DNA of 64,000 nucleotides from positions 46,810,001 to 46,874,000 of the forward strand of contig NC_086107.1 in the NCBI RefSeq assembly GCF_963921235.1, given 5' to 3'. The translations under genes and the position numbers were made by a program. This DNA comes from Mobula hypostoma (Eukaryota). The notes beneath the pieces were generated by a model. That model was not told the DNA's origin and searched no databases. It saw only the letters and a program-made list of their open reading frames with translations. Below, one piece after another: positions 1 through 64,000 of the stretch. Each line of letters opens with the position of its first letter. Positions within the stretch are counted from its first letter, which is position 1.

Positions 1-203
1 TTCGGACGCCTTTAGATAGGCTGGCTTATGATGCACTGGGGAAACAGAGTGTTGCATCCTTCCCCCAGTGAGATATATCACTACCATTCACAAATGGATT
101 GGAGGTCCTGACACCACGAAATTCCTTTGAAAACTGTGTTGTTAATGACAGGTTGATAAGTTTCAAAGTCATGAGGACATGACTATTTTCGGTGGGGGGA
201 GAG

Positions 204-1270
204 TGTAATGCCCTGGTTAACATTTTTACTACTATGCTGTTTTCTTTTGTGTGTGCAATACATTGCCAGAGCCTCGGTGACCAGTTTTTTTCCAAGTGGT
301 TGTCTTGGAGGAAAGATTCTGTGAGTGGTCCCCCACGGCCTTCTCACAGCACAGTTTTTTTTACGAGGCCAAGTTACAAGCTCGACACTCAACACAGCAC
401 GGATGGAAAGCGTGCCCGACTGGATTCAAACTGAGGAACCTTCGCTCCGGAGTCCGGCGCTGATGTCACTGTGCGACCAGCTATGCTGTAGATATTCCAT
501 TTCAGCAGTTCTATAGAGCAGTCTGTTCTGCTTTCAGCCTGTTTGGGTTTGAGCTGAGATAAGGGAGTTTGTTGTTGACCTTAGCAATGTGGTGTCAGCC
601 AATCAGGATGGTGGAATTGGGAGGTTCTCGAGAACGATGTGTGGAGAGGTTTTTTTTGAAGGGCAATGGTGTTGGTTGAGGTCTTTTTGGCAAGAACTGA
701 GAGAAGACAGGAGGAAAGATGGCTGAGGATGCTGTCCCTGTTGCACAAGGTGCTTTGTGCAGATGAATGGGTTGAAGGAGGAAGGACCAATACTTCTGTT
801 GGAGATCCCGTTTGTTCGAGGTGAATTTCGAGCGACATTTGGAAGGCGGCGTGTGTTTTCACTCAGCCGAGGGTCCAGTGCTTGAAGTAGACAACTGCAA
901 GATGAGCTCCAACTTCTGTGCACAATTGACTGTTTAGTTATGATGGGCCATTTTTTGTTTTGTTTACTTTAATAACTGTTAGGTTAAGTTAACATTGTTA
1001 ATTATACTTCATTGTAATTGTATGCAGTGTATGGTCTATTATTTCTTGCCAACAGCGATTGCCTGGGGGATGGCGAGGGGGGCGATGTGGTGTCAGTAAA
1101 TCTCACAGCATTCACACAAACCAGAGTTTAGGTGGGCAAGACATCCCAACCTCATGGGTTTGGCGGGACCAAAGTCGTATACACCCTATACGTACGGAGC
1201 CTGAGAAAGGTGGTTTCTTTGCTGTGGAGTCCAGTGGCTGTTATTGAGGGGCTATCGAGCTGCATTTACA
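204..1270 (+). mobile_element. Probable solo LTR (Gypsy/ERV-like)
   Basis: Starts TGTAA at 204 and ends TTACA at 1270; flanked by GAGAG/GAGAC (5-bp TSD, one mismatch); no internal coding region. Strand is nominal. Confidence 0.55.
337..482 (-). mobile_element. tRNA-derived SINE inserted in the LTR
   Basis: Minus strand has an A-box-like start, B-box-like GTTTGAATCC, then CTTTCCATCCGTGCTGTGTTGAG and an A-rich tail; a related sequence lies at ~62425-62520. Confidence 0.6.
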
Positions 1271-1777
1271 GAGACTCCCAGTGAAAAGAGGTTTCTCTAG
1301 CAACATACTTATACATTTTTTCTGCATTCTTCCCAGCTTAATGGTGTCATTCCTATAACAATGTACCCAAAATAAACTTTACAATTAAGGAAGTACCTTT
1401 TAAAGAGTATGCACTGTTACTAACGTCTGAGACACAACGCATTATTTAACCTTTACTAACCTGAGATGTTAGTAATGTTGACTAAAGTTTATGTTCAAGT
1501 TAGTGCTGAGGGACTTATTTAATATTGATGAGGAATTTTGTATCTTCATATTACGTTGCTGAAGGTTTAGTGACTCATCTGAAATCTGTGATTTCAAACA
1601 ATACAGCATCCACTTCAATCCACAAATCAATCTGTGATCCTGGAGTTGAACAACTTACTGACTTGTGATTTTGCTAGAAAGAATGCCATAACTTGCACTG
1701 TAACTTGGATCTGTTTAATTTCTATTTGTAATATGTGATTGAAGATAAACTTACCTCATTTTTCTGTTTGCATTTAG

Positions 1778-2119
1778 AATCGTTGGATATGACCATTTTT
1801 AGAAGTCCAAATAATGTATTATTGAATACGGACATTACCTTGGAATGTAAAGTTACCGATTTTGGAACGCCACTTCTTGACCTATCAAACGTAGGTGTTA
1901 AGTGGTTGTATGGATCCCAAAGGAAAGAAATCTATATCTTTAATGCAGGAGATGCTATGGCTAAACGACACGGAGCCAAAATATTTGAAACTGAATTACG
2001 GAAAGGAGATGCTTCACTTTATCTTCCAAATATCCAATTAAATGAAGCAGGAGAATACATTTGTGTTGTACTTGTCACTCCTGACAGAGTGGAAAAGAGT
2101 TCACAAATTGTGGTCTTGG
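1778..2119 (+). CDS. NCR3LG1-like: IgV-set exon, B7-H6-like
   Basis: catttAG|AA acceptor and TTGG|GTAAGA donor; 342 nt. ITLEC..VKW..GDASLYLPNIQLNEAGEYICVVLVTP resembles human B7-H6 [26 protein letters not shown] (recalled). Confidence 0.9.
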
Positions 2120-5100
2120 GTAAGAGATTTCTAAAACATTACCTGTTGTGAACAGAGAACAGCACAGCATAGGAATAAGCCATTTGGCCCATGATGTTGT
2201 GCCAAACTAATTAAACTAGTAATTAGCTAGGAAGTTAAGTAATCCCTTCTGTCTACACAATGTCCTTACCCCTCAACTCTCTGCACATTCATGTGCCTAT
2301 CTCAGAGCTTTTTAAATGCATCTGTCACATCTGCCTCTGCTGCCCCCTCTGGCAGTGCATTGCAGGCACCCACTGCTCTCTGTCTCTTTTTAAAAGAAAG
2401 AAAACCTGCTGCTCACATCATCTTTAAACTTGCTCCCTCTCAGCTTTAGGCACTTTGACCCTGGGATAAAGACAATAGCTGTCTTTTCTATCTTTGCCTC
2501 TCATAATCTTATAAATTTCCATCAGGTTTTCCCTCACCTTGACACTCCAGGGAAAGCAACCCTAGTTCATTTGAATGGTTTTAATCTGAAACATCGACTG
2601 TCCATTTCCCTTCATAGATGCTGCCTGACCAAGCACGTTGTGTGTTGCTCCAAGTTTGTCCATCCTCTCCTTGTAGCCCATGCTCTTTTTCTGAGGCAAC
2701 ATCCCACTTATGTACCCTCTTCAAACCCTCCACTCTATTCCTATTATGGGGACAACCAGAACTGGAAGCAGTGCTCTAGATGTGGCATAAGCAGAGTTTT
2801 ATAAAGCTGCAAAAGTAACTTATCAACTCTTGACCTCAATGCCTCAACTAATAAAGACAAGTGAGCCATGTACTTCCTTACCACCCTATCAACCTGTGCT
2901 GTTTTAAGAGACTGTGGCCTTGGGTCACAAAATCCCTCTGTAGATCAATGTTGTTAAAGATTTTGCCATTAAAAGTGTACTATCCCTTCATATTTGAGTT
3001 TCCAAATTGTAAAACTTATTACTTAGCTGTATTAAACTCTACCTGCCATTTCTGTGCCCATGTCTATAACTGATCTATATCCTGCCATATCCTTTGGCAA
3101 TTGTCTACACTATCCATAATGCATATAATCTCTGCAGAATTACCTATGCACCTCTCCACTGTCTGTTAATTTATTATTTGGAGACTCTGGATCAGAAGGA
3201 ATAACTAATTTAAAAACTCTCTCATGGAACTGCATTGAATGTTGAACAAGCCAATTATCTTTCAGGAGTAATAGTAAAGGGAAATCCTGTGTTTTGGAGC
3301 AATAATTGAAGGAAGGAAAGTGGTACATTTTGTTTATGTAAACATAGCAATATCTTAGACTTGGCTTTAGATATTTATGATAATACACTTCATCCTATCT
3401 GACTTAAGGTTGGATTTGCCTTTTAATACAGCTAAGCCAAAGGTGCTTCTATCCACGCAACACATTACCATTCTGAATGGTACAGAGAAATCTGTCTGGT
3501 GTGATGCTACGGAATTTTATCCTCAGAAGCATGAAATCTTCTGGGAAAAGAGATCCAGAGGGAAAACTGAGAGATTGGAAAGACATGTCTGCACTGGAGC
3601 TGCAGTTTCTAATAATGATGGAACGTTTAATGTTTCCAGTAATATTAGAATTGAACCAACTCTGAATGATGATGGTAATGTATACAAGTGTACAGTGAGA
3701 CATCAGTCCCTTCCAGACGAACTTTCACAAAAGGTGAAACTCACGGTTGAAGGTATGTTCCATACTTTGAATAAATTGGGGATACTATGTAGCAATATTT
3801 GTAACAATGTTTTTTAAAAATGTTCCACTGATTTAAATCAAAGTTTCATTGTTTGTTATTTCACCACATAAAGATATTGGCTGAGAAGTTGAGTCATGCC
3901 TGCAAATAAACAGTAGGCTGGCACATTTTGAATTTCTACAGAGACTCTTGGTGACTGCCTGTTAGTAACTTGCTCATTGAATCATTTAACTGTTTGTGCC
4001 AATGCAACTGCTGATTCTTTCCATGCCATGAGTAATTAGTTTTGACCTTTATCGTACAATTTCATTTTCTGCACACCACTGTCTATCTTTCCTGTGCTTG
4101 ATTTGGTTGAGTAAGAGGGGCCCTGCCCTTCTGCCTCTGTCTTCACCAGTGGGTTAGATATTCTTCTAATATGTCCCAAAAATAATTGAGACAGGTTTGC
4201 AGGCATCGTTCTAGCCTTCTGTCACCACCCTTACCCAGGGCTAGTTTTTAATCTTTCTATTTTAATATTCAACAGCACAACTTGCAACTGATGTCATTTG
4301 CAAATAAGTTTAGTCAAAAGTTGGGATACTGGTAATTCTGAGCCCACCACTTATTCCAGATTATATGAAAAATAACAAAACTACAGAATGGAATTCCCAG
4401 AACATGACTTAAAGTGAAAATAAGTTGCACAATTATGGTTTCAATTTCTTGAAAATCTTTACGGGGTTTATGAATGGTGATTTATAATTTGCAAAAACTT
4501 GTAAGTGTCTCAAGATGATGAAGTTTATTAGTGTGTCTAAATGCTCATATTTTTGTTTTGGTTTTCTAAGTTTCAGAGCCTGAATCAGCTTCAACAGCAG
4601 CAGTGGGAGCTGCATTTGTAGGAGGATTTGTGTTATGTTTCCCGTTTGCTGCAGGACTACTTGCTTGTTGGTGGAGATTTCGAGCAGGTAATATGAAGAC
4701 AGTGAAATCATTTTGGTGTGTTGCAGTTTGTGCATTGAGTCATAGAAGATGCAGCTAAGAAACTGGCCATTTGGCTCAGTGTCCATGCCAGCTATCAAAC
4801 ACTGGTTTACAAAATCCCATTTTATTTTCCCCAATTTCTCACTAGCTCCCCCCAGGTTCTACCATTCACCTACACTTGGAGAAATTCACAGATTTCATTC
4901 ACCTATTGGCCTGCATATTTTTTTGTTGATGCGGAAGGAAACCAAAGCACCTGGAGGAAATTCCTGCATCATGGCCAGTGTGGAAACTCCACACAGGTAG
5001 TGCCAGAGGTTAGCATTGAACCTGGGTTGCTGGCTGTGAATTTGTATGGCTGTTCTGATTCTTTGAGTGTTTCTTGTATCTCGTCCCCAAATTGGGAAGT

Positions 5101-8100
5101 GATGATCTTTTTGCTTTGATTACAGCTAATCTGCAGTAATTGTACTCCTCCATTGGTGTTCAACAGAAAGTCTTGCTTGGTGTTTCTCCATTGAATGGAA
5201 TTTGATACTCTCGGTGCAACCTCCATTTAATTTTGATTTTTTTTTAATAATTATATTTCCCTTTAAACACATTTGAATTTGGAATTGATGCACAGTTCAT
5301 TTTTATGATGCAATAAATTACATCATTCAATTTTCAAAAATTCCTTTTGGATAATGTAGATTGATTTCCCCAATAAGCTTCTACCCTAGGAAAGTAGTTG
5401 AATTTCCTCCAGGTTCACCTGTCATCGGGCACTGTTTTAATAGCACAATGTGGAGCACCACTAAATGTGGCCCATTTCATGGGTTCTTATCCTTTTTTTT
5501 TTGTCACTGCATTTGCTGAATTTGCTCTTGACATGAAATGAGCATGAAGGAACACACAGAAAATGCTGGAGGAACTCAGCAGGCTAGCAGCATCTATAGA
5601 GAAGAGTAAATAGACAAAGTCTCAGCCTGAAACCCTTCTTCAGGATTGATGAAGAGTCTCAGCCCACAACATTGCTTGTTTACCTTTTTCCATGGATGCT
5701 GCCTGGCCTGCTGAGTTTTCCACGATTTTGTGTGTGTTGCTTGGATTATCAGCATCTGCAGATTTTCTCTTGTTTGTGAAATGCTTTATCTGCAGAGGAA
5801 TTTGGTGGGTAGAGAAAAAAATATGTTCACATATTTAAGAAATAAACTGTGCTAAGTGATGAATTTTCTAGGTTTTTCCTACCTAGATTTCTTTAAGAAC
5901 CTGCTTTAAAGTTCACCAACGGAAGCAATTAACAGAAATCTGAAATCAGTAGTTAAATTTATCAATCCACATTGATCTGATTGCATATTTGACTGTACAT
6001 GCATGTATACAAAACAATCATGTATACAATTTTAATGTTAGGGCAATTTCCTCCCATATTGTCCCTCTTCATTGCTTGTACATTGTGATGGAGATACAAC
6101 ATTAAGATTTTTACTCCCTTGGACGTAAGAAATTAAATAAATAAATAAATAAATAGCATTCCAGTGTTTTGGAATAAGCAAATTATTTAATTTTTTAAAA
6201 TACCCTTAATTCCACTGGAATCAATTTTTGTTCGTTTCACTATTTTAAGCCGTAATGTGCTGAATAATAATGGTACAAACTAATGGAAATTCTGACCTTG
6301 TCTGTTTACACTAGTTGTGTCTTATTTCTGTAATTCCAGAAAGGCAATAAAATCTGAGGATGCAAGAAAGTACATTTACATTGTTAAGCATTAATTACTT
6401 ATTTTGTTTTGACTAGTTCCTCCAAAAATTACTGGATGCAGTGAATATCAAGTTTTGAAACATCTTGAAGAAAGCGTAGTCACTTGGATGGTTAGCTCAT
6501 TTCGACCTTATGAGATTACAATTGTGATCTACGCAAAGAGGAAGCAGAATGATAAATGTCAGCTTCTGAATTGGAGCAACAAAGATGGGAAAATAAACTG
6601 CTGTCAGTATATATCAACAAATGGACCAGATTGTAATGAAACGAAAATCCTCATTCAGTCAGATGACAAAGATGCATCCTTTAGACCACAGATTTCTGAA
6701 TTTAAAATTAACACACGAAAGATTTGCAGTGTAGAAGTCAGTGTCGGAATATATCCAGATATTTCTCAAGATGATGGGGCGGAGTTAAGTATCCAAGTTC
6801 AACATCAAGCACTTAAAGAGCCTATAACTAAGACACTGACACTAGATGTTAAAGGAGGTAAATTGCAAACATTTTCTTTAATTATTAATTGCTGTCTTTT
6901 GTGGCTCCATTTTGAATGTCTTTCATTAACATATATGGTATTTGACATTGACGTGGATACACAAAATTCTGGAGGAACTCAGCAGGTCAGGCAGCAACTA
7001 TGGTGAAGAGTACTGACGGGTCACGGCCCAAAACATCAGCTGTTTTGCCCTCCATAGATATTGCCTGACCTGCTGAGCTTCTCCAGCATTTTGCATGTTT
7101 TGCTCTAGATTTCCAGCACCAGTAGAATCTCTTATGTCAATGATATGGATAGTTATGTTGAATACAGTTCTTCATCAGGTGGACTCAGTCATTAAGCATT
7201 TAAAACAATTCAGTATTTTTTTCTTTCTTTGCATTTCAGTTTGTGAGATTAATTTTTCATTTTCTCTTTTCTAAGTGCCACCTAAGGTTTTAAACATTTT
7301 GACGCCACCTCTCATCAAAGACAAGGAACCTGTGGCTTTGTCTTGTTCAGTCAGTGGATTTAAACCAAGACCATTAAGTATTATATGGCAACAAAAGAGA
7401 AAGAATAAAGATTTGGAAGAACTTGGCCGGTTGCAGCTGGACAACACGACAATCATACGCGATGACAAAAGGATGAATTTGAAGGCAAAGCATCACATCA
7501 GTGAAGTGGAGCATGAAGACAAAACTTACAGCATTGTTAGTGTATTAGTTATTGTGCCAAATATACAGCAAGACCAGAACTCGCAGTACTTATGTAGCAT
7601 ACTGCACCACTCCACTAACGACAAGCAAGAGAAAGAAATAACCCTAAGAATTACAGGTATACTATTATCTAAGCCTTGCAACAAGAAAGGATCCAGAATG
7701 CTTATTTCATTTGGAGGCTCCTCTAATGAATGCATTGTCTCGATGCCATATTTCTCTTACTGTTACAAGGTAGTAATAATGTCACAAGGGAAAAAATTTG
7801 AGATAATTTAAGAATATAACAAGCTAAATCAATAGGGTCGGATTGTACTGAAATTAATAAAGTAATTATATCTTTTGTCTTTTTCCAAAGTTTTCAAAGC
7901 TATAAGTAATTACTTACAGAAAGTGCCCAACTTTTGAAAATCTGCTCATGTTTCCAGCTCCACTGGGTAGCTGGTGAAGTGAGTAAGTAACACGTTTTTA
8001 GAAGAAGATTACTTTTTTGTTTCTGAACTTGTTTTTTCTACAATCAATTTGAAATTCTTTTTCGATCTTTTTATTAATTTCATAGAATGAAAACATAACA

Positions 8101-11100
8101 TAGCAATAATACAAATAGTAGGAGATACATTGTTACAGTTAAAATAAATAATTGTAAGACCAAATAGTGTAAATTGACAAAACTCCCAATTGTGTAGAAT
8201 AGGAATGAATAATACAAAGCAAAAAAAAAACTGGAAAAAAAACATGAAAAAGAAAAAAAACTAAATTAAAACCCTATCCCAAAAAAAAAACTAAACAGAA
8301 TTAGTCAACTAAACTAAAGACTTGGGCAGTACTAACAACTTAAAAATGGTAAAGAAGAAAGCCTTAGTGTCGACAACTCCGCACCTCTGAACCAGCAGTA
8401 CAGAGAGATAAAACAAGTTTGGAAATGGTCAACTTACATCAAATGAAAATGCTGAATAAATGGCCTCTAAGTTTTTTCAAATTTATTGGAAGGGTCATAA
8501 ACCGCACTTCTAATTTTTTACAAGTTCAAACACACCATAGCTTGTGAAAACCAATGGAATACAGTAGGAGGGTTCATCTCTTTCCAATACAGCAAAATAG
8601 ATTTCTAGCCATTAGAGTAAGAAATGCAATCATCCTACATGCTGAAGAGGTTAAATAACTTGAATCTATCATTGGTAATCCAAAGATAGCAGTAATTGGG
8701 TGAGGTAATAAGTCATAAATTCATAAAGGATGGATGTCTAATGATAACTGTTGGTACTAGGACATACCTTGTAATTTTTTGGCATCCATTTACTAAGACA
8801 GCAAACGAAGTGTCACAAATCCTACAGGCTAATTGTATTACTGCAAAGGAAGGTGAACATGGTGGATTTGATTGAACAGAGAATTCCTTAGAAAAGGAAA
8901 GTAAATTAAAATGGGTGAATTCATTGATTTGTAGGTAAAGAAATAAAAGTTAATACATAGATATAGTTAAGAGGAAAAAGTATAAAACTTTAAATTGCTA
9001 TTGATTGTAAAAACTAAAACTATTTGAACAAAACTAGCCACCTTATGACTATACTTATCAAGGATGTTTGACAGTATTTCACACAATTAAAAGGATAAAG
9101 GATAGTTTAAAGAGCTCTCCTGAATAATTCTATTTTTTAATTAAAATGTTAGCATTCCAACAAAAGACAGATTCAAATAACCAGTGCTTCCAACTACCAA
9201 GTGAAATATATAAACAATGTAAAATGACTGTCCTGATGATGAAAGCTAATTGCTTAACAAGAGACTAATGAGCAATCAACAACAGCTGAGAACCCACAAG
9301 AAAGCAGTGAGATCCAGTAATTAGAAATAAAATAATAATCCAAATCAGGAAAGACATGACAATAGTTTTTTTCATTGCTTTTAATAGTTTTCAGTCTTTA
9401 ACTACTTACTAAGAAATGCTTGTCAGTTTTGGTTTAAATTGTAATGTTAAGTTGCATATTTGGTTTAACCTATTTTTCTTCCTTTTTTATGTCTAGTTTC
9501 ATTGCCAAAGATCTCAGAAATTAAGGCAGATCCACCTTGCCCTGAAATAGGAAAGCCTTTAAAACTTTCCTGCACGGCTTATGGATTTTATCCAGAAGGA
9601 AATCAGATATTCTGGTTCAAAGATGATAGTAAAATTGAAGATGCATCACAAGCAGGAATAGTCACTGAAGAAAGTACAGTGGATTCCAGTGGTTTGTACT
9701 CACGATCATCCCATTGGACATTTAACCCAACGGCTCGTGATCATGGGAAAGAGTTCAAGATGCAATTCCTTCATTCTGAAACTTCAAGCAAGTCTGTCAC
9801 ATCCAGTTACTGTCTGCAATTAAGAGGTGAATACCCACTCTAACAAAGTCTCATGGCTGCTTTTCTATTCAATAAGATCATGCCAGGCTTTGTTTTTTTT
9901 TAATTGCAGTGTTATATCCCTGTACTGGCCCCACAGACTTTATTTTCCAATATCTTTCAATTTCTACCTTGAAGATGGCTTCATAGCTTCCTCACAGCTA
10001 TGAGTGATGATTTTTTTTCTCATATCCAAACTGTTAAGACACTGATACCTTCTTCTCGGTATATCAGCCAATTGAAACATCAACTACACATTAATTCCTG
10101 TCCAGACAGATAAGAGTTTTATACATTTCAATGAGATTGGCACTCTGTATTCTGATAAGACCACCAGTACATCATTTGCTGCTATCCCACAGAGCATAGC
10201 ATCTTGGCCACAGTTACATATACTGAGTGCCTAGAACTGGCATCTCAGTGAGAATAGCACTGTGATTGCCTCAGTGCACAGATCGGGTGCAGAGGAAGCC
10301 GTGGAGACAGTGTGCAGACTGTGCCTCTGATGGCTGGCACTGGAAAGTGCTGGATCAAGTAAGGTAACTAACCAGTGCAATGGTGCAGGGCTTGGGTGCA
10401 GCCCATTGCTGGGGAGTAACAGAGGCTGGTAATGTTACAGATTTTCAGAAATAAAAGGACGAGAGCACAATGTTCCCTCTAATTTGTATTGACCATTGTG
10501 TGCAAAAATCTTGCACTGCAATTTTGTTGCCCAGTGACAACAGCATTGAATTTTTAATTGGAAGTAAACCTGAAGCTATTCTAAGGATAATAAGCTACCA
10601 AGTCTTCTTTGTTATTTATTGTTTAAAAGAAATAAAATAATACACATCATTGAGTCAGAAACCAGAAAAGGGAATGTGATTATGTACGATGGTGAAATAT
10701 ACTTAACTTACCAACGTTGTAGTGGGTGACAATAATTTGTGCACAATTAAAATTCCTTTTTGCATTTGTAGCAAATGGTTATTGCTGGAATGTATGATTA
10801 ATAACAAAGCAGTGAAGCTCTAATACGCCCGATGTCACTGAGAAAATTTCTCAATCATTGTGGAAAGGATTTCACTCAGCTGATGCTTTCTGCTGCAGAA
10901 CAGCAGTTTAACGGGGCGGGGGAGGGATGGGTGTGGGAGGGGGTATCGCTGATGTTCAGATTTGATGACAAATCCTCGGTGTGAACTGTGTAATTTTTAA
11001 CTGGCACAGTTGGTGAAATGATTGAAACAATACTTTTACAGGAGGAGTTTAAATATCATAAAGAGTTGTAAGTATTGTGTAAAATGTTGGGGCCAGTTAG

Positions 11101-14100
11101 CATGCAAATAAGTAATTATGGTACTGGACATGTTTTACTTGAAATCCATTATTGGGTCAAAGTAGAATTTTATATTGCAGATGAGACAAGCATTAGTATT
11201 TGGAATAGTGAACTTGAGCTGTTTTATACAAGCTGCCATTCCATTTCAACGCTCTGTCAGTCTGCTGCCTTCATTCCTTGGGTGCCCATATCCAATAAAT
11301 TTCAATGCAGTTCTTTACATGATGACAAAATACACACAAAGAGCAAAATACAGATCTAATTAAGGTTTACAAAATTGGATTTTTTCTGTTATTTGTATGC
11401 CTCCTGATCATATGAATAAAGGTCAATGAGATGCTCATTTCCAGGTACATCGGCAGGTTATGGCGAATGATAAGTAGTTGTAGAAGGATCATGTGCTTTT
11501 CCTTTCTGCTCAGTCAGTGGCCCACTCTTCAAGTATTCTAACATGGACTGGATTTCCATGGATGATTCTGGTACCGGCTTCCACAGCTGAACATGCATGT
11601 ATACCCTTCTGGAATCAGTTTTAAAACAAAATCACTTTCCTTTTCCTCCATGAAGTGATGAATTCTGACTCTGGTGTCAAGAATCGTTCCCAGCATGCTT
11701 GCCAAACGTTTGTCTTTCAAACATATGTGACTTCTGCATTAACAAACAAACTCCTTTATCACTGTATGTTTCAGCTCTAGTGAATGGGAGGTAGGGAAGG
11801 AGTGTGGTTCAGACTTTAACTACTGACTTAGAAATGCGTGTCAGTTTTGGTTTAAATTGTAATGTTCTTTAAGTTGCATATTTGGTTTAACCTATTTTTC
11901 TTCCTTTTTTATGTCTAGTTTCATTGCCAAAGATCTCAGAAATTAAGGCGGATCCACCTTGCCCTGAAATAGGAAAGCCTGTAACACTTTCCTGCACGGC
12001 TTATGGATTTTTTCCAGAAGGAAATCATATATTCTGGTTCAAAGATAATAATAAAATTCAAGATGCCTCACAAGCAGGAATAGTCACTGAAGAAAGTACA
12101 GTGGATTCCAGTGGTTTTTACTCACGATCAGCCCATTGGACATTTAAACCAACGGCTCGTGATCATGGGAAAGAGTTCAAGATGCAATTCCTTCATTCTG
12201 AAACTTCAACCAAGCCTGTCACATCCAGTTACTGTCTTCAATTAAGAGGTGAATACCATTCTAACCAAGTCTGCAATCACATTGTACCATAAGAAGCAGG
12301 CTAAGCCATTTGGCTTCTCATGGCTGCTTTTCTATTCAATACGATCATGCCAGGCTTTGTTTTTTTTTTATTGCAGTGTTATATCCCTGTACTGGCCCCA
12401 CAGACTTTATTTTCCAATAGCTTTCAAATTCTGCCTTGAAGATGGCTTCATAGTTTCCTCACAGCTCTGAATGATGATTTTTTTTCTCATATCCAAACTG
12501 TTAAGACACTGATACCTTCTTCTCGGTATATCAGCCAATTGAAACATCAACTACACATTAATTCCTGTCCAGACAGATAAGAGTTTTATACATTTCAATG
12601 AGATTGGCACTCTGTATTCTGATAAGACCACCAGTACATCATTTGCTGCTATCCCACAGAGCATAGCATCTTGGCCACAGTTACATATACTGAGTGCCTA
12701 GAACTGGCATCTCAGTGAGAATAGCACTGTGATTGCCTCAGTGCACAGATCGGGTGCAGAGGAAGCCGTGGAGACAGTGTGCAGACTGTGCCTCTGATGG
12801 CTGGCACTGGAAAGTGCTGGATCAAGTAAGGTAACTAACCAGTGCAATGGTGCAGGGCTTGGGTGCAGCCCATTGCTGGGGAGTAACAGAGGCTGGTAAT
12901 GTTACAGATTTTCAGAAATAAAAGGACGAGAGCACAATGTTCCCTCTAATTTGTATTGACCATTGTGCGCAAAAATCTTGCACTGCAATTTTGTTGCCCA
13001 GTGACAACAGCATTGAATTTTTAATTGGAAGTAAACCTGAAGCTATTCTAAGGATAATAAGCTACCAAGTCTTCTTTGTTATTTATTGTTTAAAAGAAAT
13101 AAAATAATACACATCATTGAGTCAGAAACCAGAAAAGGGAATGTGATTATGTACGATGGTGAAATATACTTAACTTACCAACGTTGTAGTGGGTGACAAT
13201 AATTTGTGCACAATTAAAATTCCTTTTTGCATTTGTAGCAAATGGTTATTGCTGGAATGTATGATTAATAACAAAGCAGTGAAGCTCTAATACGCCCGAT
13301 GTCACTGAGAAAATTTCTCAATCATTGTGGAAAGGATTTCACTCAGCTGATGCTTTCTGCTGCAGAACAGCAGTTTAACGGGGCGGGGGAGGGATGGGTG
13401 TGGGAGGGGGTATCGCTGATGTTCAGATTTGATGACAAATCCTCGGTGTGAACTGTGTAATTTTTAACTGGCACAGTTGGTGAAATGATTGAAACAATAC
13501 TTTTACAGGAGGAGTTTAAATATCATAAAGAGTTGTAAGTATTGTGTAAAATGTTGGGGCCAGTTAGCATGCAAATAAGTAATTATGGTACTGGACATGT
13601 TTTACTTGAAATCCATTATTGGGTCAAAGTAGAATTTTATATTGCAGATGAGACAAGCATTAGTATTTGGAATAGTGAACTTGAGCTGTTTTATACAAGC
13701 TGCCATTCCATTTCAACGCTCTGTCAGTCTGCTGCCTTCATTCCTTGGGTGCCCATATCCAATAAATTTCAATGCAGTTCTTTACATGATGACAAAATAC
13801 ACACAAAGAGCAAAATACAGATCTAATTAAGGTTTACAAAATTGGATTTTTTCTGTTATTTGTATGCCTCCTGATCATATGAATAAAGGTCAATGAGATG
13901 CTCATTTCCAGGTACATCGGCAGGTTATGGCGAATGATAAGTAGTTGTAGAAGGATCATGTGCTTTTCCTTTCTGCTCAGTCAGTGGCCCACTCTTCAAG
14001 TATTCTAACATGGACTGGATTTCCATGGATGATTCTGGTACCGGCTTCCACAGCTGAACATGCATGTATACCCTTCTGGAATCAGTTTTAAAACAAAATC

Positions 14101-17100
14101 ACTTTCCTTTTCCTCCATGAAGTGATGAATTCTGACTCTGGTGTCAAGAATCGTTCCCAGCATGCTTGCCAAACGTTTGTCTTTCAAACATATGTGACTT
14201 CTGCATTAACAAACAAACTCCTTTATCACTGTATGTTTCAGCTCTAGTGAATGGGAGGTAGGGAAGGAGTGTGGTTCAGACTTTAACTACTGACTTAGAA
14301 ATGCGTGTCAGTTTTGGTTTAAATTGTAATGTTCTTTAAGTTGCATATTTGGTTTAACCTATTTTTCTTCCTTTTTTATGTCTAGTTTCATTGCCAAAGA
14401 TCTCAGAAATTAAGGCGGATCCACCTTGCCCTGAAATAGGAAAGCCTGTAACACTTTCCTGCACGGCTTATGGATTTTTTCCAGAAGGAAATCATATATT
14501 CTGGTTCAAAGATAATAATAAAATTCAAGATGCCTCACAAGCAGGAATAGTCACTGAAGAAAGTACAGTGGATTCCAGTGGTTTTTACTCACGATCAGCC
14601 CATTGGACATTTAAACCAACGGCTCGTGATCATGGGAAAGAGTTCAAGATGCAATTCCTTCATTCTGAAACTTCAACCAAGCCTGTCACATCCAGTTACT
14701 GTCTTCAATTAAGAGGTGAATACCATTCTAACCAAGTCTGCAATCACATTGTACCATAAGAAGCAGGCTAAGCCATTTGGCTTCTCATGGCTGCTTTTCT
14801 ATTCAATACGATCATGCCAGGCTTTGTTTTTTTTTTATTGCAGTGTTATATCCCTGTACTGGCCCCACAGACTTTATTTTCCAATAGCTTTCAAATTCTG
14901 CCTTGAAGATGGCTTCATAGTTTCCTCACAGCTCTGAATGATGATTTTTTTTCTCATATCCAAACTGTTAAGACACTGATACCTTCTTCTCGGTATATCA
15001 GCCAATTGAAACATCAACTACACATTAATTCCTGTCCAGACAGATAAGAGTTTTGTACATTTCAATGAGATTGGCACTCTGTATTCTGATAAGACCACCA
15101 GTACATCATTTGCTGCTATCCCACAGAGCATAGCATCTTGGCCACAGTTACATATACTGAGTGCCTAGAACTGGCATCTCAGTGAGAATAGCACTGTGAT
15201 TGCCTCAGTGCACAGATCGGGTGCAGAGGAAGCCGTGGAGACAGTGTGCAGACTGTGCCTCTGATGGCTGGCACTGGAAAGTGCTGGATCAAGTAAGGTA
15301 ACTAACCAGTGCAATGGTGCAGGGCTTGGGTGCAGCCCATTGCTGGGGAGTAACAGAGGCTGGTAATGTTACAGATTTTCAGAAATAAAAGGACGAGAGC
15401 ACAATGTTCCCTCTAATTTGTATTGACCATTGTGTGCAAAAATCTTGCACTGCAATTTTGTTGCCCAGTGACAACAGCATTGAATTTTTAATTGGAAGTA
15501 AACCTGAAGCTATTCTAAGGATAATAAGCTACCAAGTCTTCTTTGTTATTTATTGTTTAAAAGAAATAAAATAATACACATCATTGAGTCAGAAACCAGA
15601 AAAGGGAATGTGATTATGTACGATGGTGAAATATACTTAACTTACCAACGTTGTAGTGGGTGACAATAATTTGTGCACAATTAAAATTCCTTTTTGCATT
15701 TGTAGCAAATGGTTATTGCTGGAATGTATGATTAATAACAAAGCAGTGAAGCTCTAATACGCCCGATGTCACTGAGAAAATTTCTCAATCATTGTGGAAA
15801 GGATTTCACTCAGCTGATGCTTTCTGCTGCAGAACAGCAGTTTAACGGGGCGGGGGAGGGATGGGTGTGGGAGGGGGTATCGCTGATGTTCAGATTTGAT
15901 GACAAATCCTCGGTGTGAACTGTGTAATTTTTAACTGGCACAGTTGGTGAAATGATTGAAACAATACTTTTACAGGAGGAGTTTAAATATCATAAAGAGT
16001 TGTAAGTATTGTGTAAAATGTTGGGGCCAGTTAGCATGCAAATAAGTAATTATGGTACTGGACATGTTTTACTTGAAATCCATTATTGGGTCAAAGTAGA
16101 ATTTTATATTGCAGATGAGACAAGCATTAGTATTTGGAATAGTGAACTTGAGCTGTTTTATACAAGCTGCCATTCCATTTCAACGCTCTGTCAGTCTGCT
16201 GCCTTCATTCCTTGGGTGCCCATATCCAATAAATTTCAATGCAGTTCTTTACATGATGACAAAATACACACAAAGAGCAAAATACAGATCTAATTAAGGT
16301 TTACAAAATTGGATTTTTTCTGTTATTTGTATGCCTCCTGATCATATGAATAAAGGTCAATGAGATGCTCATTTCCAGGTACATCGGCAGGTTATGGCGA
16401 ATGATAAGTAGTTGTAGAAGGATCATGTGCTTTTCCTTTCTGCTCAGTCAGTGGCCCACTCTTCAAGTATTCTAACATGGACTGGATTTCCATGGATGAT
16501 TCTGGTACCGGCTTCCACAGCTGAACATGCATGTATACCCTTCTGGAATCAGTTTTAAAACAAAATCACTTTCCTTTTCCTCCATGAAGTGATGAATTCT
16601 GACTCTGGTGTCAAGAATCGTTCCCAGCATGCTTGCCAAACGTTTGTCTTTCAAACATATGTGACTTCTGCATTAACAAACAAACTCCTTTATCACTGTA
16701 TGTTTCAGCTCTAGTGAATGGGAGGTAGGGAAGGAGTGTGGTTCAGACTTTAACTACTGACTTAGAAATGCGTGTCAGTTTTGGTTTAAATTGTAATGTT
16801 CTTTAAGTTGCATATTTGGTTTAACCTATTTTTCTTCCTTTTTTATGTCTAGTTTCATTGCCAAAGATCTCAGAAATTAAGGCGGATCCACCTTGCCCTG
16901 AAATAGGAAAGCCTGTAACACTTTCCTGCACGGCTTATGGATTTTTTCCAGAAGGAAATCATATATTCTGGTTCAAAGATAATAATAAAATTCAAGATGC
17001 CTCACAAGCAGGAATAGTCACTGAAGAAAGTACAGTGGATTCCAGTGGTTTTTACTCACGATCAGCCCATTGGACATTTAAACCAACGGCTCGTGATCAT

Positions 17101-20100
17101 GGGAAAGAGTTCAAGATGCAATTCCTTCATTCTGAAACTTCAACCAAGCCTGTCACATCCAGTTACTGTCTTCAATTAAGAGGTGAATACCATTCTAACC
17201 AAGTCTGCAATCACATTGTACCATAAGAAGCAGGCTAAGCCATTTGGCTTCTCATGGCTGCTTTTCTATTCAATACGATCATGCCAGGCTTTGTTTTTTT
17301 TTTATTGCAGTGTTATATCCCTGTACTGGCCCCACAGACTTTATTTTCCAATAGCTTTCAAATTCTGCCTTGAAGATGGCTTCATAGTTTCCTCACAGCT
17401 CTGAATGATGATTTTTTTTCTCATATCCAAACTGTTAAGACACTGATACCTTCTTCTCGGTATATCAGCCAATTGAAACATCAACTACACATTAATTCCT
17501 GTCCAGACAGATAAGAGTTTTATACATTTCAATGAGATTGGCACTCTGTATTCTGATAAGACCACCAGTACATCATTTGCTGCTATCCCACAGAGCATAG
17601 CATCTTGGCCACAGTTACATATACTGAGTGCCTAGAACTGGCATCTCAGTGAGAATAGCACTGTGATTGCCTCAGTGCACAGATCGGGTGCAGAGGAAGC
17701 CGTGGAGACAGTGTGCAGACTGTGCCTCTGATGGCTGGCACTGGAAAGTGCTGGATCAAGTAAGGTAACTAACCAGTGCAATGGTGCAGGGCTTGGGTGC
17801 AGCCCATTGCTGGGGAGTAACAGAGGCTGGTAATGTTACAGATTTTCAGAAATAAAAGGACGAGAGCACAATGTTCCCTCTAATTTGTATTGACCATTGT
17901 GCGCAAAAATCTTGCACTGCAATTTTGTTGCCCAGTGACAACAGCATTGAATTTTTAATTGGAAGTAAACCTGAAGCTATTCTAAGGATAATAAGCTACC
18001 AAGTCTTCTTTGTTATTTATTGTTTAAAAGAAATAAAATAATACACATCATTGAGTCAGAAACCAGAAAAGGGAATGTGATTATGTACGATGGTGAAATA
18101 TACTTAACTTACCAACGTTGTAGTGGGTGACAATAATTTGTGCACAATTAAAATTCCTTTTTGCATTTGTAGCAAATGGTTATTGCTGGAATGTATGATT
18201 AATAACAAAGCAGTGAAGCTCTAATACGCCCGATGTCACTGAGAAAATTTCTCAATCATTGTGGAAAGGATTTCACTCAGCTGATGCTTTCTGCTGCAGA
18301 ACAGCAGTTTAACGGGGCGGGGGAGGGATGGGTGTGGGAGGGGGTATCGCTGATGTTCAGATTTGATGACAAATCCTCGGTGTGAACTGTGTAATTTTTA
18401 ACTGGCACAGTTGGTGAAATGATTGAAACAATACTTTTACAGGAGGAGTTTAAATATCATAAAGAGTTGTAAGTATTGTGTAAAATGTTGGGGCCAGTTA
18501 GCATGCAAATAAGTAATTATGGTACTGGACATGTTTTACTTGAAATCCATTATTGGGTCAAAGTAGAATTTTATATTGCAGATGAGACAAGCATTAGTAT
18601 TTGGAATAGTGAACTTGAGCTGTTTTATACAAGCTGCCATTCCATTTCAACGCTCTGTCAGTCTGCTGCCTTCATTCCTTGGGTGCCCATATCCAATAAA
18701 TTTCAATGCAGTTCTTTACATGATGACAAAATACACACAAAGAGCAAAATACAGATCTAATTAAGGTTTACAAAATTGGATTTTTTCTGTTATTTGTATG
18801 CCTCCTGATCATATGAATAAAGGTCAATGAGATGCTCATTTCCAGGTACATCGGCAGGTTATGGCGAATGATAAGTAGTTGTAGAAGGATCATGTGCTTT
18901 TCCTTTCTGCTCAGTCAGTGGCCCACTCTTCAAGTATTCTAACATGGACTGGATTTCCATGGATGATTCTGGTACCGGCTTCCACAGCTGAACATGCATG
19001 TATACCCTTCTGGAATCAGTTTTAAAACAAAATCACTTTCCTTTTCCTCCATGAAGTGATGAATTCTGACTCTGGTGTCAAGAATCGTTCCCAGCATGCT
19101 TGCCAAACGTTTGTCTTTCAAACATATGTGACTTCTGCATTAACAAACAAACTCCTTTATCACTGTATGTTTCAGCTCTAGTGAATGGGAGGTAGGGAAG
19201 GAGTGTGGTTCAGACTTTAACTACTGACTTAGAAATGCGTGTCAGTTTTGGTTTAAATTGTAATGTTCTTTAAGTTGCATATTTGGTTTAACCTATTTTT
19301 CTTCCTTTTTTATGTCTAGTTTCATTGCCAAAGATCTCAGAAATTAAGGCGGATCCACCTTGCCCTGAAATAGGAAAGCCTGTAACACTTTCCTGCACGG
19401 CTTATGGATTTTTTCCAGAAGGAAATCATATATTCTGGTTCAAAGATAATAATAAAATTCAAGATGCCTCACAAGCAGGAATAGTCACTGAAGAAAGTAC
19501 AGTGGATTCCAGTGGTTTTTACTCACGATCAGCCCATTGGACATTTAAACCAACGGCTCGTGATCATGGGAAAGAGTTCAAGATGCAATTCCTTCATTCT
19601 GAAACTTCAACCAAGCCTGTCACATCCAGTTACTGTCTTCAATTAAGAGGTGAATACCATTCTAACCAAGTCTGCAATCACATTGTACCATAAGAAGCAG
19701 GCTAAGCCATTTGGCTTCTCATGGCTGCTTTTCTATTCAATACGATCATGCCAGGCTTTGTTTTTTTTTTATTGCAGTGTTATATCCCTGTACTGGCCCC
19801 ACAGACTTTATTTTCCAATAGCTTTCAAATTCTGCCTTGAAGATGGCTTCATAGTTTCCTCACAGCTCTGAATGATGATTTTTTTTCTCATATCCAAACT
19901 GTTAAGACACTGATACCTTCTTCTCGGTATATCAGCCAATTGAAACATCAACTACACATTAATTCCTGTCCAGACAGATAAGAGTTTTGTACATTTCAAT
20001 GAGATTGGCACTCTGTATTCTGATAAGACCACCAGTACATCATTTGCTGCTATCCCACAGAGCATAGCATCTTGGCCACAGTTACATATACTGAGTGCCT

Positions 20101-23100
20101 AGAACTGGCATCTCAGTGAGAATAGCACTGTGATTGCCTCAGTGCACAGATCGGGTGCAGAGGAAGCCGTGGAGACAGTGTGCAGACTGTGCCTCTGATG
20201 GCTGGCACTGGAAAGTGCTGGATCAAGTAAGGTAACTAACCAGTGCAATGGTGCAGGGCTTGGGTGTAGCCCATTGCTGGGGAGTAACAGAGGCTGGTAA
20301 TGTTACAGATTTTCAGAAATAAAAGGACTAGAACACAATGTTCCCTCTAATTCGTAATGACCATTCTGTTGAAAAATCTTGCGCGGTGCAATTTTTTTGC
20401 CCAGTGACATCAGCATGGAATTTTTAAGTGGAAGTAAACCTGAAGCTATTCTAAGGATAATAAGCTACCAAGTCTTCTTTGTTATTTATTGTTTAAAAGA
20501 AATAAAATAATACACATCAGTGAGTCAGAAACCAGAAAAGGGAATGTGATTATGTACGATGGTGAGATATACTTAACTTACCAACGAGGTAGAGTGTGAA
20601 AATAATTTCTGCGCAATTAAAATTCCTTTGTGCGCTAATAACAAATGATTATTAGAGGGTTCTTTGCTGGAATATATGGTTAATCACAAAGCAGTGAAGC
20701 ACCAATACGCCCGATGTCACTGAGAAAATCTTCTGAAAAGGATTTCTCACAGCTGATGCTTTCTGCTTCAGGACAGCAGTTTAACGGGGTGGGGAAGGAT
20801 GGGTGTGGGAGGGGGTATCGCTGATGTTTAGCAGCTGTGTGATCAGATTTGATGACAAATCCTCGGTGTGAAATGTGTAATTTTTAACTGGCACAGTTGG
20901 TGAAATGATTGGAACAATAATTTTACTGGAGGAGTTGAGTTGAAAGTATTGTGTAAAATGTTGGGGCCAGTTAGCATGCAAATAAGTAATTATGGTGCTG
21001 GACATGTTTTACTTGAAATCCATTATTAGGTCAAAGTAGAATTTTATATTGCAGATGAGACAAGCATTAGTATTTGGAATAGTGAATTTGAGCTGTTGTA
21101 TACAAGCTGCCCGTCCATTTCAACGCTCTTTCAGTCTGCTGCCTTCATTCCTTGGGTGCCCATATCCAATAAATTTCAACGCAGTTCTTTACATGATGAC
21201 AAAATACACGCAAAGAGCAAAATACAGATCTGATTAAGCTTTACAAAATTAAATTTTTTCTGTTATTTGTATGCCTCCTGATCAGATGAATACAGATCAA
21301 GTAGATGCTCATTTCCAGATACGTCGGCAGGTTGTGGCGAACGTTGAGTAGTTGTAGAAGGATCATGTGCTTTTCCTTTCAGCTCAGTTAGTGGCCCACT
21401 TTTCAAGTATTCTAACATGGACTGGATTTCCATGGATGATTCTGGTACCAGCTTCCATGGCTGAACGTGCATGTATACCCTTCAGGAATCAATTTTAAAA
21501 CAAAATCACTTTCCTTTTCTTCCATGAATTGATGAATCCTGATTCTGGTGTCAAGAAACTTTCCCAGCATGTTGGCCACACGTTTGTCTTTCAAACATAT
21601 GTGACTTCCGCATTAACAAACAAACTCCTTTATCACTGTATGTTTCAGCTGTAGTGAATGGGAGGTAGGGAATGTGTGGTTCTGATACTGGAATGCTGAC
21701 ATGGCAAGACAGGTGAACTGGCCTGTGGTCCTCTGTATTGAGAATACCTAGAAAGAAGAAGGATAGTCCAAATGAGTGGATATGATATTTTTAATGTCGC
21801 TTTGAGAACATGACATGACGGGTAGATAGGTGAATAAGAAGACATATTTGGCATGCTGGCCTTCAGCAGGACATTGGATGTGAGAGGAAGGGGCATTGCA
21901 TTACAGTCATACAAGATGTTGTTAGTGCCGCACATGGAATATGCAGCTGGACACCACGACAATCGTACACGATGACAACAGGATGAATTTGAAGGCAAAG
22001 CATGACATCAGTGAAGTGGAGCATGAAGACAAAACTTACAACATTGTTAGTGTATTAGTTATTGTGCCAAATATACAGCAAGACCAGAACTTGCAGTACT
22101 TATGTAGCATACTGCACCACTCCACTAACGACAAGCAAGAGAAAGAAATAACCCTAAGAATTACAGGTATACTATTATCTAAGCCTTGCAACAAGAAAGG
22201 ATCCAGAATGCTTATTTCATTTGGAGGCTCCTCTAATGAATGCATTGTCTCGATGCCATATTTCTCTTACTGTTACAAGGTAGTAATAATGTCACAAGGG
22301 AAAAAATTTGAGATAATTTAAGAATATAACAAGCTAAATCAATAGGGTCGGATTGTACTGAAATTAATAAAGTAATTATATCTTTTGTCTTTTTCCAAAG
22401 TTTTCAAAGCTATAAGTAATTACTTACAGAAAGTGCAATATCTAGTCCCCAACTTTTGAAAATCTGCTCATGTTTCCAGCTCCACTGGGTAGCTGGTGAA
22501 GTGAGTAAGTAACACGTTTTTAGAAGAAGATTACTTTTTTGTTTCTGAACTTGTTTTTTCTACAATCAATTTGAAATTCTTTTTCGATCTTTTTATTAAT
22601 TTCATAGAATGAAAACATAACATAGCAATAATACAAATAGTAGGAGATACATTGTTACAGTTAAAATAAATAATTGTAAGACCAAATAGTGTAAATTGAC
22701 AAAACTCCCAATTGTGTAGAATAGGAATGAATAATACAAAGCAAAAAAAAACTGGAAAAAAAACATGAAAAAGAAAAAAAACTAAATTAAAACCCTATCC
22801 CAAAAAAAAAACTAAACAGAATTAGTCAACTAAACTAAAGACTTGGGCAGTACTAACAACTTAAAAATGGTAAAGAAGAAAGCCTTAGTGTCGACAACTC
22901 CGCACCTCTGAACCAGCAGTACAGAGAGATAAAACAAGTTTGGAAATGGTCAACTTACATCAAATGAAAATGCTGAATAAATGGCCTCTAAGTTTTTTCA
23001 AATTTATTGGAAGGGTCATAAACCGCACTTCTAATTTTTTACAAGTTCAAACACACCATAGCTTGTGAAAACCAATGGAATACAGTAGGAGGGTTCATCT

Positions 23101-26100
23101 CTTTCCAATACAGCAAAATAGATTTCTAGCCATTAGAGTAAGAAATGCAATCATCCTACATGCTGAAGAGGTTAAATAACTTGAATCTATCATTGGTGAT
23201 CCAAAGATAGCAGTAATTGGGTGAGGTAATAAGTCATAAATTCATAAAGGATGGATGTCTAATGATAACTGTTGGTACTAGGACATACCTTGTAATTTTT
23301 TGGCATCCATTTACTAAGACAGCAAACGAAGTGTCACAAATCCTACAGGCTAATTGTATTACTGCAAAGGAAGGTGAACATGGTGGATTTGATTGAACAG
23401 AGAATTCCTTAGAAAAGGAAAGTAAATTAAAATGGGTGAATTCATTGATTTGTAGGTAAAGAAATAAAAGTTAATACATAGATATAGTTAAGAGGAAAAA
23501 GTATAAAACTTTAAATTGCTATTGATTGTAAAAACTAAAACTATTTGAACAAAACTAGCCACCTTATGACTATACTTATCAAGGATGTTTGACAGTATTT
23601 CACACAATTAAAAGGATAAAGGATAGTTTAAAGAACTCTCCTGAATAATTCTATTTTTTAATTAAAATGTTAGCATTCCAACAAAAGACAGATTCAAATA
23701 ACCAGTGCTTCCAACTACCAAGTGAAATATATAAACAATGTAAAATGACTGTCCTGATGATGAAAGCTAATTGCTTAACAAGAGAATAATGAGCAATCAA
23801 CAACAGCTGAGAACCCACAAGAAAGCAGTGAGATCCAGTAATTAGAAATAAAATAATAATCCAAATCAGGAAAGACATGACAATAGTTTTTTTCATTGCT
23901 TTTAATAGTTTTCAGTCTTTAACTACTTACTAAGAAATGCTTGTCAGTTTTGGTTTAAATTGTAATGTTCTTTAAGTTGCATATTTGGTTTAAAGTATTT
24001 TTCTTCCTTTTTTATGTCTAGTTTCATTGCCAAAGATCTCAGAAATTAAGGCGGATCCACCTTGCCCTGAAATAGGAAAGCCTGTAACACTTTCCTGCAC
24101 GGCTTATGGATTTTTTCCAGAAGGAAATCATATATTCTGGTTCAAAGATAATAATAAAATTCAAGATGCCTCACAAGCAGGAATAGTCACTGAAGAAAGT
24201 ACAGTGGATTCCAGTGGTTTTTACTCACGATCATCCCATTGGACATTTAACCCAACTGCTCGTGATCATGGGAAAGAGTTCAAGATGCAAATCCTTCATT
24301 CTGAAACTTCAAGCAAGTCTGTCACATCCAGTTACTGTCTGCAATTAAGAGGTGAATACCCATTCTAACCGAGTCTGCAATCACATTGTACCATAAGAAG
24401 TAGGCTAAGCCATTTGGCTTCTCATGGCTGCTTTTCTAATCAATAAGATCATGCCAGGCTTTGTTTTTTTTATTGCAGTGTTATATCCCTATACTGGCCC
24501 CACAGACTTTATTTTCCAATATCTTTCAATTTCTGCCTTGAAGATGGCTTCATAGCTTCCTTACAGCTCTGAATGATGAAATTTTTTTCTCATATCCAAA
24601 CTGCATATCCAAGGCACTGATACCTTGTTCTCGGTATATCAGTCAGTTGAAACATCAACTGCACATTAATCCCTGTCCAAACAGATAAGAGTTTTGTACG
24701 TTTCAATAAGATTGACACTCTGCATTCTGATAAGACCACCAGTATATCATTTGCTGCTATCCCACAGAGCATAGCATCTTGGCCACAGTTTCATATAGTG
24801 AGTGCTTAGAATTGGCATCTCAGTGAGAATAGCACTGTGATCGCCTCAGTGCACAGATCGGGTGCAGAGGAAACCATGGAGACAGTGTGCAGACTGTGCC
24901 TCTGATGGCTGGCGCTGGAAAGTGCTGGATCAAGTAAGGTAACTAACCAGTGCAATGGTGCAGGGCTTGGGTGTAGCCCATTGCTGGGGAGTAACAGAGG
25001 CTGGTAATGTTACAGATTTTCAGAAATAAAAGGACTAGAACACAATGTTCCCTCTAATTTGTAATGACCATTGTGTGCAAAAATCTTGCACTGCAATTTT
25101 GTTGCCAGTGACAACAGCACTGAATTTTTAAGTGGAAGTAAACCTGAAGCTATTCTAAGGATAATAAGCTACCAAGTCTTCTTTGTTATTTATTGTTTAA
25201 AAGAAATAAAATAATACACATCATTGAGTCAGAAACCAGAAAAGGGAATGTGATTATGTACGATGGTAAAATATACTTAACTTACCAACTTAGGTAGAGG
25301 GTGACAATAATTTGTGCGCAGTTAAAATTCCTTTGTGTGCTAGTGGCAAATGATTATTAGAGGGTTCTTTGCTGGAATGTATAGTTAATAACAAAGCAGT
25401 GAAGCACCAATACACCCGATTTCACTGAGAAAATCTTCCAATCATTGTGGAATGGATTTCTCTCAGCTGATGCTTTCTGCTGCAGAACAGCTTTTAATGG
25501 GGGGGTGGGGGAGAGTATGGGAGGGGGTATCGCTGATGTTTAGCAGCTGTGTGATCAGACTTGATGACAAATCTTCAGTGTGAAATGTGTAATTTTTAAC
25601 TGGCACAGTTGGTGAAATGATTGGAACAATACTTTGACAGGAGTTTAAATATCATAAAGAGTTGAAAGTATTCTGTAAAATGTTGCGGCCCGTTAGCATG
25701 CAATAAGTAATCATGGTACTGGACATGTTTTACTTGAAATCCATTATTGTGTCAAAGTAGAATTTTATATTGCAGATGAGACAAGCATTAGTATTTGGAA
25801 TAGTGAACTTGAGCTGTTGTATACAAGCTGCCATTCCACTTCAACGCTCTGTCAGTCTGCAGCCTTCATTCCTTGGGTGCCCATATCCAAAAAATTATAA
25901 CACAGTTCTTTACACTATGCCATGAATAAATAATTCTAAGTGGTTGGAGTTGTTTAACATATGGTTGGATGATATAATTAATGTTTGAAATTTACAAGAG
26001 CCAATTTGATTTGACAAATATGAGGTTTTCTTAAACCACTTTCTTTTTTACCTACAGACCATACCTCTAAGAAAGATGGCAGCAGTAAAGAAAAAGAGGA

Positions 26101-29100
26101 AGGTAAAGTGTTCATTGTGGGAAGTTCCTGAACTGAACATGTTTTACTTGAAGTCCATCATTCGGTAAATGTAGAATTTTACATTATTACACATGAGACA
26201 ATCATTAGTATTTGGAATGGTGAATTTGAGCTGTCGTCTACAAGCCGCCAGCCCATTTCAATTCTCTGTCAGTCTGCCACTTTCATTTCCTGGGTGCCCA
26301 AATCAAATAAATTTCCACATTTCTTTGGACAATAAAAGTACACTCAAAAAACCAAATACAGATCGGATTAAGCTTTGCAAAGTGAACATTTTCTGTCATT
26401 TGTAAATGAGTAAAGATGAGTAAAGATCAGTGGGATACTCATTTCCAGACTCTTTGGCACCTTACGATGAAATATGAGCATTTGTAGAAAGATCATGTGC
26501 TTTTCCCTTCGGCTCTGTCAGTGGTCCACTCTTCAAATATTCTAACCTAGGCTAGATTTTCATGGTAGATTCTGGTGCCATCTTCCATGCCTGAATATGC
26601 TTGTATTTGCTTTAGGCCTCCTTTGTGAGTACACAAATCATTTTCCCTTTAAAGGGAATGGAAAACAAGGGAGCATAGGTTTAAGTTGAGAGGAGATATC
26701 TGATATTAAAAGTGATCCCGATCTAGTTCAAGGTAAAAAGCCTGCAAAATTTAGCATCTCCATGAAGGGCTATTTTCCTAAGAAAATCAAAGTAACATGA
26801 TATAAAGATGGAAAGCCGCAAAAAAAGGTCATCCTGAGATTGCAGAAGATGATCTGAATTTATTAATTACAAGCATAAAGTTTACTCCAGCAAAAAATCA
26901 TGGCAGTTGTGTCAAATGTGAGCTGTTTCACGTAGAAAGAAAGAAAGTTCAAAAGAAATAATTCAAATTACACCTTCAAGGGAGGTCTTGTAGTAGATAG
27001 ATATAGATACTTAATTGATCCCAAAGGAATTTACAGTGTCAGAGTAGCATTAAAAGTGCAGAGAAAGAAATATTAGAATGGAAATAGAAAAAATAAAAAA
27101 TAAGTTACCTCAAACAGTCTAACAGGAGGGGGTCATTACCTACCCGCCGCTGGCTGACTCATTATTGATCCTAATGGCCGAAGGTAGAATGAATTTATAT
27201 AGCACTCTTGTAACAGAACAGTTGTCTTAGTCTATTACTAAAAAATTCTCCTCCATTCAGCCAAGGTCCATACAAAGGGTGAGAGTCATTGTCTAGAATT
27301 GCCATGATTTTTCGTAGTGTCCATTGTTCTACCACAGCCTCCCGTGTGTCCATTTAGACTACTATGACAGAGCCAACCTTTCTGAACAGTTCATTGAGCC
27401 TGATGGCATCACCCGTGTTGATGCCATTGCCCTAGCACACTACCACATAGAAGATTGTATGGCGACAGCAGACTGTTAGAACAGGTGAAAAGGAGGCCTG
27501 CATGCTCCAAAGGAGCTTAGTCTTCTCATGAGATAGAGGCGACCCTGGCCCTTCTTGTACACAGCCTCTGTGCTGGTGCTCCACTCAAGTCTGTTATCCA
27601 GGTGCACCCCCAGGTACTTGTAGGTCCTCAGCACAGCCACGTGTGTTCATGTGACACATTTCAATAAAGTTGTTATGGATGCAATGATCATTTATTTTAA
27701 ACTTAACAGGATCTTAATTTAACCATTTACTTCATATCAAACCTCACATTGACTGAAACTGTGTGTTTTTTTCCTAATGCTGTGGATAGATAATTCTAGG
27801 TGGTTACAGTTTAACATCTGGTTAGGTGAAATGATCAACGTTTTAAATTTCAAGAGCTAATTTGATTTGACTGATGTCAACTTTTATTAAACTACATTTT
27901 TTTTTACCTACAGACTCTGACTCTGCCCGTACGGAAGGTTCCAGAAGTTCCTCCTTTTCAAAAGGTACGTTTAATGTCAGAGAAATGTATATAATCTACA
28001 TCCTGAAATTCTTTTTTTTCCTCAACCAGCCAGGAAAACAGGAGTGCCCCAAAGAATGAATGACAGTTAAATGTTAGAACCCCAAAGCCGCCCCAGCTCC
28101 CCACTCTCAAGCACAAGCCTCCTCCATTAGCAAAAAAATCATCAGCCCCCTCCACTGAACACTCAAGCTTGCAGCAAAGCATCGATAAAGATACAGACTT
28201 GCAGTACCCCAAGTTCTACTCGTTCAGTTAATTCGATATACCACAGGCTCTCTCTCTCTCTCTCTGCCAAATAATGGAAAAAAGAGGTGTCCCTGTTTCA
28301 CAGCGAGAGGGGAGACCTAACAAACAATTTTCTGATTTTATGATGTTAAAAGTCCATTGCGTCACTTTTTCCGAGCTCTCTGCCCAAAGAGCTCGGGTCT
28401 CTGGGCACATAGCTCGGGTCTCTGGGCACATAGCCAGAGATCTTCCATCTCCCATGACACACCAATGGCAGCAGAGCAAAAGATGAAGGTAGAGTAATCA
28501 TTTTCGGAAGTTCCTGAACTGGACATGGTTTACTTGAAACACATTATTGGGTCAAAGTAGAATCTTATATTATTGCACATGAGATGTGCATTGGTATTTA
28601 GAATGGTGAATTTAAGCTGTTGTATACAAGCTGCCAGTCCATTTCAAAGCTCTTGTCAGTCTGCTGCCTTCATTTCTTGGGTGTCCATATCCAGTAAATT
28701 TCCACTGATCTTTAGATGATGACAAGAATACACTGAAAGAGCCAAATACAATCTGTTTAATCTTTACAAAATTAAATTTCTCATGTCATTTGTATACCTC
28801 CTGTTTCTCCTGATTGCCTAAGTAAATATCAATGAAGTAGTCATCTCCAAACAAACACTTGAGCACCTAACAGTGAGCTACTTTTCCCTTGTGGCTTTGT
28901 CATGTTGTCCACTCTTCAAATAGTCTAACGTGGGCTGGATTTTTATGATAGATTCTGGTGCCAACTTCCCGACATGAAAATGCTTGTAATCACTTTAGGC
29001 CTCCAATTTAAAACAAGATCACTTCCTTTCTCTTCCACAAGGAAATAAATACTGACTCTGTTGTCAAGAATCTTGTCGAGCATGCATCCCACGCTTTCAT

Positions 29101-32100
29101 CTGATGTGTATTTGTGACTTCTGCATTGATAAATAAACTCCCTTATCACTATCACTCTTCTCTAATGAATGGGATGGAGGGAATGAGTGTGGTTCAGATC
29201 CTGAAATGCTGACGAGGCAAGATGGGTAAACTAGCATGTGAGCCACTGTGTTGAGAATAGCTAGAAAGGAGAAGCATAGTCCAGATGAGTGTGTTTAGAG
29301 TGGATATGATATTTTTAGTGTCTCTATGAGAACATATCGGGTTGATATGTGAATAAGAAGGCATATTTGGCATGGTACCCTTCATCAGAGCATTGAATGT
29401 AGGGTGCTAGGGCATTGCATTACAGTTATACAAGATGTTGGTAATGCTGCACATGCAGTATTGTGCACAGCTTTGTTTACTCTCTTATAGAAAATGTAAC
29501 ATTGGCTGGAAAGATTGCAAAGCAGATTCATGAGAATGTTGCCAGGACTCAAGGGGGTGAGTTATAGGGAGAGGCGGAGCAGGCTAGGACTTCATTTGTG
29601 GTGTATCGGAAACTGAGAGGTGATCCAAGAGGTGTATAATATCATATGGGCATAGTCAGGATGAATGTATGAATCTTTTTCCCAACAAGGGAATGGAAAA
29701 ACTAGGGATCATTAAGAGGAGATATTTGATATTAAATTTTATTGTTGATTGAGCCTGTTGGCATCATCCATGTTGATGCCATTGTCCCAGCACACCACTG
29801 CATGGAAGATTGTACTGGTGACATTAGCCTGTTAGAATAGGTGAAAGAGACGCCAGCATATTCCAAAGGGCCTTAGTCTTCTCAAGAGGTAGAGGCCACT
29901 CTGGCCCTTCCAGGACACAGCCGCTGTGTTGGCACTCCACTCAAGTCTGTCATCCAGGTGCACCCCCAGGTACTTGTAGGTCCTCATCATCAATTGTAAC
30001 AGGGAGCAATGCAGAGCACCAATCTGTTCATGTGGCACATTTCAATAAAGTTGTTTTAGATGACATGATCATTTATTTTAAACTTAATAGAATATTAATT
30101 TAACTAATTACTTCATATCAAACCTCATATTGCCTGAAACGGAGCGTTTTTTTCCTATGCCATGAATAAATAATTCTAAGTGGTTGGAGTTGTTTAACAT
30201 ATGGTTGGATGAAATAATTAACGTTTGAAATTTACAATAGCCAATTTGATTTGACGAAACTGAGGTTTTCTTAAACCACTTTCTTTTTTACCTACAGACC
30301 ATACCTCTAAGAAAGATGGCAGCAGTAAAGAAAAAAAGGAAGGTAAAGTGTTCAATTTTGAAGTTCCTGAACTGGACATGTTTCACTTGAAGTCCATCAT
30401 TAGGTCAATGTCGAATTTTACATTATTACACATGAGACAATCATTAGTATTTGGAATGGTGAATTTGAGCTGTTATCTACAAGACGCCAGCCCATTTCAA
30501 TGCTCTGTCAGTCTGCCACCTTCATTTCCTGGGTGTCCAAATTGAATAAATTTCCACAGTTCTTTGGATGATAAAAGTATACTCAAAGAACCAAATACAG
30601 ATCCGATCAAGCTTTGCAAAAGTGAACTTTTTCTGTCGTTTGTATACCTCTTATTTCTCCTGATCAGATGAGTAAAAATCAGTGGGATACTCATTTCCAG
30701 ACTCTTTGGCAACTTACGATGAAATATGAGCATTTGTCGAAGGGTCATGCGCTTTTCCCTTCGGCTCTGTCAGTGGTCCACTCTTCAAATATTCTAACCT
30801 AGGCTAGATTTTCATGGTAGATTTCTGGTGCCATCTTCCATGCCTGAACATGGCTGTAATTGCTTTAGACCTCCATTGTGAGTGCACAAATCATTTTCCC
30901 TTGAAAGGGAATTGAAAACAAGAGAGCATAGGATTAAGTTGAGAGGAGATATCTGATATTAAAAGTGATCCCGAACTAGTTCAAGGTAAAAAGCCTGCAA
31001 CATTTAGCATCTCCATGAAGGGCTATTTTCCTAAGAAAATCAAAGTAACATGATATAAAGATGGAAAGGCGCAAAAAAAGGTCATCCTGAGATTGCAGAA
31101 GATGGTCTGAAATTATCAATTACAAGCATAAAGTTTACTCCAGCAAAAAAAGATCATGGGTGTTGTATCAAATGTGAGCTGTTTCACGTAGAAAGAAAGA
31201 AAGTTCAAAAGAAATAATTCAAATTACACCTTCAAGGGAGGTCTTGTAGTAGATAGATATAGATACTTAATTGTTCCCAAAGGAATTTACAGTGTCAGAG
31301 TAGCATTAAAAGTGCAGAGATAAAAATATTAGAATGGAAATAGAAAAAATAAAAAATAAGTTACCTCAAACAGTCTAACAGGAGGGGGTCATTACCTACC
31401 CGCCGCTGGCTGACTCATTATTGATCCTAATGGCCGAAGGTAGAATGAATTTATATAGCACTCTTGTAACAGAACAGTTGTCTTAGTCTATTACTAAAAA
31501 TTCTCCTCTGTTCAGCTAAGGTGCCATACAGAGAGTGAGAATCATTGACCAGAATTGCCATGATTTTTCGTAGTGTCCATTGTTCTACCACAGCCTCCCG
31601 TGTGTCCATTTAGACTACTATGACAGAGCCAACCTTTCTGAACAGTTCATTGAGCCTGATGGCATCACCCGTGTTGATGCCATTGCTCTAGCACACGATC
31701 ACATAGAAGATTGTATGGCGACAGCAGACTGTTAGAACAGGTGAAAAGGAGGCCTGCATGCTCCAAAGGAGCTTAGTCTTCTCATGAGGTAGAGGCGACC
31801 CTGGCCCTTCTTGTACACAGCCTCTGTGCTGGTGCTCCACTCAAGTCTGTTATCCAGGTGCACCCCCAGGTACTTGTAGGTCCTCAGCACAGCCACGTGT
31901 GTTCATGTGACACATTTCAATAAAGTTGTTATGGATGCAATGATCATTTATTTTAAACTTAACAAGATCTTAATTTAACCATTTACTTCATATCAAACCT
32001 CACATTGACTGAAACTGTGTGTTTTTTTCCTAATGCTGTGGATAGATAATTCTAGGTGATTACAGTTTAACATCTGGTTAGGTGAAATGATCAACGTTTT

Positions 32101-35100
32101 AAATTTCAAGAGCTAATTTGATTTGACTAATGTCAACTTTTATTAAACTACATTTTTTTTACCTACAGACTCTGACTCTGCCCGTACGAAAGGTTCCAGA
32201 AGTTCCTCCTTTTCAAAAGGTACATTTAATGTCAGAGAAATGTATACAATCTACATCCTGAAATTCTTTTTTTTCCTCAACCATCCAGGAAAACAGGAGT
32301 GCCCCAAAGAATGAATGACAGTTAAATGTTAGAACCCCAAAGCCGCCCCAGCTCCCCACTCTCAAGCACAAGCCTCCTCCATCAGCAAAAAAATCATCAG
32401 CCCCCTCCACTGAACACTCAAGCTTGCAGCAAAGCATCGATAAAGATACAGACTTGCAGTACCCCAAGTTCTACTCGTTCAGTTAATTCAATATACCACA
32501 GGCTCTCTCTCTCTCTCTCTCTGCCAAATAAGGGAATAAAGAGATGTCCCTGTTTCACAGCGAGAGGGGAGACCTAACAAACAATTTTCTGATTTTATGA
32601 TGTTAAAAGTCCATTGCGTCACTTTTTCCAAGCTCTCTGCCCAAAGAACTCGGGTTTCTGGGCACATAGCCAAAGATCTTTCATCTCCCACGACACACCA
32701 ATGGCAGCAGTAGAGCAAAAGATAAAGGTAAAGTAATCGTTTTGGGAAGTTCCTGAACTGGAAATGGTTTACTTGAAACACATTATTGGGTCAAAGTAGA
32801 ATCTTATATTATTGCACATGAGATGTGCATTGCTATTTGGAATGGTGAATTTAAGCTGTTGTATACAAGCTGCCAGTCCATTTCAATGCTCTTGTCTGTC
32901 TGCTGCCTTCATTTCTTGGGTGTCCATATCCAGTAAATTTCCACTGATCTTTAGATGATGACAAGAATATACTGAAAGAGCCAAATACAATCTGATTAAT
33001 CTTTACAAAACTAAATTTCTCATGTAATTTGTATACCTCCTGTTTCTCCTGATCGTATAAGTAAATATCAATGAAGTAGTCATCTCCAAACAAACACTTG
33101 AGCACCTAACAGTGAGCTACTTTTCCCTTGTGGCTTTGTCATGTTGTCCACTCTTCAAATAGTCTAACATGGGCTGGATTTTTATGGTAGATTCTGGTGC
33201 CAACTTCCCGACATGAAAATGCTTGTAATCACTTTAGGCCTCCAAATTTAAAACAAGATCACTTCCCTTCTCTTCCACAAGGAAATAAGTACTGACTCTG
33301 TTGTCAAGAATCTTGCCAAGCATGCATCTCACACTTTCATCTGATGTGTATTTGTGACTTCTGCATTGATAAATAAACTCCCTTATCACTATCACTCTTC
33401 TCTAATGAATGGGATGGAGGGAATGAGTGTGGTTCAGATCCTGAAATGCTGATGAGGGTAGACGAGTAAACTGGTATGTGAACCACTGTGTTGAGAATAG
33501 CTAGAAAGGAGAAGCATAGTCCAGATGAGTGTGTTTAGAGTGGATATGATATTTTTAATGTCTCTATGAGAACATAACAGGTAGATAGGTAAATAAGAAG
33601 GCGTATTTGGCATGATGGCCTTTCATCAGAGCATTGAATGTAGGGTGCTAGGGCATTGCATTACAGTTGTACAAGATGTTGGTAATGCTGCACATGGAGT
33701 ATTATGCACAGCTTTGTTTACTCTCTTATAGAAAATAAAACATTGGCCGGGAAGAATGCAAAGCAGATTTTTGAGAATGTTGCTAGGACTCAAGGGGGTG
33801 AGTTATAAGGAGAGACTGAGCAGGCTAGGACTTTAATTGTGGTGTATCAGAGACTGAGAGGTGATCCTAGTGGTGTATAATATCATATGGGCAAGGTCAG
33901 GATTAATGCATGAATCTTTTTTCCCATCAAAGGGAATGGAAAAACTAGGGAGCATTGGTTTAAGTTGAGAGGAGATATCTGATATTAAAAGTGATCCAGA
34001 ACTACTTCAAGCTAAATAGCCTGCAACACTTAGCATCTTGAATGGCTGTGTTCCTGCGAAAATCAAAGTAACGTGGTATAAAGATGGAAAGACGCAAAAA
34101 CAGGTCATCGTGAAATTGCAGAAGAATGTCTGATTTCATCAATTACAAGCATAATGTTTACACCAGCAAAAGCAGACCATGGGAGTTGTATCAAATATGA
34201 GGTGGTTCACAAAGAAAGAAAGTTCAAAAGAAAGAATTCAAATTACGCCTTCGAGGGAGAACCTGTTGTAGTAGATAGATATAGATACTTTATTGATCCC
34301 AAAGGAAATTGCAGTGTCAGAGCAGCATTAAAAGTGCACAGATATAAATATTAGAAGGGAAAAAGTTACCTCAAACAGTCTAACAGGAGGGGTTCATCAC
34401 TTACCCGGCTGTCGGCTGTCTCATTATAGAGCTTAATGGCCAAAGGTAGAATGACTTTATAATCGCGTTCTTTGGAGCAGCATGGTTGTCTTGGTGGATA
34501 TATGGAATGCTCTGCCCAGAAGGCTGTGGAGGCCAAGTCTCTGGATGCTTTCAAGAAAGAGATGGATAGAACTCTTAAAGATAGTGGAATCAAAGGTTAT
34601 GGGGATAAGGCAGGAACTGAATACTGGTTGTGGATGATCAGCCATGATCACAGTGAATGGCAGTGCTGGCTCGAAGGGCCGAATTGCCTACTCCTGCACT
34701 TATCGTCTATTGTCTATTGTCTTGGTCTATTACCCAAAGTTCTCCTCTGTTCAGCCAATGTGGCGTACAGAGGGTGAGAATCATTGTCCAGAATTTCCAG
34801 GCTTTTCTGTAGTGTCCTTTTTGACAGCCTGTAGTGTGTTTAGTTGGACACCTATGAAAGAGCCAGCCTTTCTAAACAGTTTATTGAGCCTGCTGTCATT
34901 GCCCGTGTTGATGACATCGTCCTAGCACATCACCACAGAGAAGATCGTACTGGCGACAACAGACTGGTAGAAGAAGTGAAGGAGAAACCTGTACGCTCCA
35001 AAGGACCTCAGTCTCCTCAAGAAGTAGAAGCGACTCTGGCCCTTCTTGGACGCAGCCTGTGTGTTCGTGCTCCACTCAAGTCTGTCATCCAGGTGTAGCC

Positions 35101-38069
35101 TCAGCTGCTTGTAGGCCCTCGCCCCAGCAACCACCTCACCATCAATTGTAACAGAGAGCAGCACACCATACTAGTGTGTTTATGTGACACATTCCAATAA
35201 TGTTATAGATGCAATGATCATTTATTTTAAATTTAACAAAATATTAATTTTACCATTTACTCCGAATCAAGTCTCACATTGGCTGAACTGGTGTGTTTTT
35301 TTTCCCTATCGCTGTGGATAGGTAATTACAGTTGTTTAACATCTGGTTAGATGAGATAATTAGTGTTTTAAATTTCTAAGGGCTAATTTGATTTGACTAA
35401 TGTTGCATTTTATTAAACTACTATTTTTCCCTTACAATGCTGTCAAGGAAAATGACAGCAATGAAGCAACAAGTGAAGGTAAAGTGTTCATTTACTTGAA
35501 ATCCATTATTGGGGCAAAGTAGAATTTTAGATTATTACACATGAGACAAGCATTAGTATTTGGAATGGTGAATTTGAGCTGTTGTCTACAAGCTTCCAGT
35601 CCATTTCAATGGACATGTCTGATTGCTGCCTCATTTCTTGGGTGCCCATATCCAATAAACTTCCTCTGTTCTGTAGATGATAACAAGAATACACTGAAAC
35701 AGCCAAACATAGATCTGATTAAGTTTTACAAAATTAAATTTCTCACGTCATTTGTATACCAACTGTTTCTCCTGATTATATATTGTAAATATCAATGAAG
35801 TAGTCATCTCCAAACAGACACTTGAGCACCTTCTGGCGAACTACTTTTCCCTTGAGGCTCTATCATGTTGTCAACTTTTCAAATATTCTAACTTAGACTG
35901 GATTTTTATCGTAGATTCTGATGCTAACTTCCATACCTGAACATGCTTGTAATCACTTCAGGCCTCCATTTTAAAACAGGATCTCTTCCCTTCTCTTCCA
36001 CAAGGCAATGAATACTGACTCTGTTGTAAAGAATCTGGCCAAGCATGCATCCCACACTTCCATCTGATACATATTCGTGACATCTGCGTTAACACCCAAA
36101 CTCCTTTATTGCTGTATGTCTCTTCTCCTGCGAATGGGATGGAGAGAATGAGTGTGGTTCAGATCATGAAATGCTGACAAGGCAAGACGGGTAAACTGGC
36201 ATGTGAGCCACTGTGTTGAGAATTGAGGTGAGTTATAGGGAGAGGGTGAGCAGACTAGCACTTTATTGTTGGAGTATCAGTGACTGAGAGGTGATCTTAG
36301 AGGTGTTTAATATCATATGGGGCATAGTTAGGATGAATACACAAATCTTTTTTCCCACCAAAGGGTATTGAAAATTAGCAAGTATGTTAAGTGTGAGAGG
36401 AGAAACATTTTCAAGGGACCTGAGGCAGAGAATGATACATAGTATATCAAATAAGCTGCCGGAGGAAGTGTTGGAGCAGATAAAATAATAACATCTAAAA
36501 GACATTTGAACAGGTACATAGCTATGTACGTACATCTATTGATGCTTCTGGACACATCTTCAGTGATGATCCTGGAATCATCGGGTGTTTCGGGTCTTTC
36601 AACATCATACAGCCTCCTCCAGGTGACCCAGCTGGGGCTGATCAGACCCCAGCTTGTGTCCAGATGGCTAGCTACTTATGACTCCATGTCTCCCCTCTTT
36701 TGAGCCACAGCCATCTTGAGGCCCTCTCTACCGCATCGGTGGTACTGTGGATGGCTCTCCTCTTCCTCTCTCCCTCGATTTCCAAAATGCTGAAGGCTCT
36801 AACTAAAGAATGGGCTACGAATCTCCTACAACCAACCTCCACTGGGAGACACCTCACTCTCCATCCAGCCTGCTGACAGCTGCTGACCAGTCCTGCGTAC
36901 TTGGAGAGCTTCCTTTCAAAGTCCTCTTCCAAGATATCTTCCCATGGGACTGTCAGCTCCAGCAGCACCACTTGCTTAGTCAACTCAGACACTAGGACAA
37001 TGTCTGGTCACGGGGTGGTGGCTGCGATGTGGTTGGGGAACTTCAGCTGCCCTTCGAGGTCCACCAACAGCTACCAGTCCCTTGCAGAGGTCAGAATGCC
37101 TGCAGATGTTCTTTTGGCAGGTATTGGCTGCTCCCCAGCTCTGACAGAGGCAATGGTCTGCTTGGAGGGTCGAGACCGCTTCGCCCACTCAACTCTTGCG
37201 CTGACGGCTTCAGCGATGGTCTTCAGGACCTGATCATACCTCCACCTGTACCGTCCCTCACCAAGTGCCCTTGCACAGCCGCTGAGGATGTGCTTCAGGG
37301 TTCCTCGCTTGGAGCACAGTGGGCACGCAGATGACTCTGCCTTGCCCCATGTGTGCAGGTTTGATGGGCTTGGAAGCACATCGTACACTGCCTGGATGAG
37401 AAATTGGATGCGGTGTGGTCCGGCTTTTAGATAGTGTTGCAGGGATATACATTCAATGTGGGCAGATGTGTCTAACTTCCGGCATCTTGGTCAGTGTTGA
37501 TGAATTGAGACAAAGCCCTGTTCCTATGCTGTATGATTCCATGATTCTATGCCATGACAGCAGATATTTCATCTGGATGATATTCCATATCCACCCAACT
37601 GCAGTAGTTCAGGTGGAAAATGGTAATTTAGTATAAACATTTGAATTTGTAAGAATTAAGATAAGGACTTTGCAAGTGCAGTAATATATATTGACTCACA
37701 TATGTCTTTATTTTTGAAATGCCTTTAAGGTTCTCATGTTATTTCTCGTAAATTCTTTTTTTCAGCAGATGTATGGCAGAAGGTTTCAGAAATAAAGTGC
37801 CCCACAAAAAGTCCTAAAATTGGTCAACCAGTAACTCTTTCTTGCGATGTTAAAGGATGTGCCCTCGAAGAGGCTCGTATCTTCTGGTACAGACATGCTT
37901 ATCCTTTTGTGAAAAGGAGTTTGTTACAAACAAGCCATTTCAAAATGCTAGCGGTTTCACCACTGAGCTAACTTATACATCAAAAGCAAATGATAAATGT
38001 CACATCCAAGTTCAAATTGAATTTAAGTTGGAAGAACATATGAAACAGTATGACTTGATATTAATTTGA
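1778..38069 (+). CDS. NCR3LG1-like: Multi-exon B7-H6 (NCR3LG1)-like gene: V-C1-TM followed by a C1-set Ig array; 5'-incomplete (leader exon not found)
   Basis: All internal exons have AG/GT boundaries, are phase 1-1 and have lengths divisible by 3; they join in frame. Whether all post-TM exons splice into one transcript is inferred. Confidence 0.7.
2150..3140 (-). mobile_element. Degenerate CR1 LINE 3' fragments in intron
   Basis: CR1-type 3' end and ORF2 C-terminal remnants in antisense, similar to 58035-58860; boundaries approximate. Confidence 0.6.
3432..3752 (+). CDS. NCR3LG1-like: IgC1-set exon (extracellular), B7-H6-like
   Basis: tacAG|CT acceptor and GAAG|GTATGT donor; 321 nt. WCDATEFYP..IFW..DGTFNVSS..YKCTVRHQSL fits the C1 pattern, both Cys intact. 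Confidence 0.92.
4577..4687 (+). CDS. NCR3LG1-like: Transmembrane exon (EPESASTAAVGAAFVGGFVLCFPFAAGLLACWWRFRA)
   Basis: Not in the ORF track. tttcAG|AG acceptor (in-frame alternative 6 nt upstream, exon start 4571) and GCAG|GTAATA donor; 111 nt, phase 1-1; ~23 hydrophobic residues followed by RFR. Confidence 0.85.
4790..5040 (-). mobile_element. V-SINE (HE1-like) remnant
   Basis: Reverse complement contains TTTCCTCCAGGTGCTTTGGTTTCC, a V-domain-like core; similar copies at ~54030-54300 and ~60430-60780. Confidence 0.55.
5545..5780. repeat. Penelope-derived inverted-repeat remnant
   Basis: aatgctggaggaactcagcaggc... pairs with ...gcctggcctgctgagttttccacgattttgtgtg; the same ends flank the GIY-YIG element at 56535; a similar copy lies at ~6950-7130. 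Confidence 0.55.
6417..6857 (+). CDS. Post-TM C1-like Ig exon A (both canonical Cys lost, long insert)
   Basis: gactAG|TT acceptor and GGAG|GTAAAT donor; 441 nt open. VPPKI..VTWMVSSFRP..LSIQVQHQALKEPITKTLTLDVKG keeps the C1 pattern with W and I at the Cys positions. Confidence 0.8.
7276..7656 (+). CDS. Post-TM C1-set Ig exon B
   Basis: ttctaAG|TG acceptor and ACAG|GTATAC donor; 381 nt. LSCSVSGFKP..IIW..YLCSILH. Confidence 0.85.
8065..9020 (-). mobile_element. L1 LINE 3' fragment (duplicated at ~22590-23540)
   Basis: Minus strand encodes an L1 ORF2 C-terminus (KFEKT*RPFIQHFHLM*) followed by an A/T-rich 3' UTR; boundaries approximate. Confidence 0.65.
9497..9826 (+). CDS. Post-TM C1-like exon C, copy 1
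   Basis: gtctAG|TT acceptor and AGAG|GTGAAT donor; 330 nt. LSCTAYGFYP..FWFK..EFKMQFLH, with the F-strand Cys replaced by Met. Confidence 0.85.
11919..12248 (+). CDS. Post-TM C1-like exon C, copy 2
   Basis: Same splice sites; 330 nt, open. Confidence 0.85.
14386..14715 (+). CDS. Post-TM C1-like exon C, copy 3
   Basis: Protein identical to copy 2; splice sites intact. Confidence 0.83.
16853..17182 (+). CDS. Post-TM C1-like exon C, copy 4
   Basis: Protein identical to copy 2; splice sites intact. Confidence 0.83.
19320..19649 (+). CDS. Post-TM C1-like exon C, copy 5
   Basis: Protein identical to copy 2; splice sites intact. Confidence 0.83.
21942..22166 (+). pseudogene. 5'-truncated duplicate of exon B fused to a CR1 remnant
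   Basis: Near-identical to 7432-7656; donor kept but acceptor and the first ~52 codons are missing. Confidence 0.85.
24022..24351 (+). CDS. Post-TM C1-like exon C, copy 6 (chimeric)
   Basis: gtctAG|TT and AGAG|GTGAAT sites intact; 330 nt, open. Confidence 0.83.
26058..26102 (+). CDS. 45-nt mini-exon (DHTSKKDGSSKEKEE)
   Basis: Polypyrimidine tract ttctttttttacctacAG and GAAG|GTAAAG donor; phase 1-1, open. Confidence 0.65.
26693..26984 (+). pseudogene. Decayed C1 pseudo-exon (EISDIKSDP..GYFPKKIKVT*YKDG..FTPAKNHG..KLHLQG)
   Basis: Homologous to exon C; Trp codon changed to TGA, frameshifts, acceptor replaced by CR1 sequence. Confidence 0.7.
26990..27640 (-). mobile_element. Rex1/Babar-like non-LTR 3' fragment (also ~29750-29990, ~31245-31890)
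   Basis: Minus-strand YKYLGVHLDNRLEWS..LRRL motif (ORF track 29832..30038 for the sister copy). Confidence 0.65.
27914..27964 (+). CDS. 51-nt mini-exon (DSDSARTEGSRSSSFSK)
   Basis: tttttacctacAG acceptor and AAAG|GTACGT donor; phase 1-1, open. Confidence 0.55.
30298..30342 (+). CDS. 45-nt mini-exon (DHTSKKDGSSKEKKE)
   Basis: Duplicate of 26058-26102 with intact splice sites. Confidence 0.62.
30946..31240 (+). pseudogene. Decayed C1 pseudo-exon, copy 2
   Basis: Duplicate of 26693-26984 with the same TGA at the Trp position. Confidence 0.7.
32169..32219 (+). CDS. 51-nt mini-exon (DSDSARTKGSRSSSFSK)
   Basis: Duplicate of 27914-27964; AAAG|GTACAT donor. Confidence 0.52.
33972..34258 (+). pseudogene. 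Decayed C1 pseudo-exon, copy 3
   Basis: EISDIKSDPELLQAK*..VTWYKDG..FTPAKADHGSCIKYEVVH..EFKLRLRG; stop and frameshifts, Trp retained. Confidence 0.7.
34260..35150 (-). mobile_element. Rex1/Babar-like fragment with a nested CR1 3' end
   Basis: ORF 34922..35164 has YKQLRLHLDDRLEWSTNT..LRRLRSFG; a CR1 tail sits at ~34480-34720. Confidence 0.65.
35437..35478 (+). pseudogene. 42-nt mini-exon remnant ((D)AVKENDSNEATSE) lacking its acceptor G
   Basis: Context matches the other mini-exons and the donor GAAG|GTAAAG is intact, but cttacAG reads cttacA. Confidence 0.55.
36530..37510 (-). mobile_element. 5'-truncated RLE-type non-LTR retrotransposon (HERO-like, R2 superclade)
   Basis: CPLCSKRGTLKHILSGC zinc knuckle, GRYRW, then PDIVLVSE..LLELTVPWE..RKLSKY restriction-like endonuclease; inserted inside a CR1 3' remnant. 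Confidence 0.8.
37769..38069 (+). CDS. Terminal C1-like exon D with a 1-nt frameshift at 37905-37908
   Basis: ttttttcAGcAG acceptor (alternative start 37766). DVWQKVSEIK..VTLSCDVKG..IFWYRHAYPF, then in the next frame CEKEF..GFTTELTY..KQYDLILI*; as assembled it stops at TAA 37969-37971. Confidence 0.7.
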
Positions 38070-38144
38070 ATTTATATAGTATTTTCTGGAGAAGTGAGCA
38101 TGGAATCCTTTTTAATTGAAGACTGTACTTCAATTATAACTGAG

Positions 38145-38150
38145 AATAAA
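38145..38150 (+). terminator. Candidate polyadenylation signal
   Basis: AATAAA 76 nt after the stop of the last exon. Confidence 0.45.
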
Positions 38151-38599
38151 ATAATTTACTGTCAACTTCATTGTTCTTTTGCAGTTTACCATCCAGTATC
38201 CATTCACCATTCTGATTGGTAAATTAGTCCAGTTTAGTTAACGTACTGTTTATTTAAGTCACAAAAGTTGCATAATTGTGAGGCAGACATTGATTTAGTT
38301 GTAGGTGTAAGGAGAAATTAATTGAGGATCCAGATGTGTCCCAAGAGCTCATGTACAGTAGGAGTTGTCTGATCTGACACATTAAGCCACTATGATGTAA
38401 TTGTGTCGATCTGCTGGACAAATCCATGAATCATTTATTACAGTTAAGTTGAGCTCTTATGCCATTTGCACAAAAGTGTGACTACTATTAGTGCATTTAC
38501 GGAACAATGCCTCTCTCCTCCCTTTGCCCCAGCTAATCAGGTAGATCAGATGCATTGATCAATTTTGTAAATTTTCTAGAAACACAACAAAATGCTAGA

Positions 38600-39230
38600 G
38601 GATCTCAGCAAGCTGGGCAGCACCTGTTGAGAGGAATGAAGGGGCAATGCACACAGGAATCAAAAACATACAGAGCACAGGTTTAACGTGAGAGGGGAAG
38701 AGTATCAAAGAGACCTGTGGGACAGTCTGATACTTGTACAATAAAAACATTTAAGTGTTTGGATGAGTACCTGGAATGGAAGGTTTTAAAGGAATATCAT
38801 GGGCAAGAGGATTCTCGAAAAAAGATTTACAAGCTTCCAGTAATTGTCCCTCCTTCATTGTTTCCTGCCTCCCTCCCCCTTTAGAAATTCCCCAATCCCG
38901 TTTCCCTTTCTCACCTTATCCCCCTTACCTGCCCATCCCCACCCTCCGGTACTCCTCCCCCTTCCCTTTCTTCTATGGTCTTCTGTTCTCTCCTTTCTGA
39001 TTTCCCCTTCTCCAGCCCTTTATCTCTTTCACCAACCAACTCCCCAGCTCTATACTTCACCCCTCCCCGACTCCGTTTCACCCATCTCCTACCACTTTGT
39101 ACTTTTTCCTCCCCTCCCCCAGCCATCTTACTCGGATCTCTTTTTTTCCCCATTCTTGATGAAAGGTCTCAGCCAGAAACATCAGCTGTTTACTCTTTTC
39201 CATAGATACTGCCTGGCCTGCTTGCATCTT
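38600..39230. mobile_element. Penelope-like 3' remnant with a nested CR1 piece
   Basis: Pyrimidine-rich tail and end motif shared with 56535-57425; boundaries approximate. Confidence 0.5.
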
Positions 39231-41039
39231 CAGCCCTTCATTATTACAAGGTTTTAACATTTTAGAACTAATGTTAAGGTCGTTGGAATTCAGCCAGCCC
39301 TTCATTATTACAAGGTTTTAACATTTTAGGTTGTAACAATCCCTGTCGTATGCAGAACCCCTTTTCTGTCTTTAAATGTTACTATTATAAACCAGAAAGG
39401 GGATTTCTGCAATCCAGCATTATCGCACCAGAAAGCTTGATTGCATCAAAGAATTGTGTACTGTTTACTGAGAGGTGTTTTCATTTTTAAAGCGCTTTAG
39501 CCATCAGTAATTAAATATTAGACTCTCTGTATGTGAACACATTTGAAGGTGATAGATAAATGTTCTATATTAACATAATTTTTAAGATTTACGTGTATAT
39601 GTTATGTCAGTTTGGGCAGCAAAATTATTGAGCCTTGTTACACAAGTATATATGTAAAATGTCTAAACTTTCATGTGTTAGCCAAAGCTTAGAATCATAT
39701 CAACTAAAGCTGTGGCCCCACTATAACTGAATAATCTATGCTTGTATGCAAGTCCTGAAGTTCTCTCATTTTTACAGAGAGAGAAAGGAAACTGCTGATA
39801 AATATGATGTAGTGGGATTTGGTAGGCCATCTGGTACTTGGAAATTTCAGTGAGAAAAGGATCAAATATACCATTCACTGAGAATTATATGCTGGTTAAC
39901 AACTGGTAGTAAAATTGGATTCAGATATGGGAATAGGAAATGAGGGCTGCACCACGAGAATTGGAAGAGAAAATCTTGGATGAATTTCTGGTAGGGCAAT
40001 AAAAGCATGAATGTACATTGTATGTCATTTTTTATTGTCTCTTAAAATATATTTTCATTAAATGTATTCGAATTCTAGAAATTATAATTTGTGTATATGA
40101 ATGTGACTGCCTCCTAACAATTACATCTAGCATTTGTAAATGAATTATTGTTTGATATTAGCATTTGTCTCCAATTTGACAAACATATTCTGTTTACAAG
40201 GTCATTTCATAAGTAGGTAATAAAGACATGTTTTCAGTAAGATGGCAGTGCACTCGAGTGCAGAAGATCCACAAGGCCTTTTTTAAACTTTTTTTTTAAT
40301 GATTGCAAGGCACTGCTGGACACAAGGAACTTCAGGCACTGCAAGTCTACCCCATCAGCAAGTTGCATGTTGGCAGAGGGGCTGGATTTGGTGTGATCAT
40401 ATTGCTGCCTGCTATAGAGAGGCATTGGAATCAGTGCATGAAGGCAGTGTGCAGTCTAACAGCCAGTGATTGTCTCAGTCATTTTTCTTATAATCGCAAG
40501 CCCCTGGTGGATATTGGTAGCATGTAATGCTACAAGTCTGATTCACTGCTTTATTGGCAGGACAGACACGGGGAGCTGTGCATCCTCAGTTGTAACATGC
40601 ACTAGACCTCATGCTGTGCTGTTGCCTGTTGCAGCCGGTGGTAGTGTGCTGCTTCCAGTGCTGTGTATGACTGTTGGTACTGTGTTTTGCACCTTGGCCC
40701 CAGAGGAACACTCCCGTATCTCTTACCATAGCTTCACTCCTCTTGTATCTCAAAACTACTGCAGTCTGTCAAGTTAATCTGCCAATAATTGTACCACTCA
40801 ATCTCTTCTGGCCTTCTCCCTATCATAGAACCTCCATTTTGTTTCCTTTACTCTTTCATCCTCTGCATTTTTTTTATTACCATTAACATTTTATAGTGTT
40901 GATGAAGAGTCATCAGCTTGAAACACTAACTCAGTTTCTCCTTCCATTCTACGCCAGCGAGCCACACAGGCCAGCGGCTTTCAATAAACAGGTAAGACAC
41001 TGCAACATTCTACCCATCAAAAGCCACAACACTGATGCT

Positions 41040-41664
41040 CGGCCCAAAGGCTTGTATAACCCTCATGGGCGCCTCGCTATACTACACACAAAACATAATA
41101 ATAATACCCAAAACTAACAATCAACCAGTTACTACCCAGTGAGAGTAGTCCACCAGCCTCCCAGTGCTCCAAAAACCATCTGGGGAGTAGTAGTTATGAA
41201 GCTGGACCCCTACTTTCCTGATCTTATTTACTGAATGCTGGATATGATCAGCCAGGTGAGTAATGTTCCCAGACTCATTGGGGATGTAGGTGCAGCATTT
41301 CTGACCAATCACAGCACAGCTGTCACCCATCACTGCAAATAGGTAGTCCAAGGCCATGGGATTTTGCAAGGCCACCAGCTGAACAGGCATCAGTTCAGCT
41401 GACACTTTGCTCAGTGCACCCTCTGTAGGTTTGAATGCTGAGGCTGTCCCATTGGTAGTGTCTCCATGAGAAAAGCCATGCGTATCAGTTGCCAGGACAG
41501 CCTGGTTGTACCATACAGGGGAAAGGCTATCAGACATCCCACCCTGCAAAAACTCATTTGAGGGAGATAGCACCACCATTCCCATATTCCCCCCCCCCAC
41601 CCCGGGTCGACCTCCAGGGCGCATGTATATGGGACATTTGATTATGAAAGAGCACAACAATTTA
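41040..41664 (-). pseudogene. Endogenous retrovirus env relic (TM subunit)
   Basis: LQNPMALDYLFAVMGDSCAVIGQKCCTYIP is an immunosuppressive domain plus CX6CC; the anchor VVTG*LLVLGIIIMFCV* is broken by a stop; the 5' part runs into an N gap. Confidence 0.85.
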
Positions 41665-41811
41665 NNNNNNNNNNNNNNNNNNNNNNNNNNNNNNNNNNNN
41701 NNNNNNNNNNNNNNNNNNNNNNNNNNNNNNNNNNNNNNNNNNNNNNNNNNNNNNNNNNNNNNNNNNNNNNNNNNNNNNNNNNNNNNNNNNNNNNNNNNNN
41801 NNNNNNNNNNN
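41665..41811. other. Assembly gap (N run)
   Basis: 147 N. Confidence 1.
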
Positions 41812-42699
41812 TGACAATCTCAATGCTAATGCAAATAGCTTTTCTATTTCTTTTGCAAACTTTCCTTGTACTGTGATGTGGCTCTGCTGAAAAGAACTGT
41901 GAAATACTTGAGCAGCCTTCCCTGCGATTACTCTCTGTAATACGTTGTGGTCCCTAAAAGAAATAAAAGCATAAGGTGTATCCTTATTATACTGTCTTAT
42001 GTAATACTTTGTTTAGTGATTTTGTCTAATCTGTAATCTGTAAACTGGGTATATGCAGAAAATGTGAGATTAAAATACAGTATGTACTTATATATTATCA
42101 TGGAGTCATTTTTTAATTCTATTACAACTTTCAGCACATCTACAGGGAGTTTGGCCTCACCACGTAGGACATCAATGGAGTAGCTCCTCAACAGCTAGCC
42201 AGCTAGTTTAAATAACGTTAGCTATGCTAATAAACGAATGGCACCTGTTAAACTCACCTCAACATGTCTTTTACAGTCATTTAACCCACCACGGGCAATA
42301 GAAAAGTCACTGTTGGAAACAGTGCAGCAAGCAACACTGTCATTATTTTTGACCCCTATTAGGCAGGGGTACACTTTAGTGTAGTCTGAGGTGAAGTGCA
42401 TTTTATATTTTCATTTTTTGTAACACTTTGCCATGGCGGTGCAGGACACGAAACTGAACTGATGGAGAGACAGAGGTCAACAGTAAAGCCTGCCCACAGA
42501 GAAAACTGATAGGCCTACTTAGCACAAAGAGAGACCAATCAGCATGCTCGTTCTTGCTCCTGCTCCCGCTCTCCCTCTCCCTCTCATTTCCGGGATATTG
42601 TATATAATTTGCGGGCAGCAGGGAGCTGCTATTAATATACGGGAGACTCCCGGAACTTCCAGGAGAGGTGGGATGTCTGGACTATCATTCAGGACCTTT

Positions 42700-45600
42700 C
42701 TGCTCATTCAGGCTATTGAATTGGTGTATGTGCAGTACCATGTACCTCAGATAGCAGCAGCCATCCTATCCTGCGGGGTTAGGGGGGTATTAGCCATGGG
42801 CACCGCAATTCCAGTACCTACTGTTTAGCATCCAGGAAGTGCCTATCTTTGTGGCATCATTCGTTCTGGACACAGTCACCCAGAATACTGCTGGGTACAG
42901 GATACAGGACAGGCTGGATAGCTTTTCTAGTGAAGGCTTATGGGTAGACCTGAGGAAGAAGAAATATATGACCAAGTTAATGGGATTATATTGCAGGCCA
43001 CCCAACAGTCTGGGATTCAGAGGAGCAAATTAGTAGAGAGATCACAGGCTACTGCAGGAAACATAAGTGTAACTCAGGTTAATTAAGCCCAAAGATGTAA
43101 TGTCAGAAAACTGTGGAGGGATGAAGATGAGAATTACCGAATTTTTAAAAAGAGAACTTGAAAAAAGGGCAATGCGAGAACTAGGCGTTGCTAGCGAGGC
43201 TTGGACAAGTGACAGAAATGCAGCAAACTATAGAAAGTAACTAAAGATAAAAACTGTTAAATGTGGAATTAGTACTAAGTGTCTCTACCCTACATATGGG
43301 AAATCATCAGTATGAAACCCATGGAGGAGAGATGATATCGATAAAAGAGTTATAGAAGCTACGACTATAGCGAGGTGATATCGGTAGAGAGTAGTATCCA
43401 CAGTGTAAACAGTAATTGGGTCTGTTAAATCATATGAAGAGATTTGGTCAGGTTTTTTGAGTGCAAGTATTGTGAATCGACATTCTGTGGATGGCCCACT
43501 ATTTCATCCAATGAACCAAGAAACGAGATGGCAAACCACCCAAGATCGAAGAATCAGCACAGGAATGAAATGTTTCAAAACGTATGGGTATTTAAAACAG
43601 TTGGATGTATATGTTTATTTTTCATTCAAAGGATCTGAATTTGATTTTCTGGAAGAACTGATTACTTTTGCAAATACTTTGATAAGTGATTGAATGAGAT
43701 TTACTTTGTTTAAAAGTTGTGATGTTGGAGATTTGTCATGAAAAGAGTTAAGTTGTAATTATAGAAAAAGTTTGATCTGGTCCTCATGTTGAGGTTCAAG
43801 ATTTTGATGGTATCAGAAAGGATCTGACAAGTGTGGATTGGGATACGTTGTTTCCTGGCAAAGGTGTACTTGATAAGTTTGAGGCCTTCATAAGTGAATT
43901 TTGAGAATATAGAGTTTGTATGCTCCTGTCAGAATAAAAAGCATAGATATCAGATTTAGGGAACCTTGTTTTGAGAGATATTAAGGTTCTGGTTAAGAAA
44001 AAGGAGGTGCATAGCAGGTATAGGCAGGTCACAATAAATGAGGTAATTGAGTACAAGAAATGCAAGACAACACATAAGAAGGAAATCAAGAGGGCTATGA
44101 AAAGGCATGGTTGTTCTAGCAAATAAAGAGAAGGAGATTCCTGAGAACTTCTACAGAGGTTAAGAGCAAAAGGATAGCAATGGACAAAACTGGTCCTCTG
44201 GACGACTGGAGTTGTAATCTGTGTGTGGAGCCGGAAGAGATAGAGTAGATCTTAAATGGGTTTTATTGTATCTGAATTTTCTTGGAAGATGGACAGAGAG
44301 TCAGTAGAGGTGAAGAAAAGCGGTAGTTAGGTCATGGACCCTGTAAGGCAAATTAGGGTGGATAAATCCCCAAGGCCTGACAAGGTGTTCCCTCCGACCC
44401 TGTGGGAGACTAGCACCGAAACTGCAGGGGCCTTAACGGAGATATTGAAATCATCTTACCATGAGTTGGGTGGCGGAGGATTGTAGAAAAGCTAATGCTG
44501 TTGCATTGTTAGGACAGGCTCCAAGTATAACCCAGGAAATTATAGGCCAGTGTGCCTGACATCAGTAGTGGTAAAGTTATTTAAAGGGACTGGATATCTA
44601 AATATTTGGATAGACAGGGACTGATTAGGGATAGTCAACACGGCTTTGTGTGTGGTATGTTGTGCTTAACCAATTATAAGATTTGTCGAGGAAGTTACCA
44701 GGAAAGTTGATGAAGGCAAGTCAGTGGATATTGTCTACGGGGACTTCAGCAAGGCCTTTGACAAGTTCCCAAATGGGAGGTTGGGCAACAAGGTTCAGTC
44801 ATTTGGCATTCAAGATAAGGTAGTAAGTAAGATTAGACATTAACTTCATGGGGGAAGCCAGAGGGTGGTAGTAGATGGTTGCCTCTGACTGGAAGCCCGT
44901 GACTAGTGGTGTGTTGCAGAGATCGGTGCTGGTCCCCCTGTCGTTTGACAGCTGTATAAATGATCTGGATAATAACATGGTAAGCTAGATCAGCAAATTT
45001 GTGGATGACGTCAAGATTGGGGAAGTGAGGAAGACTATCAAATTTTGCAGCAGGATTTGGCCCAGTTGGAAAAGTGGTTGAAAAATGGCAGAGGGAATTA
45101 AACGCAAACAAGAATCAGGATCAGAATCAGGTTTATTATCACCAGCATCTGTTGTGAAATTTGTTAATTTATCAGCAGCAGTTCAATGCAACATATAATA
45201 TAGAAGAAGAAAAAAATAAAGAAAATACAGTATACATATATTGAATCAATTAAAAATCATGCAAAAAACAGAAATAATATATATTTAAAAAGTGGGGTAG
45301 TATTCAAGGGTTCAATGTCCATTTAGGCATTGGATGGCAGAGGGGAAGAAGCTGATCCTGAATCACTGAATGTGTGCCTTTAGGCTTCTGTACCTCCTAC
45401 CTGATGGTAACAGAGAGAAAAAGGGCATGCCCTGGGTGCTGGGGGTCCTTAATAATGGATGCTGCCTTTCTGAGACACCGCTGTTCTGGGTACTTTGTAG
45501 GCTAGTACCCAAGATGGAGCCGACTAAATTTATAACCCTCTGCAGCTTCTTTCGGTCCTGTGCAGTAGCCCCCGCCCCCATACCAGACAGTGATGCAGCC

Positions 45601-46340
45601 TGTCAGAATGCTCTCCACAGTACATCTACAGTGTGAGGTACATCACTTTTGAAGGAGTAGCCAGGGTAGATTTTACACAGTCAGCAGTAGGGCACTGAGG
45701 AGTATTGTAGAACTGAGGAATCTGGGGAATACAGATCCTTAATAGATAGGATCATAAAGAAAGCTTTTGGCAAATTTACCTTCATAGATCAATGTATTTG
45801 AGTACAGAAGTTGGGATGTTATGTTGAAATTGTATGAGACACCAGATTTTGAGTATTCTGTATGGTATTAATTACCTGCCTACAGAAAAGATGTAAGTCA
45901 GATTGAAAGAGTGTAGAGAAAATTTACAAGGATGTTCCAGGACTTGAAACCTGAGTTATACAGAAAGATTGAATAGGCTGGAACTTTGCTCCCTAGAACG
46001 TAGAAGATTGAGGGGAGATTTGATAGAGGTATAGAAAATTATGAGAGGTGTAAATAACGTAAATGCAAGCATACCCTTTCCACCGAGGACAGGTGAGACT
46101 ACAACTAGAGGTCATGTGTTAAGTGTGAAAGGTTAAATGTTTAAGGGGAACATGAGGGGGAACTTCTTCACAGAGAGGGTGGTAGGAGTGTGGAATGAGC
46201 TGCCAGCACAAGTCGTGGATGTGGGTTTGATTTCAACATCTAAAAGAAATTTGGACAGGTACATGGATGATGGGTATGGAGGGCTATAGTCCAGGGACAG
46301 TTCAATGGGACTCTGTAGATTAATGTTTTGACATAGATTC
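42700..46340 (+). mobile_element. Fragmented CR1 LINE with nested insertions
   Basis: APE remnant (GLYCRPPNS), RT remnant (gacttcagcaaggcctttgacaag = DFSKAFDK) and 3' end near 46330; interrupted at ~45115-45630 by an antisense non-LTR tail. Confidence 0.7.
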
Positions 46341-46607
46341 TTTGGCCCATCTAGTCAGTTTCTATGCTGTAGTGTCCTATGACTCTAATGAAACATACAA
46401 TCCACATCACTCTATCTGGGACTTTCAATATTCTCCCCTCATTCATTTAAACCAGTGAGTATGGGTCTAGTGCCAACAAATGCTCCACATGCGTTAATCC
46501 TTTCGTTCACTTCCAGGATATTCTCATAAACCTCCTCTGGACTCTCCCCAGTGCAAACATATCTTTTCTTTCAGGGCCATTTAAATAAGGGGCACAGAAC
46601 TGCTCAC

Positions 46608-49600
46608 AGGGGTTAAACATTACTAGAATAGCATGCCGTTCGCCTGTTGGATGGTTTCTTGGTTTCCGGGAGAGGAAAGTGATTAGTTAGATTAGTTAAA
46701 TTAGACTAGTTTTTTTTGTCTGGGCATTCCTGAGGGGTTCTTTTTGTCAATCATCTTGCTTTTCTTTCTGATTGAATCAGGTTTCGCCCTTTCTTCAGAT
46801 TTAGTTTATGCCTGCGCATTAGTTTACTTTATAAGATATTTAAATTAAATTTTTATTATGGATCTTAATAAAATTAACATAATATCTTGGAATTTAAATG
46901 GTATAAACCAACCTATTAAGCGCAGAAAGATTTTTAAGAAATTGAAAACACTTCATGTGGATATTATTTTTGCGCAGGAGACTCATGCCGGCAGGCAGGA
47001 TGAAAATCGTTTTTTTTTATTTTGGAAGGGAGCCTTATTTCATTCCCTTTCAGTAAATAAAATAAGAGGGGTATCTATTTTTATTAATTCTAAAATCCCT
47101 TTTGTTCATTTTAATACAGTTTCTGATTTAATTGGAAGATATTTAATTGTCACTGGTCTGTTATGTGGTTAAAAGGTGGCTTTGGTGTGTGTATATGCAC
47201 CTAATATAGATAGTCCTGAATTTTTTAAGAAGCTATTTCCTGTGTTGCCGAATTTAAATGAATATAAGTTGATTATGGGAGGTGACTTTAACTGTTGGCT
47301 CAATCTGTTGATTGACATTTCGTCCACCAATCCGTCGCTTCCAAATAAAGCTGCGACTTCTGTTAATTCTTTTTTATTAGAATACGGTTTGGTGAATATT
47401 TGGAGATTTAAAAATCCTAAAGAAAAAGACATTTCTTTTTTTCACATGTATACCACAAACATTCAAGAATTGATTATATTTTGCTGGACACGTGATTGGT
47501 GCCCTCTGTTGCTGAGTGTGCGTATGATGTGATTGCGTTGTTGGATTATGCATCTATGAAACTAACTTTGAAGTTTTCTGATAATATTCAGGTACCTCAG
47601 TGGAGACTTAATGTTTCATTGTTGCAAGATTCAACCTTTGTAAATTTTATTAATGAGCAAATTTCCCTATTTTTTGAATTAAATACAACTGAGGGAATGT
47701 CAAAATTGGTTATTTAGGATTCGATGAAAGCTTTTCTTAGGGGACAGATAATTTCATACTCAGTAGGTTTAAGAAGAAAAACTAAGGCAGAACTTTTACT
47801 GTTTACTAATAGGATTAAAGAAATAGAAAAGGTTTATTCTGTAATGTCTAATGAAGATCGCTTTAAGGAAAAGGTGGAACTCCAAACACAGCATGATTTG
47901 CTTTCGACTTATCCCATTGAAGAGCAACTTCTTAAATCCAAACACCAATTTTATTTACATAGAGACAAGTCGGGCAAATTATTAGCTGGTCAGTTAAAAG
48001 CAAATATGGCTAGAAGACAGATCCCTAAAATACAAAGACCCGATAGAAATGAAACAGTAGATCCTTATGAAATTAATAAGATATTTATGGATTTCTACTC
48101 TAATCTTTATAAATGAGAATTTTCAGACAATATTACTTTTATGAATAGATTAATGCAAAAATTGAATATACCTAAAGTTTCTATTCAAGATATGAATACA
48201 TTAGATGCACCTATTAAACAAGTGGAAATAGCAAGGACTATATCGTCTATCCAATCAGCTAAGGCTCCGGGACCGGATGAATGTACAGTGGAATTTTATA
48301 TGACTTTCACCGATACACTTACACCTCATTTATGTCAAATTTTAGCCGCTTCTATATCCTCTGGGACTCTACTGAAAACTTCCTATGAGGCTTCAATCTC
48401 TTTAATTCCTAAAAAAGATGAAGATCTTGGCTAGTAGACTTGAGAGTATTTTCCCTACTGTTATTTCCAATGACCAAACTGGATTTATTAAAAATAGATA
48501 TTCACATTTTAACATTCAAAGATCATTAAACATTATTCATTCTTCTCCATCTAAAGAACCTGAATGTGCTGTTTCTCTTGATGCAGAGAAAGCCTTTGAT
48601 AGGGTGGAGTGGTCCTACTCATTTGAGGTTTTGGAAAGATTTAATCTTGGCCCGGGATTTATTTCCCGAATCAAATTGATCTATCATGCCCCTATGGCTG
48701 CGGTTATAACTAATAATCAAAAATCTCCCTATTTTAGATTATATAGAGGTACTCAGCAGGGATGTCCTCTTTGCCCTTTATTATTTAACTTGGCTTTAGA
48801 ACCCCTTGCTATTGCTCTTAGAGATTCTAATACTGTCTAGGGTATTAAGAGAGGGGACAAAATACATAAGGTTTCATTATGTGCAGATGACCTGTTAGTT
48901 TATATTTCAGATCCTAAGAAATTTATTCCTTCTATGTTACCTGTATTTTCTGAATTCAGTAGTTTTTCTGGGTATAAATTAAATTTACATGAAAGTGAGT
49001 TATTTCCTATTAATAGTTACTCAGATCCAAATCATAAAGTACCTTTTAGTATTGCTAAAAATTACTTTACCTATCTTGGTATTAAAATTACTAAAAATTT
49101 TAAGGACCTGTATAAATATAATTTTTTTCCATTAATTGAATACACCAAACAAACGCTTTCTAAATGGTCGCCTATGACATTATCATTAATAGGTCGAATT
49201 AATGCTATTAAAATGATAGTTTTACCGAAATTCTTATATATATTTCAGGCAGTTCCTTTGTTCCTAAAACGTTCTTTGACAGAATAGATTTTATAATCTT
49301 ATCTTATATTTGGAACAATAAAAATCCTAGATTGAGTAAACCCTCATTGCAGAAATTTAAAAAGGATGGTGGTATGGCTTTGCCAAATTTTAGAATGTAT
49401 TACTGGGCAATTAATATTTGATATATTACTTTTCGGATTCACTACTCAGATATACATGAATGTCCTTCATGGTTGGATTTGGAGGAAAACTCGGTGAAGG
49501 GGTTCTCTTTGGCCTCTTTACTGGGAGCTCCTCTTCCTTTTTAGTTTTCTAAGATTAGTAGACAAGATTTTAATCCCATTATTAAACATACATTAAGAAT

Positions 49601-50929
49601 TTGGTTTCAGTTTCATAGATTTTTTGAGTTAAATAATTTTATTCTTTCTAGTAATATCCATCTTAATTTTTTTTTTAAACCAACAATTTTGGATAAGGCC
49701 CTTTTAGTTTGGAAAACCAAGGGAATAATAACTTTTTCAGATTTGTTTTTAGGGGATTGTTTAATGTCTTTTTCTCAGTTAGTGGATAAATATGATTTAT
49801 CCAATGTACACTTTTTTAGATATTTACAAATTAGGAATTTTTTACATGGTTTGTTGCCAAATTACCCTTCTGTTTATCCACCTAATTTGACAGATGCTCT
49901 CTTTCAGTTTAAACCATTTCAAAAATGGTTGATAGCTATAATCTATGAACAGTTATTGAAGTCACAAATTATATCTAATGATAAAATTAAACGTGCTTGG
50001 GAATCAGAATTTCAAGAGTCATTTTCAGATAATCAATGGAGTAATATTTTTCATTTGTTAGTAACTCATCTATTTGTGCCCATCATTCCTTGATACAGTT
50101 CAAGGTAGTGCATCAGACTCATATGTCAAAGGATAAACTAGCACGTATTTTTTCCAATATTAATCCTATTTGTGATAGATGTAATATTGAGGTGGCCACT
50201 TTAACTCGTATGTCTTGGTCTTCTATAAAGCTAGATAATTTTTGGAGAGATGTTTTTAAAACGCTATCAAAATTCTTTGATTTGGATTTACAACCTAATT
50301 TATTTACAGCAATTTTTGGGACTATCCCATTGGAAGCAGGAAATACTGTATTCCTGTTTACGCTCAACGTATGATAGCCTTTTCGACTTTATTGGCCAGG
50401 AGAGCCATTTTATTGAAGTGGAAGGATTCTAATCCACATACTGTCTTTTATTGGCTTTCCTCCATTATGTCCTGTTTAAGTTTAGAGAAAATAAGAAGTT
50501 GGACATTTGATACATCCTTTAATTTGAGCAAATATGGCAAACTTTTATATTTTCATTTGATTTGATTTATTACTCTTCCAATTACTTTATTTTTTTTCAA
50601 AGTTTTAGAGTCGATCAGAAAGTCTTCTTTTTTCTTGGTTGTATTCTCCAAATGGACTGCCCAGTCCTTTTTTTTAGTGCAGTGGGTATTTTTTCCCCTC
50701 ATTTTAAATTTCAAGTTTTTTTCCTCTCTTTAGAAATTGCTAAGAGGAGAATCAGTTGTCATTTTTTTATTATATATTGCATATTTGCTTATTACTATGT
50801 ATGATTATGATAGTATCTATTTCATCTTTTGTTTATATTGTTGTTGATATATATATTTGAGATAATCCTCCCCTTGTCTGTATATGTTTTCTTCAAATCA
50901 ATAAAAAGATTAATAAAGAAGAAGAAAAA
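46608..50929 (+). mobile_element. 5'-truncated L1 LINE with decayed near-complete ORF2
   Basis: ISWNLNG/QETH/GGDFN endonuclease; DQTGF, LDAEKAFDRVEW, GTQQGCPL, ADD reverse transcriptase; CDRC C-terminus; A-rich tail; 10-bp TSD AACTGCTCAC at 46598-46607 and 50930-50939. Many stops and frameshifts. Confidence 0.93.
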
Positions 50930-50962
50930 AACTGCTCACTAAACTCCAGATGCTGTCTGACC

Positions 50963-51770
50963 TGTTGTGTTTGTTATTGAGGGATAGTGCAGAGCACACC
51001 AGGATGTCAGTCTGTAGGAAACTCAACTGAACTTTATTGTTATCCAAGCTTGTACAGTATGTGAACTCCTCCCATGTGGAAATGGTATAGGAATAATACT
51101 ATTAACTACCACTACATCTCCCTTTCCTGAAAATAAGAGAAAAACTATGTACTTTTTGCCTATAGAACTGCACTGAAATTATAGTCACTGATACTGAGTG
51201 ATTCAGTTCATTTTACCCATAGCACGTAACTTATGCTCTTACACAAACATCGAAAAGAACTGCCAACATTATGACAATCTTTTGCTTTGTTTTTAACAAT
51301 TTCTCTCTCTCTCTCTCTCTCTCTGTATTTCTCCCCTTTTCACCAATTCCCCTTTAAGAGCAGTCTCATTTTTTAAAAATGTTTTCAACATTAGAACTCA
51401 CTAAAAAAAACACTAAATCTAATGGAGGTCGGGGTAGACTACCTGAATGCTCTGGCAAAGTGAGAGGATTATTCTGCCTCTTTGATCACTTGCCCTAAGC
51501 TATTAGGCGATGGTATATATCATTGTGGTGGGACAGATAAACAACCCGATCTAATATAGGTTCCTGGAAGTGTTGCAGCAGATGGAGATTCTTGAACAGG
51601 TGCGTCCGCCTCAGGTAAGTGGTCCTCGTCATGAGGGTCAGGCCACTCTATTTCTCTCTCTACAGATCATAAACATTGAACGCACACGAGTTGACGCCTG
51701 TTTTCACCTTGTGATGTTCTGATCGGAAACGGACCGTGGTGCATGCTACTGGATTGTTGTTCAAGGCCTG
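50963..51770 (-). mobile_element. Gypsy-like LTR retrotransposon 3' end (short LTR 50963-51116)
   Basis: On the minus strand a polypurine tract (CAGGAAAGGGAGA) abuts TGTAG...CAACA with an internal AATAAA; weak integrase-tail remnant (SQGENRRQL). Inner boundary uncertain. Confidence 0.55.
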
Positions 51771-54029
51771 TATATAATTGGAGGAGATGGAGTTAGAGCA
51801 TAAGCTGGCCACATAATCATGAGTGTACAGGGAATACAGTAGGGGGCTGTGGTGTGCGAGTGTTGAGGATGATCATGACAGAGGTGTTGCTGCTTATCCA
51901 TACTACTTGTGGTCTGTTGGTCAGGAAGTTGAGGCTTCAGTTGTAAAGGAAGGTGTTGTGCCTCAGATCTTGGATTTTGGAGATTAGTGAGTTTGGATTT
52001 ATAGTACAGAAGTAAGAGTTGTAATCAGTAAGTAATAGTCTAAAGTAGGTGTTTACCATTGAAATGTTCTAGTGATGAATGTAAGGCCAAAGAGATGGGT
52101 TCTGGCAGTGTAAGGCCAATTGAAGTGGGTCAAGCTTATCTGGGAGGCTGTAGTTAATGCATTGCATGCCATTACTGGCCTCAGAAAGCATTTCACAACT
52201 GTGGATCTCAGAGCCTCCGAGTTGTAAGGCTTGAGATCTGAAATTCTTTCCCTAAACATCTCCACCACTCTAACCTGTTTCAAGCCTCCTAAGTCTTGTT
52301 TATTTAATGTAATATTACTTTATGTGAAGCAGTGTCAACGTTTCTTTGTTAAGTATGCTGAATGTATGACATGAATGCAAGTCTCTGGTAAAATGCCCTT
52401 GAAGTAGCAAATCATTGTTGATGTACTACCAGCTCTAGCTACAACTCACTGGGGGCTCAAATGCATGGGAAGCAGGAGGGAAAGGTTTTCTTGCATTGCT
52501 CCCTTCAAGTATCTGGTAATCATTAAAATAAACTATGCTTGTGTTTTCTTTTAATAGATCATGCATTTTCCTTACAAGTTAATAATCCAATCAAGTTTAC
52601 ATCAATTATACTTAAAATACAACATTGTTGTTAATTCCAGACTTGAGTCATATTTTTAAGAAACATTTAAATTGCAAAAAAAATGTGAACACCCACTGGC
52701 AGATTGGAAGAACAAGAGACTGCAGATGCTGGAATGTGCAGCAACATACAGTCTGCTGGAGGAATTCGGCATGTTTGGCAGCATCGGTGGAAGGAAGGAA
52801 ATTATCTGCGTTTCTGGTGGAAAACCTACACCAACATTCAGCATGGAGAGGGTAAGGGGAGTGGCCTGAAAGGACTCCCAAGTGATTGGTGCACCTGAGG
52901 GGTGTAAATGACAGGTAGGTAGTGCCAGGTAAGGGAGGGAAGCAGTGGTGGAATTGAAAGACTGGGGCAGATGAATGATAAATGGAGACAGACACTGACA
53001 GATTGTCTAATGTTTGATGGTGGAGGTCAAAGACAATATGGGCCCCATTATTTCATTTTGTAAAATTTGCAGCAATAGAGTAGAATTTATCACGAAGAAC
53101 TTTGAGGGATTGGTGAATTCCCACCCTGGGATGCAAAATAAAGCAGCATTTCCACCATGTACAAGCTTTATTTAGCCATCCATTTATTTTTAACTGTGTT
53201 TATATTTATATAATAGTTTATATTCTTCCATATGAGGAAACCTCTATTCATCCTATGATTACCCTCAGGATTTTCTTTCTTTCAATCAAGTCCCCCATCC
53301 TTGTAAGTGTCAGCAGATACTATCTCAGACTGTCTAACCTTTCTTCAACCCTCTTATTCCAGTATCAGTTCAGTAAATTTTGTCTGAACTGCTTCCAATA
53401 TTTCAATATATTCCCTTAATTAATGAGACCAGTACTGTACAAGTACTCCAGATGACTAAAGCATCATCTAGCTAAAACATAACCTCCCTACTTTGGTATG
53501 TATGCAATTTTCTCTATTAATAAGCAATAATATTCTGTAAGCTTTCCAGAATTTGCTGCAACTGGATATGAACTGGTTGGGATTCATGCACATCCAGTAA
53601 CTTATCCCTCAGCTCTGCAATCTTTCATTATGCTTCTTTTCATATTAACATTTAAATATTTTAACTTTGTGCTCCATTTGCCAGATTGATAATTACCACA
53701 ATCTATCTGCATCAATTTATAGCCTCTTTTTGACTTCTTTACAATTTTTTTGTGCCTTTCATTGTGTCAAAAGCAAATTTAGCAACTAAACCTTTAGTCC
53801 CTTCATCTGTTATATGAAAAGCAGAGGCCTAAGTAAAAATCCATGTAACACTCCTCTCTCTGTATCTTGCCAAATAGAAAAATAACCTAATTATGTAGTC
53901 TACCCAATTTCCTGTTAGCCAGCCAATCTTCCATCCAAGTCAATATAACCACGTGCATCATTATCTTTTATTTTCAATAATAACACTTAAAAAGTGTCCT
54001 GGAAAGTATAAGCACAATATTTTATATTG

Positions 54030-54300
54030 AGTAGCATTCCAGTTAGCACGGCACTATTACAGTTTGGGGCATCAGAGTTCTGAGTTCAATTCCAGTGTCC
54101 TCTGCAAGGAAGTTTGTATATTCTTCCCAAGTGCGCTTGGGTTTCCTCCAGGTGTTCTAGTTTCCTCCTACAGCCAAAGAGGTTGTAGATTAATAGTTCA
54201 TTGTAAATTGTCCTGTGATTAGGCGAGGGGTTAAATCAGCCGATTGGTGGTCAGCATAGCTCAGTGGGCCAGAAGGGCCTGTTCCCCACTGTATCTCTAG
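54030..54300 (+). mobile_element. V-SINE (HE1-like)
   Basis: tRNA-like head (gagttcaattcc B-box) and core GTTTCCTCCAGGTGTTCTAGTTTCCTCC. Confidence 0.65.
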
Positions 54301-55872
54301 AGAAATAAAAATAAATAATTCCTCATTATCCAGAGATCAATGAACTAGTAAAACATAATTTTCCCTTCACAGAAACGCGCTGATTTTTCTTAAAATTGCT
54401 GCATTTATCTAAGGGTGTGCTAGAACATTTTAATAATAGCTTCTCCGTTTAGTAACTTCCCTGTGTCAGATGTCAAGCTAGCCCAGAGTTTGTGTCTTTG
54501 CATCTCTCTCCCTTTTGGAAATAAGGAGTTGGATTTTTTTTGCTTCCCAATCCCAGTGGAACTTTTCTTGATTCCAGGGAATTTGGGAAGATTAAAACCA
54601 ATATAGTTACAAACTCTGAAAATCTTAATTAAAGCCAAATTGCAGACAATGGAAAACTAAAATAAAAACAGAAAACACTGGAAATACTCAACAGGTCAGG
54701 TGACATCTGTGGAAGAGAAGCAAAAGTATGCTCCATATTGATCTTTCATTGGAAACAGGAAGGAAAGATGGTTGGTAAGCTGCAGAGAGAGTGAGTGAGG
54801 TCTTCCATAGTGTAAAACTGGGGTCATTGAAGAAGGGCCTTCAACCTGAATGATAAATCTGTTTCTCTTCCCACCGATGAGGCTTGACTTAATGACTATT
54901 TCTAGCATCTTGTTTTATTAATTACACCAATATTGCCACTATCCACTTATTCCAATACTCCAGCATGACATCTATCAGGACCCTAGGAACGTGTCAACCT
55001 ACAGCTCCAATAAGCTCACTACAGTAAAACGACATTAATCTGCTATTCAGCGACTTGGAAATAATAAGGTATCTGACTCATCCGGTGATGCTTGTTGTGC
55101 ACCCCTTCAAATCCCCCAGGCCCTGGTTCCAGGGCTCAGTTTAAATATGAAGGCACAAGAGCCTTCAAATTTAAACTGGTATCTGCAGCGAAAGACAACC
55201 AGTTGGAGGAATACTGCAGACCAGGCATCATCAGCTGAGGGAAATGGACAGTCCAGATGATAGGTCTCGATCCGGAACGCCGACTGTCTATTTTCATTTA
55301 CAGATGCCAAGTGAGACGCAGAGCTCCTTCACCGGTTTGCTTCAGCTTGCACTGTTGTAATGAATTGATTTGTATGGACGGTATGCAAGACAAGTGCTTT
55401 CAGTGTACCTCAGCCCGTACGACAAGAAAAACAAATCTACCATTTTTTAATTCCTGTCTCAGCCTCTTACGTCACCAATTGATTTGCTAGGTTTGCTGAA
55501 AAAAAATCAATATATTATTAAAAAACATCATAAGGTAGAGGGGAGGCTGGAGTTGAAACTGAGGGGAGGGAATGGGAACAGAAAGGGAGCGGATGAGAGT
55601 GGAGCAGCGATGGGAGATACTGTATTCCAATGAGGAGGGCGCTGATCAGGAGTTGTTGCTCTTTCTGACATGGTCGGTCTTCTGAAGCTGGTAATGCAGA
55701 CAGCGTCCCACGGCATCCTGAGTTTTAAGTGTTCTGGACCCGTGGGATGAAAGCTCATCGATGTCCAGGTTGCCTCGGCTTTCTCGCCCCGCCGTCGATG
55801 AAAATGCTGGCGCAAAGTTCTACCCTCACCTATACTGTACTGCTCAAGCGCAGCGCCTCGCCTCGCCCTCCC

Positions 55873-55892
55873 GAAAGTGAAAGAAAGGAAGT
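55873..55892 (+). promoter_or_regulatory. ISRE/IRF element with adjacent ETS site
   Basis: GAAAGTGAAAG fits GAAANNGAAA and is followed by AAAGGAAGT; it ends 48 nt before the ATG. Confidence 0.65.
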
Positions 55893-55940
55893 GGCCACGA
55901 TAGGCGTTCACACGGAGAAATGCAGGAAAGTAAAGAGGCC

Positions 55941-56016
55941 ATGGCCTGCGCCCGGAAACTTTCGCCGCGCCTCGTACCCCGGGTGGTCGCGCTGTTGGCT
56001 CTGCTCCGACTTTCAG
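55941..56016 (+). CDS. Signal-peptide (leader) exon of a second gene: MACARKLSPRLVPRVVALLALLRLS
   Basis: Not in the ORF track. Strong Kozak gaggccATGG, basic n-region, hydrophobic h-region and phase-1 donor TCAG|GTAAAA; no downstream exon recognised in the window. Confidence 0.8.
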
Positions 56017-56534
56017 GTAAAACGAGGGACGGGGTCTCTGATCCAATGATCTAGGCTTCGGGGTTGAGGGTTATGCCGAGGCTGCTGCATGGACTTCCGG
56101 GATTTACAGGCACGATTAAGGCAAAGTGAATCTCCCACTAAATCACAGATTAGATTCTCATATCGGTTTCTATATTTTTAAGTGTATGGAAATATTTCTA
56201 TATGTTTACCCTTCCCGATTTTGGGTGCCCCCGAGGTCATTGACTAGAGGCAGGTACTGAATTGGGTATCGTTGTTTACATCCCCTTCCCAGGAGATCAG
56301 TAAGACATGAGAAATACAAGGTCAGTGTAGGTCTCAGGAGTTGCTCCAATGGTGTCATCTGATTTAAATTTACTCGCTTGTAAAGTTCACATGGATAATT
56401 AAGGCTTGTCTGCATCTAATATCTTATGGATGGCCTATAGATACTTGGGCTTTTCACATACCTTAGGTTATTTCATATTCTCTTGTCCCTTTCCTCCACA
56501 CTAAAAAGAAACAACAAGACTGGATGTTTTTCAT

Positions 56535-57425
56535 GCAAAGCACACAAAATGCTGGAGGAACTCAGCAGGCTAGGCTGTGGAAAAGAGTACAAATTTACGT
56601 TTTGGGCCTAGACACTTCCAGCAGGACTGGAGGAAAAAACGATGAGGAGTCAGTTAGCAGGTTGGGGGAGGGACAAGTGCTATACCTACCCCTATACCTC
56701 CTCCCTTCAGGGCCCCAGAGGTCATTCCAGATGAGGCGATGCTTCGCCTGTGAGTCTGTTGGGGTCATCTACTGTGTGGTGCTACTGGTGTGGCCTCCTC
56801 TATGTCAGTAAGACCCGATATAGATTGGGAGACTGCTTCACCGAGCACCTACGCTCTGTCCAACAGAAAAGTGGGATCTCCCAGTGGCCACCCATTTTAA
56901 TTCCACTTTCCATTCCCATTCTAACATGTCAATCTCTGGTCTCCTCTACTGTCGCTATGAGGCCAAACTCTGGTTGGAGTAGTTACACCTTATATTCCAT
57001 CTGGGTAGCCTCCAGTCTAAATGCATAAACATTGATTTCTCGAACATCCCGTTATGGCTCCCCCCCCACCCCCACCACCTTCACCATTCCCTATCCCCTT
57101 TTCCCTCTCTCACCTTATTCCTTGCCTGCCTTTCACCTCCCTCTGGTACTTCTCTCCCTTTTCTTTCTTCCATAGCCTTCTGTCCTCTCCTATTAGATTC
57201 CCCCTTCTCCAGCCCTGTATCTCTTTCAGCAATCAACTTCCCAGCTCTTTATTCACCCCTCCCCCCACCTTCTGACCCCTCATCTATTTTTCTGCAGTCC
57301 TGCTGAGGGGTCTCGGTCTGAAACGTAGACAGTTTACTCTTTTCCATAAATGCTGCCTGGCCAGCTGAGTTCCTCCAACATTTAGTGTGTGTTGCTTGGA
57401 TTTTCAGCATCTGCAGATATTTGCT
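56535..57425 (+). mobile_element. Penelope-like element 3' fragment with GIY-YIG remnant and inverted end
   Basis: VIYC..CGLLYVSKTRYRLGDCFTEHLRS motif; terminal segments are mutually inverted. A similar remnant lies at ~61010-61515. Confidence 0.75.
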
Positions 57426-58034
57426 TGTTTGTGATTGGATATTTTTTCGTGCTTGTGACACCAAGGGAACACTGATACTGTGTCATTTCTTCACAGTGAA
57501 ATTGATCCTTATTTGAGTTGCTCTATGCTTGTGTGAAACACACACAATCAATTTGTGTGTACTTTCTTCCCTGAAAGACCTTAATGAATCAAAAAGGGTT
57601 TTCAACGGGTTTCTGGTTACCATTAACTGAGATTTGCTATATTTTCCATTTCCAGACTTATTTATTTTCTGGAGGTCCAAGGACTATTGGTAGCAGTTCT
57701 GACATATTCTTTACTGTTCAACTTCAATGCCTTTTTGGTGGATGGCTATTCTTCACTATACGTGAGGTGCTGCGGTGTTTTCTGACATCACCTGAATGGC
57801 CAGACATTAATTTTAAAGTTATTTTCAATCTTGATTTATCTATCTCATCGAATGCTTTTTAATTATTTTAAGCAAACATCAAAGCCCAAGCCTAATGCAT
57901 CAATCGTCCAAGCCCAAGCCAACTTGATACAATTTAACCTCTTAACTTTCATAAAAGTAACATTAATGAATGTGCCAGGCTCAAAAGACATACACAGGCA
58001 TTTCCAGGTTATGAATGCCTAATTTACAGGCACC

Positions 58035-58860
58035 CACATAGAGCATAGAAATTTACCGCACATTACAGGCCCTTCGGCCCACAATGTTGTGCCAACCATG
58101 TTACCTAATCTAGATACTGCCTAGAATTTCCCTAGTGCATAGCCCTGCAATTTTCTAAGCTCAATGTACCTAAGATGCTCTTAAAAGACCCTATTGTATC
58201 CGCTTCTACCACTGCCACTGGCAGTGCATTCCGTGTACCCATCACTCTCTGTGTGAAAAACTTACCCCTGACGTCTCCTCCGTACCTTTTTCCAAGCACC
58301 TTAAAACTATGCCCCTCGTGTTAGCCATTTCAGCCCTGGGAAAAAGCCTCTGGCTATCTACACGATCAATGCCTCTCATCGTCTTGTGCACCTCTATCAG
58401 GTCACCTCTCATCCTCCGTTGCTCCAAAGAGAAAAGGCCAAGTACACTCAGCCTATTCCCATAAGGTATGCCCTCCAATCCAGGCAACATTCTTGTAAGT
58501 TTCCTCTGCACTCTCTCTGTAGTATCCACATCTTGAGTGAGGTGAGCAGAACTGAACAAGCGGGGTCTGACCAAGCTCTTGTATATCTGTAATATTACCT
58601 CATGGCTCTCGAACTCAATCCCATGGTTGATGAATGCCAACTCACCATACACCTTCTTTACAACACTGTCAACCTGCGCCGCAGCTTTGAGAGTCTTATG
58701 GATATGCACCCTATTATATTCTGTCTTCAAACTGGACCTTCCAAAATGAACAACTTAACACTTAGCTGGATTGAAGTCACTTCTTAGCCCAGCTCTGCAT
58801 CCTATCAATGTCCCGCTGTAATATCTGACAATCCTCCAGACTATCCACAACACCCCTTTG
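58035..58860 (-). mobile_element. CR1 LINE 3' fragment
   Basis: ORF 58242..58730 has YKSLVRP..ERVQRKLTRMLPGL..LFSLEQRRMRGDLIEV. Confidence 0.85.
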
Positions 58861-61800
58861 TGTGACTTCCATAATTTTAAATTCAAAAGTCTAATGTATA
58901 TGAATACATATTCCTATGGATGGCAAAACTAGTTTCTTCTCTCTCATCTTTTAATAATTATTCTTTCTTATCATTCTTATGTGGTTTTGATGCCATTCGT
59001 TATGATGCTATGGATGTATGATTAGCACATCAAGTGATTTTTGTGTATTTTCTGATTTATGGACAAAGTCGACTTAAGGACGTGCATAAAAGTGGAACTT
59101 GTTTGTTACCCAGGAATGGCCTGTAGTGTTTAGAAGAACCTGTACTGCATCACTTCTGTAATGTGAGTTGGAAGCAAAACATTTGGGTGATTGGTACTAT
59201 ACCTCCCAAAGGCAATGTCATTTTTTTCTGGTTTATTATTTAACATTGAATGAGTGTATCAGATAAGATTTGAGTTGGAGACTTGGAACAATATAGCGAT
59301 ACCAAATATTAGCAGTCTCTTTTTCTCGCTGTATCCCTCTCTTTGCAGTTTCTCAGATCTATCTGTTTTGTGTTCAGGAGTATGGCTGCATTGCCAAACA
59401 TGTCTCTTACTACATGCAAGCATGAGTCAAGCCTTTTAAGAATCTATGGTGTAATAGAATAAAAAGAGAAAATGGCAAAATTATTCTCAATAGCTGCGTA
59501 AAGAGGAAGCATTAATGTTTGGGTCAAAGATCATTTGTCACAACTGGGAAAGAGAAAAAGTAGGTTATTTTTGAGTGGTATGCACCTTATTAATTGTTAA
59601 TTTACTCGTGGTAATATTACTTGGTGTAATATGTACTGTGTTGTGTACCTTGGTCTGGAGGAATGTTCTGTCATTTGGCGATATACATGTGCATGGTTGA
59701 ATGACAATAAATTTGAACTTGACAGTGGATGGGGAGAAGAGGGTTGTGGAAGCTAGGTCACTGGGGGTGTTTCAAGAGGAAATGGAAACATTTTAGAAAG
59801 AACATGTGATTGAGGGCTATGAGGTCGTGGCACCTAAAAGGAAATTAGACGTGAGATAGAACAGTTATGAGCATGTTGAATGCCAGGGTAAAATTGAAGG
59901 GCCTGCTCTTGTTTCTATTCTCTTTTGTTCTTGTGATATCTAACCATTATGTGTGGGAATATGTCCTTGTTTCCTTTCTTTGCTTTCCTTAAGTGCTTAC
60001 CATTGCCGAGAACGGCTATAAGAATAAGCTGGGAAATTATAGGCCAGTGAGCCTGAGGGTAGTAGTGGGTAAATTATTGGAAGGTATTATAAAGGACAGG
60101 ATATATAAATATTGTGAGGGTACAGTGATTGTATGTTTCTGTTAGAATAAAATGCATCGCTAACAGATTTAGGAAACTTTGCCTTTTGAGGGATATTGAG
60201 GCCTGGTCAAGAAGGAACTGATTAGGGATAGTCAAAATGATCTTGTGTATTGTTAGCCATGTTTAACTAATCCTAAAAAGATTTCTGAGGAGGTTACCAG
60301 GAACGCTGGATGAAGGAAAAGAGTGGACATTGTCTGCATGGACTTTTGCAAGACCTTTGACAAGTTCCTGCATGGGAGGCTGGCCAAGAAGATTCAGTCA
60401 CTTGGAGTTCAGGGTGATTCAAATTGCCACGGGGACATAGACACCAGTAGTATGGCTAATAGAATGCTGCTTCAGAGACACCTGATTCAATCCTGATACA
60501 CAGTGCTATCTTTGTGGAGTTTGCACATTCTCCTGTCATATTCTGAATTTCCCCTGAGTACTCTGGTTTTCTCCCACATCCCAGCAATGGGTAAATTGAT
60601 TGTTTAAATGGCTAGTATAAGTTTCCCCTAGTGTGCAGGTGAATTGCAGAATCTGGGGAGGGGGGTGTGGGGGTGATGTGAATGTGGAGAGATTCAAATG
60701 TGATTGGAGTCAATGCGTGCTGAATAGTTAATCACAGACTTAGTGGACCTAAAACCTGTTTCCTTGCTCTATGATTCCAAGAGTGGCTCGAGATAATTGG
60801 GAGTACATTGGAACAGCTATGTTTGGACGATTATGGGGTGTTGCAGTTGGCATCTTGGGTGGTGGAGTGAGGTTGAGAGTGATGGCTGGAGTTGGACCTA
60901 TTAATGAGTTGCTGGGGGAATTGTTATGAGGTAGATGTTTCTGTGTTGAAGTCGATGTACCTGAAGCTGATTCACAAGGCTATACATTAAATGTTGGTGC
61001 TCTGCTGGAGGAACAACACCTTATATGCTGTCTGGGTAGCCTACAACCTGATGGCATGAACATTGACTTCTCAAACTTCCACTAATGCCCCACCTCCCCC
61101 TCGTATCCTATCCATTATTTATTTATTTATATACACACATTCTTTTTCTCTCTCTCCTTTTTCTCCCTCTGTCCCTCTCACTATACCCCTTGCCCATCCT
61201 CCGGGCTCTCCCCTCCCGCTTGTCTCTCTTCCCGGACCTCCTGTCCCATGATCCTCTCCTATCCCTTTTGCCAATCATCTGTCCAGCTCTTGGCTCCATC
61301 CCTCCCCCTCCTGTCTTCTCCTATCATTTTGGATCTCCCCCTTCCCCTCCCACTTTCAAATCTCTTACTAGCTCTTCCTTCAGTTAGTCCTGACCGAGGG
61401 TCTCGGCCCGAAACATCGACTGTACCTCTTCTTAGAGGTGCTGCCTGGCCTGCTGCGTTCACCAGCAACTTTTATGTGTGTTGCTTGAAATTCCAGCATC
61501 TGCAGATTTCCTCGTGTCTCTGTTATGAAGCCTTGATTTTGTGTCAACGTGTTGTTTCTGTGGATCACATGGATACAAACAAATATCCATGTAGTAATAG
61601 GAAAAGTGTTTGAAAGCAATTGCAGGTTTCAGATTTGGAAGAACAATTGTGGACTCTAATCTACTTTACATGTCCAAGTTTACATAACCAAAATGCTGTA
61701 AAATTTAATTGCTATCGTGCTATTGATGATTTTTTTCTTGGCTATTGAATCAACACAACTGTAAGAACTAATATTTAAGAAAAAGGAGAAAATTTGAATT

Positions 61801-62030
61801 TGTGAGGTAAAATATATATTGTACCACTAAGCATTAAATTATATGACATTTTTTTGTGAAATTTGATGTGTTCATTTCAATCTGATGCCAATATGAGGCC
61901 GTGAAGTGAAATTGCTGACAAATGGACATATTCAGCTCTGCAAACTTGTTTACCCAAAAGTGAAACGATGAGTGAAGTGTAGTTTAACATTTCAGCCAAA
62001 TAAATTTGAAATATTGTGTTGTATCAGGTA

Positions 62031-62989
62031 CAGTCGGCCCTCCTTATCCTCGAGTTCCGCATGCGCGAATTCAACCAACCGCAAATCGAGAAAACCTGGA
62101 AGTGCTCTTCCNNNNNNNNNNNNNNNNNNNNNNNNNNNNNNNNNNNNNNNNNNNNNNNNNNNNNNNNNNNNNNNNNNNNNNNNNNNNNNNNNNNNNNNNN
62201 NNNNNNNNNNNNNNNNNNNNNNNNNNNNNNNNNNNNNNNNNNNNNNNNNNNNNNNNNNNNNNNNNNNNNNNNAATCGGGATCGAAAAAAAACAGAAGTTC
62301 TCTTACTAAGTAAGTTGGAACAGGTACATCCGGTATTATTTAGCGTCAGTTAGTCAAACGTTTGTCTTAGTATATAGTATATATTTTACCTTTCTATGCA
62401 TATAAAACACTTAAGAAACGTATGTTTCAGCGCCGGCCTTGGGAACGGAAATTCCTGAGTTCGATCCAGTGACAGACCGCTCCCGAGCGCTCTCCATCCC
62501 TGCCGGGTTGATGTGGAGGATCAAAAACCCAAAACCCCAAAACCCAATGTTGCTTAGTAATAATTTTAGCTTTAATTGGGCAGGGCCTTTCTCATTTTAT
62601 CCTTTAAAATTGTTCCAATCGTTGACCGATTGTAGCCTAACGCTTTTACTATGACCGATGGCGTTTCACCTCTTTCTGATCGCTTCATTATTTCCACTTT
62701 ATTTTCAATCGTGATCGTGATTATTTTCGTGAACAGAAACACTGCGGATTCAGAGCTCCGCCACCGGGCCCTAATGTCCACTGTACTGAGACAGGTTAAA
62801 TAAGGTCCGGGGTTCCACTGGGTCCTAAGGTCCACTGCATTTAGACAGGCTAAATAAGGTCCGGGGTACCACTGGGTTCTAAGGTCCACCGCATTTAGAC
62901 AGGTTGAATAAGGAGCTCGAGCATCTGCGTTTTTTGGTATCCGCAAGGGGTCTCAGAATAAATCCCTCGCGGATAAGGAGGGCTGACTG
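62031..62989 (-). mobile_element. Internally deleted Tigger/pogo DNA transposon
   Basis: TIRs CAGTCGGCCCTCCTTATCC / GGATAAGGAGGGCTGACTG (one mismatch) with TA on both sides; minus-strand HTH remnant ITIENKVEIMKRSERGETPSVIVKALGYNRSTIGTILKDK. Confidence 0.85.
62112..62272. other. Assembly gap (N run)
   Basis: 161 N. Confidence 1.
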
Positions 62990-63169
62990 TACATGGGATA
63001 TATGCAAAGATTTGATCTCATGCTGATACATATAGTCACCTGAAGTTACATAGTATTAAACGGCACATTAACTGGCCAAATAATTTTTTTCTTCTTCGTC
63101 CCTTGTTCTCATTCTTCTAGTGCTGGCCTGACCCTATAGTATAGTTAGACTTGTTGTTGAGACCAGATT

Positions 63170-63950
63170 TATTATCTTGCATTGTGAGATATGGATCAAC
63201 TGGAAAGTTGGGTGGAATGTGACAGATGGACTTCAATTCAGACAAGCATGAGGATCATACACTTGAAGAGGTCAACTTCTGTGTGGACACAGAGTAGATG
63301 AAAGGGAGTTAAGGAACATTGATAACCGGAGAAACATTGATGTGTAAATCCATTAGCTCCCTGAAAGTGGCAATACACATGAAATTAAAAAGGAATTTAG
63401 TACGCCTGCTTTTGTAGGCTGAGATGTTGAGTATAAGAATTGGGACATTAAACTGCAGTTGTACAAAGCATTGGCTAGTTTACTCGAGTAGAGTATTGTA
63501 CACAGTTCTGGTTACTTCATTACAGGAAGGATGGAGCAACAATCGAGCAGGTACAGAAGTGATTCACCAGGTGTTCTATGGAATGGTAGGCTGTAAAAAG
63601 AAATTGGTTTATTCTCACTAGAATGTAGGAAAAAGAGGTGACCTTGTAGAAAAGGGCACAGGGACTCTAGAAGTACTGTCAGTTTAAGTTGAGGGGGAGA
63701 TTTGAGAGAGGATTTTCCACATGGAGACTGGTATTTATTTAAAATGGACTGCCTGAGGAGATAGTGGAGGCAGGTACAATTCCAAATGTTTAAAAGTTGT
63801 TTGCACAGGTTCTTGGATAGGAAAGGCATAGAAGGACATATGGCTAATGCAGACAAATAAAATTAATGTATATGGGCATCATAGTTGGCATAGATGGGGA
63901 TGGCTACAAGGGCTCGTTTCTGTATTATATCTCTAATTCCATGATCCTTT
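63170..63950 (+). mobile_element. Degenerate CR1 3' fragment
   Basis: Eroded match to the CR1 ORF2 C-terminus and 3' end seen elsewhere in the window. Confidence 0.55.
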
Positions 63951-64000
63951 GATATTTATCATATCCATTTGTATTTTGTCATGTTTCTGCTGATATTCAC

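What the first reader, a model, noticed from the sequence alone, without database searches (positions are those of the whole stretch)
4577..38069. B7-H6-like protein whose cytoplasmic tail is an array of up to nine C1-set Ig domains
Seen: V, C1 and a clear TM exon ending in WWRFR, followed on the same strand by nine C1-like exons (A, B, C x6, D), all joined through phase-1 splice sites. No second leader, V or TM exon was found among them. Known: C1-set domains are normally extracellular (Ig, TCR, MHC, tapasin, B7-H6); human B7-H6 has a Gag-like tail instead. Inference: a type-I protein of ~1350 aa with ~1100 aa of Ig-fold scaffold inside the cell, which could be a signalling or docking platform or a decoy for cytosolic pathogen factors. 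I cannot confirm novelty; non-mammalian B7-H6 tails need a literature check.
Basis: partly seen in the sequence, partly recalled or inferred. Interest (0 to 1): 0.88.

Follow-up and report, generated by a model that had tools for sequence, protein, structure and literature searches.

The report
Ray B7-H6 gene with Ig-domain tail
This is a stingray copy of the NK-cell ligand gene B7-H6, and like B7-H6 of nearly all non-mammalian jawed vertebrates it carries a long chain of antibody-type (C1-like) domains after its only membrane anchor, so that chain is predicted, though not shown, to lie inside the cell.

Summary
The observation largely holds. On the + strand, V, C1, TM, A, B and six C exons all have AG/GT borders and lengths divisible by three. 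They join into one 1,193-codon open frame. The ninth exon (D) carries a 1-nt deletion.

The architecture is not a local oddity. More than 80 database proteins from rays, sharks, chimaera, coelacanth, lungfish, bichir, sturgeon, amphibians, turtles, squamates and crocodilians show V-C1, one strong TM, then 480-1,160 aa of Ig domains with no second TM. Among them are nurse-shark "B7H6" (QTT61906.1) and RefSeq "NCR3LG1" of reptiles.

Features that favour a cytoplasmic tail:
- N-glycosylation sequons occur only at chance level and none is conserved.
- The canonical disulfide is missing from four of the seven tail domain types.

Features that complicate this reading:
- RefSeq isoforms in two species skip exactly the TM exon, which would give a secreted all-Ig form.
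- Domains B and X keep both cysteines.

This copy has amplified the disulfide-less C exon in a 2,467-bp accordion, a repeat the scan had already noted (s1-144082). It has also lost the X exon.

No paper in the searchable library describes the Ig tail. Four key subscription papers could not be read.

The parts
1778..2119 (+). V-set exon of the ectodomain (phase 1-1); the leader exon lies upstream of the window
   Evidence: Pfam V-set, E 2.6e-7. Best PDB hit is human NCR3LG1/B7-H6, E 2e-13. 79% identical to the Hemitrygon orthologue. Splice sites.
3432..3752 (+). C1-set exon of the ectodomain
   Evidence: Pfam C1-set, E 4e-11. B7-H6 is among the top PDB hits, E 1e-14. 90% identical to the orthologue.
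4571..4687 (+). Stalk plus transmembrane exon, ending in WWRFRA. It has tandem acceptors at 4571 and 4577, and the orthologue's VSEPES start fits 4571.
   Evidence: Sequence and splice sites. 58% identical to the TM exon of P0001. It is the only hydrophobic segment in the joined frame.
6417..6857 (+). Tail exon A. It is a C1-like Ig domain with no canonical cysteines and a roughly 20-residue disordered insert. It starts about 5 residues after the TM.
   Evidence: No Pfam hit. The AF2 model is a beta sandwich with pLDDT 83. Best folds are beta-2-microglobulin, TCR C and MHC C1 domains. 76% identical to the orthologue.
7276..7656 (+). Tail exon B, a C1-set domain that keeps both canonical cysteines
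   Evidence: Pfam C1-set, 33 bits against a cutoff of 21. 87% identical to the orthologue.
9497..9826 (+). Tail exon C, copy 1. It is a C1-set domain whose F-strand Cys is replaced by Met.
   Evidence: Pfam C1-set. 84% identical to the orthologue. Splice sites.
10005..20266 (+). Near-perfect 2,467-bp tandem array holding C copies 2-5 (11919-12248, 14386-14715, 16853-17182, 19320-19649). All four copies encode the same protein.
   Evidence: Repeat families D1-D12. Periodicity scan. Two intronic substitutions distinguish the units.
21942..22166 (+). B', a 5'-truncated copy of exon B with no usable acceptor. It marks the start of a duplicated block, 21942-24376, copied from 7432-9851.
   Evidence: blastn finds 98.2% identity over 2,436 bp. 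tblastn and acceptor scan.
24022..24351 (+). Tail exon C, copy 6
26693..34354 (+). Three decayed pseudo-exons (about 26693-27073, 30946-31329, 33972-34354) in roughly 4.24-kb repeats. They are homologous to tail domain E2 of other species and carry in-frame stops and frameshifts.
   Evidence: tblastn to Narcine P0002 residues 888-984. Three-frame translations. Alignment.
35436..35480 (+). Remnant of the small acidic linker exon. It has a GT donor but no in-phase acceptor.
   Evidence: tblastn to the P0001 linker. Sequence.
37766..38066 (+). Last exon D, an Ig domain followed by the stop codon. It is broken by a 1-nt deletion at about 37909/37910. Read in the incoming frame it stops at 37968.
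   Evidence: Two-frame tblastn hits to P0001 residues 851-917 and 905-957. Translations. Sequence context.

Best explanation
The locus is a stingray member of the B7-H6 (NCR3LG1) gene family. It has the architecture that is ancestral for jawed vertebrates.

Architecture:
- A V-C1 ectodomain, the part that in mammals is the ligand of the NK receptor NKp30.
- One stop-transfer transmembrane helix with basic residues on its C-terminal side.
- About five residues later, a chain of C1-like Ig domains, each encoded by its own phase-1 exon.

Topology (inferred): the protein has an N-terminal signal peptide in its orthologues and only one membrane span. In the TM-containing isoform the Ig chain should therefore face the cytoplasm. 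There it would fold without disulfides or glycans.

Copy-number change: every exon is phase 1-1, so exons can be duplicated, lost or skipped without breaking the frame. This copy has amplified exon C to six copies through a 2,467-bp tandem repeat plus a 2.4-kb block duplication. It has lost domain X, retains three dead E2 exons, and has a frameshift in the last exon.

Shown here: gene structure, family membership, conservation of the architecture, the Ig folds, and the cysteine and sequon patterns.

Inferred: the cytoplasmic location. Also inferred is the proposed role, in which the tail acts as a membrane-proximal scaffold or sensor that couples the cell's internal state to display of the NKp30 ligand. 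That would parallel the intracellular B30.2 domain of butyrophilins.
For: Gene structure:
- Eleven exons join into one 1,193-codon frame.

Identity:
- The best solved relative of V and C1 is human B7-H6.
- The tail finds nurse-shark 'B7H6' QTT61906.1 and RefSeq 'NCR3LG1' of alligator, gharial, turtles, geckos, lizards, a snake and axolotl.

Architecture conserved:
- A search with exon C against 1.8 billion representatives gives 20 hits below 1e-30. They are 750-1,260 aa long with 4-9 Ig matches each.
- Hydropathy scans of more than 80 of these proteins show one strong TM at about residues 230-330, a tail of 480-1,160 aa and no second TM.
- Transcript-derived V9K7L7 of elephant shark has the same order.

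Folds:
- The AF2 model of the Hemitrygon orthologue has a TM helix at 302-322. Domain A starts at 328 and all tail domains have pLDDT 85-94.
- Exon A of the window is a C1-like sandwich.
- All tail domain types are homologous to each other and to the gene's own C1, with hhalign probability 94-99.9% for all pairs but A-D.

Topology clues:
- Sequons are 1.46 times the shuffle expectation in ectodomains, with two conserved sites. In tails they are 0.97 times, with none conserved.
- Control extracellular Ig arrays score 1.24 times.
- Both canonical cysteines are present in 19 of 19 sequences for V and C1. In the tail, domain C has 0/19 at the F-strand position, A 3/19, E1 4/17, and E2 1/18 at the B-strand position.

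Plasticity:
- Hypanus sabinus LOC132397552 has four near-identical X-C pairs.
Against: - No experiment bears on topology.
- RefSeq isoforms of Hemitrygon (X6) and Microcaecilia (X3) delete exactly the TM exon, 38 and 37 aa. That predicts a secreted form in which the same domains would be luminal.
- Domains B and X keep both canonical cysteines almost invariantly, X in 19/19. The tail's cysteine content (3.1%) is higher than the ectodomain's.
- C1-set domains are not known from the cytosol (my own knowledge).
- This particular copy may not make a full product. D is frameshifted, B' is truncated, X and the leader exon are not in the window, and there are no transcript data for this species.
Confidence: 0.7

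Rival explanations
1. The Ig array works outside the cell. The TM exon is a cassette, and the biologically important long product is the TM-skipped, secreted V-C1-A-B-...-D protein. Under this view, TM-containing long transcripts are minor, or their tails are irrelevant or degraded.
For: - Exact TM-exon skipping occurs in RefSeq isoforms of two distant species.
- Both cysteines of domains B and X are conserved.
- Every exon is phase 1-1, so skipping is always in frame.
- C1-set domains are otherwise extracellular or luminal (my own knowledge).
Against: - Six of seven Hemitrygon isoforms include the TM exon. So do the transcript-derived elephant-shark protein, the nurse-shark B7H6 record and nearly all of the more than 80 models.
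- The tail has no conserved glycosylation site and only chance-level sequon density.
- Four domain types have had an unpaired or absent canonical cysteine since before the split of cartilaginous and bony fish. That is unusual for secreted C1 domains.
- In-frame skipping of symmetric exons is expected as splicing noise.
Confidence: 0.2
2. This window's copy is a decaying paralogue (pseudogene or half-gene) of a B7-H6 cluster. The exon array records recent unequal crossing-over rather than a working protein of about 1,300 aa.
For: - Frameshift in D.
- Truncated B' without an acceptor.
- Three dead E2 exons.
- The linker exon lacks an in-phase acceptor.
- X, the one domain invariant elsewhere, is absent.
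- Related stingrays carry 2-3 paralogues on one chromosome.
Against: - V through the sixth C exon form an unbroken 1,193-codon frame with canonical splice sites.
- Exons are 76-90% identical to the Hemitrygon orthologue, which is no faster in the tail than in the ectodomain.
- Products without D exist as RefSeq models in relatives: Hemitrygon X7 and Hypanus P0187.
Confidence: 0.3
3. The post-TM exons belong to a separate neighbouring gene (for example a UrIg-like multi-C1 gene), or the array is an assembly artefact.
For: - Phase-1 compatibility alone proves nothing among Ig exons.
- UrIg2 also has near-identical duplicated C exons.
- Four C copies encode identical proteins.
Against: - The same exon order is found inside single proteins of dozens of species, including a transcript-derived one.
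- No leader or V exon lies between TM and A.
- UrIg2 (PDB 9dmx) appears only as a fold-level match, not a sequence match.
- The repeat units differ by substitutions at two sites, so the assembler resolved separate copies.
Confidence: 0.03

Closest known systems
Human B7-H6 (NCR3LG1), ligand of NKp30
   Same: It has a V-set plus C1-set ectodomain, and both are the best solved sequence relatives of the window's V and C1 exons. It is a single-pass type-I protein. Reptile and amphibian proteins that RefSeq names NCR3LG1 share the window's tail.
   Different: The human protein is 454 aa with a Gag-like cytoplasmic tail (my own knowledge). Here the tail is 8 or more C1-like Ig domains. No mammal or bird appeared among tail homologues.
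Nurse-shark B7H6 (QTT61906.1, 1,092 aa) and Hemitrygon akajei XP_072905588 (958 aa)
   Same: They have the same order, V-C1-TM-A-B-...-C-...-D, with 45% (tail) and 76-90% (per exon) identity.
   Different: Both have domain X, and the shark also has E1 and E2. Each has a single C and an intact D. The window has six C exons, no X, dead E2 exons and a broken D.
UrIg and UrIg2 of elasmobranchs (PMC12227049)
   Same: A non-rearranging V is followed by up to 9-11 C1 domains, each on its own exon. Near-identical exon duplicates occur, and the domain number varies between species.
   Different: UrIg has a VJ-type V domain, and its TM lies after the C array, so that array is extracellular. There is no sequence-level match to the window's exons.
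Butyrophilins (BTN3A1 type): B7-like V-C ectodomain, TM, intracellular B30.2 domain
   Same: The resemblance is in how it may work. A B7-family ectodomain read by a lymphocyte receptor is joined through one TM to a folded beta-sandwich domain inside the cell. That domain senses the cell's state (my own knowledge).
   Different: The intracellular module here is a chain of C1-like Ig domains, not B30.2/SPRY. No ligand of the tail is known.
Cytosolic Ig arrays of titin, obscurin and MyBP-C
   Same: These are chains of Ig-fold domains that fold without glycans and mostly without disulfides.
   Different: They are I-set domains in soluble muscle proteins. Here the domains score as C1-set, with I-set below threshold, and are tethered to the membrane.

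Membership tests
B7-H6 / NCR3LG1 | V-set plus C1-set ectodomain closest to B7-H6 among solved proteins | tested here: met
   Pfam V-set and C1-set. NCR3LG1 is the top hit for V (E 2e-13) and among the top hits for C1 (E 1e-14). Next for V are CD276 and TAPBPR.
B7-H6 / NCR3LG1 | Type-I single-pass membrane protein (signal peptide, one TM after C1) | tested here: inconclusive
   A single strong TM exon is present. The leader exon is not in the window. Orthologues have signal peptides.
B7-H6 / NCR3LG1 | Homology to proteins named B7H6/NCR3LG1 in other vertebrates | tested here: met
   The closest full-length relative, P0001, finds nurse-shark B7H6 QTT61906.1 (E 4e-176). The alligator NCR3LG1 tail finds the same shark and ray proteins. 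No formal tree was built.
B7-H6 / NCR3LG1 | Binds NKp30 (NCR3) | not testable with these tools
   This needs a binding assay. No NCR3 gene is in the window.
B7-H6 / NCR3LG1 | Gag-like cytoplasmic tail (a feature of the mammalian protein only, not of the family) | tested here: not met
   No Gag family appears in the Pfam scan of the tail exons. The tail is made of Ig domains. Reptile and amphibian NCR3LG1 also lack the Gag tail.
C1-set Ig domain (tail exons) | Match to Pfam C1-set above the gathering score, or a C1-type fold | tested here: met
   B scores 33.1 bits and C 29.9-31.9 bits against a cutoff of 21. A has no Pfam hit, but its AF2 model matches beta-2-microglobulin, TCR C and MHC C1 domains. 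D is inconclusive because the exon is broken.
C1-set Ig domain (tail exons) | Canonical B-strand and F-strand cysteine pair with the C-strand Trp | tested here: not met
   The pair is met in B only. In the window, A has Trp and Ile at the two cysteine positions, and C has Cys and Met. Across the family the F-strand Cys of C is 0/19. The Trp is kept.
C1-set Ig domain (tail exons) | Extracellular or luminal location | not testable with these tools
   The location is predicted to be cytoplasmic from the single TM and from the sequon and cysteine patterns. TM-skipped isoforms would be luminal.
UrIg / UrIg2 | VJ-type V domain, and TM after the C-domain array | tested here: not met
   The V exon matches B7-H6, not antigen-receptor V domains. 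The TM lies before the array. UrIg2 (9dmx) is only a fold-level hit. Features of UrIg are taken from PMC12227049.
Butyrophilin | Intracellular B30.2/SPRY domain | tested here: not met
   No SPRY or B30.2 hit appears in any tail exon. The resemblance is functional only.

The most novel reading that the evidence does not exclude
C1-set Ig domains are the hallmark fold of Ig, TCR, MHC, tapasin and beta-2-microglobulin. In the ancestral B7-H6 of jawed vertebrates they may truly operate in the cytosol. There they would form a membrane-tethered, copy-number-plastic chain that senses or scaffolds intracellular events and controls display of the NKp30 ligand. Mammals would later have replaced this module with a captured Gag domain.
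Probability: 0.35. Interest if true: 0.9.

Novelty: new variant of a known kind. Interest (0 to 1): 0.68.

Why it matters
B7-H6 is studied almost only in humans, where its tail is Gag-like and its function is unclear. The data here indicate that the Ig-domain tail is the ancestral state, and that it is conserved from chimaeras to crocodilians.

If the tail is cytoplasmic, it would be the first C1-type Ig array inside a cell. It would also make B7-H6 a candidate inside-out stress sensor comparable to the butyrophilins.

The topology can be tested directly with tagged constructs of proteins already in public databases.

The window adds a case of rapid change in domain number within that tail, seen again as four X-C pairs in Hypanus sabinus.

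Tried and rejected
- UrIg or UrIg2 as the identity of the array. This was rejected because there is no VJ domain, the TM is on the wrong side, and there is no sequence-level match.
- A separate downstream gene. This was rejected because the order is conserved within single proteins, including a transcript-derived one.
- An assembly artefact for the 2,467-bp repeat. This is unlikely because the units differ by two substitutions and relatives show similar expansions.
- A search for the leader exon, domain X, domain E1 and intact linker exons in the window. Only a linker remnant was found.
- The Tandem Repeats Finder missed the 2.5-kb repeat because its period limit is 500.
- Literature. Seven full-text searches found no description of an Ig-domain tail of B7-H6 and no mention of the accession numbers.
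- The four most relevant papers are not held and could not be read. They are Flajnik 2012 PMC3709836, Ohta and Flajnik 2015 PMC4594805, Kinlein 2021 PMC8273117 and Flajnik 2023 PMC10530332. Prior description cannot be excluded.
- A word search of the scan's own notes returned nothing.
Full report
**What is in the window**

The window is AT-rich vertebrate DNA full of repeats. The + strand carries a V-set exon at 1778-2119 and a C1-set exon at 3432-3752. A stalk plus transmembrane exon follows, from 4571 or 4577 to 4687.

The TM exon encodes a 26-residue hydrophobic stretch followed by WWRFRA. Its two acceptors lie 6 nt apart. The orthologue's VSEPES start fits the one at 4571.

The V and C1 exons find human B7-H6 (NCR3LG1) as their best solved relative, at E 2e-13 and 1e-14. 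For V, CD276 and TAPBPR come next.

Downstream on the same strand lie these exons:
- Exon A, 6417-6857.
- Exon B, 7276-7656.
- Six copies of exon C, at 9497, 11919, 14386, 16853, 19320 and 24022, each 330 nt.

All eleven exons have AG/GT borders and lengths divisible by three. Joined in phase 1 they give an unbroken 1,193-codon frame.

The last exon, D (37766-38066), matches its orthologue in two different frames. A single base is missing at about 37909/37910, where the orthologue has an Asp codon. The site is not a homopolymer run. In the incoming frame the exon stops at 37968.

Copies 2 to 5 of C lie in 2,467-bp units that are identical except at two intronic positions. The four copies encode the same protein. 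These substitutions argue that the assembler resolved real copies.

A block at 7432-9851 is duplicated at 21942-24376 with 98.2% identity. Its breakpoint falls inside exon B, which leaves a 5'-truncated B' without an acceptor.

Three further Ig-like units, at about 26.7, 31.0 and 34.0 kb, carry in-frame stops and frameshifts. One of the stops replaces the conserved Trp codon. They correspond to a tail domain (E2) that is intact in other species.

A remnant of a small acidic linker exon sits at about 35.44 kb without an in-phase acceptor. The leader exon and the domain I call X are not in the window.

**The architecture is a conserved family trait**

A HMMER search with exon C against 1.8 billion representative proteins returned 20 hits below 1e-30. 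They are 750-1,260 aa long with 4-9 Ig matches each. The best hit is XP_072905588 of the stingray Hemitrygon akajei (P0001). It is 76-90% identical to the window exon by exon and reads signal peptide, V, C1, TM, A, B, X, C, acidic linker, D, stop.

The same order is found in other rays, sharks, the elephant shark, coelacanth, lungfish, bichir, sturgeon, frogs, salamanders, caecilians, turtles, squamates and crocodilians.

RefSeq names the reptile and axolotl proteins NCR3LG1. The nurse-shark protein QTT61906.1 (1,092 aa) was named B7H6 by its depositors. UniProt V9K7L7 of the elephant shark differs from the genome-predicted protein at a few residues, so I take it to be transcript-derived. It contains the TM and the whole tail.

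No mammal or bird appeared among the tail homologues.

Hydropathy scans of more than 80 of these proteins show one strong TM at about residue 230-330. A tail of 480-1,160 residues follows, with no second TM. The exons after the TM therefore belong to the same gene, and this has been so since before cartilaginous and bony fish split.

**Folds**

AlphaFold2 was run on the Hemitrygon orthologue with a 24-sequence alignment. It gives a TM helix at 302-322 and the first strand of domain A at 328. Every tail domain is a confident beta sandwich with pLDDT 85-94, and the acidic linker at 815-861 is disordered.

Exon A of the window has no Pfam hit. It still models as an Ig sandwich with pLDDT 83, carrying a disordered insert of about 20 residues. 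Its best matches are beta-2-microglobulin, TCR C and MHC C1 domains. Exons B and C pass the Pfam C1-set gathering score.

Profile-profile comparison shows that all tail domain types are homologous to each other and to the gene's own ectodomain C1. A is closest to B. X, C, E1 and E2 form a second group, and X is the tail domain closest to C1.

**Inside or outside the cell?**

The cytoplasmic reading rests first on standard topology rules: a signal peptide, one TM, and basic residues directly after it. Two independent sequence patterns agree with it.

The first pattern is N-glycosylation sequons:
- Ectodomains: 1.46 times the shuffle expectation, with two positionally conserved sites.
- Tails: 0.97 times, at half the density, with no conserved site.
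- Control extracellular Ig arrays taken from the same hit list: 1.24 times.

The second pattern is the canonical cysteine pair:
- V and C1 keep both cysteines in 19 of 19 sequences.
- Tail domain C has 0/19 at the F-strand position, A has 3/19 and E1 has 4/17.
- E2 has 1/18 at the B-strand position.
- D is mixed.

These losses are shared by cartilaginous and bony vertebrates, so they are ancient.

Three points count against a simple answer. Domains B and X keep both cysteines almost invariantly. The tail is not cysteine-poor. RefSeq lists isoforms in Hemitrygon (X6) and the caecilian Microcaecilia (X3) that delete exactly the TM exon, and these would be secreted with all domains luminal.

Because every exon is symmetric, such skipping may be noise, but it may also be a real second product. 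I put the cytoplasmic location of the main isoform at about 0.7.

**How it may work**

The ectodomain is the family's NKp30-ligand module. That rests on homology, and binding was not tested.

For the tail I propose a membrane-proximal chain of Ig domains that scaffolds or senses cytosolic partners and so couples the state of the cell to ligand display. The parallel is the intracellular B30.2 domain of butyrophilins, which I cite from my own knowledge. This is inference only.

The tail is conserved about as well as the ectodomain between the window and Hemitrygon, which argues for function.

**Plasticity and the state of this copy**

Stingrays carry two or three paralogues on one chromosome. 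Hypanus sabinus LOC132397552 (1,408 aa) has four near-identical X-C pairs. The window has amplified C alone.

The loss of X, the dead E2 exons, the truncated B' and the frameshift in D suggest that this copy is partly decaying. Products that end before D do exist as RefSeq models in relatives.

**Novelty**

The sequences are public, and one is named B7H6 by specialists. I found no text describing an Ig-domain tail in seven full-text searches.

The four most relevant papers are not held in the library. I therefore rate this a new variant of a known kind, with the caveat that prior description cannot be excluded.

Noticed in passing
window 4571 and 4577: The TM exon has two in-phase AG acceptors 6 nt apart. 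Use of the upstream one adds Val-Ser, as in the Hemitrygon orthologue (VSEPES).
   Followed up: partly
window 10121, 10501 and the same positions in each 2,467-bp unit: Two intronic substitutions (A/G and T/C) vary between the tandem units; the T/C site alternates from unit to unit. They are the only differences between otherwise identical copies.
   Followed up: yes
window 41121-41660 (-), next to the N run at 41665-41811: A 179-aa ORF resembles the transmembrane subunit of a retroviral envelope protein (it has a CC..Y.PNESG-type motif). It is cut off by a masked or gap stretch.
   Followed up: no
window 46858-50374 (+): A series of ORFs looks like the endonuclease and reverse transcriptase of a LINE-type retrotransposon, broken by frameshifts.
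   Followed up: no
window 36672-37388 (-): Transposon-like ORFs lie on the opposite strand, inserted just upstream of exon D. GC content rises to 0.46 here.
   Followed up: no
window 5556-5720, 6960-7100 and 56520-56580: These are copies of a short interspersed repeat that shares the core GGAGGAACTCAGCAGG. One lies directly after exon A.
   Followed up: no
window 62761-62913: A 54-bp tandem repeat with 2.8 copies and 87% matches.
   Followed up: no
P0004 (Amblyraja radiata XP_032894416) and P0196 (Leucoraja erinacea): In skates the ectodomain itself is duplicated as V-C1-V-C1 before the TM, which lies at about residue 494. Both sides of the membrane therefore change domain number.
   Followed up: partly
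Family alignment, region before domain D: Cartilaginous-fish proteins have a disordered, strongly acidic linker before the last Ig domain. In Hemitrygon it comes from small repeated exons that are alternatively used (isoforms X1-X5).
   Followed up: partly
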